Positions 1 through 64,000 of a stretch of DNA of 64,000 nucleotides are shown here, piece by piece (position 1 is the first letter of the stretch; the number at the start of each line of letters is the position of its first letter). The stretch lies in IMG/VR virus record IMGVR_UViG_3300046331_000190. One strand, 5' to 3'. The stretch comes from an uncultured virus (IMG/VR IMGVR_UViG_3300046331_000190) (taxonomy: Duplodnaviria; Heunggongvirae; Uroviricota; Caudoviricetes). Under the pieces are notes generated by a model that made no database searches, was not told the origin of the DNA, and saw nothing but the letters and a program-made list of their open reading frames with translations. Made by a program: the position numbers and the translations under genes.

Positions 1-1
1 T

Positions 2-211
2 ATTACACTTATATGTGCTCCAGTATTCTGGGTAGCACAATGTGTTGGAACACCAGATGTCCAATATAAGTATGACATCTATGTAACAGGTGGAGGAACT
101 TATCATACAAACTCGTTTAGATTATACGGTAGAAGTATTATCTTTGACACTGATACTAAGAGAGTTATAGTTAGTGGTGACTATGTCATCGTATCAAAGC
201 TTGATGAGTAA
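2..211 (+). CDS. 3' part of a hypothetical protein (truncated by window start)
   Basis: Open frame ITLICAPVFWVAQC...SKLDE ends in TAA at 209-211 and is followed by a terminator-like hairpin. Confidence 0.6.
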   Translation: MTLICAPVFWVAQCVGTPDVQYKYDIYVTGGGTYHTNSFRLYGRSIIFDTDTKRVIVSGDYVIVSKLDE

Positions 212-214
212 CAA

Positions 215-242
215 AGCTAGTCACAAAGACTAGTTCTTTTTT
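215..242 (+). terminator. Probable intrinsic terminator
   Basis: AGCTAGTC-ACAAA-GACTAGTT hairpin followed by CTTTTTT. Confidence 0.55.
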
Positions 243-260
243 AATCTTTAAAACCATATT

Positions 261-653
261 ATGGAAAATCTATTACCTGTTGTTGGTCGTGTATTATCAT
301 TATGTTTATTAATATACACGGTTAGTGCTTTAGTTATAACTATCGCATTTTGGGACATGTTTAAAAGCTTGCCAAAAACGTATGCTGCATTAAGAGATGG
401 TCACTATACCTTACAAGAAAACTTCAATGGTACAAGATACTTTATGAAGAAAGAGACTCACCTTAGATGGTGGCAGAGATGGGGTGGTACAGACACTATT
501 ATTATCTTTGATGACAATGCTGTAAAGCTATTAGGAAAAGATCTATATCTTCATGGCTACCCACTAGTTATTTTTCATCCATATTATACATATTGGAGAA
601 TCCGTTATGACCGTTTAATCAAACATAAAGAAGATGAGTGGAATAAAGTATAA
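261..653 (+). CDS. Hypothetical membrane protein
   Basis: 130-aa ORF with N-terminal hydrophobic helix and A/C-rich start region. Confidence 0.65.
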   Translation: MENLLPVVGRVLSLCLLIYTVSALVITIAFWDMFKSLPKTYAALRDGHYTLQENFNGTRYFMKKETHLRWWQRWGGTDTIIIFDDNAVKLLGKDLYLHGYPLVIFHPYYTYWRIRYDRLIKHKEDEWNKV

Positions 654-1050
654 CCGTAGAGTAGTTGAGATACTACTACTATGCCTAGTTGCAATAACAA
701 TGATAAACGTTGCTATTGTACTAGCAAAGCATGCTGAAGATGGTATAAAGCAAAAGCAGATCAAGTCAGAACAACTGTTTGATAAAGTTGATAGCTCATA
801 CTCAAAATCTGATACAGTAACACTAAATGCAACTGTTCAGATTGAACGTGGTGCAAAAGCTAATGAGCATCTATTAGAGCTTATTGGTAAATATGAGTTA
901 GCTCTTGAGCAGTTAAGAACGCATGACTTTGAAGCATATAAGTATTTTGTTAAGTCAGCACAGTTCAAAGAGAACTATAATGAGTTAGTGGACTACGAGT
1001 TTCACGGAGAGAATAAGTATATAAAAGAAAAAGCAAACAGTTATAGATGA
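634..1050 (+). CDS. Hypothetical protein with N-terminal TM anchor
   Basis: 138-aa ORF overlapping its neighbours in an operon-like way. Confidence 0.6.
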   Translation: MSGIKYNRRVVEILLLCLVAITMINVAIVLAKHAEDGIKQKQIKSEQLFDKVDSSYSKSDTVTLNATVQIERGAKANEHLLELIGKYELALEQLRTHDFEAYKYFVKSAQFKENYNELVDYEFHGENKYIKEKANSYR

Positions 1051-1319
1051 GAAGAATAATCGTTTATGCAATCTGTACTCTAGGAGTATTAGGTTGTGTG
1101 TATCCAAAGTATAAGATTCGTGTTGTTAGTACAACTCCTGATACACAGGTATATACACCAATGCAAAAGAAGAAGCTAGTTAAAGACTGGCAAGAAGGTA
1201 CACCTGTATTCAGTGAGTCTGAAGCACAGTATCAAGTGCGTGATTGGCAAAAAGCTAATGCTTTTGAAAGACGTGCACAAAGATCTGCTTATATCAAAGT
1301 TAAACGCATAAAGCCATGA
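1047..1319 (+). CDS. Putative small lipoprotein
   Basis: MRRIIVYAICTLGVLGC lipobox-like N-terminus; ATGA overlap with the upstream gene. Confidence 0.55.
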   Translation: MRRIIVYAICTLGVLGCVYPKYKIRVVSTTPDTQVYTPMQKKKLVKDWQEGTPVFSESEAQYQVRDWQKANAFERRAQRSAYIKVKRIKP

Positions 1320-1387
1320 CAGTAGTAGTTTTTATACTTGGTATTATTGCTGGTATGCGTATACATTCACTATTAAATAATAAGTAA
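1316..1387 (+). CDS. Unannotated 23-aa hydrophobic peptide (MTVVVFILGIIAGMRIHSLLNNK)
   Basis: ATGA overlap with the upstream stop; fills the gap to the next gene. Confidence 0.45.
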   Translation: MTVVVFILGIIAGMRIHSLLNNK

Positions 1388-1388
1388 G

Positions 1389-2102
1389 ATGAAGATACTC
1401 CACATATCTGATACACACTCATTTCATGAGATGATGCCTGAAGATAGGTTCTTAGGCATCGATGTAGTTATACATAGCGGGGATTGTTCTAATCCAAAGA
1501 ACCCTTACACAAATGAACATGAGGTAAGACAGTTTATTGATTGGTATGCAATGGTACCTGTACAACATAAGATCTATGTTGCTGGTAATCATGATACATC
1601 AATAGAACACAACTTAGTTACAGCAAAGGATTTTGAAGATAAAGGTATTATTTATCTTGAGAACGACAGCATTACTATTGATGGTATTAAGTTCTGGGGA
1701 TCACCTCATACACCAACGTTTGGTAACTGGTCTTTTATGAAACAAAGAGCTAAGCTTGATAGAGTATGGCAATCAATACCAGATGATACTCATGTGATTA
1801 TTGTTCATGGTCCACCAAAGAGTGTTAGAGATCTTAGTTTTAATCCATCAGGTGAGCTTGAGTTTTGTGGTTGCTCAGCGTTAATGAAGCGTTGCTTAGC
1901 TTTAAAAGATACTCTCAAGCTTGTAGCCTTTGGACATATACATAATATGTCTGGTGTTGAAACTAATCAAGGCGTATCACAATACTTTATTACGCCTACT
2001 ATATTCTCGAATGCTGCTTGTGTATATGATGGAAGGTTTAGACAAGGTCTAACCTCATTTGGTAACATAATAGAAATAGCTAAACAACAAAAAGATGAGT
2101 AA
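1389..2102 (+). CDS. Calcineurin-like metallophosphoesterase
   Basis: SDTH, HSGD, GNHD, HGPP and FGHIH motifs. Confidence 0.9.
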   Translation: MKILHISDTHSFHEMMPEDRFLGIDVVIHSGDCSNPKNPYTNEHEVRQFIDWYAMVPVQHKIYVAGNHDTSIEHNLVTAKDFEDKGIIYLENDSITIDGIKFWGSPHTPTFGNWSFMKQRAKLDRVWQSIPDDTHVIIVHGPPKSVRDLSFNPSGELEFCGCSALMKRCLALKDTLKLVAFGHIHNMSGVETNQGVSQYFITPTIFSNAACVYDGRFRQGLTSFGNIIEIAKQQKDE

Positions 2103-2349
2103 ACAAGAAGAGTATCCCGAAGAAATCATAGACGGCAGAGGTGAAGACGATGGTTTTCTGTCAGCTGTTATAGAAAAAGCACAAGTTTTTTCACAAGAAA
2201 TGGTAAAGATATTTCCAACGCTTCATCCTAGCCTTACTAAACAAGAAATCTACCATATTCAAGAAATAGTTCGGTCATACAGTTACATCGGATTCAGAAG
2301 AGGTTATCTCCAAGGTTATAACGATGCTAAACAACAAGATCATGACTGA
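2095..2349 (+). CDS. Hypothetical protein
   Basis: 84-aa ORF in the overlapping gene chain. Confidence 0.55.
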   Translation: MSKQEEYPEEIIDGRGEDDGFLSAVIEKAQVFSQEMVKIFPTLHPSLTKQEIYHIQEIVRSYSYIGFRRGYLQGYNDAKQQDHD

Positions 2350-2545
2350 AGATGAAGTATATAGTGCTATAGAAAACGCTATCATAAAATGGGTTATTGA
2401 CGGTACTAAAACTGCAGGTTCTTTAACTAGAGAGATTATGCCAATCGTAAAAAAGTATAAACCAACTCCTTACCAGGAACATCATAAACTCAAAGACGAG
2501 TGGGGTAATACCGACTGGAGAGATATAGGTGAAATGGGAGGCTAA
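2342..2545 (+). CDS. Hypothetical protein
   Basis: Probable start at ATG 2342, overlapping the upstream gene end. Confidence 0.55.
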   Translation: MTEDEVYSAIENAIIKWVIDGTKTAGSLTREIMPIVKKYKPTPYQEHHKLKDEWGNTDWRDIGEMGG

Positions 2546-2556
2546 ATAACAACAAG

Positions 2557-2970
2557 ATGGCAAATAAAGAACAAGATGAGTTATTAGATTATCCTTATCC
2601 AGATAAGCTATTAGATAGTGATGGATATCCAACAGAAGAAGCTTTAGATTATATCAAAAACTGGAGCTGTGGTTTTGTTAACGGTACTTATGTATTAGGT
2701 AAGTATTATAAAAGTCTAGATTTTGCAGACCTTATCGAGTATATACAATCTATCTGGTATTATGATGATGCTATTGTTTATAAGCATGGTCTTTTAGAGA
2801 TCCATACACTAGGTTGGTCTGGTAATGAGGATATTATCCAAGAACTACGTAACACTACTATGTGGCAGTTTAGACATAAAGCTACACAAACAGGAGGTCA
2901 CTATTACTTTCGTTTAAATAATAAGAGTAGATATACTTGGGCAGTAAAGAGAGTTAAAGCACTTTGGTAA
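2557..2970 (+). CDS. Hypothetical phage protein
   Basis: 137 aa with DGYPTEEAL, HTLGWSGNEDII and GGHYYF motifs. Confidence 0.65.
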   Translation: MANKEQDELLDYPYPDKLLDSDGYPTEEALDYIKNWSCGFVNGTYVLGKYYKSLDFADLIEYIQSIWYYDDAIVYKHGLLEIHTLGWSGNEDIIQELRNTTMWQFRHKATQTGGHYYFRLNNKSRYTWAVKRVKALW

Positions 2971-3233
2971 TGGAATCACCTTATTTAGTACTTATCCTTG
3001 CTATACTATCAGCAGGATGGTTTTTACCAGTACCTCCAGGAATCTTTGGAGCTTTGCTGGATTACTACGTTTTTGGTGGTAAAGAAGAACGAAGAAAACA
3101 AAGAATATTTGAGCTATTACAAAAACTTGAAGATGCTGGTACTGACATTCATACTGAGATTAAAAAAGCTAGAAAGGGTGAGAGTAAATACATCACCGTA
3201 AGTAATATTCCACGTAAAAAACAAGACAAATGA
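2964..3233 (+). CDS. Hypothetical membrane protein
   Basis: Hydrophobic N-terminus; likely start ATG 2970. Confidence 0.5.
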   Translation: MVMESPYLVLILAILSAGWFLPVPPGIFGALLDYYVFGGKEERRKQRIFELLQKLEDAGTDIHTEIKKARKGESKYITVSNIPRKKQDK

Positions 3234-3478
3234 CATACGAAGAAGCACAAGAGTTATCTCTTATAGTAAAGTGGAAAACAGATACTTGTAGTCAAGGTGA
3301 AGAGTGCTGGTGCAGAACTATTGTTCCTATTGTACCTATTTTATATAGTGAGTATGAAATGATTGATACAGGACAAGAATATACAATAGTACGTCCAGGT
3401 GAACTTAATCAAGATCTAGCTGAACACTTTGTTAGATTACATAATAATTGGATAGATGATGACAAAACTAGTAGTTAA
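3230..3478 (+). CDS. Hypothetical protein with a Cys/His cluster
   Basis: CSQGEECWC...HFVRLHN; ATGA overlap. Confidence 0.55.
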   Translation: MTYEEAQELSLIVKWKTDTCSQGEECWCRTIVPIVPILYSEYEMIDTGQEYTIVRPGELNQDLAEHFVRLHNNWIDDDKTSS

Positions 3479-3743
3479 ACTAAACATTCTGTGGAATATC
3501 ATAACTAACAAGTATAAGCACTTTGTTGTACTTGATATTAGTGAAGAGCAGATGATCAATCTGTTTTCTGATAAAGACTTTGAGGTTGAAGTAATGTATC
3601 ATGGGCTTCAGCCTTATGTTGTCCAGAGAATGATTAACCAATGCTCAACAGTAAAAGATGACATTGATATGATGCTAGACAAAGCAAAGTTTGAAGCAGA
3701 AGCTGAGTTACATAACCGTAAAAAGAAGCCAAATGATATTTAA
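3456..3743 (+). CDS. Hypothetical protein
   Basis: 95-aa ORF in the operon. Confidence 0.55.
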   Translation: MMTKLVVKLNILWNIITNKYKHFVVLDISEEQMINLFSDKDFEVEVMYHGLQPYVVQRMINQCSTVKDDIDMMLDKAKFEAEAELHNRKKKPNDI

Positions 3744-4605
3744 GCATCAGAAGACTAAAACATTAGTCACAAAACCAAATGGGAGAAGTAGCGATGCTGT
3801 TTCTCCCAACTTTATTTATGGGTGTGCAGGAGGATGTATGGTTAGTTACTGCTATGTTGGGCGATTTAATGATACAACAGTCTATATTAATGATAATATT
3901 GATCAGATACTAATGAGTATAGATCACTGGGTAGAAGCTCAACCATGGCCAAAAGAACCTAACCAGTGTGATGATAGATATTATACTATCGATATAGGTT
4001 GTAGTACTGATATTGCTTTACATCATAAACATTATGATTGGCAAAGAGTGTTTAGTTTTTTTAATGATCATCCAAAACTAAAGAGTACGTTTGCAACAAA
4101 GTATCCTGATAGATTCCCACTTGATGATTATATAATAGATCCTACAAAGAATCGCATTAGAGTGTCCTTAATGCCTCAACTATACTCTGAGTTACTTGAA
4201 CCTAATACAACTCGTATAAATAAGAGGATTGATAGTATAAAGAGTCTACAAAAAAAGTTTGAAGTACATATAAACTTCTCTCCTATTGTTATTAGAGACG
4301 AGACTGGTTGGTTAATTCAGTATGCTAAGTTATTTAATCAACTGAAGAATCTAGGTATTGATGTACCATGTGAGTGTATCTTTATGACATATAGTGACAT
4401 ACAAGCAAAGCGTAATCAAGAGACAAATGAAGGTCAACGTATTAATATGTTACTATATAATCCAGACATACAAGAGTACAAAAAATCAGAGTATGGTGGC
4501 ATTAACTTGCGTTATGCAAACCATGTAAAGCCTCAAGCAATCCTTAAGTTTAAGACTGTGTATGGTCAATACTTTGATGTGTCTAATATCAGATATATTT
4601 TTTAA
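3733..4605 (+). CDS. Spore photoproduct lyase (SplB)-like radical SAM protein
   Basis: GCAGGCMVSYCY Cys cluster; DIGCSTD, FATK, RIRVSLMP and EVHINFSPI motifs; likely start ATG 3733. Confidence 0.8.
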   Translation: MIFKHQKTKTLVTKPNGRSSDAVSPNFIYGCAGGCMVSYCYVGRFNDTTVYINDNIDQILMSIDHWVEAQPWPKEPNQCDDRYYTIDIGCSTDIALHHKHYDWQRVFSFFNDHPKLKSTFATKYPDRFPLDDYIIDPTKNRIRVSLMPQLYSELLEPNTTRINKRIDSIKSLQKKFEVHINFSPIVIRDETGWLIQYAKLFNQLKNLGIDVPCECIFMTYSDIQAKRNQETNEGQRINMLLYNPDIQEYKKSEYGGINLRYANHVKPQAILKFKTVYGQYFDVSNIRYIF

Positions 4606-4618
4606 CTTGCAAAAAACT

Positions 4619-4927
4619 ATGAGTAATCAGAGAAATGAGTATAATAAGTTTGGTATTAACTATCTTAGCAGCAACTCAACATTAATATATAACCATGTCG
4701 CTTTACATGAAGAAACAGGTAATGTATTAGAAGTAAAAGAGTTTCATGATAATGCAGCTAAATCTAGTTGGATGCCAAATAATCTTCCAGGAGAGATATC
4801 AAGTACATGTGGTGCAAACTTTGCAATAAATGTAAAGCTACATGTTGAAATAACATCTGAAGAGTTTTGGACGGTATATGAACGAGTAGCAACAAAGCTG
4901 CTCTTATTAGCAATAAGCAATGAGTAA
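4619..4927 (+). CDS. Hypothetical protein
   Basis: Start placed at ATG 4619 after an A-rich leader. Confidence 0.55.
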   Translation: MSNQRNEYNKFGINYLSSNSTLIYNHVALHEETGNVLEVKEFHDNAAKSSWMPNNLPGEISSTCGANFAINVKLHVEITSEEFWTVYERVATKLLLLAISNE

Positions 4928-5468
4928 GTTAAAAGAGATACAACTAAAGCTAATATACTGGAAACATCGAGTGTATACATTAGCAAGTAATCTATGGTAT
5001 TGGATACCACGAATCTATGATTGTAATCCTTGGGATTATATGTACTTAGAGCGATTAGTAACAGATCAACTTGCTCGTATGACTAATAACTTCGAGTCAT
5101 TCAATGCTAAGTATGGTTCAGAACGTGAAGTAAGAGAGATTAAGATAGCTCATAAGTTATTATATCGAGTACAAAGTGGTTATTACCACAGTGAACTAGA
5201 TAAATACTATGGTGCAGATTATAACATCGATGCTCACGGTCACTTTACTGCAACAACTAACTTTGACAACCTTGGTGAGTACTTTGATAAGTATCCAAGA
5301 GCATACAAAGAAGCAGTCAAATGGCATAGTATGAAGAGTAGTTCAGAACATGGTAGTGATAGGTCTAGATTTATGATAGGTAACTACATGTCAGAGATCA
5401 TGCATTCAAAAGCTAGACGATTAGCTTATAAAATAATCGCTGAATACTCACCAAGATGGTGGGTTTAA
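4920..5468 (+). CDS. Hypothetical phage protein
   Basis: 182 aa; PWDYMYL motif and WW-containing C-terminus. Confidence 0.65.
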   Translation: MSKLKEIQLKLIYWKHRVYTLASNLWYWIPRIYDCNPWDYMYLERLVTDQLARMTNNFESFNAKYGSEREVREIKIAHKLLYRVQSGYYHSELDKYYGADYNIDAHGHFTATTNFDNLGEYFDKYPRAYKEAVKWHSMKSSSEHGSDRSRFMIGNYMSEIMHSKARRLAYKIIAEYSPRWWV

Positions 5469-5477
5469 ATACTTAGT

Positions 5478-6068
5478 ATGAAAAAATCAAAGATAACACT
5501 GTTGATTAATGAGTTTAAAGATCTCATGGAAAAGATGCTTGTTGATGATGGAGAACTATCTCCAACAATAGGTATCATAGCTCAAAAAGATGAAGCAAAA
5601 GATGAGACTGAAAGAGATCACTTGATGATCTGTCCTTTACCAGATAGGTTATTAGAAACAAGAGACTCAAAAGCTTTTCTTATGGAGGATATACTACCTA
5701 AGTTAGGTGATAAGCTTACAAAAGATAAGTTTACTGTAGTTGGTTCAATCTTTGCTTATGTAGGATTAGTAAGAACTCTTCCAACAGATAAGTTAGATGG
5801 CAAACCTGTAGAAGAGATTACTGAGGATGATATAAAACATGTCAAGCCAAAAGAAATACTCTTCTTACACTATCAATCTGAGAATGAAGATATGATAAGT
5901 GCCTTTAATCTAACAAGAAAAGGTAAAGCTGTAAACGCAGAAGGTAACTTAATTGATATAGTTACATTAACAAAGAACAGCAAGATGTCAGCAAAGACAA
6001 CTGATCCAGTTGTTATTGGAGGTGGTCTTAGTGCTGTTTATAAACAGATAACTAAAAATAATAAATAA
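5478..6068 (+). CDS. Hypothetical protein
   Basis: 196-aa ORF. Confidence 0.65.
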   Translation: MKKSKITLLINEFKDLMEKMLVDDGELSPTIGIIAQKDEAKDETERDHLMICPLPDRLLETRDSKAFLMEDILPKLGDKLTKDKFTVVGSIFAYVGLVRTLPTDKLDGKPVEEITEDDIKHVKPKEILFLHYQSENEDMISAFNLTRKGKAVNAEGNLIDIVTLTKNSKMSAKTTDPVVIGGGLSAVYKQITKNNK

Positions 6069-6223
6069 TGGGATTACTAGATTTTTTCCAGTCACGACAA
6101 ATACGTGATCTAAAACAAGAGTTAGCAGAAGCAAAAGTAGAACTAGACAAACGCCAAGAAGCAATCAATAGAACGAATGCTTATTGGAAACGAGTTGTTA
6201 GTGATCTACGTCGTAAAAAATAG
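6068..6223 (+). CDS. Unannotated 51-aa coiled-coil protein (MGLLDFFQSRQIRDLKQELAEAK...)
   Basis: TAATG overlap with the upstream stop; TAG at 6221-6223. Confidence 0.6.
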   Translation: MGLLDFFQSRQIRDLKQELAEAKVELDKRQEAINRTNAYWKRVVSDLRRKK

Positions 6224-6269
6224 TTGATGGTATAGCTCTATAGTCCATTGTTCGTTTATTATAGTCTTT

Positions 6270-6296
6270 TTTGGTGAAAAGTAACTTATATATTTG
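6270..6296 (+). promoter_or_regulatory. Possible Bacteroidota-type promoter
   Basis: TATATTTG (-7 box, TAnnTTTG) at 6289-6296; TTTG at 6270-6273, but the 15-nt spacer is shorter than canonical. Confidence 0.5.
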
Positions 6297-6317
6297 CATT
6301 ACTTACTATGCCTATAT

Positions 6318-6572
6318 ATGATTTATCAGATGCCAAACGGAAAGATTATTGAGATGTCAACAGAACAGTTCTGTGATATGACAGATGATGACTTCCAAGA
6401 CTTAATGGCAAACAACTATGGAGAAGAGGTAGAGGATCCATGGTTTGGATCAGTATTGACTAGCACTAAGTCCTACCCCGATATACCTGAGATAGAAGAT
6501 TTAACACAGTTATCTTTTGAAGATAAGATCAAACCAACTGATCTTGACTTACCTGATATAGCTGAAGAGTAA
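6318..6572 (+). CDS. Acidic hypothetical phage protein
   Basis: MIYQMPNGKIIEMSTEQF...; likely start ATG 6318. Confidence 0.7.
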   Translation: MIYQMPNGKIIEMSTEQFCDMTDDDFQDLMANNYGEEVEDPWFGSVLTSTKSYPDIPEIEDLTQLSFEDKIKPTDLDLPDIAEE

Positions 6573-6610
6573 AAGATAGTAGTTTGTTCATATTTCATTT
6601 GTAAATGGTT

Positions 6611-6645
6611 AATCCTACCTGGTCATGCTGGGTAGGATTTTTTTT
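6611..6645 (+). terminator. Intrinsic terminator
   Basis: AATCCTACCTGG-TCATG-CTGGGTAGGATT stem followed by a T run. Confidence 0.85.
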
Positions 6646-6678
6646 GTTCTTGTAAATAACTTAAACTAAATAAATAAC

Positions 6679-7179
6679 ATGTCAAAACAAGTATTAGTAT
6701 CCGCAGATGAGTTTGGTAATGTAGTACACATGTCTCCAAACAATCCAGAGTATGGCTTTGTAATCGTAAAGCAACATACTCATACCATTAGTGATAATGG
6801 ATGGTTAAGATTATCAAAGCGTTCAGCATTGATTAAAGGTCAGGTAACTGACTTAGTTGCAGCAAACTTTAAAGCTGATCAACCACTACCTGGTCGTATC
6901 ATTGTTAAAGAATCTTTGGAACCATTTAACCCAGAGAATCCAGATCAACACTTAAAGATTGCAGGTACTACAGGTGTAGTGTGTAACATTGGTGGAGAGC
7001 CTATCTATAGAGATACGTTCTATGTTAATGATCCAGATGCACATGATATATTAATCATGCATGATGAAGAGTGTTCAGATGCAATCCGTAATGCAATGAA
7101 AGCAGAGAAGGTTCTTGCTGATAAGTTTATTAAGAAGTCAACAAACATTGAAGACTTCGAAAGAGAAGCAATTTTATAA
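6679..7179 (+). CDS. Hypothetical phage protein (possibly nucleic-acid binding)
   Basis: 166 aa, beta-rich, NNPEYG and RSALI motifs; flanked by terminators. Confidence 0.65.
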   Translation: MSKQVLVSADEFGNVVHMSPNNPEYGFVIVKQHTHTISDNGWLRLSKRSALIKGQVTDLVAANFKADQPLPGRIIVKESLEPFNPENPDQHLKIAGTTGVVCNIGGEPIYRDTFYVNDPDAHDILIMHDEECSDAIRNAMKAEKVLADKFIKKSTNIEDFEREAIL

Positions 7180-7188
7180 TATGTAGTT

Positions 7189-7220
7189 TAGGGAGGAGTC
7201 ATAGTGATTCCTCCTTTTTA
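7189..7220 (+). terminator. Intrinsic terminator
   Basis: GGGAGGAGTCA-TAG-TGATTCCTCCT stem followed by TTTT. Confidence 0.85.
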
Positions 7221-7239
7221 TCTTTAAATCATCTCACAC

Positions 7240-7746
7240 ATGAAAAAGCTAGAAGTAGTCTCAGCAAACAAGAACGGTATTGTAATATACCGAGTAGGGG
7301 CAGCAAACTTTACAAGCGTTCCGTATCACTACACGGAAGAATCTAATCAACCGATTAGAAAAGTAAACACAGCACGAATATATCGTGAGTTTACAACACA
7401 ACAACAGGTTTTATACAAGCGTGTTGTTTATGGTCTATCTTCATTTCACACAGAGGAGCTAGATCATATGACAAAAAGAGCAAAGAAAGATGTATCAGTA
7501 GTTCATCATAAAGCTCAAGATGTTATTACAGCATTCAAGAATAAGAAGACAAACGAGTATGTTAGTCGTCTTATGAAAGCATGGTTTCCAAAATCAAAAC
7601 TAGCAAAAGACTTCTCATCTTATAAGAATGGTGAAGTAACTACTCCCAATACTTTGAGCTTTAAGACTCTTGGTATTGATAAGTATACCCTCGCTCAAGT
7701 TCTTGTATCGGAAAGTTTACTACCAGAAAACTTCTTTGCACTATGA
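7240..7746 (+). CDS. Hypothetical phage protein
   Basis: 168-aa basic ORF. Confidence 0.65.
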   Translation: MKKLEVVSANKNGIVIYRVGAANFTSVPYHYTEESNQPIRKVNTARIYREFTTQQQVLYKRVVYGLSSFHTEELDHMTKRAKKDVSVVHHKAQDVITAFKNKKTNEYVSRLMKAWFPKSKLAKDFSSYKNGEVTTPNTLSFKTLGIDKYTLAQVLVSESLLPENFFAL

Positions 7747-8153
7747 TTCCAAAGCAAAAGTTATGCAACGGATGTAATCAGATGAAAGTAATATGGAAAG
7801 CTCATGGAAAAGAGAAATACTGCAAAGACTGCTGGTATTCTATTGAGCGTCCAAAAGCTTTGGCAAAACCAACAAGTAAGCCAAATCCTGTATCAAAAAA
7901 GATGAGTAAGACAATGTCGGAGTATGAGCGTAAGCGTGTAGCTTTCTTTGCTCTGCATCCGTTTTGTCAAGCTCGTCTTGCAGGATGTACTATTGGTGTT
8001 GCACAGATACATCATAAGGCTGGGAGAGGTGAGAACCACAACAACATGAGCACATGGCTTGGAGTTTGTGCTTCTTGTCACGAGTACATTGAGCTTCATC
8101 CTAACGAAGCAAAAGAGTTAGGATTTTCAGTAAACCGTTTAGATAAAGAATAA
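7743..8153 (+). CDS. HNH-type nuclease with Zn-binding CxxC motifs
   Basis: CNGC...CKDC; CQARLAGC...IHHKAGRG...N...CASCH. Confidence 0.75.
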   Translation: MIPKQKLCNGCNQMKVIWKAHGKEKYCKDCWYSIERPKALAKPTSKPNPVSKKMSKTMSEYERKRVAFFALHPFCQARLAGCTIGVAQIHHKAGRGENHNNMSTWLGVCASCHEYIELHPNEAKELGFSVNRLDKE

Positions 8154-8536
8154 TGTCACATCCGTTACATCATGCAATAAGCTCCCAGAAAAAACATGGG
8201 GGTGAGATAGAAGACTATCTTTCACTACATAATTGGTTTGATGAAACCAAGCAGCACTATCCAGACATGAGACATAGAGCTCTTAGACATCACTCAGAAG
8301 GCATCTTCTGGGCTGAGAAAGAGTTTGGTGTATTTATTGTTAACTCCAGTGGTAAGATGGTTCCAACAAGAGTTCTTGGTGAACAACATATCATGGAAGA
8401 TCTTGGTTGGATACCAACAATAAAAGATTACTTAGATCTTATGGATACTAAGTCTTGGTTATATAAACCAGGAGAAGGAAGAAAGCTAGTTAGAGAGATA
8501 CGTGATAAGAAACTTGATCACGTTACTAATATCTAG
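8153..8536 (+). CDS. DUF6915-like His-rich protein
   Basis: HPLHHAISS..KHGG, HNWFDETK, RHRALRHHSEGIF, EQHIMEDLG motifs. Confidence 0.75.
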   Translation: MSHPLHHAISSQKKHGGEIEDYLSLHNWFDETKQHYPDMRHRALRHHSEGIFWAEKEFGVFIVNSSGKMVPTRVLGEQHIMEDLGWIPTIKDYLDLMDTKSWLYKPGEGRKLVREIRDKKLDHVTNI

Positions 8537-8667
8537 ACTTCTTTGTCAAGCACCAAAGGCTTACTATGTTTACGCTCTGCGCGAATGATTGTAGTCTTTG
8601 AAAACTTAGACAAAGTAGCTCCTAAAGAAGAGCATAATATAAGTAAAGCAAGTATTAGATTTATCAT
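8533..8667 (-). CDS. Unannotated 44-aa signal-peptide/membrane peptide (MINLILALLILCSSLGATLSKFSK...)
   Basis: Manual translation; A/C-rich leader; its stop overlaps the opposite-strand stop within CTAG. Confidence 0.45.
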   Translation of the reverse strand: MINLILALLILCSSLGATLSKFSKTTIIRAERKHSKPLVLDKEV

Positions 8668-8780
8668 AGAAGTGTTGTATTATCTTAAGAAAGATACGGC
8701 ATAAAAGTGTATAAACCTAATACTTGTTGCACTTTACCAAGAAGTTAATAATAGTTCTTAACATATTACAAAAAGAAAAG

Positions 8781-9479
8781 ATGAAAAAACAACAAGCGTT
8801 TGAACTTCTCTCAGAAGCAGAGAAGATTACAAGAGCAAGACAATGGTGTGAAGCTGAAATATCAGAAGGAAGAGACGTAGTAATAGAGTGGGATGGAGGT
8901 AATGATTCAGGTTGTGTTACCTGGAGAGGTGATTCAAGTGAGAATGAGATTACTGACTTTTTAGTTGATTCTGTATATGATGAACTTGATTATGGTTCAT
9001 GGGCAGGAGAGTACTCTGCATCAGGTCGTATGGAGTATGATTCAGATCAGCAAGCACTTGTTGGCACTGATTATTACGCTGAAGATGAGTACTTGGATCT
9101 TGATAAGAAAGCTGTATTACATATACCAAAAAAATATTACTTTGATCAGATTAGTTATCAAGTTACTGATTATGATAGTAGTGGTGATTGCAGTGTTGAG
9201 TTTACGGTTAATGTAACACAAGGCTTTATTGATCCAGAACTAGAGGAGTATCTAAAACTACAAGCTGATCTAATAAAAGATTATATTGATGATCAAGTTA
9301 AATCATTAGATCTTGGTGATAGAGAATACTTAGGTATTGATAACTCTGAAAGCATTAGCTATGATAGATTAGAGGTTGATGGTGATAACTTAACACTTGA
9401 ACTTGATATCTATACTAGAGTAGAAAGTTGCGAAGAAAAAGAAGTAGTGTTAAACTTAAAAGATGAAGATGATGAGTAA
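8781..9479 (+). CDS. Acidic DUF6878-like protein
   Basis: VIEWDGGNDSG and YGSWAGEYSASG motifs; near the DUF6915-like gene; likely start ATG 8781. Confidence 0.55.
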   Translation: MKKQQAFELLSEAEKITRARQWCEAEISEGRDVVIEWDGGNDSGCVTWRGDSSENEITDFLVDSVYDELDYGSWAGEYSASGRMEYDSDQQALVGTDYYAEDEYLDLDKKAVLHIPKKYYFDQISYQVTDYDSSGDCSVEFTVNVTQGFIDPELEEYLKLQADLIKDYIDDQVKSLDLGDREYLGIDNSESISYDRLEVDGDNLTLELDIYTRVESCEEKEVVLNLKDEDDE

Positions 9480-10227
9480 GATAAAGTATGAAGATTTAGA
9501 GTATACGGTATCAGCATACCGTAACTTTACATTAACTGAAGCATTACGTCTTTGGAAAAGTAAGTATCCTGAGTTTGTTGACTTCAAAAAGGATGTTATA
9601 AAGCATGAATCACAACAAGATTTTGGTAACTTTGTACAAGAAGTATGGGATACTATTGTTTCTGTAACTGTTGACGAAGCGTTCAAAGAAACTAACCTTG
9701 AAAGACGCCGTGTATTCTTTGATTGTATTGGTATACGTCGTATATTCAGTGAGTTAAATCCTGAGATGCTTGATCGCCAAGTTATTACAAAGAAGCGTAC
9801 AAAGTGGGATGATGATAATAATCAAGAGGAGTACATATTTGAAGATGTGTATGAGCTTTATAAGATTCCTGTTCAGAAAATAAATCCTGATAAAATAGAA
9901 GCAGATGTATCAGTTAGTTGGACAACAAGAAGACTATTCCAAGATAACGATATCTATGCAGTTAGATGTTGGTGTACAACAACTAATCGTGAATATTGGA
10001 TATATGTACCAAGAGATGCTTGCAATGTTGCAGAAGATTTCAAACTGTTTATACCAGACGCTATAAAAGCTATTGCTTGGACTATACGGATCAATATTGA
10101 TAAACCTGAACGAATCTATCGTCAAGGTGATATCATCGTTGTAAAGGTAGGAGAAGAGTCTAAAAGAACATGGCCTAGACATCTAACAAAAGATCAGTAC
10201 TTAGAATTAATGTATTCAGAAACATAG
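9472..10227 (+). CDS. DUF6745-like protein
   Basis: NLERRRV..DCIG, VRCWCTTTNREYWIYVP, AIAWT and C-terminal YRQGD motifs. Confidence 0.6.
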   Translation: MSKIKYEDLEYTVSAYRNFTLTEALRLWKSKYPEFVDFKKDVIKHESQQDFGNFVQEVWDTIVSVTVDEAFKETNLERRRVFFDCIGIRRIFSELNPEMLDRQVITKKRTKWDDDNNQEEYIFEDVYELYKIPVQKINPDKIEADVSVSWTTRRLFQDNDIYAVRCWCTTTNREYWIYVPRDACNVAEDFKLFIPDAIKAIAWTIRINIDKPERIYRQGDIIVVKVGEESKRTWPRHLTKDQYLELMYSET

Positions 10228-10245
10228 TATTAAACAAACCCAGTT

Positions 10246-10497
10246 ATGGAAAAGAAAAAAGCAAAACGCTTAGTCCTAGGCGAAGGAGAAATCGTAGGAC
10301 ACAAACATATCTTGACCTCTGAGTCTGATATAGAATACTTAGATAACGATACTAGCTTAGACTTTGAACTAAAGTCACTAGGTATACTAACTCATGATGA
10401 GCATGCTCGTATGGTATTTCCTCCAGGACAATACGCTAGCTTTAATCAAGTTGAGTTTGATCCGTTCAGTGGAGAAATAACAAAGGTATATGACTAG
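10246..10497 (+). CDS. Small His-rich cupin-like protein (usual partner of DUF6745)
   Basis: LVLGEGEIVGHKH...LTHDEH...PPGQY...QVEFDP. Confidence 0.65.
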   Translation: MEKKKAKRLVLGEGEIVGHKHILTSESDIEYLDNDTSLDFELKSLGILTHDEHARMVFPPGQYASFNQVEFDPFSGEITKVYD

Positions 10498-11593
10498 AGA
10501 TGAGATTCAAGAAGAAGCTCTAGCTCAAGTAGTTCCAAAGCATCATGCTGGTATCGCAGTTTCAATGGGGGTCGGAAAGACTCTCATTGGATTGCGGTAT
10601 CTTGCTTCTATTGAGAACAAGACATTGTATCCTCATAGAGTGCTTATTGTTGCTCCAAAGGTCAGCATCTTTAAAAGCTGGAAGGACGATGCAGTAAAGT
10701 TTGGACTAGAAGACATGCTAACATCAGCAACGTTTTCTACTTATATCTCTTTATCAAAGCATGATCCAACAAAGTATGATGTTGTTATTCTTGATGAGTG
10801 TCATAGCTTACTATATACACATCAGAAGTTTTTAGCTTTGTATAAAGGTCGTATTCTAGGTTTAACTGGTACACCTCCAAGGTATAAGAAGTCTGAAAAG
10901 TATGTAATGGTCTCTTCTTACTGTCCAATAGTTTATACATACAAGACAGATGATGCAGTTGAGGATAGTATCCTTAATGATTATAGGATATTTGTACACA
11001 AGCTTCCTTTAAGTACAGCAAGTGACATATCAGTAAACATGAAGGGTAAAAACTTCTTTACATCTGAGAATGCATCGTATGCTTACTGGACAAAGAGACT
11101 AGCAACAGCACCGTCAAAGAAGATGGAACAGATATCTGCTGTAATGAGAATGCGAGTAATGATGGACTTTAAAACTAAAGAGCGGTATGCACAATACTTG
11201 CTTAAAGGTATAAAAGATAAGTGTATCATATTCTGTAATACTCAAGAACAAGCAGATCGTCTATGTCCACATTCTTATCACAGTAATAATGAGCACTCTG
11301 ATTTACATCTTGCTGCTTTTGAGAAGGGAAAGATCATGCAGCTTAGCTGTGTTGCACAGTTATCTGAAGGTGTTACTATCCCTGACTTAAAGTGCGGTAT
11401 CATCATGCATGCATTTGGTAATGAGCGTAAGTCTAATCAAAGAATAGGTCGTATGTTACGACTTAATCCTGATGAAACAGCTATCGTTCACATCTTATGC
11501 TATGCAAATACAAAAGATGAAGACTGGGTAGAAGAGGCACTAATGGATTTAGATCCAACTAAAATCACGTATCACACAATCGGAGTATCCTAA
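10490..11593 (+). CDS. Superfamily 2 DExH helicase
   Basis: MGVGKT, LDECH, LTGTP, EGVTIP and QRIGRMLR motifs. Confidence 0.9.
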   Translation: MTRDEIQEEALAQVVPKHHAGIAVSMGVGKTLIGLRYLASIENKTLYPHRVLIVAPKVSIFKSWKDDAVKFGLEDMLTSATFSTYISLSKHDPTKYDVVILDECHSLLYTHQKFLALYKGRILGLTGTPPRYKKSEKYVMVSSYCPIVYTYKTDDAVEDSILNDYRIFVHKLPLSTASDISVNMKGKNFFTSENASYAYWTKRLATAPSKKMEQISAVMRMRVMMDFKTKERYAQYLLKGIKDKCIIFCNTQEQADRLCPHSYHSNNEHSDLHLAAFEKGKIMQLSCVAQLSEGVTIPDLKCGIIMHAFGNERKSNQRIGRMLRLNPDETAIVHILCYANTKDEDWVEEALMDLDPTKITYHTIGVS

Positions 11594-11973
11594 TGAGACT
11601 ATATATAGGCAAAATGATTAAGAAAGGTGATAGCTTTCAACCATTGACCAACAAAGACAAAGCTTTATACGGACAGTTTAAAGACAGTGTTCCTGATGGG
11701 TCAATGATTGAGATCACCATGCAAGTATATGATCCTAATGCTACCTTAGCACAGATCAGTAAGATCCATGCAATGTTAAGAGAGCTTGCCAATCATGGCG
11801 GTCATACCATTGATGAGATGAAATACTACGTTAAAGACAGAGCTGGTCTAATTATAAAGACTGATGGACAACACATTGTCAAAAGCTTTGGCGATTGTAG
11901 TAGAGTTGAACTTAGTGATGTTATCCAAGCAGCTATTGCGCTTGGGGAGCAGATGGGCTGTCCTGTTCACTAA
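11593..11973 (+). CDS. Hypothetical protein, possibly NinB/YbcN-like
   Basis: AQISKIHAMLRELA..GHT.DEMK...KSFGDCS pattern. Confidence 0.5.
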   Translation: MRLYIGKMIKKGDSFQPLTNKDKALYGQFKDSVPDGSMIEITMQVYDPNATLAQISKIHAMLRELANHGGHTIDEMKYYVKDRAGLIIKTDGQHIVKSFGDCSRVELSDVIQAAIALGEQMGCPVH

Positions 11974-12235
11974 GATCAGAGTATGTTACTAGATTCTTCT
12001 CGACAGCAACTTCCTCAATATGTTTAACTAGAACTGCAATACTTACATAGGCAGCCATCCAAGGCTCATCGTTGTATGTATTCTCTTCTATTGCTTTGTT
12101 TAAAGCAGCTATTTGCTCTGGACCCTTATCACTAAGCATAAAGCCCATAGTAGTGAATAGCTGTTGAACAAAACCTGTGCCTATACTAATAGGAACTTCA
12201 GTGTTTGGAGGAAGAACGGGAATACCCTTTGACAT
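11933..12235 (-). CDS. Hypothetical protein (isolated antisense gene)
   Basis: 100-aa ORF with its own TATCTTTG box upstream. Confidence 0.65.
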   Translation of the reverse strand: MSKGIPVLPPNTEVPISIGTGFVQQLFTTMGFMLSDKGPEQIAALNKAIEENTYNDEPWMAAYVSIAVLVKHIEEVAVEKNLVTYSDLSEQDSPSAPQAQ

Positions 12236-12252
12236 AGTATTATATTTTTTTA

Positions 12253-12260
12253 CAAAGATA
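12253..12260 (-). promoter_or_regulatory. Bacteroidota -7 promoter box
   Basis: TATCTTTG on the minus strand, about 18 nt upstream of ATG 12235. Confidence 0.55.
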
Positions 12261-12269
12261 ACAAGATTT

Positions 12270-12992
12270 ATGAGTTCACAAACAGTTGATCTGAAAGAGA
12301 TTCAAGAGAAGTTGATAGACAAACTAAGAGACTCAGGATGGGCAGATAAGCTAAAAAGCTTTCTAATGTCTAGTGAGTTCAGTGAAGTACTAAAAACACT
12401 TCACTCAATGAAGGATGATGGTAAACGTTTTACTCCTCCTTTAAAGCATGTCTTCTCTGCTTTTGAAGAATGTCCATATCGAGACCTTAAGGTTGTCGTT
12501 ATAGGACAAGATCCATATCCACAATTAGGTGTGGCAGATGGTAAAGCATTCTCTTGCTCAATAACAAAAGAGTTACAACCAAGTCTTAAGTACATCTTTG
12601 ATGCTATTGAAAAGACTGTACATCAAGAGTTTCCAACGTACCAAGATCCAGATCTAACCCGTTGGTCAAATCAAGGCGTATTGTTACTTAATACGGCGTT
12701 AACCACAGAAGTGGGAAAGATTGGTAGTCACTATAACGTGTGGCTAAAGTTTATAGTATATGTAGTTGATATGCTTTCATGGTATAACCCTGGTTTAATC
12801 TGGGTATTCATGGGTAAGCAAGCACAAGAGTTAGAGTCTCTTGTTAGTAGTAATCATTATAAGTTTTTAATCTCGCATCCTGCATCAGCTGGTTATCAAG
12901 GATCAAAAGAGTGGGACTGTGAAGATGTGTTTAATAAAGTTAATGAGATTATTGCAGCCAATAACGGCAAGGATCAAACAATTAAATGGTAA
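12270..12992 (+). CDS. ung: Uracil-DNA glycosylase, family 1
   Basis: VVIGQDPYP, PSL, QGVLLLNTALT and HPAS motifs; likely start ATG 12270. Confidence 0.92.
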   Translation: MSSQTVDLKEIQEKLIDKLRDSGWADKLKSFLMSSEFSEVLKTLHSMKDDGKRFTPPLKHVFSAFEECPYRDLKVVVIGQDPYPQLGVADGKAFSCSITKELQPSLKYIFDAIEKTVHQEFPTYQDPDLTRWSNQGVLLLNTALTTEVGKIGSHYNVWLKFIVYVVDMLSWYNPGLIWVFMGKQAQELESLVSSNHYKFLISHPASAGYQGSKEWDCEDVFNKVNEIIAANNGKDQTIKW

Positions 12993-12993
12993 T

Positions 12994-13341
12994 ATGAAAA
13001 AAGTAGAATTACATATCAGTACCTTAATCGAGGCACTAGAAAACGGTTTATCATGGTTTAAATCAGATGACCAGGGTTTTGGATCTATCCAAGAAACATA
13101 TGATGCAACAGATTTTGAGATCACAATGATCATGAAGCATCCAAAGCTTAAAGATCTTGAGCCTAACTTCTTAAGATTTACCTTAGTTGATGACCTTCAA
13201 GAAGAAAGCATCTCTCTTGTAAAAGAGAAGCGTCAACGCAAACCAAAAGAGTTTGATGTAGCTCAGAACATTACACAATCTGATATGTTTCAAGTTGAAG
13301 AAACATCTCGAGAAGAGTTAAATGCATTCATTCATATCTAA
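12994..13341 (+). CDS. Hypothetical protein
   Basis: Likely start ATG 12994; precedes the AAA/VWA pair. Confidence 0.6.
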   Translation: MKKVELHISTLIEALENGLSWFKSDDQGFGSIQETYDATDFEITMIMKHPKLKDLEPNFLRFTLVDDLQEESISLVKEKRQRKPKEFDVAQNITQSDMFQVEETSREELNAFIHI

Positions 13342-13353
13342 TAATAAAAACTA

Positions 13354-14571
13354 ATGTCAACAGTAAAAGCAAAGTCACTAGCAAAAGTAAAAACTCAAGA
13401 AGTACGTAAAATCACTACTTCTTTAATGAACAAAGAAGAAGTGTTCAAGACTCTAGCATTAGCAGAGTCAGCTCAGTTACCAGTATTATTAGAGGGTCGT
13501 CCTGGTGTTGGTAAAACCAAGACTGTAGTCGAGTATGCAAAAGCATGGTTGATCGAGAATAACTTAGCAACTGCTGAGAACTTCATGTCAAAGATCTATA
13601 TCTTAGAGACTGACGAAGGTACTAAGCAATCAGAAGTGAAGGGTATGCCAGACTTAGAAGCGTTGTTTACAAACAATAAGTATGAACTTAATGCTCCTAT
13701 CACTGAAGCTGAGATCATTATTATTAACGAGGTAGATAAGGCTAGTTCTGGTATCCGTAACTCTTTGTTGGGTATTATGAACGAGCGTTTCTTATTTAAC
13801 GGTAAAAACAAAGTACCATGTAAGTGGAAGTTGTTTGTTGCAACTTGTAATGAGATTCCAAAAGACGAGATTAACTCACCTTTCTGGGACCGTTTCATGA
13901 TCAAGATGCAAGTATCTCGTATCTCTGCGGGTGATATGGTTAAGTATCACAGCAAAGGTGGTAAAGACTATGTGCAGAACATCAGTCTTAACATTCCAAA
14001 CTCACAAGAGTTAAAGGATGTTGTGTTATCACCAAGTCGTATCGAGAAGTTCATCGAGGTGTCTTATGACAAGACTACTGACCGTACTTTAACCTTTGTC
14101 CCTAGACTTGCAGCAGGTATTCATTATATCTGGGACGTTAGTCTTGACAAAGCTTTAGTTAAGTTAGCTGAGATGATGGTTGATAAAGCAGCTAGTACTC
14201 GTCTTAATGACATGCTTACATCAATGGAGATGAAGATTATCATGTCTAAGATCGATATGCTTAAGTCTTATCATGATCAAACTAGTTTATCTCTTGCTGT
14301 AAAAGAGATCGAAGATCTAACAGCGACCTATATCTCAAACGGTAAACTTGCAGATGATGATGCTCAAACTATCGATGCTACAATGACTATTGTACTTGAG
14401 AACCACGTACTTGCAAATCAAGATGAAGCAGAAGAGGAGTTAGCATCAGAAATCTTAAGTGAGATTGAAGGAGATATGAGTGAGTCAAGCATGCCTTTAT
14501 CTGGTACTATTCAATACAGTACTTACACAACGTCTACAGCACCTGCAGATGCTAATGTAGATCCATTCTAA
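13354..14571 (+). CDS. MoxR/RavA-family AAA+ ATPase
   Basis: GRPGVGKT Walker A; IIINEVDKA Walker B variant; RNSLLGIMNER; ATCNE; FWDRF. Confidence 0.85.
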   Translation: MSTVKAKSLAKVKTQEVRKITTSLMNKEEVFKTLALAESAQLPVLLEGRPGVGKTKTVVEYAKAWLIENNLATAENFMSKIYILETDEGTKQSEVKGMPDLEALFTNNKYELNAPITEAEIIIINEVDKASSGIRNSLLGIMNERFLFNGKNKVPCKWKLFVATCNEIPKDEINSPFWDRFMIKMQVSRISAGDMVKYHSKGGKDYVQNISLNIPNSQELKDVVLSPSRIEKFIEVSYDKTTDRTLTFVPRLAAGIHYIWDVSLDKALVKLAEMMVDKAASTRLNDMLTSMEMKIIMSKIDMLKSYHDQTSLSLAVKEIEDLTATYISNGKLADDDAQTIDATMTIVLENHVLANQDEAEEELASEILSEIEGDMSESSMPLSGTIQYSTYTTSTAPADANVDPF

Positions 14572-14584
14572 ATAAGAGAAAGCC

Positions 14585-16138
14585 ATGGCTAAGAAACAGT
14601 ATAAAAACGTGTTTACAATCATGGAGAAAGTAAAGAAGGGGGAGCTAGATTTTTCTGGCTCTTCCCGATTTACGAGTATCATTGGTTCGTATAAAAAACC
14701 TGAGTTAGTAGAGCCATATATTCACTATATAGATGCTCATCGATTAAATGAGTTTGTAAAGAAGGCTTTTATCCCTGGGTATACAGCTGGTGGAAGTAAT
14801 CATAATAGCCTTACACAAACGGCAGAGAAAATTGTCAAGATGAAAGGGCGTGAACAATGGCACTTTTCAGTTGATGAGATGACTGAAGCGTACCAATCCA
14901 TACCTTCGTCACTAAAGAACGATATCTTTAATATGTTTAACAAACCTATTGATAAGATTGACTTCAAAGCTCGTAATGATAAGAATCAAATGCGTTACAA
15001 GCTTCTTGAGTTAGCAAATGATCCAAGCTTAAAGATCTTAACTGAAGGTTCTAATGTTAAGTCTGGTATGTTTACTCAGAGTATGATGACATACCTTACT
15101 TACTTTATGTTAAGACTAAAGAAGCAAGATCCTGATGCTCATGAAGAGATGAAAAACCAGATGAATCAATCAGATGGTGACAGTGATGATAACCACGATG
15201 GAGAGCAAGATGATCAAGCTCAAGGTCAAAGTGGTTCTGGTAAGGGTTCTGGAAAGGATCAGAAGAAGATGGAAAAAGCTATCGAAAAAGCTCTTAAACA
15301 AACCAGAGATCAGTTAGAGAAAGAGATGCAAGATGCGGCTCAAAATATTAATGAACTAACTGAGAATATTGGTGAAGAAGAGCTTGAAGAATCTTGGAAT
15401 AAAAGTACTGGTATTGCTAGTATGACTAAGCATGAGATAGATCGAGCTATCGAGTCTCTAAAGAAAATCAAGATGAATGATTCTGTGCTAAAGAACAACA
15501 TCAAGATGATCTTAGATAAGTCAAAGAATTATTTCTCAGGGCAAGAACGCATTACACATGAGTCTTTGTTCGAGTCAGGTAACTTTGATGGCTTAGAAGA
15601 ATATGCAATGCTCCATCCAAAACTTAGAAACATATTCCCAGAGGATATTACAACAAGAAATGTTGAGCGTAAAGGTAAGATTAACCTTTATATCGATATA
15701 TCTGGTTCGATGTCTGAAGGATGTGGCGTTAAAGATCTTGATGGTAGAGGGTTAAGCAAGCTTGAGTTTGCAAAAGCGATTGCTCTTGTAATGAAAAAGA
15801 ATAACATGCTTAATAAACTTTATTCTTTTAACCAAGATGTTCATGCTCTAAAAACAACAGACTTTGCTATTGCCTCTTTGGATGATATGGGTGGTACAAG
15901 TATTACAAAAGTAGTAAACCATATCATTAAATCACAAGAGAATAGCTTGATACTCACTGACGCAGAAGATCGCTGTAGTGTCTATACAGATAAAGCTTTT
16001 TTCTTGGGGGTTAAAGGTAGTATGTTTAACTACTTTAGAGATGATGTGCTAGAGCAGTATCATGCTAAACAAATGTCTGTATTTGATGGTAACAAAATCT
16101 TATCAGTAGATGAAAGAGGTTACGTAGTTAAAGATTAA
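14585..16138 (+). CDS. VWA-domain protein (ViaA/CoxE-like partner of the AAA+ ATPase)
   Basis: C-terminal MIDAS motif YIDISGSM...GGT...ILTDAED; central acidic/Gly linker. Confidence 0.85.
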   Translation: MAKKQYKNVFTIMEKVKKGELDFSGSSRFTSIIGSYKKPELVEPYIHYIDAHRLNEFVKKAFIPGYTAGGSNHNSLTQTAEKIVKMKGREQWHFSVDEMTEAYQSIPSSLKNDIFNMFNKPIDKIDFKARNDKNQMRYKLLELANDPSLKILTEGSNVKSGMFTQSMMTYLTYFMLRLKKQDPDAHEEMKNQMNQSDGDSDDNHDGEQDDQAQGQSGSGKGSGKDQKKMEKAIEKALKQTRDQLEKEMQDAAQNINELTENIGEEELEESWNKSTGIASMTKHEIDRAIESLKKIKMNDSVLKNNIKMILDKSKNYFSGQERITHESLFESGNFDGLEEYAMLHPKLRNIFPEDITTRNVERKGKINLYIDISGSMSEGCGVKDLDGRGLSKLEFAKAIALVMKKNNMLNKLYSFNQDVHALKTTDFAIASLDDMGGTSITKVVNHIIKSQENSLILTDAEDRCSVYTDKAFFLGVKGSMFNYFRDDVLEQYHAKQMSVFDGNKILSVDERGYVVKD

Positions 16139-17426
16139 GCTTTGTACCAATCATAAACATATAACTGTTAGGTCTAATGCTCTGCTCACTAAAAGCAAGT
16201 GTTAGACCGCAGTTAAGTTTAAAACGTTTGGTTAGATTAAGATCAAAACTAGATCCTGTCATGGCATTGAATACTGGTGTTACAGTAACGCCTGTCTCTG
16301 AAGCAACAACTGGAAAAGCTGATGCTGTAATTGTTGGAGCTATCGATACTCTTTTACTAAGTACGATAGGTTTACTATAGAACATAAGTAAGCTACTACT
16401 TACTGTGTTCATTGCGTAACTGATTGTCTCGTTTATACCAAAGATACCCTTATTATTCTTTAAAGGTTTGATATAAGCAGCAGTAGCAAATGCTACATAG
16501 TTTCCTGATAAGTAAACTCCTGTAATACCATAGTTTGTTATATGAGATAGCTGACCTTTTGCAAAGTTCATCTTTGTATATCTACCAGATAAAGCAAACT
16601 GATTAAAAGTAGACCAGATCATACTGGTAACACCCCATGAGTCTGCTCCAGTCATTGAAGACTGAGACATACCAACAGATATTATCTGAGAAAAACTATT
16701 ATCATCAGATAATAGAGAAGTAAGATCAGAGTTATATAAGATAGGATTAACACGGGCACTGGATTTGGTAGAGCTCTTACTGCTTTTCTTATCTTCACTT
16801 TTTTTCTCAGACTTTGACTCACTCTTGCTTTCTTCTTTGCTTTCTGACTTTGACTCATTACTTGATTCGCTTTTGGTTTCACTCTTTGTTTCAGAAGATG
16901 AGCTTGAACTACTACTTTCTGAAGAACTAGATGATGAACTAGATGATGATGAACTACTAGTACTTGTTGCACTTGGTGCTGGAGTACTACTTGCTGCAGA
17001 AGATGCAGCTGCGGATGCAGCAGAACTAGCTGTTGATGTAGCAGCTGACGTTGCAGAACTTGTTGCTGCAGATGTTGCAGCGGCAGTAGCAGCAGCGGTT
17101 GCACTTGCAGTCGCTTGATTAACTGCTGCACTAACTGCAGTATTAACTGTCTGTGTAACTACTTGATTAACTACTTGTTGTGTTTCAGGGCATGGGTATG
17201 CTGTTGTTAACATATTCAACCATGCTGTTAAAGCACCAGTAGTTATATCGTTTGCTGTAACTACTTTGTATTGACCTCTATAAACAACTGTAACTGACCC
17301 ACTTGCGATAGGTACAGTTACCGTTAATACTTTTCCTGAACAAGGATCAACATATGTTTGTGACAACACTTGAGCATTACTCGTGTTCCACAATAATAAC
17401 AAGATGATAATCCCTAACCATTTCAC
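16128..17426 (-). CDS. Secreted protein with Ala/Ser-rich linker and probable C-terminal outer-membrane beta-barrel
   Basis: Signal peptide (GTG start), poly-Ser and ESK repeats, amphipathic strands ending YMFMIGTKLNL. Confidence 0.65.
   Translation of the reverse strand: MKWLGIIILLLLWNTSNAQVLSQTYVDPCSGKVLTVTVPIASGSVTVVYRGQYKVVTANDITTGALTAWLNMLTTAYPCPETQQVVNQVVTQTVNTAVSAAVNQATASATAAATAAATSAATSSATSAATSTASSAASAAASSAASSTPAPSATSTSSSSSSSSSSSSSESSSSSSSSETKSETKSESSNESKSESKEESKSESKSEKKSEDKKSSKSSTKSSARVNPILYNSDLTSLLSDDNSFSQIISVGMSQSSMTGADSWGVTSMIWSTFNQFALSGRYTKMNFAKGQLSHITNYGITGVYLSGNYVAFATAAYIKPLKNNKGIFGINETISYAMNTVSSSLLMFYSKPIVLSKRVSIAPTITASAFPVVASETGVTVTPVFNAMTGSSFDLNLTKRFKLNCGLTLAFSEQSIRPNSYMFMIGTKLNL
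16780..17135 (-). repeat. Low-complexity Ala/Ser/Thr and (S)ESK coding repeats
   Basis: ATASATAAATAAATSAA, poly-S and SESK/EESK runs. Confidence 0.8.
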
Positions 17427-17764
17427 TACTTCGGTTCAATCTTTATAGTTGAATCAACAGAAACTTGAAAACGCTTTAACTTAAGCATCTCATCTTGATA
17501 GTCCCATTTGGCTTCAAGAGCTTTAATCTTTTGACGTGCCTTAATCTTTGTACGTACTTTAAGAATCCTACCCTCAAGCTTTGAAAGCTTTACATAACGC
17601 TTTGCAGGGTCAGTCTCAGTCAGCTTAACAATCTCCATCTGATGTTCTAGATTAGAGATGCGTGTTTGATACATTGGTATCTTGGCACCTTCGTATATCT
17701 TATACGCAGGATAAATACTAGCAGCAATAGCAATACTAGCAGCAATGATTAGTTTTTCTAACAT
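17426..17764 (-). CDS. Signal-anchored basic coiled-coil protein
   Basis: Hydrophobic N-terminus; its TAG overlaps the GTG start of the next gene. Confidence 0.6.
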   Translation of the reverse strand: MLEKLIIAASIAIAASIYPAYKIYEGAKIPMYQTRISNLEHQMEIVKLTETDPAKRYVKLSKLEGRILKVRTKIKARQKIKALEAKWDYQDEMLKLKRFQVSVDSTIKIEPK

Positions 17765-17771
17765 GGTTGGT

Positions 17772-18503
17772 TTATTTAGTGAAAATCTTTTTCTTAATCA
17801 TCCGTACCACAATCTTACTAGCAGCGTTTTCAAGCGCTTTCTTAGTCGTTGTACCAATCGTGGATTGATTAAACTTAATATCAGCAAAGTTAGCATCGTT
17901 CATTAGTGTTGCTTCCCTAACAGTCTTAGCTTCTCCCATTCCTGAGCCTGTAAAATACTCTCCTGTCTCAGCGTTAACAAACTTAACCTGTAAACCCATG
18001 CGAGTTACAACTGTCTGTTTTACACCGTCTTTCAAAGATAATGATTCATCTTCAGAAACGGAAAAATCATAGACCTCAATATAAACAAAATACTGAGCAA
18101 GCTTAATCTTGCCTCTACCATCTAGCTTATTTTCTGTGATACCAGACTGTGAAGCTTGAAACTGCTTTACCATTCTATTCTTTATCTCAGCTTTATCTTC
18201 TGTAAAAGTAAAACGATTTGTTTCCTCAAGGTATTCAACAACAATGTTTGTAACACCAAGACCAACACGTTTATCTTTTAACTCAGGATAAGCAGCATAA
18301 ACATCTTCGTTTATACCTAAAGATAGTAACTGTATAGGAATCTTTGGACCTTCATAGTCCATTAAAGAATCTATGTTTATCTTCTTCTCAAAAGATGCAG
18401 TATAAGACTCTGTTCTTGTTGCTGCTATCTGTGCTTGTGTCTTATGACTGAAAGCTAGAAAGAATATAAAACAAGCACTTAAGAATACGCTTAACTTTTT
18501 CAT
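17772..18503 (-). CDS. CsgG/HfaB-like secreted protein
   Basis: Signal peptide; RVGLGVTNIVVEYLEETNRF; QVKFVNAETGE..GSG.GEA; terminal helix TKKALENA. Confidence 0.7.
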   Translation of the reverse strand: MKKLSVFLSACFIFFLAFSHKTQAQIAATRTESYTASFEKKINIDSLMDYEGPKIPIQLLSLGINEDVYAAYPELKDKRVGLGVTNIVVEYLEETNRFTFTEDKAEIKNRMVKQFQASQSGITENKLDGRGKIKLAQYFVYIEVYDFSVSEDESLSLKDGVKQTVVTRMGLQVKFVNAETGEYFTGSGMGEAKTVREATLMNDANFADIKFNQSTIGTTTKKALENAASKIVVRMIKKKIFTK

Positions 18504-19060
18504 ACAGTTTCTTCATTGTCTTTTATTTTACCGCACTTAACGCACTCTTCATCACCGTCATTGTCAACATCGTCCCATACGTGTTCACATTGTCTGTGTG
18601 CAAAGTATACATCGATCTTACCATCACCGTCAATATCTAAGCCATCCATAACTCCGTCACCGTCTTCATCGATTTCAGTGCCAGTTTGTTTTGGTTCAGT
18701 TTTTGGTAGTGATACTACTGATTCTAATGTATTATTAATCTGTGGAGCTGCAGGCATATCTGAAGTATTAGATAGACTTGTACCGTCCTCCTCATCCATT
18801 TTCTGGACTAGCATCTTATCTTTATCTGTATCAGAGAACCAGTAGTCAATAATCTTACCATAAGAACCAATAAAAGCCCCTAGTAAAAGTAATAACAACT
18901 CTTTCCACTCACCAGCAATAGCAGTATTTTGAGCAATAGCAATGAATATACCGCCAATAATAAGCATAAAACCTCCAAGAACGATAGCTGTTATCAACCA
19001 TCGTCTTGTCATCATCTGAGTTAACAGGTCTTTAAACCCTGTTGCTTGACTATTTTCCAT
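18500..19060 (-). CDS. Two-TM membrane protein with DxDGDG Ca-binding-like motifs and a CEH...CxxC tail
   Basis: Two hydrophobic helices, IIDYWF, DEDGDG, DIDGDG, CEHVW...CVKCG. Confidence 0.65.
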   Translation of the reverse strand: MENSQATGFKDLLTQMMTRRWLITAIVLGGFMLIIGGIFIAIAQNTAIAGEWKELLLLLLGAFIGSYGKIIDYWFSDTDKDKMLVQKMDEEDGTSLSNTSDMPAAPQINNTLESVVSLPKTEPKQTGTEIDEDGDGVMDGLDIDGDGKIDVYFAHRQCEHVWDDVDNDGDEECVKCGKIKDNEETV

Positions 19061-19371
19061 TACCATTTAGGGGCTTCTTCTAACTCTTCCTTCGCTGTCT
19101 TAGGCTTAGGCTTTGGAGCTGGAGCTGCTTGTGCCGCAGGAGCTGCAGTCTTATTAACAATGATAGTTTTAGCTACAGGTGCTGGAGCAGCCGCCGCTTG
19201 ATTGATATTAATAACAGGAGCTGCTGCAGTTGTTGCTGCTGGAGCTGGTTCATCACCTTCACCTGTTAATTGTTTTGTAACGTAACCACCAACACCTAGT
19301 GCAATGGTACTTGCTAATCCGATTAAGATGCTCTTTAATGAGCCTCCTGTGCTTTCTGCTTCTTCTGACAT
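19060..19371 (-). CDS. Single-TM Pro/Ala-rich protein
   Basis: ILIGLASTIALGVGGYV followed by PAPAA and PKPKPK. Confidence 0.65.
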   Translation of the reverse strand: MSEEAESTGGSLKSILIGLASTIALGVGGYVTKQLTGEGDEPAPAATTAAAPVININQAAAAPAPVAKTIIVNKTAAPAAQAAPAPKPKPKTAKEELEEAPKW

Positions 19372-19376
19372 GTTGT

Positions 19377-19739
19377 TTATCGTTTAATAACTAAAGGTTT
19401 TCTAATAGATGTACCAGACACATCTGTTAATGTTAAGTCATATAACCCATCTGGTAGGTCACTAAAATCGTAGATCTTTGTTGTAATCTCAGTATCTGCA
19501 GTTAATGGTAAAGTCTTTACAGGTTCAATAGCAGCAAAAGAGTAAACCTGAACAGAGTATTTAGCTCCAGGTGTTACTGCAAATAAAGCTGTAACCTTAC
19601 CTCCAATAGATGTAGCACTTAATATTTCTGTTGAAGTAGCTTTTGCACCAAGATTTATTGGAGCATCTTCAAACTTCTCTAGATCAGAGCATGCAAATAC
19701 TAACGTAACAAGCGTTAATAACAATAATGTATTCTTCAT
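19377..19739 (-). CDS. Lipoprotein with an Ig-like domain resembling a T9SS C-terminal sorting domain
   Basis: Lipobox LVFAC; C-terminus DFSDLPDGLYDLTLTDVSG...KPLVIKR. Confidence 0.65.
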   Translation of the reverse strand: MKNTLLLLTLVTLVFACSDLEKFEDAPINLGAKATSTEILSATSIGGKVTALFAVTPGAKYSVQVYSFAAIEPVKTLPLTADTEITTKIYDFSDLPDGLYDLTLTDVSGTSIRKPLVIKR

Positions 19740-19751
19740 AGTGGTTAGATA

Positions 19752-21527
19752 TTAAAAGTTGTTGTATCCAGTAATCTTAATAGTATCTGAGTTAAGTGTA
19801 ATACCTAACTGAGCACCTGTACTTGATGCAGCATCCATTACTGGACTTACTTTAATCAAGGTATTCATATCTAAACCGTTTGTTATTGCACTGAACTTAA
19901 GTTTAAACGGTACTAGTTCCCCTGTAACAGATGAGTTAAGAGCTTTATCTAATGCACCAAAACGAATAACACCAGGTTTAGTATTATCAGCAAAAGCATA
20001 CCATGTATTTGGCATTTGGTTCATGATCTCTTCAAACTTAATAGAGGCAGGATTATATCTAAACTCAAACTGTAAACCTGATAACTTATTACCGTTCGTA
20101 TTAACCTTGATTGGTATCTCGATAGTATTAGATGTTAGAGTCTGGTTAGCTAAGCTCACTGAAATGTTTGAAGTAGCAACTGTTCTGTTTAACGTCTTAT
20201 TTGCTGTTGAGTTAGTCTTTAATGATACAGCAGCATTTGTTGCAATAGTACCATTAATCATCATCTGAGATGAATGTGAACGGTTTATATCACCAGGGAT
20301 TAAGAACTTAAGTCTTAATGGTTTATTCTGACCTATGAGACCTGTTCTAAATGTAACATAACTATTCTGGATATCTTTCCAGTTTGTTGCAGTTAGTCCA
20401 TTAAAAGTACTATCTGTAAAAGTAGGAACTGACATATACATATCTGTACCTGATGTCCATCCTTGCGGACGTGATACTAGATCTGTTACTCCAATAACAT
20501 GAGAGTAAAGCTTTGTTAAATCACCACCATCAAAAGTTTTAGAGCGATTAACATCAGCAGCTAAATAACCAGCTCCTGTAATAATAGATTCAGCTTTATA
20601 TGTACCGTCTAAGTTCTGTTGTACAAACTCAGCTTGTGCTGTAGTGTAATCAGATACAGTGACGGCAGCATCATATAAATCTAACATACTATCCATATTA
20701 ACCATCATCATAACACGATAATCAGTGTTAGGTTCTAAACGTGACTGATCAATATTAACTGCACCGTTGCTTGTTGCATCAGCAATAATACCAACGTTTG
20801 TTGTTGGATTTAAAAACAAAACTCGATGTAAAGTAAAGTTATCGATGTTAGGATTTGTCTCTATAGTTGCATTAACATACTTAGTAGCTGTAGGATCAAG
20901 ATAGATAACACTTGTTAAAGGTATTGTCATCTCAGTTGAACCTGATGTACCGTTTGCATTAAATGCAGCAGCAAAGTTCATCTTGATAGGATCCCATGCA
21001 TAACCTGGAGCAGTAGTCTTTAATCTAAACTTAAGACGAATTATATCATCCCAACCTCCAGAATATGGCATACCATTTGGACTAGCCCAGTTTAAATAGA
21101 CCCTAAGAATAGTTTTAGGTCCACCAGCCGTAAAAGTATAATTAGCACGATTATAGTTAGCATTACCGTCTGGAGTGGTATTCTGTTGCGTAGATACCCA
21201 CGTATAACCAGGATAAGTGTACCAGTCCATAGTAATACTAGAACCGTAAGGAAGTATCCCACCGTTTCCACCTGTTCCTGTATTTGTAACAGTAACAAGC
21301 TCAAACGCTGTGTTCTGGTACTCAAAATCGAAATAAAGCGATCTAGCTGTAGTGTTACCATTACCATCTGCTTTTACTGATACTATAAACTCATCTCCTT
21401 TGTTGATGACTGTACCGTTAACATTTACTGATGTTGAATCATCTTGTAGTCTTAACTTAATGTTGTTCTGACTATATGCAGTACTAAAAAAAGATAGTAA
21501 GATGACTATATAAAAAAGCTTTCTCAT
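19752..21527 (-). CDS. Secreted protein with cohesin-like domains and dockerin-like Ca-binding loops
   Basis: Signal peptide; GDEFIVSV...YFDFEYQNTAFELV; AADVNRSKTFDGGD; GDINRSHS; IEIPIKV...LSGLQFEFRYNPASIKFEEI. Confidence 0.7.
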   Translation of the reverse strand: MRKLFYIVILLSFFSTAYSQNNIKLRLQDDSTSVNVNGTVINKGDEFIVSVKADGNGNTTARSLYFDFEYQNTAFELVTVTNTGTGGNGGILPYGSSITMDWYTYPGYTWVSTQQNTTPDGNANYNRANYTFTAGGPKTILRVYLNWASPNGMPYSGGWDDIIRLKFRLKTTAPGYAWDPIKMNFAAAFNANGTSGSTEMTIPLTSVIYLDPTATKYVNATIETNPNIDNFTLHRVLFLNPTTNVGIIADATSNGAVNIDQSRLEPNTDYRVMMMVNMDSMLDLYDAAVTVSDYTTAQAEFVQQNLDGTYKAESIITGAGYLAADVNRSKTFDGGDLTKLYSHVIGVTDLVSRPQGWTSGTDMYMSVPTFTDSTFNGLTATNWKDIQNSYVTFRTGLIGQNKPLRLKFLIPGDINRSHSSQMMINGTIATNAAVSLKTNSTANKTLNRTVATSNISVSLANQTLTSNTIEIPIKVNTNGNKLSGLQFEFRYNPASIKFEEIMNQMPNTWYAFADNTKPGVIRFGALDKALNSSVTGELVPFKLKFSAITNGLDMNTLIKVSPVMDAASSTGAQLGITLNSDTIKITGYNNF

Positions 21528-22060
21528 TATAATAGTTTTGTGATTAGTGTGTTACAAGATTTTTTTAGAGCTGATGATAGATTAGTTTGGTTAAACTTAC
21601 CACCTTCATCTATAACTAGCGCAGCCATTGATACTTCCTCAGCAGACTCCTCAACTATAACTGTCTTTTTTACTTTACTATCTTCAATCAACTTACCTCT
21701 CATTCGTATAACTACAGCTTCTGTATTCTTATGAAATACGGATAAGTTAGACTGAGTCTTTAATACATCAAGATAAACAATCTCTATCTCTATCTTCTTT
21801 GTAGCATATGGGTTGATTACATAATCTTTCTCTTGTAAGAACTCTTCCATAATATTCTTAACACCAAAAGCAAGATTACGATTACCAGCTAGATTACCCA
21901 TAACAATCTTATTCTCAACAGAAGAAACGTTTATGCTTTCTCCCGGTCCTATAAGATTAACAATGTTCTGAGGAGCAAAGAAGTGTGAGTATATAAAGTA
22001 ACTCTGTATAGATAATGCAGATGCTACAATACTCCAAACAACAAATAGTAATGCTTTCAT
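21527..22060 (-). CDS. Membrane-anchored CsgG-like paralog
   Basis: FGVKNIMEEFLQE and KFNQTNLSSALKKS mirror motifs of the 17772-18503 protein. Confidence 0.6.
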   Translation of the reverse strand: MKALLFVVWSIVASALSIQSYFIYSHFFAPQNIVNLIGPGESINVSSVENKIVMGNLAGNRNLAFGVKNIMEEFLQEKDYVINPYATKKIEIEIVYLDVLKTQSNLSVFHKNTEAVVIRMRGKLIEDSKVKKTVIVEESAEEVSMAALVIDEGGKFNQTNLSSALKKSCNTLITKLL

Positions 22061-22092
22061 ATACTTATGGTTTATACATGGAAAAAGAGCGA

Positions 22093-22224
22093 TTAACGCC
22101 CTTGTCCCACATATTTCTTTTTAACTGCTTTAGCTTTTGGTCCTGCAGTCTTTGCATGTTTTCCTTTACGTCTAGTGCCGAAGACAATCTTCTTTGCTTC
22201 AGTAGATCCTTTTGTTTTTGCCAT
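22093..22224 (-). CDS. Unannotated 43-aa very basic protein (MAKTKGSTEAKK...KKYVGQGR)
   Basis: Manual translation; starts just after the endolysin stop; Lys/Arg-rich. Confidence 0.7.
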   Translation of the reverse strand: MAKTKGSTEAKKIVFGTRRKGKHAKTAGPKAKAVKKKYVGQGR

Positions 22225-22230
22225 GGTTTA

Positions 22231-23067
22231 TTATGATAGTAAGTGATAATACTCATTAAAGTGTTTAATGCGATCTGTTAAGCCTATTGTACCGCCATTA
22301 ACTCGTTTAGTTACTGCTGTTACTGTTGCTGTATTAGCTCCTTTATCACAGATAGCCCATAGTTTATTGCTATTAAAGAAGAAAGCTGCTGATGCTAATG
22401 CATACTTTGTAGCTACAAGATCTGGATTAGCAACAATATTTTCTGGAACTGTAGCATCAAAACGAGTATAGTTTTCTTTACCTGTAAGTTGGATATAACC
22501 CCTTCCCCGGAACGCGAAACCGTCTCCTGATGCTTCAGGACCATTACCCATACGAGATGCATAAACTCTGTTTGCAATCTTTTCAGGTTTGCGTTCGTAT
22601 TGTGCAGCTAAAGCAGCTGTTGGGAAATACTTTTTGAAGATACCCATCAAACCTTTTGCTGAATAGTTAAGATTCTCTTGAGTAGCTCTAAAACCACCAG
22701 ACTCATGACCACACTGAGCTAAGAAATGAGCTAGGCGTAACGGCGTAGTAATATTAAATAAACGAGCTGTATCTGGAATAGCATCAATAACAGCTTGAGG
22801 TACATGTCCTTTTAATCGATCTAGTTTGAAGCTGGAAGTTACAGCAGGGGGTGTTGTAACTTGGGTGACAGGTGCTTCTGTTTGAGATGAAAACATCTTA
22901 GCCCAAGTACCATCACCAACAATACCGTCAGCAGTAAGACCGTGTGCAGATTGCCATGCTTTTACAGCAGCATCTGTCTTTGGTCCAAACTTACCAACAA
23001 CATCAACACCTAAAAACAGCTGGAGCTTCTTTACATCTTCTCCTTCAGATCCTATTCTTAATAACAT
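22231..23067 (-). CDS. Endolysin: peptidoglycan-binding domain plus GH19 lysozyme/chitinase-like domain
   Basis: FGPKTDAAVKAWQ..HGLTADGIVG; HFLAQCGHESGGF; ENLNYS; RGRGYIQLTG; VTKRVNGG. Confidence 0.92.
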   Translation of the reverse strand: MLLRIGSEGEDVKKLQLFLGVDVVGKFGPKTDAAVKAWQSAHGLTADGIVGDGTWAKMFSSQTEAPVTQVTTPPAVTSSFKLDRLKGHVPQAVIDAIPDTARLFNITTPLRLAHFLAQCGHESGGFRATQENLNYSAKGLMGIFKKYFPTAALAAQYERKPEKIANRVYASRMGNGPEASGDGFAFRGRGYIQLTGKENYTRFDATVPENIVANPDLVATKYALASAAFFFNSNKLWAICDKGANTATVTAVTKRVNGGTIGLTDRIKHFNEYYHLLS

Positions 23068-23089
23068 ATGTATAGTGGTTAGGTGATTT

Positions 23090-23278
23090 TTACTTCTTCT
23101 TACGCTTGTAGTAGCGTCTCTTTGGCTTAGCTACTGCTTCTTCAGCAATCTGCTCAGCAACTGAATCAGATATCTCAACGATCTCTTCTTTTACAGCTTC
23201 TACAATAGGTTGGACTTCTTCTAAGATAGTCTTCTTTGGACTTGTGAATAGTCCCTTAATGAATGATAAAATACTCAT
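23090..23278 (-). CDS. Small hypothetical protein with acidic core and basic tail
   Basis: 62-aa ORF in the lysis region. Confidence 0.55.
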   Translation of the reverse strand: MSILSFIKGLFTSPKKTILEEVQPIVEAVKEEIVEISDSVAEQIAEEAVAKPKRRYYKRKKK

Positions 23279-23294
23279 GGTTTATTTGTTTAGG

Positions 23295-23912
23295 TTAATT
23301 CTTTCCGATCTTGAAGTACGTCTGTATGCCAAAAGACGTTGTACCGTCCGTGGCAATGTTAACTTTCGCACCATATATTTGATCCTTCTTCGTCTTGTAT
23401 AGTATACCGCCTTCAGCACTTCGGACGTTACCCCCGCTAGTAAGGTTAAGGCCACCACCAACATAGACTTGTCGTTTAGGATCATCGTATTTAGTAATCG
23501 TTTTAGTTTCTTTTACAACAGGAATCTTATAGTTCTCTCTAAAGCTACGTCCAACAATCTTGTTTTCAGTAACAGTATCAACTATACGTATATGACCATA
23601 CTGACCAACATGAACGCTGTCTGTATAAATCTTTCTTGAAGCAAAGCGTTTAGCTAAGTCTTCGTACTGCTGCTTTAGTTTAGGATAAGCTGTATCAGCT
23701 TTATACTCAGTGCTTAATACCTCAAAAGGTACTGGAACCTCATATGGAACAGGGACTGGTTTCACAATAAGACTATCGTGCTTTGTCCAGAACGTGTCAG
23801 TAACAATAAGAGTATCAGGTTGTCTACTATTTGAGTGACCTATACATCCTCGCTGGGTCAGAACTACAAAAAACGCTATAATAATAATAGCGACGATAAC
23901 TATATTCTTCAT
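23295..23912 (-). CDS. Putative spanin-like / membrane lysis accessory protein
   Basis: N-terminal TM ending QRGC; DTLIVTDT repeats; beta-rich C-terminus; located between holins and endolysin. Confidence 0.5.
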   Translation of the reverse strand: MKNIVIVAIIIIAFFVVLTQRGCIGHSNSRQPDTLIVTDTFWTKHDSLIVKPVPVPYEVPVPFEVLSTEYKADTAYPKLKQQYEDLAKRFASRKIYTDSVHVGQYGHIRIVDTVTENKIVGRSFRENYKIPVVKETKTITKYDDPKRQVYVGGGLNLTSGGNVRSAEGGILYKTKKDQIYGAKVNIATDGTTSFGIQTYFKIGKN

Positions 23913-23914
23913 TA

Positions 23915-24202
23915 TTATCCTTCCATGTGAACATCTTCCTCTTTGTTTGAGTCTTTTGTCTTCTTACCCATGATGTTTTCAGCACCAGAGATACCAAAAG
24001 AACCTAATGTAATAATAGCAAAAGCATTAAAGATGTAGTCGTTTATAACTAACTCTTGTCCTAGATATCCTGTAACTAAGTCTACAGTCATTGCTAGTAC
24101 CATTACAGCAAAAGACATAAAACCAACTACTGACTTTTCATTCCAGTCGTTGTTGTCTTTAAATATCGTCCAAAAGCTTGTTGATTCGGTTGTCTTCTTC
24201 AT
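23915..24202 (-). CDS. Putative holin (2 TM)
   Basis: Two hydrophobic helices and a charged C-terminus; lysis region. Confidence 0.55.
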   Translation of the reverse strand: MKKTTESTSFWTIFKDNNDWNEKSVVGFMSFAVMVLAMTVDLVTGYLGQELVINDYIFNAFAIITLGSFGISGAENIMGKKTKDSNKEEDVHMEG

Positions 24203-24473
24203 CTTGGTTAGGTTTTATAGCTACCATCTCATGATAAAATACTTGAGAAGGTAGCTTATTTGGTGGGTTAGGTGTTTGTAATGCCAGTTTACTATATACA
24301 GCGCGTTCCAGATTGTCAATCCTAGTTTTATCGACGTTACTTTGCGCCATTAATAGTTTTACATCCTGTTTAACTTCGTTGACATCTTGCCAGATCATAA
24401 TCCCTAAAAGAGATACTAGACTGGGAAATATCCACGCTTTGAATGCTGAGATGGTTGGGTTCTCTCTGGTCAT
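24159..24473 (-). CDS. Putative holin/antiholin (1 TM plus coiled coil)
   Basis: WIFPSLVSLLGIMIW followed by a heptad region. Confidence 0.5.
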   Translation of the reverse strand: MTRENPTISAFKAWIFPSLVSLLGIMIWQDVNEVKQDVKLLMAQSNVDKTRIDNLERAVYSKLALQTPNPPNKLPSQVFYHEMVAIKPNQDEEDNRINKLLDDI

Positions 24474-24519
24474 TGTTTAAAATAGTTTAGCAAATCCTGC
24501 TTTTATAATCGTTATATCA

Positions 24520-25056
24520 TTATGACGACCAAGAATTAAGGTGGTGATGAAAAGCATACTGCTTTAAAAAGTCAGTAAAGATCATCGTATTAATATCATG
24601 AGAAGCTAACTTACTTCCAAACCAATCAGGTCCATAAAACTTTGTCTTGATATTAACCATACTGCAAAGATCTTCTATAACTGGATGACCTTTATCAGCA
24701 CCTATTACACCATTCATTATACGTTTTTGTTCTGGTCCCCAAGTTAAAAATATGTTGTCTAACTCTCTTAGTGCATCAAATGAATTAACTGGTTCAAAAT
24801 CAACATCAATATACAAACCACCGTATTCTTTTAACAAAAACATTCTAAGTACATCTGCTTGAAAAGCGTAGTGTTTAGTTTGTCCAAAGTAATCAAATAT
24901 TTCTTGCATCTCTTTGGGCATCTCAGGTAGATTATCATCTTTCCAAAACATGTATTCCCATGTAGGATTCATGCTTTTGACTAATCTACAACACCGTCTT
25001 TCTCTCACTTGCATCACATTGGGACCTACCCAAATCTGATGTATTATGTTATTCAT
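24520..25056 (-). CDS. Glycosyltransferase with DXD motif (GT32/OCH1-like)
   Basis: IIHQIWVG; ADVLR..LL..YGGLYIDVD; YGP; HHHLNSW. Confidence 0.88.
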   Translation of the reverse strand: MNNIIHQIWVGPNVMQVRERRCCRLVKSMNPTWEYMFWKDDNLPEMPKEMQEIFDYFGQTKHYAFQADVLRMFLLKEYGGLYIDVDFEPVNSFDALRELDNIFLTWGPEQKRIMNGVIGADKGHPVIEDLCSMVNIKTKFYGPDWFGSKLASHDINTMIFTDFLKQYAFHHHLNSWSS

Positions 25057-25703
25057 GGTGAAGTATTCTGAAAGATACGTCCTTTAAACTCACTTGTTAA
25101 CAAGCTATGTAAAGATTTTGGATCTTGAGTTTCAGTTAGTTTATGATATTCAATACCAATGTACTTAAACTGATTAATCTTATGTATTATACTAGGTATT
25201 ATTTTATACTCAGCTCCTTCACAATCTACTTTTAAATACTTACAGTCAGTAGTAATATACTTATTAATGGTTTCAGTTATACAATATGATATAACACCTC
25301 CTTTTGTATACTCTGAAGATGCACCTGTATTAAATACTGGAGTACTGATCTTTATCTTATCCCCTTCCTTATCAGTAATTGCTACATTATGCAGCTCTAT
25401 ATCTGATAATGATAAACCGTTTAAGAGAATGTTTTTCTTAAACTGCTCATAGTTTATTTGTACTGGTTCAAAAGCTATAACTTTGCATCCAAACTTCTTT
25501 TTAACATATATAGAAAACATACCTATGTTGCCTCCTATATCTATTACAGTATCTGTTGGTAAAAGCTTTATTTGCTCTAAGCCATAACAGTCTGATTCAA
25601 GTTCCGTTGTTACGATTTTTATTGTATCAGAAGTAGTTAAATCTTCAAAAACTAAAGGTATACTTCTAATACTACCGTAACAACGAGACCTGTTATAATC
25701 CAT
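25053..25703 (-). CDS. FkbM-family methyltransferase
   Basis: VIDIGGNIG, AFEP and LKVDCEGAE motifs. Confidence 0.9.
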   Translation of the reverse strand: MDYNRSRCYGSIRSIPLVFEDLTTSDTIKIVTTELESDCYGLEQIKLLPTDTVIDIGGNIGMFSIYVKKKFGCKVIAFEPVQINYEQFKKNILLNGLSLSDIELHNVAITDKEGDKIKISTPVFNTGASSEYTKGGVISYCITETINKYITTDCKYLKVDCEGAEYKIIPSIIHKINQFKYIGIEYHKLTETQDPKSLHSLLTSEFKGRIFQNTSP

Positions 25704-25708
25704 TAAGC

Positions 25709-25939
25709 TTATGCTTCTTCTGAAGGCTGTAAATGCTTTGGTAACTCTAAATCTAAGCGAGTAATCTCAGCTTCGCATTCAGCTTTTGTAGCAGCAACAA
25801 ATACTTCTGTTGAACCACCTGTTTCACTTTGATATGCTGCTTCGATTAAATCAATAACCTTACCACTATTATGAATCAATCTCCAGCTTTGAGTAGCCGA
25901 TACAGTTTTGATTCCATTATTATCTGCTTGAATATACAT
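25709..25939 (-). CDS. Hypothetical protein (possible fibre chaperone)
   Basis: 76-aa ORF downstream of the fibre-like gene. Confidence 0.5.
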   Translation of the reverse strand: MYIQADNNGIKTVSATQSWRLIHNSGKVIDLIEAAYQSETGGSTEVFVAATKAECEAEITRLDLELPKHLQPSEEA

Positions 25940-25967
25940 TGTTATATCTTTTATATGTTAGTTAAAA

Positions 25968-27086
25968 CTAGTTATGGCTAATTGTAAACCCTCTACCTAA
26001 TAGTATAGCTTTTGCTGCTAAACCAGTGGATGAAGGAGCTGCATTTGTACCACCTGTTAAATTAATTGTACCATTGTTAGATGGATCAGTACCATTTGTA
26101 CCATCTAAACTAGCTAGTAAAGTTAAAATGCCATCAACTGAAGATTGTGTTAAAGCACAATCTTGGAAGTTAATATTTGCAGGACCCCAAGAAAGACCTA
26201 ATGTTTTTAGTGTACCAATAGTACCTAAAACCACATTAGCTAACTGAGAATGTCCATTATAAGATACATAAGCACTCTCATAATTAATTATAGCTGGGAC
26301 ACGTAACGTATTTAATACCGATGCTCCAGAACCCATTCCACTACTTACATGATACACTGATTTCCAAAGAATAGCTGATGGTAGATTAATTACTTGTAAA
26401 AAACCAGGTTCGTAAATAGAAAGAGCAGCTTGTTTTAATAGCGGAAAGTTTGATGGCCCAATCTCAGCTATAGCTGTTACACCATTAATTTGTATCTGAC
26501 CATAAGAAGAAAGATCCGTTAATGATGAAAAGTTTAAAGTTGTTAATGCAGGACTATTGTTATTTATCGAAATACCTTTACATACTTGTAGTAGTGGAAA
26601 GTTAACAGTTGTTAATGCTGCACCTGAAAAATTAATACCACTCATTGGACTATCTTGAGCAATAGTATCAGGAAAAGAAAAAGTAGTAACCACAGTTGAT
26701 CCAGTAATGTAAAGATCACCAATATAACGTGTATAAAAAGCTATATTTGTTGCGGTAGTACTAACGCTACTACCACCATATCCACCGTAGCCATTTGAAC
26801 CAGCAGCATTAAAACTAAATGATGCATAGTTACCAACTTCTGTAGTATAAACACCGTTAACAGTCTTAGGTACAGAAGCTTTTTGTACATAAGTTGCAGT
26901 AATATCACTTCCTAATATACCATTCGCAGTTACTCCAAATGATGGAGCTGAACCTCCGCCTGATGCTAAATCTGCAATAGCTTGAGCTGTTACTTTTTTT
27001 GTAGTACCACTTTGTACTATTGGTAATACTTCTGTACCTGCTAGGGCAGATGCTGAAGCTAATTGACTAATCTTTTTATTTGCCAT
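25968..27086 (-). CDS. Virion fibre / receptor-binding-like protein with LRR-like repeats
   Basis: MANKKISQL..A..LAGTE.LPIVQ.G.TKK N-terminus; LTTVNFPLL/LTTLNFSSL repeats; G/S/T/N-rich. Confidence 0.65.
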   Translation of the reverse strand: MANKKISQLASASALAGTEVLPIVQSGTTKKVTAQAIADLASGGGSAPSFGVTANGILGSDITATYVQKASVPKTVNGVYTTEVGNYASFSFNAAGSNGYGGYGGSSVSTTATNIAFYTRYIGDLYITGSTVVTTFSFPDTIAQDSPMSGINFSGAALTTVNFPLLQVCKGISINNNSPALTTLNFSSLTDLSSYGQIQINGVTAIAEIGPSNFPLLKQAALSIYEPGFLQVINLPSAILWKSVYHVSSGMGSGASVLNTLRVPAIINYESAYVSYNGHSQLANVVLGTIGTLKTLGLSWGPANINFQDCALTQSSVDGILTLLASLDGTNGTDPSNNGTINLTGGTNAAPSSTGLAAKAILLGRGFTISHN

Positions 27087-27105
27087 GTTTAATATATGTT
27101 AAATG

Positions 27106-27423
27106 TTATAGTGTGATTAAGTCTTCGTTTTCTGCAACTAGACTAAAGTTATCTTCTGTTAATAAAGACTCTGCTCCTGCTGCTGTAACGTCTAAGATGT
27201 TACCTTTTGGTACCGTAAGTACAGCTACTAATGAATTAGGTATAATAGCACCTTTTTTGTTTGTACGAACAACGTACTTTAAACCATCAGGATGAGTTGG
27301 TAAAACTGTAGCACTAGATATTTCTAGAGTATTAGCTGGAACTTTACCAGTAGTACCCATCATAGTACCAGGGATTGGAAACCCTAAAGCATCTTTCTGA
27401 GCATAGTATTTTAATGTTGCCAT
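27106..27423 (-). CDS. Putative small structural protein
   Basis: First gene of the late operon; duplicated Y.....G..IP.. motif; LLTEDN...ENED tail. Confidence 0.55.
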   Translation of the reverse strand: MATLKYYAQKDALGFPIPGTMMGTTGKVPANTLEISSATVLPTHPDGLKYVVRTNKKGAIIPNSLVAVLTVPKGNILDVTAAGAESLLTEDNFSLVAENEDLITL

Positions 27424-27457
27424 ATTATATAAAGTTTTTAATAGCGTTAAGCAGTAG

Positions 27458-27488
27458 TTTGGAGATATGAATCAAAGCATTATCTTTG
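27458..27488 (+). promoter_or_regulatory. Canonical Bacteroidota primary-sigma promoter for the replication operon
   Basis: TTTG (27458-61), 19-nt spacer, TATCTTTG (27481-88). Confidence 0.8.
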
Positions 27489-27508
27489 CATCCCCTTTAG
27501 AGAATCTC

Positions 27509-27522
27509 TACATAATAATATA
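27509..27522 (-). promoter_or_regulatory. Candidate phage late-promoter motif
   Basis: Minus strand TATATTATTATGTA; near-identical copy at 61109-61123. Confidence 0.45.
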
Positions 27523-27559
27523 TTAAATATTGTACAAATAACCTAAACAAAAGTAGCCT

Positions 27560-28144
27560 ATGATTATAAACCTCTGGACACCACTGATTCTTAACCGTCT
27601 AACACTGAATCAGTTTGTTTACTTAGATTTTAGACACAAGGGTATTATACCTCCCCCTGATCTTATTGATAGCCCTAATATTGACAAAGCGTTAATACTG
27701 AAAGGATTCATGACAGATAAAGGAGCTATTACCCCGTCTGGTATAAAAATAATAGATGAGTTCTATGCTCAGATTGAGCCAAAGAAGAAAGTCGTTATAA
27801 CAAGCCAGATGAAACACCCGCAGGTAGATGACCTGTTACTTGATTATCGAGACTATTTCCCAAAAGGTGCAGTATCAGGAAGAGTACTACGTACTAGCCC
27901 AACTGATTTAAAGAAACGTTTTAATGACTTCTTTAAAAAGTATCCTGATTATACCTGGGAAGAAGTGCTTGATGCTACTGAGATGTATGCAAATACGTTT
28001 AAGAGTAGTGCAAATGGACATACTTATATGAAAAACTCAACCTACTTTATAATGAAAGATGGAGTATCTGAACTAGCTTCTACTATCGAGAGTCTTCGTG
28101 ACACAGATGGTCAAGTTTTGTCATCAGGATATGTTCATGACTAG
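27560..28144 (+). CDS. Hypothetical replication-associated protein (initiator/loader candidate)
   Basis: Directly upstream of DnaB; FFKKYPDYTWEEVLDATEMY...YFIMK motif. Confidence 0.55.
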   Translation: MIINLWTPLILNRLTLNQFVYLDFRHKGIIPPPDLIDSPNIDKALILKGFMTDKGAITPSGIKIIDEFYAQIEPKKKVVITSQMKHPQVDDLLLDYRDYFPKGAVSGRVLRTSPTDLKKRFNDFFKKYPDYTWEEVLDATEMYANTFKSSANGHTYMKNSTYFIMKDGVSELASTIESLRDTDGQVLSSGYVHD

Positions 28145-28182
28145 TTGTAAATGCAGTAACTTTTTCGTATTTTTATCTTCCT

Positions 28183-29190
28183 ATGAGCTCACAACTAACA
28201 GACATTTTAGACGACGTAGTACCCTTATCGGTCATAAACCAAAAGGGCTTAGACTACATTGAGAAGCGCAAAACAGGACAGATCAAATCAGTCAAAACAC
28301 CTTGGAACACAATCAACGATGTGACCATGGGAGGATTTGAGTGGGGAACTATCTCTGTTGTTGCTGCCAGATCAGGAGGTGGTAAGACTACCTTCATGCT
28401 TGAGTTAACAAGAAGTGTTCATGACTTAAACCCAACACAGGATTTTATCGTACTTGACTTTCAGTTTGAGATGACAGACGAGAAGATTGCCTTGAGAGAG
28501 TATAGTCAGAAGACAGGCTTATCCGTAAAGGAACTTGCTAGTGCAAAGAAGAAACTTGATGACAGTGTTGTCAGCTTTCTTAAAGGTTATGTAGACTACA
28601 AGAAAGAAAAATCAGGAGGTGCTGATAAGATCTTTGTCATTACAAAGAGGTGTACTGTCTCTAATATTAGAGCATATATACTTGCCATGTGGACGAAGCA
28701 TCGTAAGCCAATGATTATCACTATTGACCATAGTTATCTTGTAATGATGGGTACTGAGAAGAGTGAGCTTGCAATGCTCCATAACCTTGGTACTATGATG
28801 ACTGAGTTAAAGAAAGCAATACCATGCTTGTTTATCGTTCTTAATCAGATGAACAGAGATATCGAGAGTAATGAGAGACGTCAACCAGGTAAGGCTGGTA
28901 ACTATCCTAATACATCAGATATCTATGGTGGTGATGCTTTGTATAACCATGCTGACTTAATGCTTGCACTAGACAGACCTTTTGAAAAGAACCTAATGAT
29001 TTACGGCCCTAATAAGTACAAAGTAGAACAAGACCACGTTGCTGTTCACGTACTAAAAGCTAGAGATGGTAAATCAGATGCTGTGTTATTCTTTAGGGGT
29101 GACTTTGCAGCTAACAAGTTTATTGAATGTCCTGAACCTGATAGAGATGTTGATGCTATCAGTACTAGAAGAAGAGTAGTAAATCCTTAA
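28183..29190 (+). CDS. DnaB-like replicative helicase (C-terminal ATPase domain only)
   Basis: AARSGGGKT, FQFEM, IDHS, LNQMNR and KARDG motifs. Confidence 0.9.
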   Translation: MSSQLTDILDDVVPLSVINQKGLDYIEKRKTGQIKSVKTPWNTINDVTMGGFEWGTISVVAARSGGGKTTFMLELTRSVHDLNPTQDFIVLDFQFEMTDEKIALREYSQKTGLSVKELASAKKKLDDSVVSFLKGYVDYKKEKSGGADKIFVITKRCTVSNIRAYILAMWTKHRKPMIITIDHSYLVMMGTEKSELAMLHNLGTMMTELKKAIPCLFIVLNQMNRDIESNERRQPGKAGNYPNTSDIYGGDALYNHADLMLALDRPFEKNLMIYGPNKYKVEQDHVAVHVLKARDGKSDAVLFFRGDFAANKFIECPEPDRDVDAISTRRRVVNP

Positions 29191-29192
29191 TA

Positions 29193-29942
29193 ATGTTAAT
29201 AAATATGATGAATCAATTAAAAGGACAGTTTAGTATACTGAACTCAGTCCCAAAAGCAGTGCCTGACTTAGGCCCGAATGTACTTGGTAAAACAAACATG
29301 ACTATCGACGAGAAGAAACAGTTGTATAGTAAGCTAACACAATTTCACAAAGATGCTTTAGCTGACTATGGTTTCCCAAACGCAAAGGTTGAGTTTAAAA
29401 CTATTTGGCATGACGCCACAACAGACCTAGATTCAGTAAATATCTATGGTAATCAGTTTAGACGTAACTTCTTCTTTGAGATCTTGAAGTCTTCAGATGA
29501 TAAGAAAGGTTATGTGGCAATGGATGAGCGCATCTTATTTACTGTAGATACAGATTGTGCTTACTGGGAACAGTATCCATTAGCAAATGTTAACGCTAAT
29601 AACTTACCAGATGCCGTAGAGAATAGATTGTATAGTGTTCCTTTAATAGATCTTATACCAGTTAATCTAACAAGATCTTCGGTATCTACTGTACAACAGT
29701 CTTGCGCAACAAGAGTACAGCATGCATATGCACCGTTACAAGATGAACCTGAACTACCAAAACAAGCATCGCTTGACTTTGAGTTAGAGCAGTTATCATC
29801 AAATGATTTCAAAGCAGAAGACCAACACTATAGTAACCTTAGTGTACTTGACTTGCTTGCAATCATTCAGTGTGAGCCAATAAGCTCAAAAGATTATCTT
29901 AATCAAGCAATAAATAAAGTAAAACAAAAAAGAAGCAAATAA
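29193..29942 (+). CDS. Hypothetical replication-module protein
   Basis: 249-aa ORF between the helicase and the ATPase. Confidence 0.6.
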   Translation: MLINMMNQLKGQFSILNSVPKAVPDLGPNVLGKTNMTIDEKKQLYSKLTQFHKDALADYGFPNAKVEFKTIWHDATTDLDSVNIYGNQFRRNFFFEILKSSDDKKGYVAMDERILFTVDTDCAYWEQYPLANVNANNLPDAVENRLYSVPLIDLIPVNLTRSSVSTVQQSCATRVQHAYAPLQDEPELPKQASLDFELEQLSSNDFKAEDQHYSNLSVLDLLAIIQCEPISSKDYLNQAINKVKQKRSK

Positions 29943-30682
29943 TGGAAGAGTTCACATTACCTATAGATAAAGTTAAAGCTGAAGTAAAGAATCCAAAGAA
30001 TCTTGTTATATTCGCAAAGCCAAAAGTTGGCAAGACTGAGTTACTAGCAGGACTACCTGATTGTCTAATCTTAGACCTTGAGAGTGGTACTGACTATGTT
30101 GATGCATTAAAGATCAAGGCAACATCTGTTAGAGACATAAAAGCCATCGGTGAGCAGATCTTAAAAGCAAATAAACCGTATAAGTACATCGCAGTAGATA
30201 CAATCACTGCACTTGAAGACATCTGTTTACCATTCGCAGAAGAGTTATATGGAAAGACTTCAATGGGAAAGAACTGGTTAACAGAAGGTAAGCCTAAGTA
30301 TACAAGCTTATTGAACTTACCAAACGGCGCGGGTTATCCGTGGTTACGTGAGGCATTCACAAAGGTTATTGATTACATCAAGACTCTTGCTCCTCACATT
30401 ATTTTAGTTGGACACGTTAAAGATACAATGTTAGAAAAGAACGGAGCAGAAGTAAATGTTCTTGACTTAGATCTAACAGGTAAGCTTAAGCGTATCACTA
30501 CATCTAACTCAGATGCTATTGGGTATCTATATCGCAAGGGAAAGCAAAACTTCCTGAGCTTTAAAACAACAGATGAAATCTCATGTGGGGCTAGACCAAC
30601 TCACTTAAGAGATGAAGAGTTTATGGTATCAGAGATGACACCAACCGGTCTGGTAACATATTGGGACCAAGTATTCATTTAA
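29942..30682 (+). CDS. AAA_24/Sak4-like ATPase (recombination)
   Basis: AKPKVGKT, LDLESG, AVDTIT, GAGY, LVGH and DAIGY motifs. Confidence 0.8.
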   Translation: MEEFTLPIDKVKAEVKNPKNLVIFAKPKVGKTELLAGLPDCLILDLESGTDYVDALKIKATSVRDIKAIGEQILKANKPYKYIAVDTITALEDICLPFAEELYGKTSMGKNWLTEGKPKYTSLLNLPNGAGYPWLREAFTKVIDYIKTLAPHIILVGHVKDTMLEKNGAEVNVLDLDLTGKLKRITTSNSDAIGYLYRKGKQNFLSFKTTDEISCGARPTHLRDEEFMVSEMTPTGLVTYWDQVFI

Positions 30683-30712
30683 TGTAAACAACAATAATAA
30701 ACAAAAACAATC

Positions 30713-31405
30713 ATGATTAGTACAAAAGATTTTGCAGCAGTAGAAGAAAAAGGAACAAAGACTAGCCCAATCGTAGGACCAGGAACAACAGAAGCACGTA
30801 TCCTTAATGTTCAGTTAACAAAGAACCGTAGTTTTGATACTGATGGTTCAGTTGCTTTAGTGTTAAACATTGAAACTCCAGCAGTAACAGATCCAAACTT
30901 CCAAGGTTTCTTTATTAACCCTAACGATCCTTCAAGCCCTCGTCACTTAGGTCAGATAGGTCGCATCAAGTACAAAGCTTACCCAATGAAGGATAGCACT
31001 GTTACTCGTAATATGCCAGATGGTACTACAAAGACTATCAATAATAAGCGTGACAATGAGTATTTACAAGCAGTTATCAACTTAGCAAACACTTTAGGTG
31101 CTCCTATTAGAGAAGCTGTTGATAATATTGCAGCATCTACTATCTTTGATCACGTTGATGCAGTATCAAAGATCTTTGCTAACCGTTCAATGGTATTCAC
31201 TATTGCAGCAAGCGGATACAAGAATGCAAAAGGTTATACTGCATATGACTTGTTCTTACCGTATGATAAGACAGGAAAGAAAGCTTATGTGTTAAAGGGT
31301 AATGAAGCTGATCTTATTGCTTTTGATAAGTCACTACATGTTAGTGAACCAAAAGAAGATAAGCAGGTTGCAGGTTTCGAACCAAACAACGATTTCAGCT
31401 TATAA
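30713..31405 (+). CDS. Putative ssDNA-binding protein
   Basis: Follows the Sak4-like ATPase; acidic/aromatic C-terminal tail (NNDFSL); terminator downstream. Confidence 0.45.
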   Translation: MISTKDFAAVEEKGTKTSPIVGPGTTEARILNVQLTKNRSFDTDGSVALVLNIETPAVTDPNFQGFFINPNDPSSPRHLGQIGRIKYKAYPMKDSTVTRNMPDGTTKTINNKRDNEYLQAVINLANTLGAPIREAVDNIAASTIFDHVDAVSKIFANRSMVFTIAASGYKNAKGYTAYDLFLPYDKTGKKAYVLKGNEADLIAFDKSLHVSEPKEDKQVAGFEPNNDFSL

Positions 31406-31426
31406 TATTAGTGGTTAGGTGATGTA

Positions 31427-31463
31427 AGAAAGGGTGGGGATTTTATCTCTGCCCTTCTTTTTT
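31427..31463 (+). terminator. Intrinsic terminator
   Basis: AAGGGTGGGGA-TTTTA-TCTCTGCCCTT stem followed by CTTTTTT. Confidence 0.8.
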
Positions 31464-31484
31464 CTCCTTTAATTACAACAGGTT

Positions 31485-32495
31485 ATGCTAAGTACAAAAA
31501 ACTTAATCTCAGATGTCAAGCTCGTACCATCAACATGGATATTCGAGCACTATTGCAAGCTTCCTGATAAGCTTGTTGGTCAAGATCTTAAGGTAAAGAG
31601 TCTTTTCAATCCAAAGGAACGTACACCAAGTATGTGTATCTACTTTGATCAGAAGAAAAGTATCTATAAGTTTAAGGACTTCTCAACAGATACAGGCGGA
31701 GGAGCTATTGATTTAGTAAAGCATTTGTACCAGTGTAGCTTTGGACAGGCAAGCGGAACTATTATTGAAGATTACAATGAGTTTATCTTACATAATAATG
31801 GAGGCTTTGATGTTCAAGAGTTTAAAAGCTATAGTAAATACCGTGTTAAAGATACAACTACACGGCCCTGGACAACAGCAGATCAATACTACTGGACTAA
31901 GTTTAACATAGGCAGTAGATTACTTGATGAGCATAATGTTAGGCCCTTACAATCCTACATTATGGCTAAAGAAGAAGACGGTCAAAACAAAGAGCTTGAG
32001 ATATTAGGCAAGCATTTGTATGGCTACTTTACAAGTGACAGTCAGGTATACAAGATATACCAACCCACTGTAAAGGATAAGAAGTTTATTAAGGTTGCGA
32101 ACTATATACAAGGTTCAGAGCAACTAAAAGGACATGATTACTTAGTTATTACCTCTAGTCTTAAAGACTTGATGGCATTAAAATCATTAAAGCTTAGTGT
32201 CGATGTGATTGCACCAGACTCTGAGAACACAATGATAAAGCAAGAAGTCATTGATAAGTATAAGAATCAATATAAGAAGATTATTACTATCTTTGACAAC
32301 GATGAGGCAGGACTTCGGGCAATGAAGAAGTATCAAGAGCACTATGATATACCTTATGTTCATTTAAAGATGAGCAAAGATTTAGCTGATGCTATTAGAG
32401 ACTTTGGACCTAGAGAAGTAATGATCAATTTAGTCCCTTTAATAACAAAACACGTAGTAGATAATGAGTCAAACAACTTGGATGCACAAGCGTAA
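31485..32495 (+). CDS. DNA primase (TOPRIM)
   Basis: N-terminal ERTPS...FKDFS region; SSLKD; APDSE; FDNDEAG; SKDLAD. Confidence 0.85.
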   Translation: MLSTKNLISDVKLVPSTWIFEHYCKLPDKLVGQDLKVKSLFNPKERTPSMCIYFDQKKSIYKFKDFSTDTGGGAIDLVKHLYQCSFGQASGTIIEDYNEFILHNNGGFDVQEFKSYSKYRVKDTTTRPWTTADQYYWTKFNIGSRLLDEHNVRPLQSYIMAKEEDGQNKELEILGKHLYGYFTSDSQVYKIYQPTVKDKKFIKVANYIQGSEQLKGHDYLVITSSLKDLMALKSLKLSVDVIAPDSENTMIKQEVIDKYKNQYKKIITIFDNDEAGLRAMKKYQEHYDIPYVHLKMSKDLADAIRDFGPREVMINLVPLITKHVVDNESNNLDAQA

Positions 32496-32907
32496 AGCTA
32501 TCACTTCTCTTGATAAGCTTCCTAATTACCATGAACTAGAAGGATTCGTCTATAAGATCACTAATCTAACAACAGGTCAGATCTATATAGGTAAGAAGTC
32601 TTTGTACCATACAAAGAAGAAGAAAATCTCAGCTCGTAGTAAAGCAGAAACAAAAACGAGAAAGACATTCGAGTATATAAAGAAAGAGTCTGACTGGTTA
32701 AAGTATTATGGATCAAGCAAAGAACTATCAGCAGATGTTAAGTTACTCGGAGTTGAGCACTTCTCAAGAGAAATCTTAGAGCTATGCAAAACAAAGAAGT
32801 ACTTGACATATGCTGAGTTTGCTTGGCAAGTTAAGTTAGACGTATTAAGAACTAACTCCTATAACGGAAACATACTAGGTAAATGGTATGGTCGTGATAT
32901 GGAATAA
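32464..32907 (+). CDS. GIY-YIG endonuclease (Seg-like)
   Basis: GFVYKITN...YIGKK, YYGSS, FSREIL and YNGNI motifs. Confidence 0.8.
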   Translation: MSQTTWMHKRKAITSLDKLPNYHELEGFVYKITNLTTGQIYIGKKSLYHTKKKKISARSKAETKTRKTFEYIKKESDWLKYYGSSKELSADVKLLGVEHFSREILELCKTKKYLTYAEFAWQVKLDVLRTNSYNGNILGKWYGRDME

Positions 32908-32918
32908 ACAGAATTATT

Positions 32919-33263
32919 ATGGCACAACTACATGAGACACTGATGGGTCAAAAGCTGATATCAACAAATATACCAGGTATCCATCATGAGTTAAAACGCA
33001 TAGCAGACTTATTAGAAAGTTATGTTGTAATGCAGACAAAAAAACTAAGACCTAGTGACAACAGAAGTATTGTTCTTGTAAAACCAGGTATATACAGAGT
33101 AACTCTCTGTGGAGATTTATGGACACTAGAACAAGATAGGTTCAACTCAAAAATATGGCGAGGTGTATTAGAAACTAGTGTAGGTTCAAAGAAAGTTGGT
33201 ACATCAGTAAAAGCACAAACAAAAAGAGATGCTCTTATAATGATGGAAGAAAAATACAGTTAA
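32919..33263 (+). CDS. Hypothetical protein
   Basis: 114-aa ORF. Confidence 0.6.
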   Translation: MAQLHETLMGQKLISTNIPGIHHELKRIADLLESYVVMQTKKLRPSDNRSIVLVKPGIYRVTLCGDLWTLEQDRFNSKIWRGVLETSVGSKKVGTSVKAQTKRDALIMMEEKYS

Positions 33264-33264
33264 T

Positions 33265-33438
33265 ATGGAAGACCCAATTATTGAAGCTGTTATAGAACAG
33301 ATGAAGGAAGACTTTGCGATGCAGGATGTAACAGCTATCTATGAGCTACTTGAGTACCTTCCAAAGAAAAATCTATTAGGCTATCTACCAGAAGAGGTAG
33401 CAGAACAACTTAAACAACAAAAACATGGCGGACAATAA
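33265..33438 (+). CDS. Unannotated 57-aa protein (MEDPIIEAVIEQ...)
   Basis: Manual translation; fills the gap in the operon. Confidence 0.6.
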   Translation: MEDPIIEAVIEQMKEDFAMQDVTAIYELLEYLPKKNLLGYLPEEVAEQLKQQKHGGQ

Positions 33439-33604
33439 AAACATTGAAGAAGCTTGCGTTGATTTGATTGGCTTTCTTGAAAGAATAGAGTCAACAACAA
33501 ATGACAAGATTACAGGTGCTGAGATACGTAACTATATGTATCAGCAAGGATACTGGTCAAAACAAGAAGAGCATGATCACAACAATGAATCAACTGGCAT
33601 CTAA
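33425..33604 (+). CDS. Unannotated 59-aa protein (MADNKNIEEAC...)
   Basis: Manual translation; stop lies 1 nt before the nuclease ATG. Confidence 0.55.
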   Translation: MADNKNIEEACVDLIGFLERIESTTNDKITGAEIRNYMYQQGYWSKQEEHDHNNESTGI

Positions 33605-33605
33605 T

Positions 33606-34604
33606 ATGGAAGAGCAAATGTTAATGAATAGCTTCTATGAGAAGCCTTTTCAGTTTAGTTACAGTAGTCTTAGCAGATTACTATGGAGTCCAAAGTCTTT
33701 TAAGGACGTATATATCAATGGTATAAGAGAAGAGATTGTTGCTGATCACCTTATCAAGGGTAAGCTTATACATAATCTGATCTTAGAACCGGATAGCATT
33801 ACAAAGAACTATATCGTAATGCCTACTGAGTTACCTGCTGCAAAAGCAAAGATGGTTATCGATAGAGTGTTTGCACATAAGCAACAGTTACAAGATGATT
33901 CAAGAGAAGAGCTTGATCAGTTTGGTGGAGCTATCTTAGATATCATGGCTGACATGAACTACTTTCAGAACTTAAAGACTGATGCTCAACGTCTTGATAA
34001 GATAATAACACTTGACCATCAAGTATACTGGTCTTTCTTAAAGATGAAGAAGGGCAAAGATCTAATCGATCAAGATACTCTAACATTCTGTACAGAAGCG
34101 GTTAATACTATCAAGAGTCATGCAGATATCTGTGATCTACTAGGCTTACACTTAGATAGCATGTCTGGTAATATTGAGACAGTAAACGAAAAGATGTTCT
34201 ATATCGATAAGTTTAAAGACTATCCGTTTGGACTTAAAGGTATTATTGACAACTTAGTTATCGATCACAATAAGAAGATCATCTATATCAATGACTTAAA
34301 GACTACATCAAAGGATCTTATTAACTTTGATGGATCTATCGAGCATTATGATTACTGGATGCAAGCTGCTATCTATGTTCAGTTAGTTAATGAAAACTAT
34401 GCTCATCTTATTGGATACACTATTGAGTTTAACTTCGTAGCTATCGATAAAAACTACTGCACATATGCCTTTGGTGTATCTGCTGAGAGTATTATTGCAT
34501 GGACTGAACGAATGATGGATACTTTAAACAAAGCTAAGTGGCATTACGAAGAAAGAAACTACTATCTTCCGTTTGAACTTGCTAGTAAAAAAGTATATTT
34601 GTAG
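33606..34604 (+). CDS. PD-(D/E)XK exonuclease (RecB/ExoVIII-like)
   Basis: FSYSSL, GKLIH, LKGIID, INDLKTT and YWMQAAIY motifs; likely start ATG 33606. Confidence 0.85.
   Translation: MEEQMLMNSFYEKPFQFSYSSLSRLLWSPKSFKDVYINGIREEIVADHLIKGKLIHNLILEPDSITKNYIVMPTELPAAKAKMVIDRVFAHKQQLQDDSREELDQFGGAILDIMADMNYFQNLKTDAQRLDKIITLDHQVYWSFLKMKKGKDLIDQDTLTFCTEAVNTIKSHADICDLLGLHLDSMSGNIETVNEKMFYIDKFKDYPFGLKGIIDNLVIDHNKKIIYINDLKTTSKDLINFDGSIEHYDYWMQAAIYVQLVNENYAHLIGYTIEFNFVAIDKNYCTYAFGVSAESIIAWTERMMDTLNKAKWHYEERNYYLPFELASKKVYL
34572..34601 (+). promoter_or_regulatory. Bacteroidota-type promoter
   Basis: TTTG (34572-75), 18-nt spacer, TATATTTG (34594-601). Confidence 0.6.
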
Positions 34605-34621
34605 TATAAAACCAACATACA

Positions 34622-35197
34622 ATGATAGACGCACACAAGATACCATCGTTATATAGCAGATACTTTCAGAAGTCAAAGACATTTTTATTACCGTTTGTTC
34701 TTACAGATCGTAAGTCAATGACTCAACCTGAGAATGTATATATAGCATGGAAAGATAGATATGCTGTAAAAGATAAGCGTTTGATTGTTGTTTACAAAGC
34801 AGGGAATAAATCCGCTGCGTTCAAGAAGGCGGAGGCTGTACTAACAGCTTCCCCTTTATTTGAATCAAGAGAAGAGTACAACGATAGGATTATCTTTATC
34901 TTTAACTTTACAAAGAAGAGAAGAGACTGGAAGTGCTTTATCGATGGTAAATATTCTATGCTTGATGAGGATGCTAAACTAGATATCCTTTACTTCTTTA
35001 GAAAAGAACCAAAAGAGTGCACATACATTAACTCATACTTATACCCTGAATACCACTTTGATCACTACGCAAGTTTACTTGATGTTGATGTTAGAGTACT
35101 TATTGATATAGGTGAGTTATGTGATAAGTATGATCAAGACAAAGAAACATTAACATTAGTTACTGCAGATTTGGAGATCTTAGAAAAAGCTGTTTAA
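34622..35197 (+). CDS. Hypothetical phage protein
   Basis: 191 aa; YFQKSKTFL, FIDGKYS and IGELCD motifs. Confidence 0.65.
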   Translation: MIDAHKIPSLYSRYFQKSKTFLLPFVLTDRKSMTQPENVYIAWKDRYAVKDKRLIVVYKAGNKSAAFKKAEAVLTASPLFESREEYNDRIIFIFNFTKKRRDWKCFIDGKYSMLDEDAKLDILYFFRKEPKECTYINSYLYPEYHFDHYASLLDVDVRVLIDIGELCDKYDQDKETLTLVTADLEILEKAV

Positions 35198-35219
35198 TTT
35201 GTAAAAACCAACCAACATT

Positions 35220-35600
35220 ATGGCAAATAATATGTTTATCATCTCCTCTAAGTGGGGAGAACTTGATAGTTTTCGTATGATTCCTATCAACATGGAGTGT
35301 CCTTTCGCAGAATGTATCTATGATCCTTCTCAAGGTATCTTAGCTGTCATCTCAAAAGAGAAAAGACAAAAGTATCACTTCTTACCTAAGTTAGATGACC
35401 GCGGTAAAGTTATACCAGTAAAGAAAAAAGCAGGAGATCCAGAAGAGTTTACTCCTTTTGCTGAAGAAAGACGTTTGATGGAATCATCTTACGAGTATTA
35501 CATTGATAATGCAGATGAGATAGTAAACTTTGTTGACTTAATGCGCAGCAAAGATCAACCAATAAGTTTTGATTATAGAGGTTTGATAGTAAAGAAATAG
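35220..35600 (+). CDS. Hypothetical phage protein
   Basis: 126 aa; CPFAECIYDP...PKLDDRG. Confidence 0.65.
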   Translation: MANNMFIISSKWGELDSFRMIPINMECPFAECIYDPSQGILAVISKEKRQKYHFLPKLDDRGKVIPVKKKAGDPEEFTPFAEERRLMESSYEYYIDNADEIVNFVDLMRSKDQPISFDYRGLIVKK

Positions 35601-35619
35601 TTTAAGTCCAAAATGTACT

Positions 35620-35650
35620 AATGGGAGAGGTTTTGCTTCTCCCATTTTTT
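35620..35650 (+). terminator. Intrinsic terminator
   Basis: AATGGGAGAG...CTTCTCCCATT stem followed by TTTT. Confidence 0.8.
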
Positions 35651-35693
35651 ATGCACTATACACGGGGAAACAGCTTAACTGAATGTTTGCATA

Positions 35694-37640
35694 ATGAAAA
35701 CTAAAGCACACTGGGTGATGGACTACGAGACAATCTGTAATTGTTTCATCGCAGTCTTCATCCATTACAAGAATGACAAGGTGCGTAAGTACTTTGTGGT
35801 ATCAGAATTCAGAGATGACTTTGATGCTTACGTTAACTTTCTTAAAGAAAACGTTAAAAATAAAGAGTATCATATATCATATAACGGTCTAGGCTTTGAC
35901 AGTCAGATCACACAATACGTTCTTGAGAATCATCAAGAGTGGAAAGGTCTCTCACCTTTAGTTATTGCTCGTATAATCTATGGTTATGCTCAGACAGTAA
36001 TCAATAAGCAAGAGTTAAAAGAGATGCTTGACTATGCACCATACAAGTTGTCTATCAAGCAGATCGATGTATTCAAGCTTAACCACTGGGATAATCCTGC
36101 AAAGATGAGTAGTCTTAAGTGGATTCAGTATAGTATGGATTGGTTCAGTGTACTTGAGATGCCACATCATCACAATGATCCTATAACATCAGAGGAAACT
36201 CAACGAATGGTATTAGACTATTGTGTCAATGATGTTGAGAGTACGCGTAACATCATGGAGATAAGTAAAGAACAGATTAATCTACGTCTTAGCTTAAGCA
36301 AAGAGTACAAGATTGATTTACTATCTGCATCTGAGCCACGCATATCGAAAGAGTTGTTTGCATACTTCTTAACAAATAAGTTAGGCATCGAAAAAAGCGT
36401 GCTTAAAAAACTACGCACGCCAAGAAAACAAATTATACTAGAGGACTGTATACTGCCTTATATTAGCTTTAAAACACCTGAGTTTAACAATCTACTTAAC
36501 TTCTTTAAAAGCAAAGTTGTAGTGGAAACAAAAGGGGCTTTAGATTATAAGGTTACCTACAAAGGAGTTGATAGCTACTATGGTCTTGGCGGTATCCATG
36601 GTGCAACAAAAGCTGGTATCTATGAAGCAAAACCAGGATGGACTATTATGTCAAGTGACGTAACATCTTTCTATCCTAACCTTGCTATTAGAAACGGTTT
36701 TGCACCAGCACATCTCCCAAAAAAAGATTTCTTAGAGTTGTATGAGTGGTTTTTTGAAGAAAGAAAGAAGATACCAAAGTCAGACCCAAAGAACTATGTA
36801 TACAAGATTATCTTAAACTCTACTTATGGTTTGAGTAATGATGAGAATAGTTTCTTGTATGATCCACAGATGACCATGCAGATTACTGTAAACGGTCAAC
36901 TACAACTATCGATGTTGTATGAGATGTTAGCAGAAGCAATACCTGATTGTCAACCATTAATGCAAAACACAGATGGTCTTGAGATGATGATTCCTGAAAA
37001 GTATGTTGACATTTATATGTTTGTATGTGCTGAATGGGAAAAAAAGACAATGCTTCAGCTTGAACATGATGAGTACAAGAAGATGATTATTGGTGATGTA
37101 AACAACTACATTGCCATGTACAAGAAAGAAGGTAAGACACCAAAGTGCAAAGGTCGTTTTGAATGGGAAGCATTAAGTTCAAAGAGTGCATCAACGTTGC
37201 ACAAGAACAAAAGCTTTCTTGTAATACCAAAAGGTATCTATGAGTACTTTGTTAATGGAGTTAAGCCTGAAGATTATGTTCGTAATCATACCAACTTCTT
37301 AGACTTCTGTGGTGGAGCTAAAGCAAAGGGTAAGTGGTTCTTTGAAAAGTATAGTATTGTTGATGGTGAAGAGAAGTTTGAAAAGCTTCAGAAGATTATC
37401 AGATACTATGTTAGTACAAAAGGATCTAAGATTGTAAAGAAAGAGCCAGTATCTGGTAGAGCTATCCAAGTTCTTGCTGATAGATGGTTACTGACTGAAA
37501 TGAATCTTATTGACGATGACACTGAGACACCAGATGACATCAACTATCAGTTCTATATTGATAGTATTAACAAAGAGATAGAGAATATCTCAAACATAAA
37601 GCAGTCTAATACAGGACAGCTTGAACTATTCGGTTTTTAA
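35694..37640 (+). CDS. Family B DNA polymerase with 3'-5' exonuclease
   Basis: Exo motifs DYET, YNGLGFD, YCVND; Pol motifs DVTSFYPN, KIILNSTYG, NTDG. Confidence 0.92.
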   Translation: MKTKAHWVMDYETICNCFIAVFIHYKNDKVRKYFVVSEFRDDFDAYVNFLKENVKNKEYHISYNGLGFDSQITQYVLENHQEWKGLSPLVIARIIYGYAQTVINKQELKEMLDYAPYKLSIKQIDVFKLNHWDNPAKMSSLKWIQYSMDWFSVLEMPHHHNDPITSEETQRMVLDYCVNDVESTRNIMEISKEQINLRLSLSKEYKIDLLSASEPRISKELFAYFLTNKLGIEKSVLKKLRTPRKQIILEDCILPYISFKTPEFNNLLNFFKSKVVVETKGALDYKVTYKGVDSYYGLGGIHGATKAGIYEAKPGWTIMSSDVTSFYPNLAIRNGFAPAHLPKKDFLELYEWFFEERKKIPKSDPKNYVYKIILNSTYGLSNDENSFLYDPQMTMQITVNGQLQLSMLYEMLAEAIPDCQPLMQNTDGLEMMIPEKYVDIYMFVCAEWEKKTMLQLEHDEYKKMIIGDVNNYIAMYKKEGKTPKCKGRFEWEALSSKSASTLHKNKSFLVIPKGIYEYFVNGVKPEDYVRNHTNFLDFCGGAKAKGKWFFEKYSIVDGEEKFEKLQKIIRYYVSTKGSKIVKKEPVSGRAIQVLADRWLLTEMNLIDDDTETPDDINYQFYIDSINKEIENISNIKQSNTGQLELFGF

Positions 37641-37650
37641 TAATATAATT

Positions 37651-38043
37651 ATGACAAAAGTAAGTATCGATTTTGATGGTACACTCAGTCAACCACACGT
37701 CCAGGAGTTTGCAAAAGAGCTCCTGGATGCTGGTATTGATGTATGGGTAGTAACAACACGTTATGACGAGAATCACTTGCATAAGTACGCAATGGATTAT
37801 CCACCAACGTTAGATGATTTATGGGAAGTAGTTGAAAGACTAGGAATCCCAAGATGGAAGGTAAGATTTACCAACATGGAATGGAAGTATACCTATCTAT
37901 GTGACACTGAGTTTGTCTGGCACTTGGACGATAATGACCACGAGATTCGTAGGGCTCTTTATAATAAGTGTGGAGTAAGAATGATACAAGTTAATACTGA
38001 TGATTTTAAAAGCAAATGTTTACATATAATCCAATCATTATGA
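37651..38043 (+). CDS. HAD-superfamily phosphatase
   Basis: SIDFDGTL, VVTTR and HLDD motifs; likely start ATG 37651. Confidence 0.75.
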   Translation: MTKVSIDFDGTLSQPHVQEFAKELLDAGIDVWVVTTRYDENHLHKYAMDYPPTLDDLWEVVERLGIPRWKVRFTNMEWKYTYLCDTEFVWHLDDNDHEIRRALYNKCGVRMIQVNTDDFKSKCLHIIQSL

Positions 38044-38471
38044 AAGTAAAAGTAAAAAAGCTGCATGCTGATGCAGTAGCCCCTAAGTTTGGTAAGCCTG
38101 GTGACGCAGGTGCAGATCTTGTAGCTACATCAGTTGACGCATCTAGTAGAGAAGGTCAAATAGTATATGGTACAGGACTTGCTGTAGAAATACCAGAAGG
38201 AATGGTGGGACTTGTGTTCCCACGTTCCTCTGTACGTAATTATGATCTTGTATTAAGTAACTGTGTAGGAGTTATCGATAGTGGCTATCGTGGAGAAATT
38301 ATGGCTACATTTAACTTAAAGAATCCATGGTCACCTGATCTTGTTTACAAAATAGGTGATCGCATTGCTCAGTTGATTATCATGCCTGTACCATTAGTTG
38401 AGTTTATGGTTGTTGATGAGTTATCAGAAACTGAACGCGGAACTGGCGGACACGGTTCAACAGGAAAATGA
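38040..38471 (+). CDS. dut: Trimeric dUTPase
   Basis: AGADL, PRSS, GVIDSGYRGE, DRIAQ and RGTGGHGSTG motifs. Confidence 0.95.
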   Translation: MKVKVKKLHADAVAPKFGKPGDAGADLVATSVDASSREGQIVYGTGLAVEIPEGMVGLVFPRSSVRNYDLVLSNCVGVIDSGYRGEIMATFNLKNPWSPDLVYKIGDRIAQLIIMPVPLVEFMVVDELSETERGTGGHGSTGK

Positions 38472-38911
38472 CACAACTAAAGACTTGCTTATATCTTGAT
38501 GATGTACGTACTCCATTAGAAGATAAACCTGGATATCATCCCTGGGTTGTTGTTAGAAATTATGATCAGTTTGTTGAATACATAACTCAGCATGGTATAC
38601 CTGACTTTATATCGTTTGACCATGACTTAGGTAAAGAACATACTAATGATTACTTTGCTCAAGTATTAGCTCAGGGTTTCCAAGATCCTAAGTACGATGA
38701 CTATAAAGAAAAGACTGGTCTACACTGTGCTATGTGGTTAACAGAATATTGTATGGATAATAATGTCGCTCCAAAGACATGTGCTGTTCATAGTCATAAT
38801 CCTGTAGGGTCTAATAACATTCAGAGTTGTATTAATAGTTTTAAGAAACACCTTGGGCTTACTCAAGACTGTTATCTTGGAAGAATACCCTTTAAAGTAA
38901 CTGAAGAATGA
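38468..38911 (+). CDS. Cyclic-phosphate-processing receiver-like protein
   Basis: LYLDDVRTP, ISFDHDLG, TG and VHSHNPVG motifs. Confidence 0.7.
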   Translation: MTQLKTCLYLDDVRTPLEDKPGYHPWVVVRNYDQFVEYITQHGIPDFISFDHDLGKEHTNDYFAQVLAQGFQDPKYDDYKEKTGLHCAMWLTEYCMDNNVAPKTCAVHSHNPVGSNNIQSCINSFKKHLGLTQDCYLGRIPFKVTEE

Positions 38912-39624
38912 AACAGAATCTAATTGGCATCTCTGGCAAGATTTTCTCAGGGAAAGATACAGTTGGTAAGATCATACAGTATTTAAGTTCTGAAGCATCT
39001 CAGCAAAGGAATAGAACGTATGAAGAGTTTCTTAGAGGACATAGTAATCCAGATGCTTATGGTTATTACTATCACTCTGATTGGGAGATAAAGAAGTTTG
39101 CTGGTAAACTAAAGGAAGTAGCTAGTTTACTTACGGGTATTAGGGTACATGACTTTGAAGACCAGGAGTTTAAGAAAACTGAGTTAGGTCCTGAGTGGAA
39201 TCAGACAAGACTTTATAATAGTGATGCTCCGTGGATGACAGGTAATGAAACATACGAAGTACCTTTAACAGTAAGAGAGCTCTTACAAAAAGTAGGTACT
39301 GAGTGTATGAGAGATTGTTTACATGAGAACGTATGGGTAAACGCTCTGTTTGCTGACTACGAGTGTACTCACTCAGATCATTCCCCACATGGATTTGACT
39401 GTTCTCAATGGCTTATTACTGATACACGTTTTCCTAATGAAGCACAAGCTATAAAAAGCAAAGGGGGGATTATAGTTAAAGTAACTAGACCAGGAGAACA
39501 GAAAGGTACTCACCCTAGTGAGATTGCCCTTGACGATTGGGACTTTGATGTTGTTATAGAGAACAACGGATCCATAGAAGATCTAATAGAAAAAGTTAAG
39601 ATACAGTTAGGAGATATGCTATAA
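38908..39624 (+). CDS. Deoxynucleoside monophosphate kinase
   Basis: GISGKIFSGKDT, FAGKLK, RELLQKVGTE, ITDTRFPNE and HPSE motifs. Confidence 0.88.
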   Translation: MKQNLIGISGKIFSGKDTVGKIIQYLSSEASQQRNRTYEEFLRGHSNPDAYGYYYHSDWEIKKFAGKLKEVASLLTGIRVHDFEDQEFKKTELGPEWNQTRLYNSDAPWMTGNETYEVPLTVRELLQKVGTECMRDCLHENVWVNALFADYECTHSDHSPHGFDCSQWLITDTRFPNEAQAIKSKGGIIVKVTRPGEQKGTHPSEIALDDWDFDVVIENNGSIEDLIEKVKIQLGDML

Positions 39625-39629
39625 TTAAG

Positions 39630-39637
39630 TATCTTTG
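39630..39637 (+). promoter_or_regulatory. Bacteroidota -7 promoter box
   Basis: TATCTTTG; degenerate TTAG 19 nt upstream. Confidence 0.5.
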
Positions 39638-39667
39638 TATCACTTGTATGTTATTGTGTAGTTCGGT

Positions 39668-39709
39668 TGCTGCCTACCTTCCAAACGGAAAAAGGCAGCA
39701 TTTTTTTTT
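39668..39709 (+). terminator. Intrinsic terminator with internal loop
   Basis: TGCTGCCT..TTCC-AAAC-GGAA..AGGCAGCA followed by T9. Confidence 0.85.
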
Positions 39710-39727
39710 CACTTAAACTAACAATCA

Positions 39728-39934
39728 ATGTTTGCAAGTATAGAACTATCAGTACAAGACCTAGCAGACTTTACGTTTGAACTAGGCGTAACTCTTAATA
39801 AATATCTTGAATCAACAGCTGATCATCAATGGACAAGAAAAGAGCTATCATTTGGCTTCTTATTGTTCTCTATAAAACTGAACTGGCTGTTTGATCTAGA
39901 ACCATATCAAGGAGAACAAGATGAAGAAGAATAA
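39728..39934 (+). CDS. Small hypothetical protein
   Basis: 68 aa; A/C-rich leader; followed by a terminator. Confidence 0.55.
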   Translation: MFASIELSVQDLADFTFELGVTLNKYLESTADHQWTRKELSFGFLLFSIKLNWLFDLEPYQGEQDEEE

Positions 39935-39963
39935 AAAAGGGGCCCTTAAAGCCCCTCTTTTTT
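39933..39963. terminator. Bidirectional terminator at the convergence of the replication and cargo blocks
   Basis: AAAAAAGGGGC-CCTTAAA-GCCCCTCTTTTTT. Confidence 0.75.
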
Positions 39964-42900
39964 TATCTAACGTTACCCATTCGACCTGAGTAGTAAATCA
40001 CACGGTTAACGTTATTAACCCAAGGAAGAGACTTACTAATCTTTAGTAGAGTTCTTTCACCATCGTATTCTAATGTACCTTCTTCATCTGTCTTTTCAAC
40101 ACGAGCAAGATAGTATGTTGTTGCTACAATAGCATCTCTTGTCTGATTAAGCGTTGCTGTTATTGGTACAGCATTCTGTAATAATTCAGAGAAAGAGAAC
40201 GGGTTAATATAATATGTTAAATCACGATTCAATAGAGTAAGCTGATTAAGTAATATGTTTGCATACTTCTTATCTTCATCATCCTCATCATCACCTCCAA
40301 TAGCAAGTTTTAATGCTAAATAAGTCGCTGCTAGTACTACAATAGCTGCAAGCTCCATCATCATCTTTCTGATATTCGCAACCTGCATCTTATCTAATCC
40401 TTCAACCTCTCCTTTTGTTATAGCATCAATGATCTCTGATATTGATTCCTTTATTCTTAGACCATCATCGTTTATGAAGTTACCAAAGAATGTTTTATAG
40501 TATCCCTCTGTATCTCTCTCTAGTATAGGATCGTGACGCTTAGTCTCAAAACGAGTAGCTAATGTTTCAGGTAACCATGATCTAAAGACAAATAGTATAC
40601 GACCAATGATATTATCCTTACCAGCTAATGACTGAACATCACCAGAGAAACCATGAAGCTTCTTGGAGATCTGATTAATCTTCATCATTGACTTATCGTA
40701 TACTTCATCAAAAGTTTTACCACCATTCGCCTCCATATCCCACTCACCAAACTTCTCAGTGTCTATATTAAGATCTTTATCCATGATCTCAAATAGATTA
40801 AACTCTCCCTTTGTTGTCTTGACTTTTGTGTTTAACAACATAGCAATAGCTGTCTGAGATCTAAAGAAGTAATCAGTTGACTTCATTAAACCAAATGGAC
40901 TAGGGATAGCACTCTTGATAGTATCAAGCATGCTTCTACCGTTTAATCCTTTTATTGCATGAGCAAAGGTATTATCTTCTCCTTCAATAGTTTTAGTATC
41001 AAGCATCATACGTAAGATCTTTTCAGATTGCTCTGACTCAACCGTTCCCCATGATATATACTTAGCAACAGATGTTTTTAATATTGAAGTTGCTTTTCTT
41101 AACTGTGCTGAATCAAAGTCTTCTTTACCATAAGCATGTATCTGGTTATTGACACCACCAACAGCTAAGTTTCGAACAGCTGAGAATGGGTTTAATGCAA
41201 TACCTTTCTCTCTTGTGAACTTATTAAATGCATCAAAGAAGCTACTAATACTTAAGTTTCTACCACCAAGTTCATAATAAGCATCTGTCTTTTCTGTTAT
41301 CTGACGTTCAATACTTTTACGCTCAGCAGTTGTTAACGAGCGATTGTTCTCTAACTCTTGTGATAATGCTTCAAGTTCTTTCTCAAGAGCTTTTGCTTGC
41401 TTGTATTTCTCAGACTTATATGTTCCAAGTGTTAATAGCTCAAGTGAGTTGTAGAAAGGTCTGTCCATTACTCCTTCTGCTTCAGGAGTTATTCTATAGA
41501 ATGATCTTAGTACAGTACTTTGAACCATCTCTTGCAAGACTTTTGGAGCCTCACTAACAACAACATCTCCTTTTAAACGTACATTCTTTGTTGAAGAAGT
41601 AGCTCCTTGAACAATATTATTGATCGTATCAATAGTATCTTGAACCTCAATCTTATGTTTATAGATAAGAGCCATGTCACTGAACAGCTTTGCAATAAGA
41701 TTTAAGTCCGTACTGCGTTGTTCAACTGGAACATTCTCGTTTATAAAACGTGGCGTGAAACCATAACGTGTTACGCCGCTAATAGGATCAGCTTTACCAG
41801 CTGTCTTGTAATCGATTGTAGTTAAGTTTTTAAAGAACCACTCATCGATACCTTTCATCCCTTCTTTAAGACCAGACAAACCATACTCTTTGCTTAATCT
41901 CTCTGTTACAACAGGTAAGAAGTTAGACTGCAAAGAGTCAATCTCATCTTGTGGAAGATAAGACAACTGCTGCTTCATAAAGTCACGGAAGAAAACATAG
42001 AACTCATATAAGTCTTTATCTGCTGCAATCTTAGCAAAATCTTGGTCATAGTAGTTACTATTAGCACCATTAACTATCTTACGTGGGATCTTAATAGAGT
42101 ACTTACTACCCTTCGTTACAGTTGATCGATCAAACTTTAGCGTACCATTAATCAAAGCATTGTATGCTAACGGATCATTGATCTTTTTCCACTCTTCAAC
42201 TTGCTTCTCTATATACTCTTCATCAGTACCATCTTCTGGTTGTAATACAACAACACCTTTTATGATATCATCTTGCAAACTAATAGAGAATGTTTCTGCA
42301 TCAGTAACATACTGAGAGTAACGTGCTCGTGCTTGTTTAACAAAGTCATTTATCTCTTCTGCAGTAAAGCCTTGATTCTTAAGATCGTTTATTACATTAA
42401 GTCTTTGCTCATCAGTAAAAGCACTTGTATTAATAAAAGGAGCTGAGTTAAAAGCAATTGTGTGTTCTTTAACCCACTGGTTATGCTCAGCCCATACAGC
42501 AGCAACAACTTCTTTGTTATCTTTTGCTGTATCAAGATTCTCTTTTAACTGGCGGTATCTTCTTTTTATAGACTCATACCACTCCTGAGAGAAACGACCT
42601 TTAAACCCAAGAGTCTTAATAGGTTCACCAAAAGGATTCTTAGTCTCTTGCTGCTTAATAAACAGATCAAACCCGTTCTCTTTGAACAAAGGATTATCCA
42701 TGATCTTTGCAGTTGCTTCGTCAATCTTTTTGTGGTTACGGTTATGCTCTTTTTCAATACGCATATTAACCTCAGTAATCAACTTAGCTAGGTATCCAAC
42801 AAGCTTGTTATCAACAGTTGTGATATCACGAGCTTTTGCTTTCCAATAGCTGACATCTTTCATTGCTTCGATGTCTTTTATTGTAACCTCTTGACCTTCA

Positions 42901-43784
42901 CCAACATTTTTGTTGATTGCTTTTAGTATCTCGTTCTTTGCAAAGTAAGCAATACGATTGTTAAAAGACTGAGCTGCATCATTAATCTCTATTAAAGTAT
43001 CTCTAGTAGTAAAAGTACCATCTGAATCAGCAGGTACTTCCATGATGTTTGGAATATTAAACAAACGCTCCATGTTTGTCCAGGTCTTTATAATATCATC
43101 AGCAAGTAATAACTCACTTAATGATACAACAGAACCGGACAACATCTCTTTTATTGTTTGGATATCAGCTAGACCTTGAGCAACAACAATCTTAATGCTG
43201 TTCTCTTTTTGTAATGTATCTATCTGAGTCTCAAGACGTTTGATCAAAGCATTATAATACTTTTCACGCTCAATCTTCTGCTCTTTTGAATACTCTTTGT
43301 TTAGCTTAGCTCTTTCTCTTGCATCAACATGTTGCTTGATACGATCTTTTAACTCATCACGCATCAACTTAACTGTTGGAAGCAATCCTTTTATAGACTT
43401 AACTCTTCGTGAAGATAACTTAACATCTAATGGATGAGTGAACTCAATAAAGTCAAAGATAGAACGAGTAAGTCCATCCTTTGTAATAGTATAATCAGCA
43501 TTAATCTTTGGCTCTTCTACCCACTGACCATACCATGACTGGAACTTTGGTGTGTACAACGTAAGATAAATACCTAAAGCTTGCTCACTAGGATCAGTAG
43601 TATTCTTTATGTACTTACCTACATGCTTTTGCAACGAAGCATTGATGTTTCCACCATGCTCCGCTGGAAGACCTTTAGTCTCAATCCCAGATAATATATC
43701 GTAATAAGCAGTTGATACTATCTTACCATCAGGTAGACGCACATCTGTGATTAAGTTATTCTTTCTTTTAATAAGGCAAGCCAT
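39963..43784 (-). CDS. Giant virion cargo/ejection protein (1273 aa)
   Basis: Adjacent to the vRNAP; helical; C-terminal hydrophobic segment ELAAIVVLAATYLALKLAIGG; single Cys at position 3. Confidence 0.7.
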   Translation of the reverse strand: MACLIKRKNNLITDVRLPDGKIVSTAYYDILSGIETKGLPAEHGGNINASLQKHVGKYIKNTTDPSEQALGIYLTLYTPKFQSWYGQWVEEPKINADYTITKDGLTRSIFDFIEFTHPLDVKLSSRRVKSIKGLLPTVKLMRDELKDRIKQHVDARERAKLNKEYSKEQKIEREKYYNALIKRLETQIDTLQKENSIKIVVAQGLADIQTIKEMLSGSVVSLSELLLADDIIKTWTNMERLFNIPNIMEVPADSDGTFTTRDTLIEINDAAQSFNNRIAYFAKNEILKAINKNVGEGQEVTIKDIEAMKDVSYWKAKARDITTVDNKLVGYLAKLITEVNMRIEKEHNRNHKKIDEATAKIMDNPLFKENGFDLFIKQQETKNPFGEPIKTLGFKGRFSQEWYESIKRRYRQLKENLDTAKDNKEVVAAVWAEHNQWVKEHTIAFNSAPFINTSAFTDEQRLNVINDLKNQGFTAEEINDFVKQARARYSQYVTDAETFSISLQDDIIKGVVVLQPEDGTDEEYIEKQVEEWKKINDPLAYNALINGTLKFDRSTVTKGSKYSIKIPRKIVNGANSNYYDQDFAKIAADKDLYEFYVFFRDFMKQQLSYLPQDEIDSLQSNFLPVVTERLSKEYGLSGLKEGMKGIDEWFFKNLTTIDYKTAGKADPISGVTRYGFTPRFINENVPVEQRSTDLNLIAKLFSDMALIYKHKIEVQDTIDTINNIVQGATSSTKNVRLKGDVVVSEAPKVLQEMVQSTVLRSFYRITPEAEGVMDRPFYNSLELLTLGTYKSEKYKQAKALEKELEALSQELENNRSLTTAERKSIERQITEKTDAYYELGGRNLSISSFFDAFNKFTREKGIALNPFSAVRNLAVGGVNNQIHAYGKEDFDSAQLRKATSILKTSVAKYISWGTVESEQSEKILRMMLDTKTIEGEDNTFAHAIKGLNGRSMLDTIKSAIPSPFGLMKSTDYFFRSQTAIAMLLNTKVKTTKGEFNLFEIMDKDLNIDTEKFGEWDMEANGGKTFDEVYDKSMMKINQISKKLHGFSGDVQSLAGKDNIIGRILFVFRSWLPETLATRFETKRHDPILERDTEGYYKTFFGNFINDDGLRIKESISEIIDAITKGEVEGLDKMQVANIRKMMMELAAIVVLAATYLALKLAIGGDDEDDEDKKYANILLNQLTLLNRDLTYYINPFSFSELLQNAVPITATLNQTRDAIVATTYYLARVEKTDEEGTLEYDGERTLLKISKSLPWVNNVNRVIYYSGRMGNVR

Positions 43785-43786
43785 AC

Positions 43787-46700
43787 TTATTTACATTGAT
43801 TGTTTAAAGAGTAGTCACTAAGATTATCTGTCGCTGCACTAAACAAGGTTGTTTGACCTGTAGTATCTGTACTGTCTTCAGTCTTTGTATCAACAACACT
43901 AAGCAAGTTAGTAATATTTTTTATACCTTGATCTAATACTGAGTCAGTTTTTACATCCATGCCTAATGCTTTTGTTAAAGCTTGAAGTAAACGCTTTAAT
44001 ATGTCAGCAAACTTAGATGTTACAGTCTTCTTTGATGAGTCAACAGAAACTCCATTCATAAACTCCTGGAACTTCTTATCAGTCATTAACATACTAACAA
44101 ACTCATGTTCGCTTGTTAAGCCGTAGTACATGCTCTTTTCCTCTTCTGTAAGAGTGTTAGCATCACTATCTTCAAACACAGAGTTGGAAACTTTTGCAAT
44201 AACTGCTTTTAGTTTTTCAGCATGCTCTGGATTTGATAATAAAGACTCTCTTGTTAATAGATATAACTGCTTAATAGAAGCTGCATACATACGCTCTTCT
44301 TTAATCTTATAAGCAGAAGCCTTACCACTTAACTTGAACAATGACTGAGCAGTATATCCATGTAATAACTCATGAACAATAGCATCCTCAAGATTTTCAC
44401 TTCTTGACTTAGCACTGTTACTCTGTAATACAATATCAGGATTAATTACTATCTGATTAGTTACTGTATTGTATATCGCAGGATCAGCAATAGTCTTTGA
44501 TAATACAACTGATATCTTATTCACATCACCAGTAAACTTAAGTGAGTCAATCAATACTTTGTAGAACTCATTAGATGTATTAGCTCTTACCTTTGTTAGA
44601 ACAGAAGCAAGTGTATTAACACCTTCAGCATCAGGAATATAATCTTCTATTACAGAAGTATCAGATGCTATTGGAGATCCGTTAGAAGCATTTGTATCTT
44701 CACCACTTAAGAATATCTCAGGATCAGAAGGCATATCAGCAAAACTAAACAAGTCCATACTAGCAACTACAACATCATCATCCATCTGAGGCATGAATGT
44801 ATCCTCAGCAAATAAATCAGCAGGCTCTTGTGTAGGAATAGCTTCTCCGTATTCTAGCTTAATATTATTAAACTGACCAATCTCAGATGCTTTATATCCT
44901 TTTGCTTCAAGATAGTTCTTTACAAGAGTATTGATGCCTTCTGCTTTGCTGTATAATACAACAGATGCTTTTGCTTTTATAATACTCTCAAGCTTTGGAA
45001 CATATAAATCCTCAAACATTGGAGATAACTTATCAATAGCTTCGTTTCTTGTAATATGGTTAAGCTTAGCATCAGGTGATAACACCTCAATGAATCGCTC
45101 ACCAGATACAAGAACTACATCTCTATCAGTATACTCACCTGTATTAATGTTTCCTTTATAACGTGATGATAAAATATTATGCTTGTTACTAGGATTGTTA
45201 GTATCATAAGGGAATGATACTGCCGTAGTTGCATAATTAGATAACTCAATCTCATCAACAACAAGACTAGTATTACCTGCAAACCCAATAAATGGATTAG
45301 TATCAGATGTAATAATCTTCTCAAGCTTCTGACTTGGTAACAAGTTACTAAAGTCAACAGAACGCATTGTTGCTGGATTAACACCTAACTGATATTCATA
45401 TGCTGAGTTGTTTCCTAGTGTTTGTATTCTCTTGTATGAGTTTTCACCAATACGTTTAAACAATACTATTTGACTATTAACATAGTAACGCAAGAACTTA
45501 GGGAATGTTGGTACTGTATTCTTATAACCTTCAAGCGACTGGAAAGAACTGTTTATAAGCAAATGAGTCATGTTCTTTGGTAAAGTATAAATACTTTCTC
45601 CTCTTGAATCTTTTGCTACAGTATTTGTATTTGTTAACGCTTTATATGCATCCTTATCAATATAAGAAGCCATATCAGGATTATTCATGATATACTGCTC
45701 ATAGAAGTTATCAACGTTTTGTCTAAACGTATCATAGAACTTACCAATGAAATCTGTGTGTTGCTTATTAAGCAATCTTACTTCAATAGGAATGTATCTA
45801 AAGAACGAAGCTTTATCTGCAACAGATCCACTAACAAACGCATACTTGATTAAGTCTTTACCAATACTTGCTATCTCAGGATCTTCGTTTAGCATTAAGT
45901 CTAAGAAGCCTTTATTGTTTGCAAGCTCGTCAATGTCTTGACTAAATGGAGACTTATACTCTACTGATTTAATGCTTAGTCTTGTTTTACCTATTGGTAT
46001 AACGGGTTTTAATCTAGCAAAGAAGTAGTTGTTTCTTAACTCTGGATACTTGATGTTTAATGCAAGAATACGCTCAGCTAAAGAAGGATTTTGTTCTGTA
46101 CCAACAAGAAGTCTATATCTTTCTTCTTCCATATCACCAGTAATAAAACCAGCTTCTGGGCTACTGTAGATATATGCTTTCAAGTTGCTAAGAACATCTT
46201 CAGCTAAAGCATTGAACTTAATTCGACCATAGTTGTCAATACCGCCCTTACCCTTGTTCTTTTGAGTAACAATCTCTTCTAGTAAGTTCTGGAATACTGT
46301 ATCAAAGTGAATAGGTGATACCTTACTTAATACTTTGTATGCTAAGAAGATACTATTCTTAACAGCATGACCAGTCTGAGTAGTTGGTGTAAAGTCAACA
46401 CTCTCACTAATTGGATCAGTCTCAAACTTACCAAAGATAGCATCAATGTTTAATAGTCTATCAACTACTACAGGATCTCCTTTTAATGGCTTAATAACAA
46501 CAGGTAAACCTTCACCATATTGAGTATCAGCAGCTTTTGCAATACTCTGGAACTTACGATACTTACTTAGTAAAGTAAACAAGTTAGATCCAACACCTTG
46601 ACTAATAACATTACTGTTATTTAGTAATGTTGATTGAGGAGTACCGTAAGCATGTAATGTCTCATAGTAAGTAAGAATAGATAACTGCTTCATGATAAAC

Positions 46701-49700
46701 TCATCAAGTACTTTTCTATCTTCTGGCTTAAAGTTGATATCCGCTGGAGAATAAGCAAGCATAAGTTGATTCAACTTAGGTCGCAATACTACTTCTTCTT
46801 TTAAAAGATCAAGAAGCTCTTTTGGATTAAGTACTGGCATAGCACCAATATTATCTTCTGTTGCAAGCTCTCTAGCATTTGCACTTAGCAGATTAATAAA
46901 CTGCATCTTAACATCTGCAATAATCTCAGATGTATACTTCTTCTGTCCACCAGCAAAACTATCTTTTGATATCTCTTCTTGTTCATTAAGATACTTAACA
47001 ATAAACTGAGGGAAGAAACGTGTTACGTAACGTAAGTCAGCAATCTCACCACTGTTAGAACTTAATGACATAAGTAACTTAGCTGGTGCCATTGATGCAC
47101 TATTCAAGTTAAATACGTTAAGGTTCTTATTCTTTGCGTTGTCTAATGATTCGTTAAGAGTAGCAGAAGCATTCTGAGTCTTTGATCTTGTTAATGTCTT
47201 ACCCGTAGCATCGCTCTTAAATGTAGTATTACCTTCTGCAGTTAGATAGCTAAGATTTACAATCTCACCGCTATCTTTCTTAATGTTAATACCAGCAGAA
47301 AAACCAACAGTCTTTTTGTCTTGATGTTCAGCAAGGAATGATAATAGCTGAGCAAAGATACCTGTACCTAGTTTACCACTTCTATTATCTAAGAACGTAT
47401 TGATCTGAGTATTGTAATCAAACGGTAAGAAGTTAACTGGTAATGTTGCAATACCTTCTTTATAGAATAACTCTTTCTCATCGTTGTAGTCAGACAAGTC
47501 GATTGATGACGTAATCTTATCAAATGTTGTTGGGTGAGTAAGTACTGACCAGTGTATATCTTTATACATCTCAAACAACTGCTCTTCTGATAAAGACTTT
47601 GGATCAAAGTTTTTAAAATCGCTAATAGACGACTCGTAAGCAACTGGCTCAACAGATTCGATCTGTGACTTCTGTGCTTTTATCTTATCGTTTATAGCAG
47701 TTAGCTCAGCAGCTCTCTGACTCTTAATCTTATACTTTGTTTGATTAAGCTTCTTACGCTCAACACCATTAGCTACTTCATCATAGATTGAAGATCTCTT
47801 CTCATATAAACCATCAAGAATACGTTGCTTTTGCTCACGCTCTTTCTCACCTAGATTCTTATAACCTAAGCGAGTTCTATACTTCTCAATGCTTTCGTTA
47901 AGCTTTGCAATCTCAAACTGTTGTTCGCTGTTAAGTAACTTTGCTAAATCAATATCTGCTTTTTCTAACTGTTCTTTGTACTTATCTTTTATAGCTTCTT
48001 TCTCTTTTGTAAGTTCATCTATTAACTTAGATGCAGAATTCTTGTAAGTATACTTAGGATTAGATAAATAAGCATATAACTTATCAACGTCAAAGTCAGA
48101 ACCCATCTGTGCTGTAATACCATCAGGAACAATAATAGTGTTCTCCATATATGATGGTAAGAAACCAGCAACTTCAATAGGAAGCATTGATGAGTGCAAC
48201 TGATTTGGAATACGTGCACCAATAAGTTGTAATAACTTTCTTGGAATGCGTGTACTGTCAAGAATCAATCTACCGTTCTCATCTTTTGTAGCAAAGTCTT
48301 TTATGTTTATAAGCTTTCCGTTCTCATCCTTTAAGAACTGAGACATAAATACTTGTGCTGCTTGCACCTCACCTTTCTTTACCTTCCCGCCTTTAGATAC
48401 AGCATCAGCTTCTTTTCTGATATACTGTAATCCTTTTGAGGCATCATACACTTCTGTATAAACAATCTCACTCTTTAACTTATCAGATAACTCACCCTCT
48501 TTAATCTTTGTACCAACTGCAGATACTTGTACTAATGATGTACCAGTAAGCTTTAGCTTAACTACTTTACTAAAGATAGATGTAAGCAATCCTTCAAACT
48601 TAGAGCTATTTGATAATAAATATACTGGTATAACTAACTTACCGTCTTTGTTTGTTGCAATAGAACGAATATCGTTTATGCTTAAGTTACGAGAAATAGC
48701 TTCTTCTTTTAATAAGTTAGCTAGGCTTCTCTCGCTCTTGAATGAAACATACTCATCGGTTATTGAAACACCCATTCTATCAAGAAGCTCTTCAGCATTT
48801 CCTTCAAATAAAGCAATACGAATCTGCTCTTTCAATCCTTTTAACTGAGCTGCCGTAAGCTTCTTGCCTGCAAACATAAAGTCAAGAACGCTATCAAGAC
48901 CTTCAAATAACTGACGGTCCATCTGACTAACAACGTTAATCATCTCTTTTTGGTGAGGAATCTCTTGTTGTGTACGAAGACCTTCTCTTGAAAGAGTCTG
49001 CACGTTAGAAGAGAGCTCAGCTTCAGATGGCTCAATAAAGTTACCGTTATCATCAAACACTTCTAATGTTGATATAGGTGCACCTGTTTTTGTTGCAGTT
49101 TTAAATGCAGCAGAACCGACGTTGTTTTTCTCCATGAACACACGAAGCTTGTCCATCTCTGAATCGCGCGTGTTATCTGGAATAAGAGGATATGCTGAAG
49201 ACTTAACGTAGTTAATCTCATTAAACCCATCGGTCTCAGAGTTAGAAGAATGTACTGGCTTTGTTGGCTGCAATACAAACCCTAACTCGATATCTGATAA
49301 AGAGTAATCAAAGGTTTTCTTCTTACGAGCTTGTGCTATCTTATCAGAAATACTCTCATAAATATCTAAAGGGATTCTGCCCTCAGACATCATACGATTA
49401 ATATGCTCTTGTAATGTAACAAACTCCTGAGCATCCGTTGTTTCAATCTTGCTGAACTGATCGTTAGACTTAATCACGTCTTTTAACGTAATCATCTTGT
49501 ATAAAGATACATCAACAATCTTTCCCTTTGTGCTTTGCCAAGTTGTAGTACCCTGAGAACCAGGAGCAATAAACATAGCAGCACGTTTTGAGAACTCATC
49601 AACTGTACTTAGTACTGTACCATTAAGAACATCGTTTATAATATTACGTTTGCTCTGCTCTTCTGGTGTCATCTCAGTTGATACATTGTATGACAATAAC

Positions 49701-52276
49701 TGATTAACAGTCATTGACTCACCAAATACCTCTTTGATTTGATTAGCACTAACAAGCTTTGACTCTTTATAGAATAAAGCCATATCAGCACCTAATACTT
49801 GAGTAGTATTAATCTGAGCTCTAAGCACGTTATACTTTAAATCTGCAATAGCAAAGATAGCCTTACTTGAATCTTGTAGCTGTGAAAGCTGATTCATGTA
49901 AACATTATTAAAGAAAGGAAAGTAATAAGATGTCTGTACTCTATTTGTTGCTGGATCAATACTAGTTGGTCCTTTTGATATAATGTTTTTACGCAACAAG
50001 TTAGATAACTCTTTTATAACGTCATCTTTTATTGACTCACCAATAAGATCTTTTAGGTATTGAGCATCTTCTATGGATGGTTCAACCCCTTGATAGATCT
50101 TTGTTCTGATCATATTAAGCTTTGCATCAGAACGATTGTTTAATACTGGGAATAAAAAGAACATCTTACTAGCTGTTTCAAAGTTAGCAATGTTCAGCTT
50201 TTCTTTCTTAGTATAGTTAGCATACGCAATCATACGATCTATCTCAGCTTTTGCTAGATCATATAACTTATTCTTGAATGCGTCTTTAAACTGGAATGAA
50301 TCTCTAACTGTTGGCTTAGTCTTGAAGAAAGCAAAATCAGTTGATGGGTCAAGACTATCTTTTGTTATTTGTATTACCGGAGCGGTTGTCTTATCCGATA
50401 AAGTAAACATATTATAGTAGCCAGTCTTAGCAAAGTTATTCTGATGCTTTAAATATGTATCAAGAATTAACTCTCTTGGTGACTGGTTCTTTTTAACCTT
50501 ACCAATCTCACCTTTCTTATCTTCTTTTATACTATCTGAATACGATATTGCATAAACAAATGATTCGTTATCAGTCTTCTCGTCTTCAAGCAAACGTCTA
50601 ACTACTTCTGAACTTTTACTATAAGCTCTATTGCTTAGTACCTCTAAGAAACTCTTTGTCTTTAGCTTTTTCTTTACTGTTTCTAAGTAAGAAGGTTGTA
50701 CATAAGCATAGATGTTTTTGTTCTCACCATTCTGATAACTACCAGTTTGATAGATATCTGAGTGTAAATCATAGTAAAGACTTGCAAGTATATTAAATAC
50801 ACGCTCGTGAACAATAGGGTTGTTCTTATCTTCGTAGTTTGCTGACTCAGTTGTTGTATCAATATCAGCTGTTAACGTATTAAGAATATTATCAACAACA
50901 TTACCTGTTGCAAGTAAATCAGAGAAGCTCTTTGCTTTAAAGGTTCTGAACTTGTTTGCTTTTAATGCTGCTCCAACATGTTTCATGTAAGCATCATCAA
51001 CAGGAATATTCATTGAAGTAAGTAACTCTTTAAAGAACTCTTGTTTCTTTGTTAAGTTATTACCAGATCTAATCTCTAAGTACTTCTCTTTCAATGACTT
51101 AGCTAACTCAGTGTTTATAACTAAGTTACCAAACTTATTCTTGTTAACAAGCTTTGATACTTTTTGTAACTCTAACCAATCGCTTTTTATTTGTCTGACA
51201 ACGCTATTACGATTAGAGCTAATGACTTTAACAGTTACACCACCTTCTTTACCTTTCTCCCAAAGCAACATAGTATGATCTGTGTATGCTTTGTTTATTA
51301 CAGTAAGTACTTCGTTTAGTAGCTGAACGTTTTTTGACGCTTGTAACTCACCTAACTTTTTATGAACGTTTAGTAGGTATGGCTTAACCTGAGCTTTCTC
51401 TAAAATAGATTCTTGCAAAGACTCATAAGTAACATGTTGCAATCCCGCACCTAATACTAACAGGTCTTCAAATACTTGATCGTAAGCCACGAAATCAGCA
51501 AGACCTAATAGATTAGCCTTGTCACTCTTAATGCTTGAAAATAACAGCTTTACACGAGTCGTAGCAGTATCCTTTGGGTTCATCTGGAATGAACGTGAAT
51601 CAGAAAAGCTTTCGTTTACTGAAGGGTCTTCAACATCAACATCATCTTCACCAAATAACTCACCTGCATCAGCAAGTAAGCTCTCATAATATTCGTTTGT
51701 TAAACCAAAGTCTTGAATCTCGTTTTCAGATGAAACCTTTAGTCCTAAACGATTAAGCTTAATGATAACTTGCTCTGTGAACTTATTGAAGTTCTCATCA
51801 TCAGTAACGTTATCTAGCAACTCTCCAAGATAAGAGAACTCCTTGTAGTTAAGAATACCAAGCTCAGGTATCTTAGAAAGCATATCTTCTGTTGCTGATT
51901 CTTTTAAAGCATTATATGCTTCTTCTGAAGTAGCAATATTCTCAGTAAAATACTTAACCTTTAAAGCAGTGTTCTTTAACTTACTCTTTATATCAGCAAA
52001 TAAAACACGAGATGATTTCTCATACGTACCACCTGGCTTTAACAGACCAAGCTCATCAACGAACTGAGAAAAGATCGCGTTCGTTATTGACTGCTCTTGT
52101 ACAAGATTAAATAAGTTGATGTTAACAAAGCGATCTTCAACAGCTTGTTTTACAAGATCTAATAATTGTTCATCAGACAGACCTTCATTACCTGGTAGAG
52201 TAGCAGCACTCTTTAGAATCTGCTTAACCTCTACTTCTGAAAACTCTGATCCGCTAATGTTATATAAACATGCCAT
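43787..52276 (-). CDS. crAss-like virion-packaged RNA polymerase (2829 aa) with C-terminal zincin-like domain
   Basis: ARIPNQ...GSDFDVDK catalytic region (DFDVDK at 48080-48097); TDAQEF; HELLH (44360-44374)...HEFVS. Confidence 0.85.
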   Translation of the reverse strand: MACLYNISGSEFSEVEVKQILKSAATLPGNEGLSDEQLLDLVKQAVEDRFVNINLFNLVQEQSITNAIFSQFVDELGLLKPGGTYEKSSRVLFADIKSKLKNTALKVKYFTENIATSEEAYNALKESATEDMLSKIPELGILNYKEFSYLGELLDNVTDDENFNKFTEQVIIKLNRLGLKVSSENEIQDFGLTNEYYESLLADAGELFGEDDVDVEDPSVNESFSDSRSFQMNPKDTATTRVKLLFSSIKSDKANLLGLADFVAYDQVFEDLLVLGAGLQHVTYESLQESILEKAQVKPYLLNVHKKLGELQASKNVQLLNEVLTVINKAYTDHTMLLWEKGKEGGVTVKVISSNRNSVVRQIKSDWLELQKVSKLVNKNKFGNLVINTELAKSLKEKYLEIRSGNNLTKKQEFFKELLTSMNIPVDDAYMKHVGAALKANKFRTFKAKSFSDLLATGNVVDNILNTLTADIDTTTESANYEDKNNPIVHERVFNILASLYYDLHSDIYQTGSYQNGENKNIYAYVQPSYLETVKKKLKTKSFLEVLSNRAYSKSSEVVRRLLEDEKTDNESFVYAISYSDSIKEDKKGEIGKVKKNQSPRELILDTYLKHQNNFAKTGYYNMFTLSDKTTAPVIQITKDSLDPSTDFAFFKTKPTVRDSFQFKDAFKNKLYDLAKAEIDRMIAYANYTKKEKLNIANFETASKMFFLFPVLNNRSDAKLNMIRTKIYQGVEPSIEDAQYLKDLIGESIKDDVIKELSNLLRKNIISKGPTSIDPATNRVQTSYYFPFFNNVYMNQLSQLQDSSKAIFAIADLKYNVLRAQINTTQVLGADMALFYKESKLVSANQIKEVFGESMTVNQLLSYNVSTEMTPEEQSKRNIINDVLNGTVLSTVDEFSKRAAMFIAPGSQGTTTWQSTKGKIVDVSLYKMITLKDVIKSNDQFSKIETTDAQEFVTLQEHINRMMSEGRIPLDIYESISDKIAQARKKKTFDYSLSDIELGFVLQPTKPVHSSNSETDGFNEINYVKSSAYPLIPDNTRDSEMDKLRVFMEKNNVGSAAFKTATKTGAPISTLEVFDDNGNFIEPSEAELSSNVQTLSREGLRTQQEIPHQKEMINVVSQMDRQLFEGLDSVLDFMFAGKKLTAAQLKGLKEQIRIALFEGNAEELLDRMGVSITDEYVSFKSERSLANLLKEEAISRNLSINDIRSIATNKDGKLVIPVYLLSNSSKFEGLLTSIFSKVVKLKLTGTSLVQVSAVGTKIKEGELSDKLKSEIVYTEVYDASKGLQYIRKEADAVSKGGKVKKGEVQAAQVFMSQFLKDENGKLINIKDFATKDENGRLILDSTRIPRKLLQLIGARIPNQLHSSMLPIEVAGFLPSYMENTIIVPDGITAQMGSDFDVDKLYAYLSNPKYTYKNSASKLIDELTKEKEAIKDKYKEQLEKADIDLAKLLNSEQQFEIAKLNESIEKYRTRLGYKNLGEKEREQKQRILDGLYEKRSSIYDEVANGVERKKLNQTKYKIKSQRAAELTAINDKIKAQKSQIESVEPVAYESSISDFKNFDPKSLSEEQLFEMYKDIHWSVLTHPTTFDKITSSIDLSDYNDEKELFYKEGIATLPVNFLPFDYNTQINTFLDNRSGKLGTGIFAQLLSFLAEHQDKKTVGFSAGINIKKDSGEIVNLSYLTAEGNTTFKSDATGKTLTRSKTQNASATLNESLDNAKNKNLNVFNLNSASMAPAKLLMSLSSNSGEIADLRYVTRFFPQFIVKYLNEQEEISKDSFAGGQKKYTSEIIADVKMQFINLLSANARELATEDNIGAMPVLNPKELLDLLKEEVVLRPKLNQLMLAYSPADINFKPEDRKVLDEFIMKQLSILTYYETLHAYGTPQSTLLNNSNVISQGVGSNLFTLLSKYRKFQSIAKAADTQYGEGLPVVIKPLKGDPVVVDRLLNIDAIFGKFETDPISESVDFTPTTQTGHAVKNSIFLAYKVLSKVSPIHFDTVFQNLLEEIVTQKNKGKGGIDNYGRIKFNALAEDVLSNLKAYIYSSPEAGFITGDMEEERYRLLVGTEQNPSLAERILALNIKYPELRNNYFFARLKPVIPIGKTRLSIKSVEYKSPFSQDIDELANNKGFLDLMLNEDPEIASIGKDLIKYAFVSGSVADKASFFRYIPIEVRLLNKQHTDFIGKFYDTFRQNVDNFYEQYIMNNPDMASYIDKDAYKALTNTNTVAKDSRGESIYTLPKNMTHLLINSSFQSLEGYKNTVPTFPKFLRYYVNSQIVLFKRIGENSYKRIQTLGNNSAYEYQLGVNPATMRSVDFSNLLPSQKLEKIITSDTNPFIGFAGNTSLVVDEIELSNYATTAVSFPYDTNNPSNKHNILSSRYKGNINTGEYTDRDVVLVSGERFIEVLSPDAKLNHITRNEAIDKLSPMFEDLYVPKLESIIKAKASVVLYSKAEGINTLVKNYLEAKGYKASEIGQFNNIKLEYGEAIPTQEPADLFAEDTFMPQMDDDVVVASMDLFSFADMPSDPEIFLSGEDTNASNGSPIASDTSVIEDYIPDAEGVNTLASVLTKVRANTSNEFYKVLIDSLKFTGDVNKISVVLSKTIADPAIYNTVTNQIVINPDIVLQSNSAKSRSENLEDAIVHELLHGYTAQSLFKLSGKASAYKIKEERMYAASIKQLYLLTRESLLSNPEHAEKLKAVIAKVSNSVFEDSDANTLTEEEKSMYYGLTSEHEFVSMLMTDKKFQEFMNGVSVDSSKKTVTSKFADILKRLLQALTKALGMDVKTDSVLDQGIKNITNLLSVVDTKTEDSTDTTGQTTLFSAATDNLSDYSLNNQCK

Positions 52277-52277
52277 A

Positions 52278-55200
52278 TTAGTTACACTTCTTGTTAAGTT
52301 TATTCTCGTTCTCTAGTTTCTTAGTAGTAGTTGCTATTGACTTCAACTCATCATCGTTGCCTTTGATTAGATCTTTGTTAACTGTTTGATTAGCACCAAA
52401 CTGTTGTCCAAAGTCCATATCCATGAACTTAGCCAATGCTTCTTCTTGAGATAAAGGTGCTTGTGATTTAGATGTATCCGTTACATTAATATACGCAGAA
52501 TCAACCACTTTACCTTCTAATGCTACTAGTTCTGCATCATATTTAGCATCAATTACACTATTTACATCTATCTCTATAAAATTAGAAGTAACTCCGCTTA
52601 CATTGTTTAGATTAAGTTGATCATTACCCGCTCCTAACTGAACGACTTTTGCAGACACTCTTAATTCTGTTCCTAAATAGTCTAGAACTAACTCGTTATT
52701 ATTATAAGATATTGGCATATTAACCCAACCTAAAACATCTGTTAGATATTCTCTAAACTTTATTAAAACTTCTTTAGGTGACTTTTGTGGTAAGATATAA
52801 TTACTTTCAGGAATATCTTTGTTTTGCTGCTTATCTTTTTTTCTTTCGTTCTCTATTAAAACTCTAGGATCTATTGTTGGTTCAACAGGAGCAGGAGCTT
52901 TTGGTGCAACTTCAGGTTTAGTACCTGATGATGGAGTCTCTGAATCTATATTACCAAATACAACAACAGGGTTAGAGAAGTGTACTAACTCATCAGCATC
53001 TATGTTAGCTTCATCGTAAGGACGTCCTTCTTCTAATGTAGTCTCAAGTGTTTGTAGCATATATTCATTATACGTCATAGGCTGTGATTGCTCTAAAGCA
53101 CCTGTATCAGGGTTGATAGTAAGATCAGTCATTAACTTATCATTACCAATACCTGCTGATTGCTCAGTACCAAAGCGTATACTGTATCTTAAGTTTGCTG
53201 CAATATCGTAAAACTTATTGATTTTTTCTTCTGATATCTCATCTAAGTTTCCGATAATAAGACTGTCCTTTTTCTTATCACCTGTGTTTACTTGCCATAT
53301 TGATAAGTATCCTTTTGGTGTAATATTAAAGTGAACTTTACCTTGACTTATTGGATTGTATGCTTTTGAACTAGTATGAGTAATGTAATCATTAACATAC
53401 TTGCTTAAACGTGCAAAGTCAGCAGTCTCTCCGTCAATAAACTCAATACCATAAGCTTTGTACACAGCTTGAATAATAGCAAGATCACTATCTTTACTAT
53501 TCTTTCCTGCTGCTACATCAACGTTATAGTTATGAAACGCTCTCCATGAACCAAGAATAAAATCAATGTGTCCGTCTTTTAATACAGGAACCGTAACAAG
53601 AGAAGCAAGACGCTTACCTGTTGGAGTTGGTATTATAGCAACTGGCCATCCATTTGCTTTACCGTCAGTAATAATGTTTGGTACATAAAGATTACTCTCA
53701 GAGTACTTATCAGTAACGTGTACTTTACCTTGCTTAATAATAGCAACTTGAGTATTTTTGCTTAAAGCTTGCTTCAATGGTTTCTTTGAACCGTCAGTTC
53801 TTAGTACACCAACTGACTTTGCTATTACAGTACTTGTAAATACAGTCGCTTTATCTTTATTAAAGCCGTTGAACAATGCTTTTCTATGATCAAGAATAGC
53901 TTGACGTTGAATAGCAAGGTTATCAATAACTGTACCATCAGGTGTAACAATACGTTCTTTTGTGTGAGCTAATACTCCTGAGTCAGAATATCTAGCTGTA
54001 ACAAACTTAACTGTTGGCAAGTATCCAAGCTTTATCTTTTTACCATTATTCATAGTATAGATAGCAACTGGGAAGTCATTAATAGCTTCTTCTTTTATCT
54101 TACCGTCAGCATTAAAGAAGTCTTCTTTCTTACGCTTTGTGATACCAGTTTGCTGAACATAATCATAATCATCAAAGTCAGCAATGTTAGAATCAATCTC
54201 AAACATTAAAGGAGTACCTTCTTGTATACGAGATGTTCCTAAGATTAATGGATAAGACTCATTACCATCAGTACGCTTTAGTCTACGAACACCTTTCTTA
54301 TCTGTATACACTACAAAGTTGTCAGATGCATTATTGATCTTTGATCCAGAGTTGATTGGTGTTCTTGAATCTTCCTCAACAGATGTATCAGGATTTGTAC
54401 CATCAACATAATCAATATCAACATTATCTGTAGTATACTCAAGAGCATCTAAATCAACATCTTCTTCTTGAGCTTCTTTTGCTTTCTGTACTTCTTTCTT
54501 TTGAGCTTCAGTAACCGTAGCTACTGGAGTGACCATTGTCTTTGCTTTTGGATTAGAAGATACAGTAATAGCATTGTTTGTAAGAAAATCAGCTAACTGC
54601 TTATCTGTAAGCTCATACTCTGATTCATTACCATGTTGTACCCAAACTCTATCTTTACCAACAGAAACAATCTTAACTACTACCTCTGAACCATCAGTTG
54701 GTACTATATAATTACCAAGAACAAACTTAACTCCGCTTACTTCAAGACTATTGTTAGGATTAGCTTCATACTCTTCTTGCTCAGGATCAGGTTGTTCTTC
54801 ATCAACAACTACTGGAGTCTCCGTTGGAGCTTCAGCAACTACTGGAGGTTGTTCAACTTGAACAGCTTCTTCTGGAGTTACTGGTACTGGTTGATCTTCA
54901 GACGATACTTCTGGTGTTGGTTCAACCTCTATAGGCTCTGCTACTTCAGTTGGAACATTATTAGATGACTTAGCACCTGTATAAGTAAACTCAACACTAG
55001 TGTAGTTGTCTCTTGAAGGGTGAGCAATGTTAAACGTTATATCCTTATTACTAACACCATAGTTTAAAAGAATCTCTCTACCTTTTGTACTAAACCCAAT
55101 AAAAGCAGCAGGATTCATAACCCCCATGCCTTCTTCAGATATCTCTAGTTGGGACTTAATTACTTGGAAATAACCTTCTTTTAGATCTGCAAGAAGAGTT

Positions 55201-58070
55201 TCAACATTTATAGTTCCACCTTCTGGTGCATTTGCTGCATCTTCAACATCTTCTGTTAAGTCAGACGTATCAGGATCAGTAATGTTTTCTCCATCTTCTG
55301 GTGCTACTGCTCCAGTTAATGAGTCTGTAAATGATTTAGTAGCCTCATCCTTTGCTTCTTTTGCTAACTGCCCTTGTACTACTTTTTTTGCAGCCTTCAT
55401 ACGATTAGCCAAAGTAACAATACTTGTTGGATCTGCTAGGAAGTTATAAGCATTAAGATGTTCTTCAGAGTCATTATTTAACTGGATGTACTCTAATAGA
55501 TCTTCGTAAGTCTCATCAATATCTGTATTAGATAAAAGAGCAGTATTTAAACCAGCTTCTTCAGTCTTGTAGTTAATAAACCTCTTATAAGCATCTTTTG
55601 CATAACGCTGCTCACGCTTTGACATGTTAGTCTCATCGCGATTAGATAGATTCTGCCACGAGTCAAACCACTTTGAAATAGCTTGTAGCTGACGTTCTTT
55701 ATACTTAAGTGTTTGTGCTTCTTCAGGAGTACGTTTCTTTACTTGCTTAAGGTTATCTATCTCTTTTATAAGAAGATCCATCTCACCAAGCATCTTAGGT
55801 TGAGAACCTAATACTTTATATGCAGCAGAAGCAGCTCCTCCAAGATTAGGATTAGCAGCAGCTCTTGTGTATAAAGCATTTGCTCTTTCAATAGCAGACT
55901 TTGCTTTGAATGAGTTTGTTGCAAGCATCTCAATATAATCATCAAGAACACTCTTTAACATCTGAGCATCTTTCTGACCTTGACTACCTTCAGAGTATAA
56001 ATCTGGTTGGATTAAATCACCATACTTTTCGTTTAACGTTTCCCATGTTTTGTTAAACGTTTCAACATCATTAGCAATCTTGTTAAAGTATTCTTTAACA
56101 GACTTAGCACTATCAACCGTTGGATCTAAGCCGTATGCTTCTTTTGCATCCTCAACACTAAACGATTCTCCTTGACCTCTAATAGTATCAATCAAAGAAG
56201 AAACCATCCCTGCTTTCTTTGCAGCTGAAACAGCTTTTGCAAATGCAGTATCTCTTGAGTTATAGTAAGTATACTTATCTTTATTACCAACAGCTTCCTG
56301 CATTGTAGCAGCAACTTTATTCTGAACCTTAAAGTTTGCTATCTCATCTTTTAATACAGCATAAGGATTCTTGTAGAACTCGTTTATCGCAGCAACAGTA
56401 GCCGTCTTGTCTTTCTTTATCTCTTCTCGTTGCTTATCAGTGGTCATCATACGTTCTTGTACTTTGCCCATTGTAAAGTTGATTGGAGATAATAATCGAC
56501 CAGTAACAGCACCCATCAAGAATGTCTTCATTCCTTGAGTATCTGCTAATGGATTCTGAACACTACTCATGATAGCATCAGTCTTACCAGAGTATCCTTT
56601 CTTACCATGATATAAGTCATAGTAATAATCCTGAAGACCTTTGTTAGAACCTTCTTGGAATAACTCTTGTAAACCTTCTGATGTCTCCCACTTGAATAAG
56701 TTCTTTCCAAGAAACTTACTTACTTGCCATGCTGCTTCTTTTTTACCAAAGTCAGTAGCAATCTCTTTTGCTGCACCAAGAGCTCCTAATGAACCAACTT
56801 GATATACTTTAGTCAGTTCTTTATCAGCAACCTTACCTGATACCTTTAATACGTCATCAGCATATTGTCCAACGTTCTTGAATAATCTACGCTCAGCATT
56901 AAAATGACCAAGCATGTTATCAAACTGGAATCTATTAAGAGCAAATAGCATACCAAAGTTAACGTTGAAGTTGTCTGAGGATGCATCTTTTGATACTCTG
57001 TCAATACGTTCTAAGTCTTCACCAACTGGTAGCTCACCTGTTCTTTCAAGATGCTGTTCTGTTAAACGATCTTTAAGTTCTTTGTATGTACCAGCTGCTT
57101 CAAAAATGGCTTCTGAACGAGCCATGTTAGCTTCACTTAACGTTCTTCTAAATCCACCAAAGGTTAACGCTGCAATCTGAGCAGCACCTGCACCATTCTT
57201 ACCAGCAACAACTGCTTTCTCAATAGCGTTTGTAGTAGATCCAATAGGATTAAACTTCTGGAAACCTTTCCATATAGTCTTTGCTAATCCTTCTTGTTTG
57301 TAGATATCTCCAAGTGATTTGTTTAATCTTGCAAACTCCTCAACGTCTTGAAGCTTATCAACTCCTTTCATGAATCGCATTCCAAGCTTTGTAGCTGAAA
57401 ATAAACTAGATGCACCAAAGGTTAATAACTCTTCTGATAAAGCTTGAGCAATAGCACCAACTGCAAAACCTGAGTTTTGAACAAGATCTCCAAAGAACTG
57501 CTTGTTAAATACAGACTTCTCTGAATCAGCACTTCTAAAAATAGCGTACTTATTCATTACATCTTCTTGTATCTTTGCCATCTGATACATCTCTGTTTCA
57601 TCTGGTTGTAGCTTTGATGCATCAAAAGAAGTCATTGCATCAGCAAGTCTTCCCCAACCCTTCCATCCCTCAAGGAATGTATTAGAAGCTAGACGACCTG
57701 CGCCTGCAAAAGCATTACCCATTGTATCACCCCAAGTTTGTCTTGACGCATACAACTCTTCATTATTTCTTCTAGGATCAAAACCGAGCTCAGCAGAGTA
57801 CGATGAGTTAGTATATCTATCTAACTGTGTCTGCTCAGGGTTAAAGTTTATTGGCTGCATTTGAGTGGACAAAGAAGGTCCACCTGCCAATGCTCCTGAT
57901 AAAAAAGAAGCGGTAGGATCAGCAGTAGATGAGCTAACTAGTTGTTGTGCTTGTTCTTGACCACGTTGCTCAAAAGGATCGATAAAATCTAATAGCTTTG
58001 GCTCTAAGTCTGGTGTTTTAATATCAGGACCTCCAAGGCTATTATTGAGCGAGTTTAATATAGACTCCAT
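52278..58070 (-). CDS. Giant virion cargo/ejection protein (1930 aa)
   Basis: Gly/Ala amphipathic N-terminal region; EGLQELFQEG motif; Pro/Glu linker; single Cys penultimate. Confidence 0.7.
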   Translation of the reverse strand: MESILNSLNNSLGGPDIKTPDLEPKLLDFIDPFEQRGQEQAQQLVSSSTADPTASFLSGALAGGPSLSTQMQPINFNPEQTQLDRYTNSSYSAELGFDPRRNNEELYASRQTWGDTMGNAFAGAGRLASNTFLEGWKGWGRLADAMTSFDASKLQPDETEMYQMAKIQEDVMNKYAIFRSADSEKSVFNKQFFGDLVQNSGFAVGAIAQALSEELLTFGASSLFSATKLGMRFMKGVDKLQDVEEFARLNKSLGDIYKQEGLAKTIWKGFQKFNPIGSTTNAIEKAVVAGKNGAGAAQIAALTFGGFRRTLSEANMARSEAIFEAAGTYKELKDRLTEQHLERTGELPVGEDLERIDRVSKDASSDNFNVNFGMLFALNRFQFDNMLGHFNAERRLFKNVGQYADDVLKVSGKVADKELTKVYQVGSLGALGAAKEIATDFGKKEAAWQVSKFLGKNLFKWETSEGLQELFQEGSNKGLQDYYYDLYHGKKGYSGKTDAIMSSVQNPLADTQGMKTFLMGAVTGRLLSPINFTMGKVQERMMTTDKQREEIKKDKTATVAAINEFYKNPYAVLKDEIANFKVQNKVAATMQEAVGNKDKYTYYNSRDTAFAKAVSAAKKAGMVSSLIDTIRGQGESFSVEDAKEAYGLDPTVDSAKSVKEYFNKIANDVETFNKTWETLNEKYGDLIQPDLYSEGSQGQKDAQMLKSVLDDYIEMLATNSFKAKSAIERANALYTRAAANPNLGGAASAAYKVLGSQPKMLGEMDLLIKEIDNLKQVKKRTPEEAQTLKYKERQLQAISKWFDSWQNLSNRDETNMSKREQRYAKDAYKRFINYKTEEAGLNTALLSNTDIDETYEDLLEYIQLNNDSEEHLNAYNFLADPTSIVTLANRMKAAKKVVQGQLAKEAKDEATKSFTDSLTGAVAPEDGENITDPDTSDLTEDVEDAANAPEGGTINVETLLADLKEGYFQVIKSQLEISEEGMGVMNPAAFIGFSTKGREILLNYGVSNKDITFNIAHPSRDNYTSVEFTYTGAKSSNNVPTEVAEPIEVEPTPEVSSEDQPVPVTPEEAVQVEQPPVVAEAPTETPVVVDEEQPDPEQEEYEANPNNSLEVSGVKFVLGNYIVPTDGSEVVVKIVSVGKDRVWVQHGNESEYELTDKQLADFLTNNAITVSSNPKAKTMVTPVATVTEAQKKEVQKAKEAQEEDVDLDALEYTTDNVDIDYVDGTNPDTSVEEDSRTPINSGSKINNASDNFVVYTDKKGVRRLKRTDGNESYPLILGTSRIQEGTPLMFEIDSNIADFDDYDYVQQTGITKRKKEDFFNADGKIKEEAINDFPVAIYTMNNGKKIKLGYLPTVKFVTARYSDSGVLAHTKERIVTPDGTVIDNLAIQRQAILDHRKALFNGFNKDKATVFTSTVIAKSVGVLRTDGSKKPLKQALSKNTQVAIIKQGKVHVTDKYSESNLYVPNIITDGKANGWPVAIIPTPTGKRLASLVTVPVLKDGHIDFILGSWRAFHNYNVDVAAGKNSKDSDLAIIQAVYKAYGIEFIDGETADFARLSKYVNDYITHTSSKAYNPISQGKVHFNITPKGYLSIWQVNTGDKKKDSLIIGNLDEISEEKINKFYDIAANLRYSIRFGTEQSAGIGNDKLMTDLTINPDTGALEQSQPMTYNEYMLQTLETTLEEGRPYDEANIDADELVHFSNPVVVFGNIDSETPSSGTKPEVAPKAPAPVEPTIDPRVLIENERKKDKQQNKDIPESNYILPQKSPKEVLIKFREYLTDVLGWVNMPISYNNNELVLDYLGTELRVSAKVVQLGAGNDQLNLNNVSGVTSNFIEIDVNSVIDAKYDAELVALEGKVVDSAYINVTDTSKSQAPLSQEEALAKFMDMDFGQQFGANQTVNKDLIKGNDDELKSIATTTKKLENENKLNKKCN

Positions 58071-58073
58071 CTA

Positions 58074-61000
58074 TTACTGGTTATTTAATAAATCTCCTAA
58101 TGTAACATTACTTTGTTCTTTTGGTACAGCAGCAGTTCTAAAATCTCTTAGTTGCTTATAAGTCTGCATCTTTAACTGTTGTATTTTTTGATATAGTTCT
58201 TCTGGAGCCATTTGGTTATATGGTATCTCTTGTAAAGTACCTTCAACAAAATCGTTTTCACCAGCAATTATAGGTTTACTGTCAGGACCTGTTGCTTGAC
58301 TTAATACTTTCTTATCTATCTTAATAACTAAACCATCTCCTCTTGAGTTCTGTTTTATCATATATCTAAAGCCAGCAGCTTCATCCATTTGATTGCTCTT
58401 TAGAATCTCACCTTGAGTAAGAACCTTTGAGATATAACCAGCTTCTTGAACAGATGGTGCATTCTTTAACTTAATACCATTAGAAAGATTTACTTCAATA
58501 CCTAAACGACCAATAGCAGCAATCGACTTTTCATCTAATATACCACTACCTGACTTACTCTCTTCTTTTAAAAGCTCTTGCTTATAACCAATGATTACAG
58601 AAGGATTACCGTTCTTACCTATTGTTGTATAATCAACACGACCTAATGCATTACCACCATCTCTTGCAGTTGTATTAAAGAAAGTAATAACTTTCTCTCT
58701 ATCAGCACCTAACTGCTCTAACGCATCAATATTAGCAACACCACCGTTACCATCAGCTTGTTCAAAGTTACTACCTGCTAAAGCTTCAGTAACTAATAAC
58801 TGCCCCTTATCTAAAGTATCACGCTTACCATCTGAAGTATAAGTAGTAACCATACCAGCTCTACCCATTCTATCAATGTAGTACTTAGCGTTTGGTACAA
58901 TCTCAGACTGAACAGATTTATACAAGGGAGCTAGTTTTGCAAAGTCATAATCATCTTTAAACTTCGAAATATAACCGCTAACATTATACTCTTCACCAGT
59001 ACTTTTTGATACTACATACTGTCTTCCAGAATGATAGTTTCCTGCTTTATCAGACCATGGTATATCATATTTAACAACACCATCACCTGAATATAGCATA
59101 GATACTAGATCTTTAGTTGATATGTCCTTAGAACTAATACTATATTTTTTACTTGCAATAGATGTAAGTGTGGAAGGATCTAATACTTTATAATTACCAG
59201 GAGTTCCTGTTCTAATAGGAGCATACTTATCATTAGCAAGAGCTTTATTAACTAAATCTTTTTGCTCTTTACTCTGTAAGCCCCATTCATTTATAGCATC
59301 TCTTGATTGCTCTAACTCATTATATATAGCAAGTTCATTATCAGTGGCTTTACCACTCTTGTACTTCTCACTATACTTATTATACATCCAAGACGTAATT
59401 GCGTTAACCACACGAGTTGGTCCAGAAGCATAGTCATACTTAGCATCAGCAGGTATAATACCTTTTTCTTTTAGCTTTGTAAAAATCTCATCTTTGTATT
59501 TAGTTTTTGCAGAAGCAGGAGTAATGCCATCAGCTGCACGTAATGACTTAACAAAATCAGTAGGTAATATACCTTGTAAATCTGCGTCTTTCTCTATAGC
59601 ACTAAAGATATTGTTATATGCTGAGTAACGTTGCTTTGTAACATTGTCAACATATACTTCATATGCATTAGCTTTTGTAATCTGAGCTTGAGTGTTGATA
59701 CCTGTAACCATTGGAGTATCAAACTGAGTCTTTCCTTTTCCTTCTGGAGTAGTATCTTGACCGTTTAAAACACCATCATTACCGCCTCCACCGAAACTAA
59801 TCTGTGGACTACCGTCAGGACCAACACCAAGAATAGCTTTACCTGTCCCACTAAAAGGATATTCTCCTCTTGCAACAGCTTTTGTAAACTCAAACTGTGC
59901 TTTCTTAAGATCAAGATCTTCAAGCTTTACTCTTAAATCATCAGTTGCAAAAAAGGCATCATTCTTCTTAACATCTTGTTTAATGGCAGAAGCTAATGCG
60001 TTTGCAATATCGTTCATCTTCTTCATCTTACCATACTGGGTAAAATAAACAGGACCGTTTGCTGTAACACCTCTAAGATTAGACTCGTAGTTTTTATCAA
60101 TATCAGTTAAACGCTCATCATAATCAGAGATCTGTTTACCATACTGTTTTTTAGCTTCTTCTAGTTCTCTATACTTCTGCATTAAAGCTGTAGAATTATT
60201 AGCAGTTACTTTAGTCTTCTTAAGTTCTTCTAACTGTGAATCAATACCAGCAATGTTTGCTGTAAGTTCTACTTTACCGCTCTCATAAGTCTTTCTTGTA
60301 TCTGCAAGATAATCTTTACCAATCATCTGTTTTGCTTCCATCTCAGATACCCCAAACTGACCCATCTTCTCTTTTACAGAACGCTCATGAGCAACCGTCA
60401 TCTCCATTCGTAGATAATCATCATACTCTGGTTTCCAGTTAGCTTGAATAAAGTTCTTATAAGATGTTAAAGACTTAACACCATTTGTAGTAGTTACTAT
60501 CTGTGGCCCAGATGCATCAACTGTTTGTACTTCAAACCCAGCATCTTTACGTAGCTTTTCAATATCTCCCATAATATTCTGAGATCTAATGAATCGACGT
60601 TGTTGTACTTTAGCAAAGTCCTCTTCTGATCTATTTGCTGTACGTAAAGGATCTAAACCATTCTGAATATACTGAATAGCAGTATCACTATATGTAGCTC
60701 TAATCTTTTCGTCTGTTGAATCTCTTGCTGCAAATGCTTTACTTATTTCAGACTGAGCTTGTTTAGTATAAGCCATGTCTCTTAACATAAACTTATCTTG
60801 CCAGAAAGGTGCAAATACAGACTGAGCTTGATCAACATTCTTTCCTTCAGATAAATCCATACTAGATATATCTTTAAGACTTTGCTGTGCTTGCTGTAAG
60901 TATTGAGTTCTTAAGACTTCGTTATTCTGATTAGTTAATGGAGCATTGACAATAGAATCGTTTGCAGCTTTTATTTGATTAAAGCCTTGCTCATACATAG

Positions 61001-61106
61001 CTGACCTCCGTTGTAACAACGTGCCTATTGCTCCAAAGTCTGGAGTAAATAAAGGAAGAGGAGCTATTGCGTTATTCCCTGAAGGATATGGATTTACTGA
61101 TGCCAT
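58074..61106 (-). CDS. Virion cargo protein (1010 aa)
   Basis: In the cargo block; N-terminal FTPDF motif; coiled coils; no Cys seen. Confidence 0.65.
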   Translation of the reverse strand: MASVNPYPSGNNAIAPLPLFTPDFGAIGTLLQRRSAMYEQGFNQIKAANDSIVNAPLTNQNNEVLRTQYLQQAQQSLKDISSMDLSEGKNVDQAQSVFAPFWQDKFMLRDMAYTKQAQSEISKAFAARDSTDEKIRATYSDTAIQYIQNGLDPLRTANRSEEDFAKVQQRRFIRSQNIMGDIEKLRKDAGFEVQTVDASGPQIVTTTNGVKSLTSYKNFIQANWKPEYDDYLRMEMTVAHERSVKEKMGQFGVSEMEAKQMIGKDYLADTRKTYESGKVELTANIAGIDSQLEELKKTKVTANNSTALMQKYRELEEAKKQYGKQISDYDERLTDIDKNYESNLRGVTANGPVYFTQYGKMKKMNDIANALASAIKQDVKKNDAFFATDDLRVKLEDLDLKKAQFEFTKAVARGEYPFSGTGKAILGVGPDGSPQISFGGGGNDGVLNGQDTTPEGKGKTQFDTPMVTGINTQAQITKANAYEVYVDNVTKQRYSAYNNIFSAIEKDADLQGILPTDFVKSLRAADGITPASAKTKYKDEIFTKLKEKGIIPADAKYDYASGPTRVVNAITSWMYNKYSEKYKSGKATDNELAIYNELEQSRDAINEWGLQSKEQKDLVNKALANDKYAPIRTGTPGNYKVLDPSTLTSIASKKYSISSKDISTKDLVSMLYSGDGVVKYDIPWSDKAGNYHSGRQYVVSKSTGEEYNVSGYISKFKDDYDFAKLAPLYKSVQSEIVPNAKYYIDRMGRAGMVTTYTSDGKRDTLDKGQLLVTEALAGSNFEQADGNGGVANIDALEQLGADREKVITFFNTTARDGGNALGRVDYTTIGKNGNPSVIIGYKQELLKEESKSGSGILDEKSIAAIGRLGIEVNLSNGIKLKNAPSVQEAGYISKVLTQGEILKSNQMDEAAGFRYMIKQNSRGDGLVIKIDKKVLSQATGPDSKPIIAGENDFVEGTLQEIPYNQMAPEELYQKIQQLKMQTYKQLRDFRTAAVPKEQSNVTLGDLLNNQ

Positions 61107-61108
61107 AG

Positions 61109-61151
61109 TACATTAATAATATACACAAAAATATGTTAAGTTTAAACTTAA
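61109..61151 (-). promoter_or_regulatory. Candidate late promoter plus 16-bp palindrome
   Basis: Minus strand TATATTATTAATGTA (61109-61123); TTAAGTTTAAACTTAA (61136-61151). Confidence 0.45.
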
Positions 61152-61162
61152 ACTTATTGGGT

Positions 61163-64000
61163 TTAACGTTGCCCGAACATTGCTAAGAATGGATTAACAG
61201 CACCCATCATACTTGCTACTTGCTTATCTGGATACCCATCATAGTTACTATCTGTTGTAGTTCTAGTTGATTTACCAGAGAGTTGTGATTCTGCCCACTT
61301 CTCAGCCATTGCTTGTGGCATGCCTAATGTTTTAGTTGCATAAGCTAACAAATCAGGATATGTATTCATACCTGCAGCAGAACTACCAGTTGTTGAGTTA
61401 AAAGGATTCTTACCACCTTTAAACGTCGCTCTACCAGTAATAGGATCCATTGCATAGTACGGATTAGATTTGTTAACCATATCAAGCATTGATCTATTCA
61501 TAAATGCATTCTGATATGCAGCTAATGTTTGCTTATCAGCAGCATCTCTCATTGAGAAGTTCTCTAAGTTATACTTATTAACCATCTCGCCTAACATATT
61601 AGCAGCTTGTGCTCTTTGTGCTAAGTTTTGATTTTCAAGTGCAGTGTTTGTAGCATTAACTTGATTAGCAATGCCAACGTTTTGCATATTTGTTGCAGCT
61701 CCGATGTTTGATATAGCTTCTAGTTGCTTACCTGCTATTTGACTAGCACCTGCAAGATTAGCTTGTGGTCTACCAAATGTACGTAGTCCTTGATTCTGCA
61801 TGTTAGCTTGTTCAGCAACTGCAGCATACTGTCTTGTAGGATCAGCAAATGCAGCTTCTTGTTTTACATAATCTGGAGCTTGAACAAATGGAGTCATTGT
61901 TGGAACACCAGCTCTTGTAAATAAAGATTGTAGCATTGCTAACTTATCAGGAGTCATGTAAGAAAACTGATCTTTTGCCGGTTTTGCTTTTTGTGCTACA
62001 GCTTGTTGTTGTGGAGTTGCAGCTTTTACTGGAGCTTTATACTCCTCATCTGTTACATAACCTTGTGGTATAGTACTTTGTGACTCATCAGGTAACTGAA
62101 ACTGCTCGTTAGGATCTATTTCAGTAGGAAAGTAAGGGTTAACGTTTTGTTTTTTCAACTCTTCGTTTTTAAACTGATCCCAACGATATCCAAGTTTAGA
62201 ATCAAACATACCTCCAGTTGGTTGTCCATACTGTTTATGTAACTCGTTGATTCTTGCTGCTCTTGCTGGATCTTGCATAATAAACTTTTGTAAAGCAAGA
62301 TTATCACCAGAAGGTCCATTGTATCCAATAGATGCAGCATACTGATCCCATGAATTACTTGGAAACTTAGATGCATTCTTTACACCAGAATACTTATCAC
62401 CAGGCCAAGATTGGAATCCTTTTACTTCACCACGTTTTTGATAATCAATAAGGCCGCCATATGCCATATTAGATGTAATCTTTTCTTGAACGTAATCTGG
62501 TAAAGCTTTGAAGCCTGGGTTATTAATACCACCTTCTTGATACCATGCATTACCTGAGAATGTTGAACCACCACGCTTTTGGTATTCCATAGCTTCTGGT
62601 GATTGCTCCATACCTTGAGGCTCTTGCATTCCTTGTAACTGTTCTGCAATCTCTGGAGGTAAAGCCATCATAGCAGCTTGAGGGATACCTTGAGGGAATC
62701 CTTTCTTTGCTTCTTGAGCTAACGCTAACTGGGCAAGTTTTAACTTGTTGTTGTTCATCATCATCTCAGCAGTACGTTTCTGATACTGATCTGCATTTGG
62801 ATCTGCTAAGATAGCTTTATATTTGTTTATTTCATACTGTTTAGCTAAATCAGCAGGAGTATATCCTTTGCTTGAACCAACAGATTTACCAAACTGAGCT
62901 AAAGCTTGACCTTTTAACTTCATGCTTTTTGTATCAGAATAGATGAATGTACCTGGCTGCAAGTTTAACGGAGTACCACCTTGAGAGTGACGCTTACCGC
63001 CAATCTTTGAATGCTCCATCTCACCATCATTATCTAAGTCACCATAGGCAGTTTCACCACGCTCAGCTTCTAGATTAGCCATATCTCTTGGTACAGCTTG
63101 TAATGTATCCTTAACAGCATATGGATCTGGTTGACCCATCTCGTTATCAATAATACGAGAACCAAGGTCTAAACTATGACCATATTGACCACCGTAAGCC
63201 ATCATCTCACCACCTTCTTCTCTACCAATCATATTTTGTGGCATATAGAAAGGACGCTTTGAATCCCAACCATCACCCATCTGATCACCAGGGATTCTGT
63301 TACGAGTCCAGTTTGGTATATTAGTGACTACAGGTGTTTGCTTCTTACCTTTTTTTGCAGGCAAGTTTGGATAGAATACAGGACCTTGGATTATAGATTC
63401 CCAAACAGTTGGAGCATCATCCCAACCATCTCCATAGTTTGCAGCACCAACAAAAGGTTGTGGGATATATCTAATACCGCTTGCAGGAAGAGGTCCTTGA
63501 TCTTCCCAAGAGTTATCAGGTGCTACAGGTAAAGTAGAACGTTTGTTTTTTTTCACTGGTGCTTTACCCCAGCTATCATCATTGTTAGTAGCAGGTGCAA
63601 TATTACCAGTAGCTCCAAAAGGCTGAGGTATATATCTCATACCACTAGCAGGAGAAGGCATTGGCGTATTCCAAGATGGATCTGTCGCTGTTGGTAATGT
63701 AGATCTCTTATTTGTAGATTGAGGAGCTGCTTGTTCTTTTAATAAAGAAGATAAATCTTGTTGCTTTTTAAGCATCTCAAGCATCTGAAGATTTTGCTCT
63801 GCAGTACCTTTATAGTTTTTAATACCAAGGTTCTGAGCTATCTTCTTGCGAGATTGATAATCAGCATTAGCTGCTTGACCATGAGCCGCTAAATAATCAT
63901 AAACAGAAACATTAGTTGCTGCTTTTGGATATGCTGATTCAATACCTGTTGCCTGAGCCAATAACTCTTCTTGAGTAAACATTGGCTGACCACCAGTTTG
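61163..64000 (-). CDS. Virion cargo protein with DUF3597-like domain; probably 5'-truncated by the window end
   Basis: SVYDYL...SRKKIAQNLGIKNYKGTAEQN; ANLEAERGE; GKRHSQGG; frame stays open from 63982 to 64000 (QTGGQP). Confidence 0.7.
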   Translation of the reverse strand, partial: QTGGQPMFTQEELLAQATGIESAYPKAATNVSVYDYLAAHGQAANADYQSRKKIAQNLGIKNYKGTAEQNLQMLEMLKKQQDLSSLLKEQAAPQSTNKRSTLPTATDPSWNTPMPSPASGMRYIPQPFGATGNIAPATNNDDSWGKAPVKKNKRSTLPVAPDNSWEDQGPLPASGIRYIPQPFVGAANYGDGWDDAPTVWESIIQGPVFYPNLPAKKGKKQTPVVTNIPNWTRNRIPGDQMGDGWDSKRPFYMPQNMIGREEGGEMMAYGGQYGHSLDLGSRIIDNEMGQPDPYAVKDTLQAVPRDMANLEAERGETAYGDLDNDGEMEHSKIGGKRHSQGGTPLNLQPGTFIYSDTKSMKLKGQALAQFGKSVGSSKGYTPADLAKQYEINKYKAILADPNADQYQKRTAEMMMNNNKLKLAQLALAQEAKKGFPQGIPQAAMMALPPEIAEQLQGMQEPQGMEQSPEAMEYQKRGGSTFSGNAWYQEGGINNPGFKALPDYVQEKITSNMAYGGLIDYQKRGEVKGFQSWPGDKYSGVKNASKFPSNSWDQYAASIGYNGPSGDNLALQKFIMQDPARAARINELHKQYGQPTGGMFDSKLGYRWDQFKNEELKKQNVNPYFPTEIDPNEQFQLPDESQSTIPQGYVTDEEYKAPVKAATPQQQAVAQKAKPAKDQFSYMTPDKLAMLQSLFTRAGVPTMTPFVQAPDYVKQEAAFADPTRQYAAVAEQANMQNQGLRTFGRPQANLAGASQIAGKQLEAISNIGAATNMQNVGIANQVNATNTALENQNLAQRAQAANMLGEMVNKYNLENFSMRDAADKQTLAAYQNAFMNRSMLDMVNKSNPYYAMDPITGRATFKGGKNPFNSTTGSSAAGMNTYPDLLAYATKTLGMPQAMAEKWAESQLSGKSTRTTTDSNYDGYPDKQVASMMGAVNPFLAMFGQR
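63410..63715 (-). repeat. Tandem ~50-aa coding duplication
   Basis: NKRSTLP.A.D.SW....P.PASG.RYIPQPF......D.W..AP occurs twice. Confidence 0.8.

What the first reader, a model, noticed from the sequence alone, without database searches (positions are those of the whole stretch)
23073..31423. 3'-UTR 15-mer exactly antisense to the endolysin translation-start region
Seen: TAGTGGTTAGGTGAT occurs on the + strand at 23073-23087 and at 31409-31423, both intergenic. The first copy lies in the leader of the minus-strand endolysin (mRNA AUCACCUAACCACUA-UACAU-AUG). The second lies in the + transcript between the stop of the SSB-like gene and its terminator. Ten nt of it (TAGTGGTTAG, 19739-19748) also match the start region of the lipoprotein gene. 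Inference: a replication-phase transcript, or a 3'-derived sRNA, could pair with and silence lysis/envelope mRNAs until late, acting as a trans-antisense lysis timer. A shared protein-binding DNA site is the alternative.
Basis: partly seen in the sequence, partly recalled or inferred. Interest (0 to 1): 0.7.

Follow-up and report, generated by a model that had tools for sequence, protein, structure and literature searches.

The report
Phage mRNA tail mirrors endolysin start
In a crAss-like lake phage, the short tail of a DNA-replication operon is the exact, conserved complement of the start region of the cell-bursting enzyme's gene, so this tail likely pairs with that message and would hold back lysis, though the pairing is untested.

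Summary
The 15-mer is real (23073-23087 and 31409-31423). It is invariant at both sites in all close relatives (10 and 15 contigs) while nearby third codon positions vary at about 50%. The predicted duplex (15 bp, bulge, 6 bp over the AUG; -25.9 kcal/mol) ranks first among 139 own start regions, and none of 3,663 foreign ones reaches it. The guide is open in terminated transcripts and buried in read-through ones. Two other lineages show the same design with unrelated words: L176 against its endolysin start, and L181/L293 against the next gene, where guide and target changed together. That favours RNA pairing over a shared DNA site. Against: most of 67 other relatives show no strong own target, the enrichment needs a post-hoc filter, the lipoprotein 10-mer is broken in one relative, and no small RNA, strand or repression was shown. 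Earlier unchecked notes of this scan report similar anti-start tails in at least seven other Bacteroidota-type phages; I saw no note naming an endolysin start as target. Verdict: a probable trans-acting antisense tail that damps lysis-gene translation; new variant of a known kind.

The parts
31409..31423 (+). Antisense core (15 nt) in the 3' UTR of the SSB-like gene; exact complement of the endolysin leader
   Evidence: invariant in 15 of 15 related contigs covering it
31403..31408 (+). Stop codon and next bases; predicted 6-bp extension of the duplex over the endolysin AUG, kept by a wobble pair in relatives with the other stop codon
   Evidence: duplex; energies -25.5 to -27.4 in relatives
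31430..31465 (+). Intrinsic-terminator-like hairpin (31430-31456) and U tract
   Evidence: the 12 stem pairs (columns 61-72) are kept in 10 of 10 aligned sequences, mostly through one-sided changes; a hairpin follows the SSB-like gene in nearly all 100 distinct 3' ends, judged by eye
30713..31405 (+). SSB-like gene (230 aa, acidic tail ending in aromatic/hydrophobic residues), last gene before the terminator in the helicase-Sak4-SSB run
23073..23087 (-). Target site, positions -20 to -6 of the endolysin translation start, inside a 22-nt spacer
   Evidence: invariant in 10 of 10 related contigs while both flanks vary
22231..23067 (-). Endolysin (peptidoglycan-binding domain plus GH19 catalytic domain)
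23090..23278 (-). 62-aa ORF with a basic tail directly upstream of the endolysin; homologous ORFs precede the endolysin in most relatives listed
21527..22060 (-). Gene directly downstream of the endolysin; its slot is the predicted target in L181/L184/L287/L293 but not in this genome
19739..19748 (-). 10-nt secondary match at the start of the lipoprotein-like gene 19377-19739 (rank 2 of 139, -19.2 kcal/mol); not conserved in G001
31457..31487 (+). U tract and primase leader, predicted to fold back on the guide in read-through transcripts

Best explanation
The tail of the replication operon carries a conserved exact complement of the endolysin start region and likely acts as a trans antisense RNA: transcripts predicted to end at the hairpin would expose 15-21 bases that would pair over the leader and AUG of the late lysis mRNA and block its translation until late mRNA outnumbers them. 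Shown: complementarity, conservation at both sites, the hairpin, and recurrence with other words in two further lineages. Predicted: the duplex, and exposure in terminated but not read-through RNA. Inferred: termination there, replication genes expressed before lysis genes (by analogy with crAss001 and phi14:2), repression, and the threshold behaviour. Whether the active molecule is the whole mRNA or a processed 3' fragment is open. Across the family the same slot appears re-targetable (endolysin, the gene after it, or the helicase), and is often without any strong own target.
For: Rank 1 of 139 own start regions, z -5.6; 0 of 3,663 foreign start windows reach -25.9 (best -23.3). No variable position in either 15-mer, while third codon positions nearby vary at 51% and 46% and the other spacers listed vary at 18-61% of positions. 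The L009 endolysin spacer equals that of distant L086 plus nine bases, and those nine complete the match. Opening cost 2.3 kcal/mol terminated against 9.7 read-through; target opening 1.7; same direction in 7 of 7 relatives, though by only 0.8-2.7 in four. Independent lineages at about 58-60% primase identity: L176 matches its endolysin start over 12 nt across the AUG (-20.5); L181/L184/L287 match the next gene over 13 nt plus bulge plus 5 (-25.1); L293 (76% to L181) matches the same gene over 16 nt with different bases in both partners. Own pairs beat swapped pairs: L181 guide -25.1 own vs -17.3; L293 guide -24.2 own vs -20.5. Leaving out this clade, matches of 12 nt or more with at least 3 G/C: 3 seen vs 0.29 expected among 67 segments, all three on the endolysin or the next gene; sense orientation 0 vs 0.18. 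Metatranscriptome contigs of strain variants cover the operon, and in runs X3 and X10 a contig spans the UTR.
Against: Most relatives show no strong own target: median p 0.38, 2 of 51 below 0.05. No fixed family-wide target: endolysin mean rank 0.47 in 21 lineages, helicase 0.47 in 57. Without the G/C filter, which I chose after seeing the hits, the count is 6 vs 2.4, no better than the meaningless complement-not-reversed control (5 vs 2.3; that control also gave 1 filtered hit vs 0.11). L181 and L293 are one lineage pair, and counting the neighbouring gene as a hit was post hoc. Of 17 distinct later-fetched loci with both genes, only the three already known contigs matched. L071/L072/L290/L291 keep nearly the L181 guide, and L071 has a different gene in the target slot; L090/L288 keep the L176 guide without the endolysin match (best lysis-side pair -15.6, rank 3 of 123). 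Start regions can be conserved alone: the helicase leader has a 16-nt invariant run. The L181 pair gives only about two concerted changes, and none was seen within this clade. RNA contigs give no strand, ends or level.
Confidence: 0.55

Rival explanations
1. Coincidence: start regions here are A/C-rich and terminator-proximal tails U/G-rich, so long complements arise now and then, and each site is conserved for its own local reason.
For: 22 repeats of 15 nt or more in the window; 26 of 150 intergenic simulations hold one; the 12-nt core precedes hairpins in unrelated viral contigs L024, L039, L041, L043 and L045 with no second copy in those loci; unfiltered enrichment equals a composition control; most relatives lack a target.
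Against: Expected 0.011 for the arrangement; z -5.6 in three lineages; the three high-complexity hits outside this clade all fall on the endolysin or the next gene; concerted change between L181 and L293.
Confidence: 0.2
2. DNA-level copying without regulation: the phage's Sak4-like annealing protein and exonuclease patched one spacer from the other through a short shared word, and the copies are simply young or re-homogenised.
For: The copies are direct repeats on the DNA; the endolysin spacer looks like an older spacer plus nine bases identical to the UTR; Sak4-like and exonuclease genes are present.
Against: Both copies are unchanged in G001, which differs at 32% of third positions and 17.5% of intergenic positions; matches appear only in the RNA-antisense orientation (sense 0 at 12 nt or more). 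Copying could be how the pairing arose, with selection keeping it.
Confidence: 0.12
3. The segment works mainly in cis, folding onto the U tract and primase leader to tune read-through or primase translation; the endolysin match is secondary.
For: Predicted fold-back in read-through RNA; in L181/L071 part of the guide also complements the primase leader, and L071 keeps it without the trans target.
Against: Primase leaders are not a family-wide partner (7 of 69 in the top tenth, 6.9 expected); L293 lacks the primase-leader match yet has the 16-nt trans match; cis pairing does not explain why the endolysin leader is conserved.
Confidence: 0.08
4. Both copies are a binding site on DNA for one protein.
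For: Exact direct repeat, both intergenic and conserved.
Against: Only two full copies per genome; other lineages use unrelated words in the same slot while keeping complementarity to their own target; a site just upstream of a terminator is an odd place for a promoter or operator (inference).
Confidence: 0.05

Closest known systems
3'-UTR-derived base-pairing sRNAs that share the parent terminator; in Bacteroides, FopS-14, with GibS as a start-region binder (PMC11697453, passages; PMC7398697 seen only as a search listing)
   Same: Unstructured seed directly before an intrinsic terminator at the end of an mRNA; pairing to a translation initiation region in trans.
   Different: Phage-encoded, aimed at the phage's own lysis gene, with perfect 15-nt complementarity and a word that differs by lineage; no separate RNA species shown; no Rfam family.
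PAK_P4as15 of Pseudomonas phage PAK_P4 (PMC5563952 and PMC12197685, passages)
   Same: Antisense RNA proposed to repress endolysin translation and delay lysis; present in one phage and absent in a relative.
   Different: About 550 nt and cis-encoded over the gene; here a short guide encoded 8.3 kb away in another operon's tail. Its repression is also only proposed.
Phage T4 gene e leader hairpin (PMC3014915, passages)
   Same: Base pairing over the start region keeps lysozyme untranslated early (100-fold in T4) and is tied to an earlier transcript class.
   Different: Intramolecular and relieved by late promoters; here the partner is a separate, opposite-strand transcript.
Trans-acting phage sRNAs such as PreS of lambda and sar of P22 (listed in review PMC12197685, passages); c4 of P1/P7 (named in earlier scan notes and recalled, not read)
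   Same: Phage RNA acting by base pairing on an mRNA.
   Different: Free-standing small RNA genes of temperate phages, acting on host replication or immunity genes rather than a lysis gene from an mRNA tail.

Membership tests
3'-UTR-derived base-pairing sRNA | Lies in a 3' UTR and shares an intrinsic terminator with the mRNA | tested here: met
   (terminator predicted, not mapped)
3'-UTR-derived base-pairing sRNA | Accessible, conserved seed complementary to a target start region | tested here: met
   conserved within the clade only
3'-UTR-derived base-pairing sRNA | Guide and target co-evolve | tested here: inconclusive
   No change to test within this clade; concerted change in L181 vs L293; guides without matched target in L071 and L090/L288
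3'-UTR-derived base-pairing sRNA | A discrete small RNA released by processing or an internal promoter | tested here: inconclusive
   Only assembled RNA contigs were available; a TAnnTTTG-like word (consensus recalled) at 31141 is kept in 7 of 8 relatives, is also fixed by the coding sequence and is at chance frequency
3'-UTR-derived base-pairing sRNA | Represses the target, rescued by compensatory mutation | not testable with these tools
   needs a reporter
cis-encoded antisense RNA (PAK_P4as15 type) | Transcribed from the strand opposite the target gene at the same locus | tested here: not met
   The guide lies 8.3 kb from the target
T4 gene e type leader hairpin | Inhibitory helix formed within the target mRNA | tested here: not met
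   The endolysin leader is predicted unstructured, z +1.7, opening 1.7 kcal/mol
Any Rfam family | Score at the gathering threshold | tested here: not met
   Only L20_leader at 24.4 bits (threshold 58.7, E 0.48) in 19000-36000

The most novel reading that the evidence does not exclude
crAss-like phages use the terminator-proximal tail of the SSB operon as a re-programmable antisense guide: lineages rewrite 12-20 bases, or copy them into a leader, to wire replication-phase transcription to a chosen gene, and at least three lineages aimed it at the lysis cassette to set a lysis threshold. This would be a candidate mechanism for the unexplained delayed lysis of crAss-like phages.
Probability: 0.35. 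Interest if true: 0.8.

Novelty: new variant of a known kind. Interest (0 to 1): 0.58.

Why it matters
If true, a crAss-like phage links lysis to replication through an mRNA tail acting in trans, with no regulator protein. Delayed release of progeny in crAss001 is described as unexplained (PMC8375218, passages); this gives a small, exact, testable candidate, although I did not look for such a tail in crAss001 itself. It also suggests how new RNA regulation can arise in Bacteroidota, whose mRNAs lack Shine-Dalgarno sequences and are tuned by structure and upstream bases (PMC6847099, abstract). I found no paper describing such tails in Bacteroidota phages in searches; the library lacks most subscription journals.

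Tried and rejected
Antisense ORF starting in the segment: frames vary and 42 of 49 ORFs are 40 codons or shorter. Host target: one 19-nt scan of 185,579 genomes with the L165-clade guide gave 2 hits, both mid-gene; this window's own guide was not scanned against hosts, and only one guide was tried. Pairing with the SSB gene's own start: weak throughout. A family-wide fixed target: not found in 11 gene families tested. My early idea that L132 shows a compensatory insertion at the endolysin leader: dropped, since that pair is only -12.4 and the helicase ranks first at -20.1. Long exact matches in whole records of distant relatives: at most 13 nt, chance-like, in 16 records (one 27-nt hit was the site itself). 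The p-values near 0.14 for this clade are a floor set by pool size and were replaced. RNA contigs: in X2 and X8 a contig stops at 31482 and 31421, in X3 and X10 contigs run to 31592 and 31559, and X1 bridges the site; this neither shows nor excludes termination or a small RNA. A degenerate scan for more L181-type guides gave no new SSB locus among 120. Twenty metagenome contigs were not held whole, so for them, including L132, L176 and L181, only +/-10 kb was examined. The look-up for notes on look-alike stretches found none.
Full report
Setting. The window is the first 64 kb of a 125,156-nt virus record whose ends share sequence. Its primase is closest to those of crAss-like phages of Bacteroides and Cellulophaga, at up to 31% identity. 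RNA runs holding the stretch are freshwater metatranscriptomes. A Bacteroidota host is inferred from this and from the A/C-rich leaders without Shine-Dalgarno motifs. A + strand run (helicase, Sak4-like protein, SSB-like protein, primase, exonuclease, polymerase) faces away from a - strand block holding the endolysin.

The observation. One copy fills most of the 22-nt spacer between a 62-aa ORF and the endolysin AUG. The other follows the SSB-like stop and precedes the strongest terminator-like hairpin of 16000-35900. A 15-mer repeat alone is common: 22 in the window, and some intergenic one in 26 of 150 simulations. A 15-nt complement between any of 11 terminator-proximal segments and 141 start windows is expected 0.011 times, a figure for an arrangement defined after the fact.

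Predicted pairing. The duplex is 15 bp, a 5-nt bulge, then 6 bp over the AUG, -25.9 kcal/mol. It ranks first of 139 own start regions (z -5.6), and 0 of 3,663 foreign start windows reach it. The target is unstructured. The guide costs 2.3 kcal/mol to open in a terminated transcript and 9.7 in a read-through one, where it folds onto the U tract and primase leader. The direction was the same in 7 of 7 relatives, by only 0.8-2.7 kcal/mol in four.

Close relatives. Both 15-mers are unchanged in every contig that covers them: 10 for the endolysin site and 15 for the UTR, after removing duplicate loci from the 14 and 19 listed. Third codon positions nearby vary at 51% and 46%. The most distant, G001, differs at 32% of third positions and 17.5% of intergenic positions, and the bases flanking the target vary on both sides. 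Caveats: many of these contigs are near-identical, and the helicase leader also holds a 16-nt invariant run. L018 (68% SSB identity) keeps 12 of the 15 bases, but its contig ends before the endolysin. The endolysin spacer of L009 equals that of distant L086 plus nine bases that complete the match, which suggests the leader was rewritten to fit; shared ancestry of the two spacers is inferred. The lipoprotein-like site ranks second here but is broken in G001, and a similar leader occurs in L132, whose guide does not match it. I do not count it as a supported target.

Distant relatives. An SSB homolog was found in 151 of 162 loci, with 100 distinct 3' ends, nearly all a short variable segment plus a G-rich hairpin (by eye). 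Most have no strong own target (median p 0.38; 2 of 51 below 0.05) and no gene family is a fixed partner. A few stand out. L176 matches its endolysin start over 12 nt across the AUG. L181, L184 and L287 match the gene directly after the endolysin over 13 nt, a bulge and 5 nt. L293, 76% identical to L181 in primase, matches the same gene over 16 nt, with about two changes mirrored in guide and target. Own pairs beat swapped pairs, and guides of one clade pair poorly with targets of another. L132 (-20.1) and several others rank the helicase start first. Leaving out this clade, 67 segments gave 3 matches of 12 nt or more with at least 3 G/C among 2,211 own start windows, against 0.29 expected from 157,694 foreign ones; all three are on the endolysin or the next gene. 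Controls gave 0 (sense), 0 (reversed) and 1 (complement not reversed). The G/C filter was chosen after seeing the hits; without it the count (6 vs 2.4) equals the last control (5 vs 2.3). Two of the three hits are one lineage pair. A later set of 138 loci had 24 with both genes, 17 distinct, and added no new match. L071 keeps nearly the L181 guide with a different gene in the target slot, and L090/L288 keep the L176 guide with only a 10-bp pairing to the gene after the endolysin. I read this as a labile slot that is sometimes wired to a lysis-side gene; the statistical support outside this clade is moderate.

Expression. Contigs of eight RNA runs, from strain variants mostly 90-99% alike, cover parts of the operon; contigs in X1, X3 and X10 span the UTR. 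They give no strand, ends or levels, and DNA carry-over was not excluded. A separate small RNA is neither shown nor excluded. An internal promoter-like word at 31141 is inconclusive.

Mechanism. I commit to trans antisense damping. Terminated replication-operon RNA, whole or as a 3' fragment, would pair over the endolysin start and keep it untranslated until late mRNA exceeds it. In phi14:2 the replicative module is early and opposite in direction to middle and late genes (bioRxiv 10.1101/2020.03.07.982082, passages). In crAss001 replication genes are middle, lysis genes late, and all classes persist once on (PMC8375218, passages). That fits a threshold better than a clean switch. Timing in this phage is inferred by analogy.

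Rivals. Coincidence from mirrored base composition remains real: the 12-nt core also precedes hairpins in five unrelated viral contigs without a second copy in the fetched loci. DNA copying may be how the match arose, but does not explain its persistence in G001 or the antisense-only orientation. A cis role on the primase leader may coexist. A shared DNA-binding site fits poorly with lineage-specific words.

Comparison. It would work like a 3'-UTR-derived sRNA (FopS-14, GibS; PMC11697453, passages) and serve the end of T4's gene e hairpin (PMC3014915, passages) and of the proposed PAK_P4as15 (PMC5563952, PMC12197685, passages). It is not cis-encoded and not intramolecular, and no Rfam family matches. 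Membership among 3'-derived sRNAs is unproven because no discrete RNA or repression was shown. Searches showed no paper on such tails in Bacteroidota phages; no supplements were read. Earlier notes of this scan describe similar anti-start tails in at least seven other genomes, two with helicase co-variation, and one in an endolysin's own 3' UTR. They are unchecked and were used as leads only; I had seen the helicase pattern before reading them.

Verdict. Observation confirmed; interpretation partly supported. Probable lineage-specific trans antisense tail against the endolysin start, confidence 0.55; new variant of a known kind; interest 0.58.

Noticed in passing
window 35598-35646 and homologs in L101, L089, L180, L166, L080, L174, L169, L188: A second tail of the same kind follows the 126-aa gene before the polymerase. 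In eight relatives it complements that gene's own start over 9-11 nt, and a change in the third codon is mirrored in the tail (four versus four). In this genome and G001 it instead matches the leader of gene 6679-7179 over 10-11 AU-rich bases (-10.3 kcal/mol).
   Followed up: partly
L132:6861, L057/L294, L018:4782, L080, L127, L168, L174, L189, L195: In several lineages the SSB tail best matches the helicase start region, with different words in each; not significant family-wide.
   Followed up: partly
loci L058-L208, hairpin after the SSB-like gene: Many distant relatives keep the same short loop word in this terminator hairpin while the stems vary (by eye), which may point to a binding partner; this window's loop differs.
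   Followed up: no
L024:8083, L039:1248, L041:614, L043:940, L045:10000 (oriented): The 12-nt core of the motif sits just before a hairpin in five unrelated viral contigs; in L045 it is also the leader of an opposite-strand gene.
   Followed up: partly
window 16128-22060: A block of membrane or secreted proteins downstream of the endolysin, one with a cohesin domain (19752-21527), swaps genes between relatives; no family names for the rest.
   Followed up: no
G000 1-690 and 124668-125156: The record's two ends share sequence, so it is probably a circular or terminally redundant, near-complete genome.
   Followed up: no
window 27000-27479: In RNA run X1 a 15.9-kb contig on the late side ends at 27479 at depth 404, against about 52 on the replication side, placing a boundary in the divergent spacer 27424-27559 (contig depth only).
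   Followed up: no
G000 76343-76506: Another terminator-proximal U/G-rich tail matches the common leader words of genes 34622 and 19060 over 10-11 nt (-20.8 kcal/mol).
   Followed up: no

Follow-up and report, generated by a model that had tools for sequence, protein, structure and literature searches.

Facing terminal cysteines in the giant cargo proteins of a crAss-like phage point to a probable head-to-tail disulfide chain

The locus raises the question of why three giant phage proteins, almost devoid of cysteine, carry their few cysteines only at the ends where one protein faces the next in gene order. The analyzed stretch, 64,000 nucleotides of an uncultured Caudoviricetes virus (hereafter the window), encodes on its minus strand protein A (52278..58070; 1930 aa, 213.5 kDa), protein B (43787..52276; 2829 aa, 318 kDa) and protein C (39963..43784; 1273 aa, 145 kDa). 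Reading the translations by eye, an earlier note had reported four cysteines, all at the facing ends of these proteins. A script recount gave exactly this, with no internal Cys: 4 Cys in 6032 residues, at position 1929 of A, positions 3 and 2828 of B, and position 3 of C. The sole Cys of protein A is penultimate (NKKCN before the stop codon; TGT, 52284..52286, minus strand) and lies opposite Cys3 of protein B (MAC; TGT, 52268..52270, minus strand). The only other Cys of B, Cys2828 (NQCK before the stop; TGT, 43793..43795, minus strand), lies opposite the sole Cys of protein C, Cys3 (MAC; TGC, 43776..43778, minus strand). The recount found no Cys at the outer ends, namely the N end of A and the C end of C. 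It also bore out the short spacers between the genes, which are out of frame, with 1 nt between A and B and 2 nt between B and C. The two junctions look alike, reading TGT-AAN-TAA, 1-2 nt, ATG-GCN-TGY. Two upstream minus-strand genes encode a 1010-aa protein (58074..61106) and a 939-aa protein with a peptidase-like stretch in its N-terminal part (61163..63982). Both lie outside the predicted chain and, as the note had stated, are free of Cys.

We checked how far this pattern departs from the background. The 33 other window ORFs of at least 150 aa contain 93 Cys in 9383 residues (0.99%), compared with 0.05% in the five proteins. At the background rate, 79 Cys would be expected in their 7981 residues (Poisson P(≤4) = 8e-29). 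For four Cys placed uniformly, the probability of finding one within 3 residues of each facing end is 1.5e-12. The window's Cys pattern is thus far beyond chance. It could still be argued that ejection proteins avoid Cys and that the leftovers are terminal by accident. Cys suppression is indeed known for the ejected proteins of Schitoviridae (0.00075% vs 0.865%, in the accessible part of PMC11445570), and N4 gp50 and DEV gp71-73 resemble the window's proteins in being a giant virion RNA polymerase and its ejection companions, all Cys-poor. According to the same part of that paper, however, the Schitoviridae ejection proteins keep no Cys, whereas the window keeps one per facing end. Across 141 chain proteins, 158 of the 247 Cys are found no more than 10 residues from an end, a zone that makes up 0.81% of the positions. 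These counts, together with the window's own p value, refute an accident of composition, which we find hardly credible.

By homology, protein B is the virion RNA polymerase (vRNAP) of a crAss-like phage, of the same kind as phi14:2 gp66 (PDB 6VR4). Its residues 940-1459 match 6VR4_A in phmmer (E 5.4e-24), and it matches phi14:2 g066 in tblastn and PHROG 16227 (E 1.2e-48). The catalytic motif DFDVD occupies residues 1394-1398 (48083..48097, minus strand), and D1394, D1396 and D1398 are invariant in two vRNAP alignments, A2 (30 sequences) and A4 (29 sequences, 28-73% identity). Near the C end lies a zincin-like HExxH region with the motif HELLH (residues 2635-2639; 44360..44374, minus strand), almost invariant in alignment A2 and fully so in alignment A4; its counterpart in the alignment with phi14:2 gp65 is HEIMH at residue 245. 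A Pfam search with the five window proteins returned no family, the profile of protein C (alignment A3) had no match among PDB sequences, and megablast of the window region against phage records gave no match. The three genes are the RNA-polymerase cargo block of a crAss-like phage, which some relatives encode as a single polyprotein of ~5,000 residues. Homologues of the vRNAP are found in virions, and by analogy it is probably packaged in the virion and ejected.

The terminal cysteines are conserved. The same four Cys, and no others, occur in a relative that is 72% identical. In 91 vRNAP homologues (320,020 residues, 193 Cys, 0.06%), 141 of the Cys are at most 10 residues away from an end; the N-end Cys is kept in 66 of the 91 and the C-end Cys in 75. 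C3 and C2828 are invariant columns of alignment A4, and M1, C3, S2813 and C2828 are its only invariant terminal columns. Among homologues of protein A, 48/53 carry a Cys in their final 16 residues and 0/53 an N-terminal Cys. For protein C, 41 of 42 homologues have an N-terminal Cys and none of the 42 a C-terminal one, and Cys3 is invariant in alignment A3. The orthologue count suggested in the earlier note therefore finds the terminal Cys kept in most homologues of all three proteins.

Homologous blocks following the same Cys rule occur in cultured crassviruses, as phi14:2 gp67-gp66-gp65 and crAss001 gp47/gp50/gp49; besides the 6VR4_A match, profile matches attest the homology. In phi14:2, gp67 has Cys1797 only, gp66 has Cys 3 and 2179, and gp65 has Cys3. 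In crAss001, gp47 has Cys2339, gp50 has Cys 5, 1334 and 2404, and gp49 has Cys5; here gp47 is encoded on the strand opposite to gp50. Record notes and the accessible part of PMC10172136 report the block proteins of both phages in virions by mass spectrometry. The break between B and C in phi14:2 lies ~400-500 residues upstream of the window's; it precedes the HExxH region in phi14:2, and the window's follows it.

We consider it probable, at roughly 0.7, that the facing Cys pairs are intermolecular disulfides joining A, B and C head to tail. The evidence includes a comparison of gene breaks with gene fusions. Sampling 80 of 508 confirmed stretches gave 76 distinct loci, and 67 dereplicated loci provided 173 junctions between same-strand ORFs of at least 300 aa. 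(An extra scan of viral contigs with a three-sequence alignment returned the same three loci only.) Cys was present on both facing ends at 75 junctions, on neither at 88, on the C end only at 1 and on the N end only at 9 (Fisher p = 1.6e-37, kinship ignored). The 10 discordant junctions out of 173 count against the disulfide reading. At the A-B boundary, the N-terminal vRNAP Cys was absent in 32/32 fused forms and present in 24/24 split forms. Controlling for kinship, 6/6 independent contrasts were concordant (sign test p = 0.031). At the B-C boundary, the C-terminal vRNAP Cys occurred in 0/8 fused forms vs 53/56 split forms; the three split forms that lack it (L026, L053 and L056) speak against a disulfide. 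Here, about 3.7 of 4 kinship-controlled contrasts were concordant and 0 opposed (p = 0.125), which alone is below significance. L014 (5005 aa), L049 (4799 aa) and L080 (4933 aa), in which all three proteins are completely fused, contain zero Cys. The earlier note had asked whether terminal pairs are gained and lost together when genes split or fuse, and this is what the loci display, with Cys paired at breaks and absent from fusions. Judged from these sequences, the Cys rule holds across the order.

The same counts bear on whether the terminal Cys might bond like copies (A with A, C with C, or B in rings or polymers), or the portal or capsid, rather than the neighbor in gene order. In its favor, crAss001 gp57 is a disulfide-bearing homodimer according to the accessible part of PMC10172136. 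Bonding of like copies needs no pairs, yet 75 junctions have both Cys and 88 neither, against 10 one-sided ones, and fusion removes both Cys. Moreover, the cyanophage structure described below has a hetero-pair, as reported in the available text. We therefore regard bonding of like copies as very unlikely.

Break positions vary among relatives, and each carries the Cys pair. A ferritin-like gene sits in a break inside the vRNAP in L027, L029, L031 and L042, and GIY-YIG endonuclease genes sit in other breaks (L056, L066), again with the pair present; in L066, one 92-aa piece is Cys-tipped at both ends. A new C end has its Cys within the last 0-3 residues, and a new N end at position 3-6. In L006, L007, L017, L019-21 and crAss001 gp50, the C-side Cys lies 6-14 residues from the end, which again weighs against a disulfide. 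A Lys or Arg stands beside the C-side Cys at position -1 in 33/75 junctions and at +1 in 30/58, over a background of 13%. Lys beside the Cys would favor the thiolate and thereby its oxidation.

The likeness of the window's two junctions could also suggest a feature of the RNA rather than of protein chemistry: ribosomes would hop from one Cys codon to the other, or the codons would belong to a coupling signal, giving one fused protein. T4 gene 60 has matched codons on both sides of its gap, and the matched codons here resemble it. Against such recoding, the crAss001 partners gp47 and gp50 lie on opposite strands, and in 11 of the 75 paired junctions the gap exceeds 20 nt, reaching 1496 nt, with whole genes inside several of them. 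Between Cys and stop, 54/75 paired junctions have 1-3 sense codons. The downstream genes use ATG as start codon, and A, S or G follows as residue 2 in 60/75. Although a hop would work with any matched codon, the residue is always Cys. Because the partners in relatives are on opposite strands or separated by other genes, recoding, readthrough and hopping are excluded; this upholds the earlier note's rejection of stop readthrough, and a hop appears extremely improbable. Programmed bypass of the T4 gene 60 type, which calls for a short gap on one mRNA and a stop directly after take-off, was set aside on these grounds, the window moreover having a sense codon between Cys and stop. An apparent hop signature, in which the codon preceding a stop reappears at position 6 of the following gene (AAC/N6, AAA/K6), was likewise rejected; N and K abound here, and the signature is unrepeated in other loci. 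A split intein would put halves of ~100 and 35 residues, bordered by Cys, at the broken ends, but the Cys stand 1-2 residues from the ends, and none of the five proteins matched a Pfam family. Pairs that disappear upon fusion are not what a split intein, a lipobox or a cysteine switch in the zincin-like domain would lead one to expect, and all three were rejected.

A solved structure provides a precedent for the disulfide reading. In the pre-ejectosome of cyanophage A4 (Anabaena phage A-4L), cryo-EM revealed a disulfide between Cys1715 of gp27 and Cys5 of gp26, as described in the accessible part of the report (PNAS 2025, PMC12002296). In the A-4L record, Cys1715 (of 1717 residues) and Cys5 are the only Cys of gp27 and gp26. 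As in the window, the genes are adjacent, the upstream protein has its sole Cys at the C end and the downstream protein at the N end; gp27 and gp26 are two large capsid-internal ejection proteins. The cyanophage has one pair without an RNA polymerase, whereas the window would have a three-protein chain around the vRNAP. In the cyanophage, the bond fixes a helix within a cleft of a ring with fivefold symmetry, and the available text of PMC12002296 describes this single bond and states no rule on gene breaks or fusions. Profiles from alignments A2, A3 and A4 had no match to A-4L gp26, gp27 or gp28 at E 0.01; as far as such comparison goes, the likeness is functional rather than one of shared descent.

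What joins the facing Cys might instead be a metal ion that they share, or some other thiol chemistry, making the same chain with another bond. The junction pairing is blind to the kind of thiol link, and these proteins do carry a zincin-like HExxH region. A usual Zn site, though, needs more ligands than two Cys provide, alignment A4 of the vRNAP has no further conserved ligand near the ends, and the sole solved case, that of cyanophage A4, is a disulfide in the available description. This alternative is quite unlikely in our view.

The orthologue and break/fusion comparisons thus support the head-to-tail linkage proposed in the earlier note, and from them we infer the disulfide itself. In the assembled particle, each facing pair would be bonded by an intermolecular disulfide, so that A, the vRNAP and C become one thread of ~677 kDa, equivalent to the fused form. 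With only 1-2 residues beyond each Cys, the joint would be hardly thicker than two strands, and owing to these short stubs it could fit a narrow tail channel. The host cytoplasm is reducing; bonds would therefore form only after assembly or release. The chain would presumably serve joint packing and ordered ejection, its bonds being reduced in the host cytoplasm. The surroundings of gut phages outside the host cell are largely anoxic, which counts against a disulfide. Co-folding of vRNAP residues 2540-2829 with protein C residues 1-500, using the window's sequences alone, gave no answer (score 0.01) and weighs neither for nor against the bond. In the accessible part of PMC10172136, disulfides are present in crAss001 virions, in the tail and the gp57 dimer, and Bayfield et al. 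consider the extrusion order to be likely set by packing and mutual interactions. Drobysheva et al. (bioRxiv 10.1101/2020.03.07.982082, in part) regard fused forms as probably cleaved; if so, the need to re-join split forms is not evident, a further argument against the disulfide.

The earlier note knew of no published description of such a chain. This stands for crAss-like phages, for which our literature search found no description of terminal Cys links, but not in general, given the published cyanophage A4 case (PMC12002296). The portion of the bioRxiv version of Drobysheva et al. available to us leaves terminal Cys unmentioned (0 occurrences of cysteine or disulfide), and that of Bayfield et al. 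(PMC10172136) has 0 occurrences of cysteine and speaks of disulfides in its tail and gp57 passages.

A wider proposal, which we hold tentatively and find slightly more doubtful than not, is that throughout the order any gene-level break of the crassvirus cargo polyprotein is mended post-translationally, the Cys-tipped ends becoming joined by a disulfide. Examples of such breaks would be the insertion of a homing endonuclease or ferritin-like gene, or the relocation of one segment onto the opposite strand. What the particle takes up and ejects would then in every case be a single unbroken thread of 5,000-6,000 residues, the RNA polymerase at its middle. It would come apart nowhere but in the reducing cytoplasm of the host, and the sequence in which the proteins enter would be fixed.

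Among phages of the human gut, crassviruses are the most abundant. If true, a chain of terminal disulfides would explain, in a concrete and cheap way that lends itself to direct testing, how their giant cargo proteins, including the early RNA polymerase, are packed in fixed proportion and pass a narrow tail. It would also account for the free fusing and splitting of the cargo proteins in evolution, and for a giant essential gene tolerating insertions of selfish elements. A bond seen once, in cyanophage A4, would become a general design principle for ejected proteins.

The minus strand of the window between 39963 and 63982 is filled by five large genes. A script recount of their Cys residues agreed exactly with the positions in the earlier note. 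The 1930-aa protein (A; 52278-58070, minus strand) has its sole Cys at residue 1929 (...NKKCN-stop), the 2829-aa virion RNA polymerase (B, vRNAP; 43787-52276, minus strand) has Cys only at 3 (MAC) and 2828 (...NQCK-stop), and the 1273-aa protein (C; 39963-43784, minus strand) has its sole Cys at 3 (MAC). Thus, no internal Cys turned up in these three proteins, which sum to 677 kDa, and the 1010-aa and 939-aa proteins have none at all. Cys makes up 0.99% (93/9383 residues) of the remaining 33 window ORFs with a length of 150 aa or more. At this rate, 79 Cys would be expected in the five proteins, and the probability of four or fewer is 8e-29. For four random Cys to fall one per facing end (the C end of one protein and the N end of the next, within 3 residues), p = 1.5e-12. 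The pattern is not chance. Directly 3′ of the 1273-aa gene stop, a terminator-like hairpin (39933-39961, minus strand; 13 pairs and a T run) marks where the cargo operon ends. The 939-aa protein (61163-63982, minus strand) matches PHROG 2307, L-alanyl-D-glutamate peptidase, over residues 11-92 (E 4e-13) and is probably a cell-wall hydrolase that is ejected.

A Pfam scan of the five proteins matched no family. The 2829-aa protein matches PHROG 16227 (virion structural protein) and, by phmmer, PDB 6VR4_A (E 5.4e-24). Performing tblastn, we found matches in Flavobacterium phages, gut crAss-like phages and Cellulophaga phage phi14:2 g066, the record name of which is 'Catalytic RNA polymerase subunit'. 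The DFDVD motif of the 2829-aa protein (residues 1394-1398) is invariant across alignments of 30 and 29 homologues, and an HExxH motif (2635-2639; window 44360-44374, minus strand) is nearly invariant. The 1930-aa and 1273-aa proteins are the usual neighbours of the vRNAP.

We counted Cys in the orthologous giant proteins and found the terminal ones kept. Locus L003, a 72% identical relative, has the same four Cys and none besides. The 91 vRNAP homologues, with identities from 98% down to about 23%, contain 193 Cys in 320,020 residues (0.06%), and 141 of the 193 are no more than 10 residues from an end. An N-terminal Cys is present in 66/91 and a C-terminal Cys in 75/91. Among the 16 without the C-terminal Cys, 12 have homology to the 1273-aa protein on the same polypeptide, another three are truncated fragments and one has 1362 extra residues with no kinship detected. 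Among the 25 without the N-terminal Cys, 23 have at least 1050 extra residues before the polymerase homology; the other two are a fragment and an unexplained protein (P0042). Homologues of the 1930-aa protein have a Cys within the last 16 residues in 48/53 cases and never at the N end (0/53). Those of the 1273-aa protein have an N-terminal Cys in 41/42, the exception being a 723-aa fragment, and no C-terminal Cys (0/42).

An alignment-based scan of viral contigs gave 76 new loci from the best 80 of 508 confirmed stretches. Together with L003, phi14:2 and the window, these made 79 loci, which dereplication by largest-ORF identity (80%) reduced to 67; the count excluded L001 and L002 (100% and 98% copies) as well as crAss001. 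A junction was defined as two successive ORFs on one strand, each 300 aa or longer, and Cys was scored in the last 10 and first 10 residues. Of 173 junctions, 75 had Cys on both facing ends, 88 on neither, one on the C end alone and nine on the N end alone (Fisher p = 1.6e-37, with no correction for kinship among the 67 loci). The discordant junctions belong to loci clustering with crAss001-like ones (L045, L051, L065), to loci with the upstream Cys 14 and 11 residues from the end (L007, L017), to loci with an intervening ORF (L026, L053, L056) or to unrelated neighbours (L008, L037). The 141 chain proteins contain 247 Cys, 158 of them no more than 10 residues from an end, a zone that accounts for 0.81% of all positions. 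At paired junctions, the C-side Cys lies 0-3 residues before the C end in 71/75 and the N-side Cys is at position 3-6 in 75/75. Residue 2 of the downstream protein is A, S or G in 60/75, which would permit removal of the initiator Met by Met aminopeptidase. K or R stands beside the C-side Cys at three to four times the background frequency.

The pairs were gained or lost together as genes split or fused. Among 64 ORFs with the catalytic motif, the vRNAP N-terminal Cys is present in 0/32 forms fused to A versus 24/24 split forms, and the C-terminal Cys in 0/8 forms fused to C versus 53/56 split forms. The complete triple fusions L014 (5005 aa), L049 (4799 aa) and L080 (4933 aa) contain no Cys. 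A quick maximum-likelihood tree built on the catalytic core requires at least eight changes of the A|B state and no fewer than six of the B|C state. Independent contrasts on well-supported branches went in the expected direction in 6/6 cases for A|B (sign test p = 0.031) and in about 3.7/4 for B|C, with none against (p = 0.125; too few to reach 0.05). The split B|C forms lacking the Cys are L026, L053 and L056. There, a Cys-poor ORF of 584-697 aa lies between the vRNAP chain and a later protein with an N-terminal Cys, and the partner of that Cys may be an internal one, for example 5022 of 5419 in L026. In L034 (3645-4133 region), the Cys-tipped A protein and the BC fusion are separated by a 147-aa ORF whose N terminus resembles a signal peptide. 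The L043 cargo block (7822-24648) is in many ORFs of 366-1068 aa with Cys tips on some only, which may reflect multiple breaks, errors in sequencing or a different genetic code.

The Cys pair is also found where the break itself has moved. The end of phi14:2 gp66 corresponds to about residue 2315 of the window vRNAP, and HEIMH of gp65 (residue 245) aligns with the window HELLH at 2635; this places the B|C break of phi14:2 some 400-500 residues upstream of that in the window, and both breaks have a Cys pair. The zincin-like HExxH motif is therefore on the vRNAP chain in the window and on the next protein in phi14:2. Four loci (L027, L029, L031 and L042) have a break inside the polymerase itself, near window residue 1185, with new ends of the form ...C-D-stop and M-A-C. 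The gap of about 480 nt contains a ferritin-like, rubrerythrin-like gene (PF00210, E 3.4e-12; L027 13078-13554), found between the vRNAP halves in one clade (also L039). GIY-YIG homing-endonuclease-like genes (PF01541) sit at cargo-gene breaks in L056 (21913-22638) and L066 (7625-8293 and 9314-9949, the latter judged from its N-terminal sequence alone), with Cys tips on the pieces either side; a 92-aa piece of L066 has Cys at residue 4 and at its penultimate residue.

Cultured phages carry the same tips. In phi14:2, gp67 (1797 aa) ends in its sole Cys, gp66 (2180 aa) carries Cys at 3 and 2179, and gp65 (1421 aa) carries Cys at 3. In crAss001, gp47 (2341 aa) has its sole Cys at 2339, gp50 (2412 aa) has Cys at 5, 1334 and 2404, and gp49 (1349 aa) has its sole Cys at 5. 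The earlier note had argued against stop readthrough from the 1- and 2-nt spacers, across which the reading frames differ. This holds more widely, as the crAss001 gene for gp47 and those for gp50 and gp49 are on opposite strands. Because of this arrangement and the gene-filled gaps, readthrough, hopping or any RNA-level junction signal is ruled out as the general cause.

Judged from these comparisons, the Cys pairs behave as a substitute for the peptide bond: they occur at chain breaks, are absent in a continuous chain and are always Cys. An intermolecular disulfide between the facing Cys would be the simplest chemistry; the distance of the Cys from the ends, the small residue 2 and the K/R flanks fit it. 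A link of this kind is already known from one solved phage. A study of cyanophage A4 (PMC12002296) describes a cryo-EM disulfide between gp27 Cys1715 and gp26 Cys5. In the A-4L record, these are the sole Cys of gp27 (1717 aa) and gp26 (1114 aa), whose genes are adjacent in that order; as in the window, they lie at the upstream C end and the downstream N end. No profile homology was found between the A-4L and window proteins. Other papers report Cys suppression in Schitoviridae ejected proteins (PMC11445570) and, for crAss001 virions, disulfides in the tail and gp57 and cargo proteins that must unfold in part to exit (PMC10172136). The crAss001 paper contains the word 'cysteine' nowhere and leaves the terminal Cys unmentioned; the bioRxiv preprint on the phi14:2 polymerase mentions neither cysteine nor disulfide and describes the three proteins as fused in some phages into a polyprotein that is 'likely cleaved'. 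Our full-text search found no description of the Cys-pair rule in crAss-like phages, and other papers could hold one.

The earlier note had proposed disulfides, or shared metal ligation, holding the cargo in an ordered ejection chain. The putative disulfide chain agrees with the Cys mapping and the gene split-and-fusion comparison proposed there. The links may alternatively serve to lock the packed assembly, as proposed for A4. If they make a chain, the disulfide-tied proteins would pass through the tail as a single polymer and be released by reduction. Many vRNAP homologues (P0015-P0049 and others) have extra enzyme domains by precomputed Pfam, namely helicase-like PF13604/PF13245, DUF1768 YbiA-like PF08719, SprT-like PF10263 and RNase H PF00075, so that the ejected thread would bring varied accessory enzymes.
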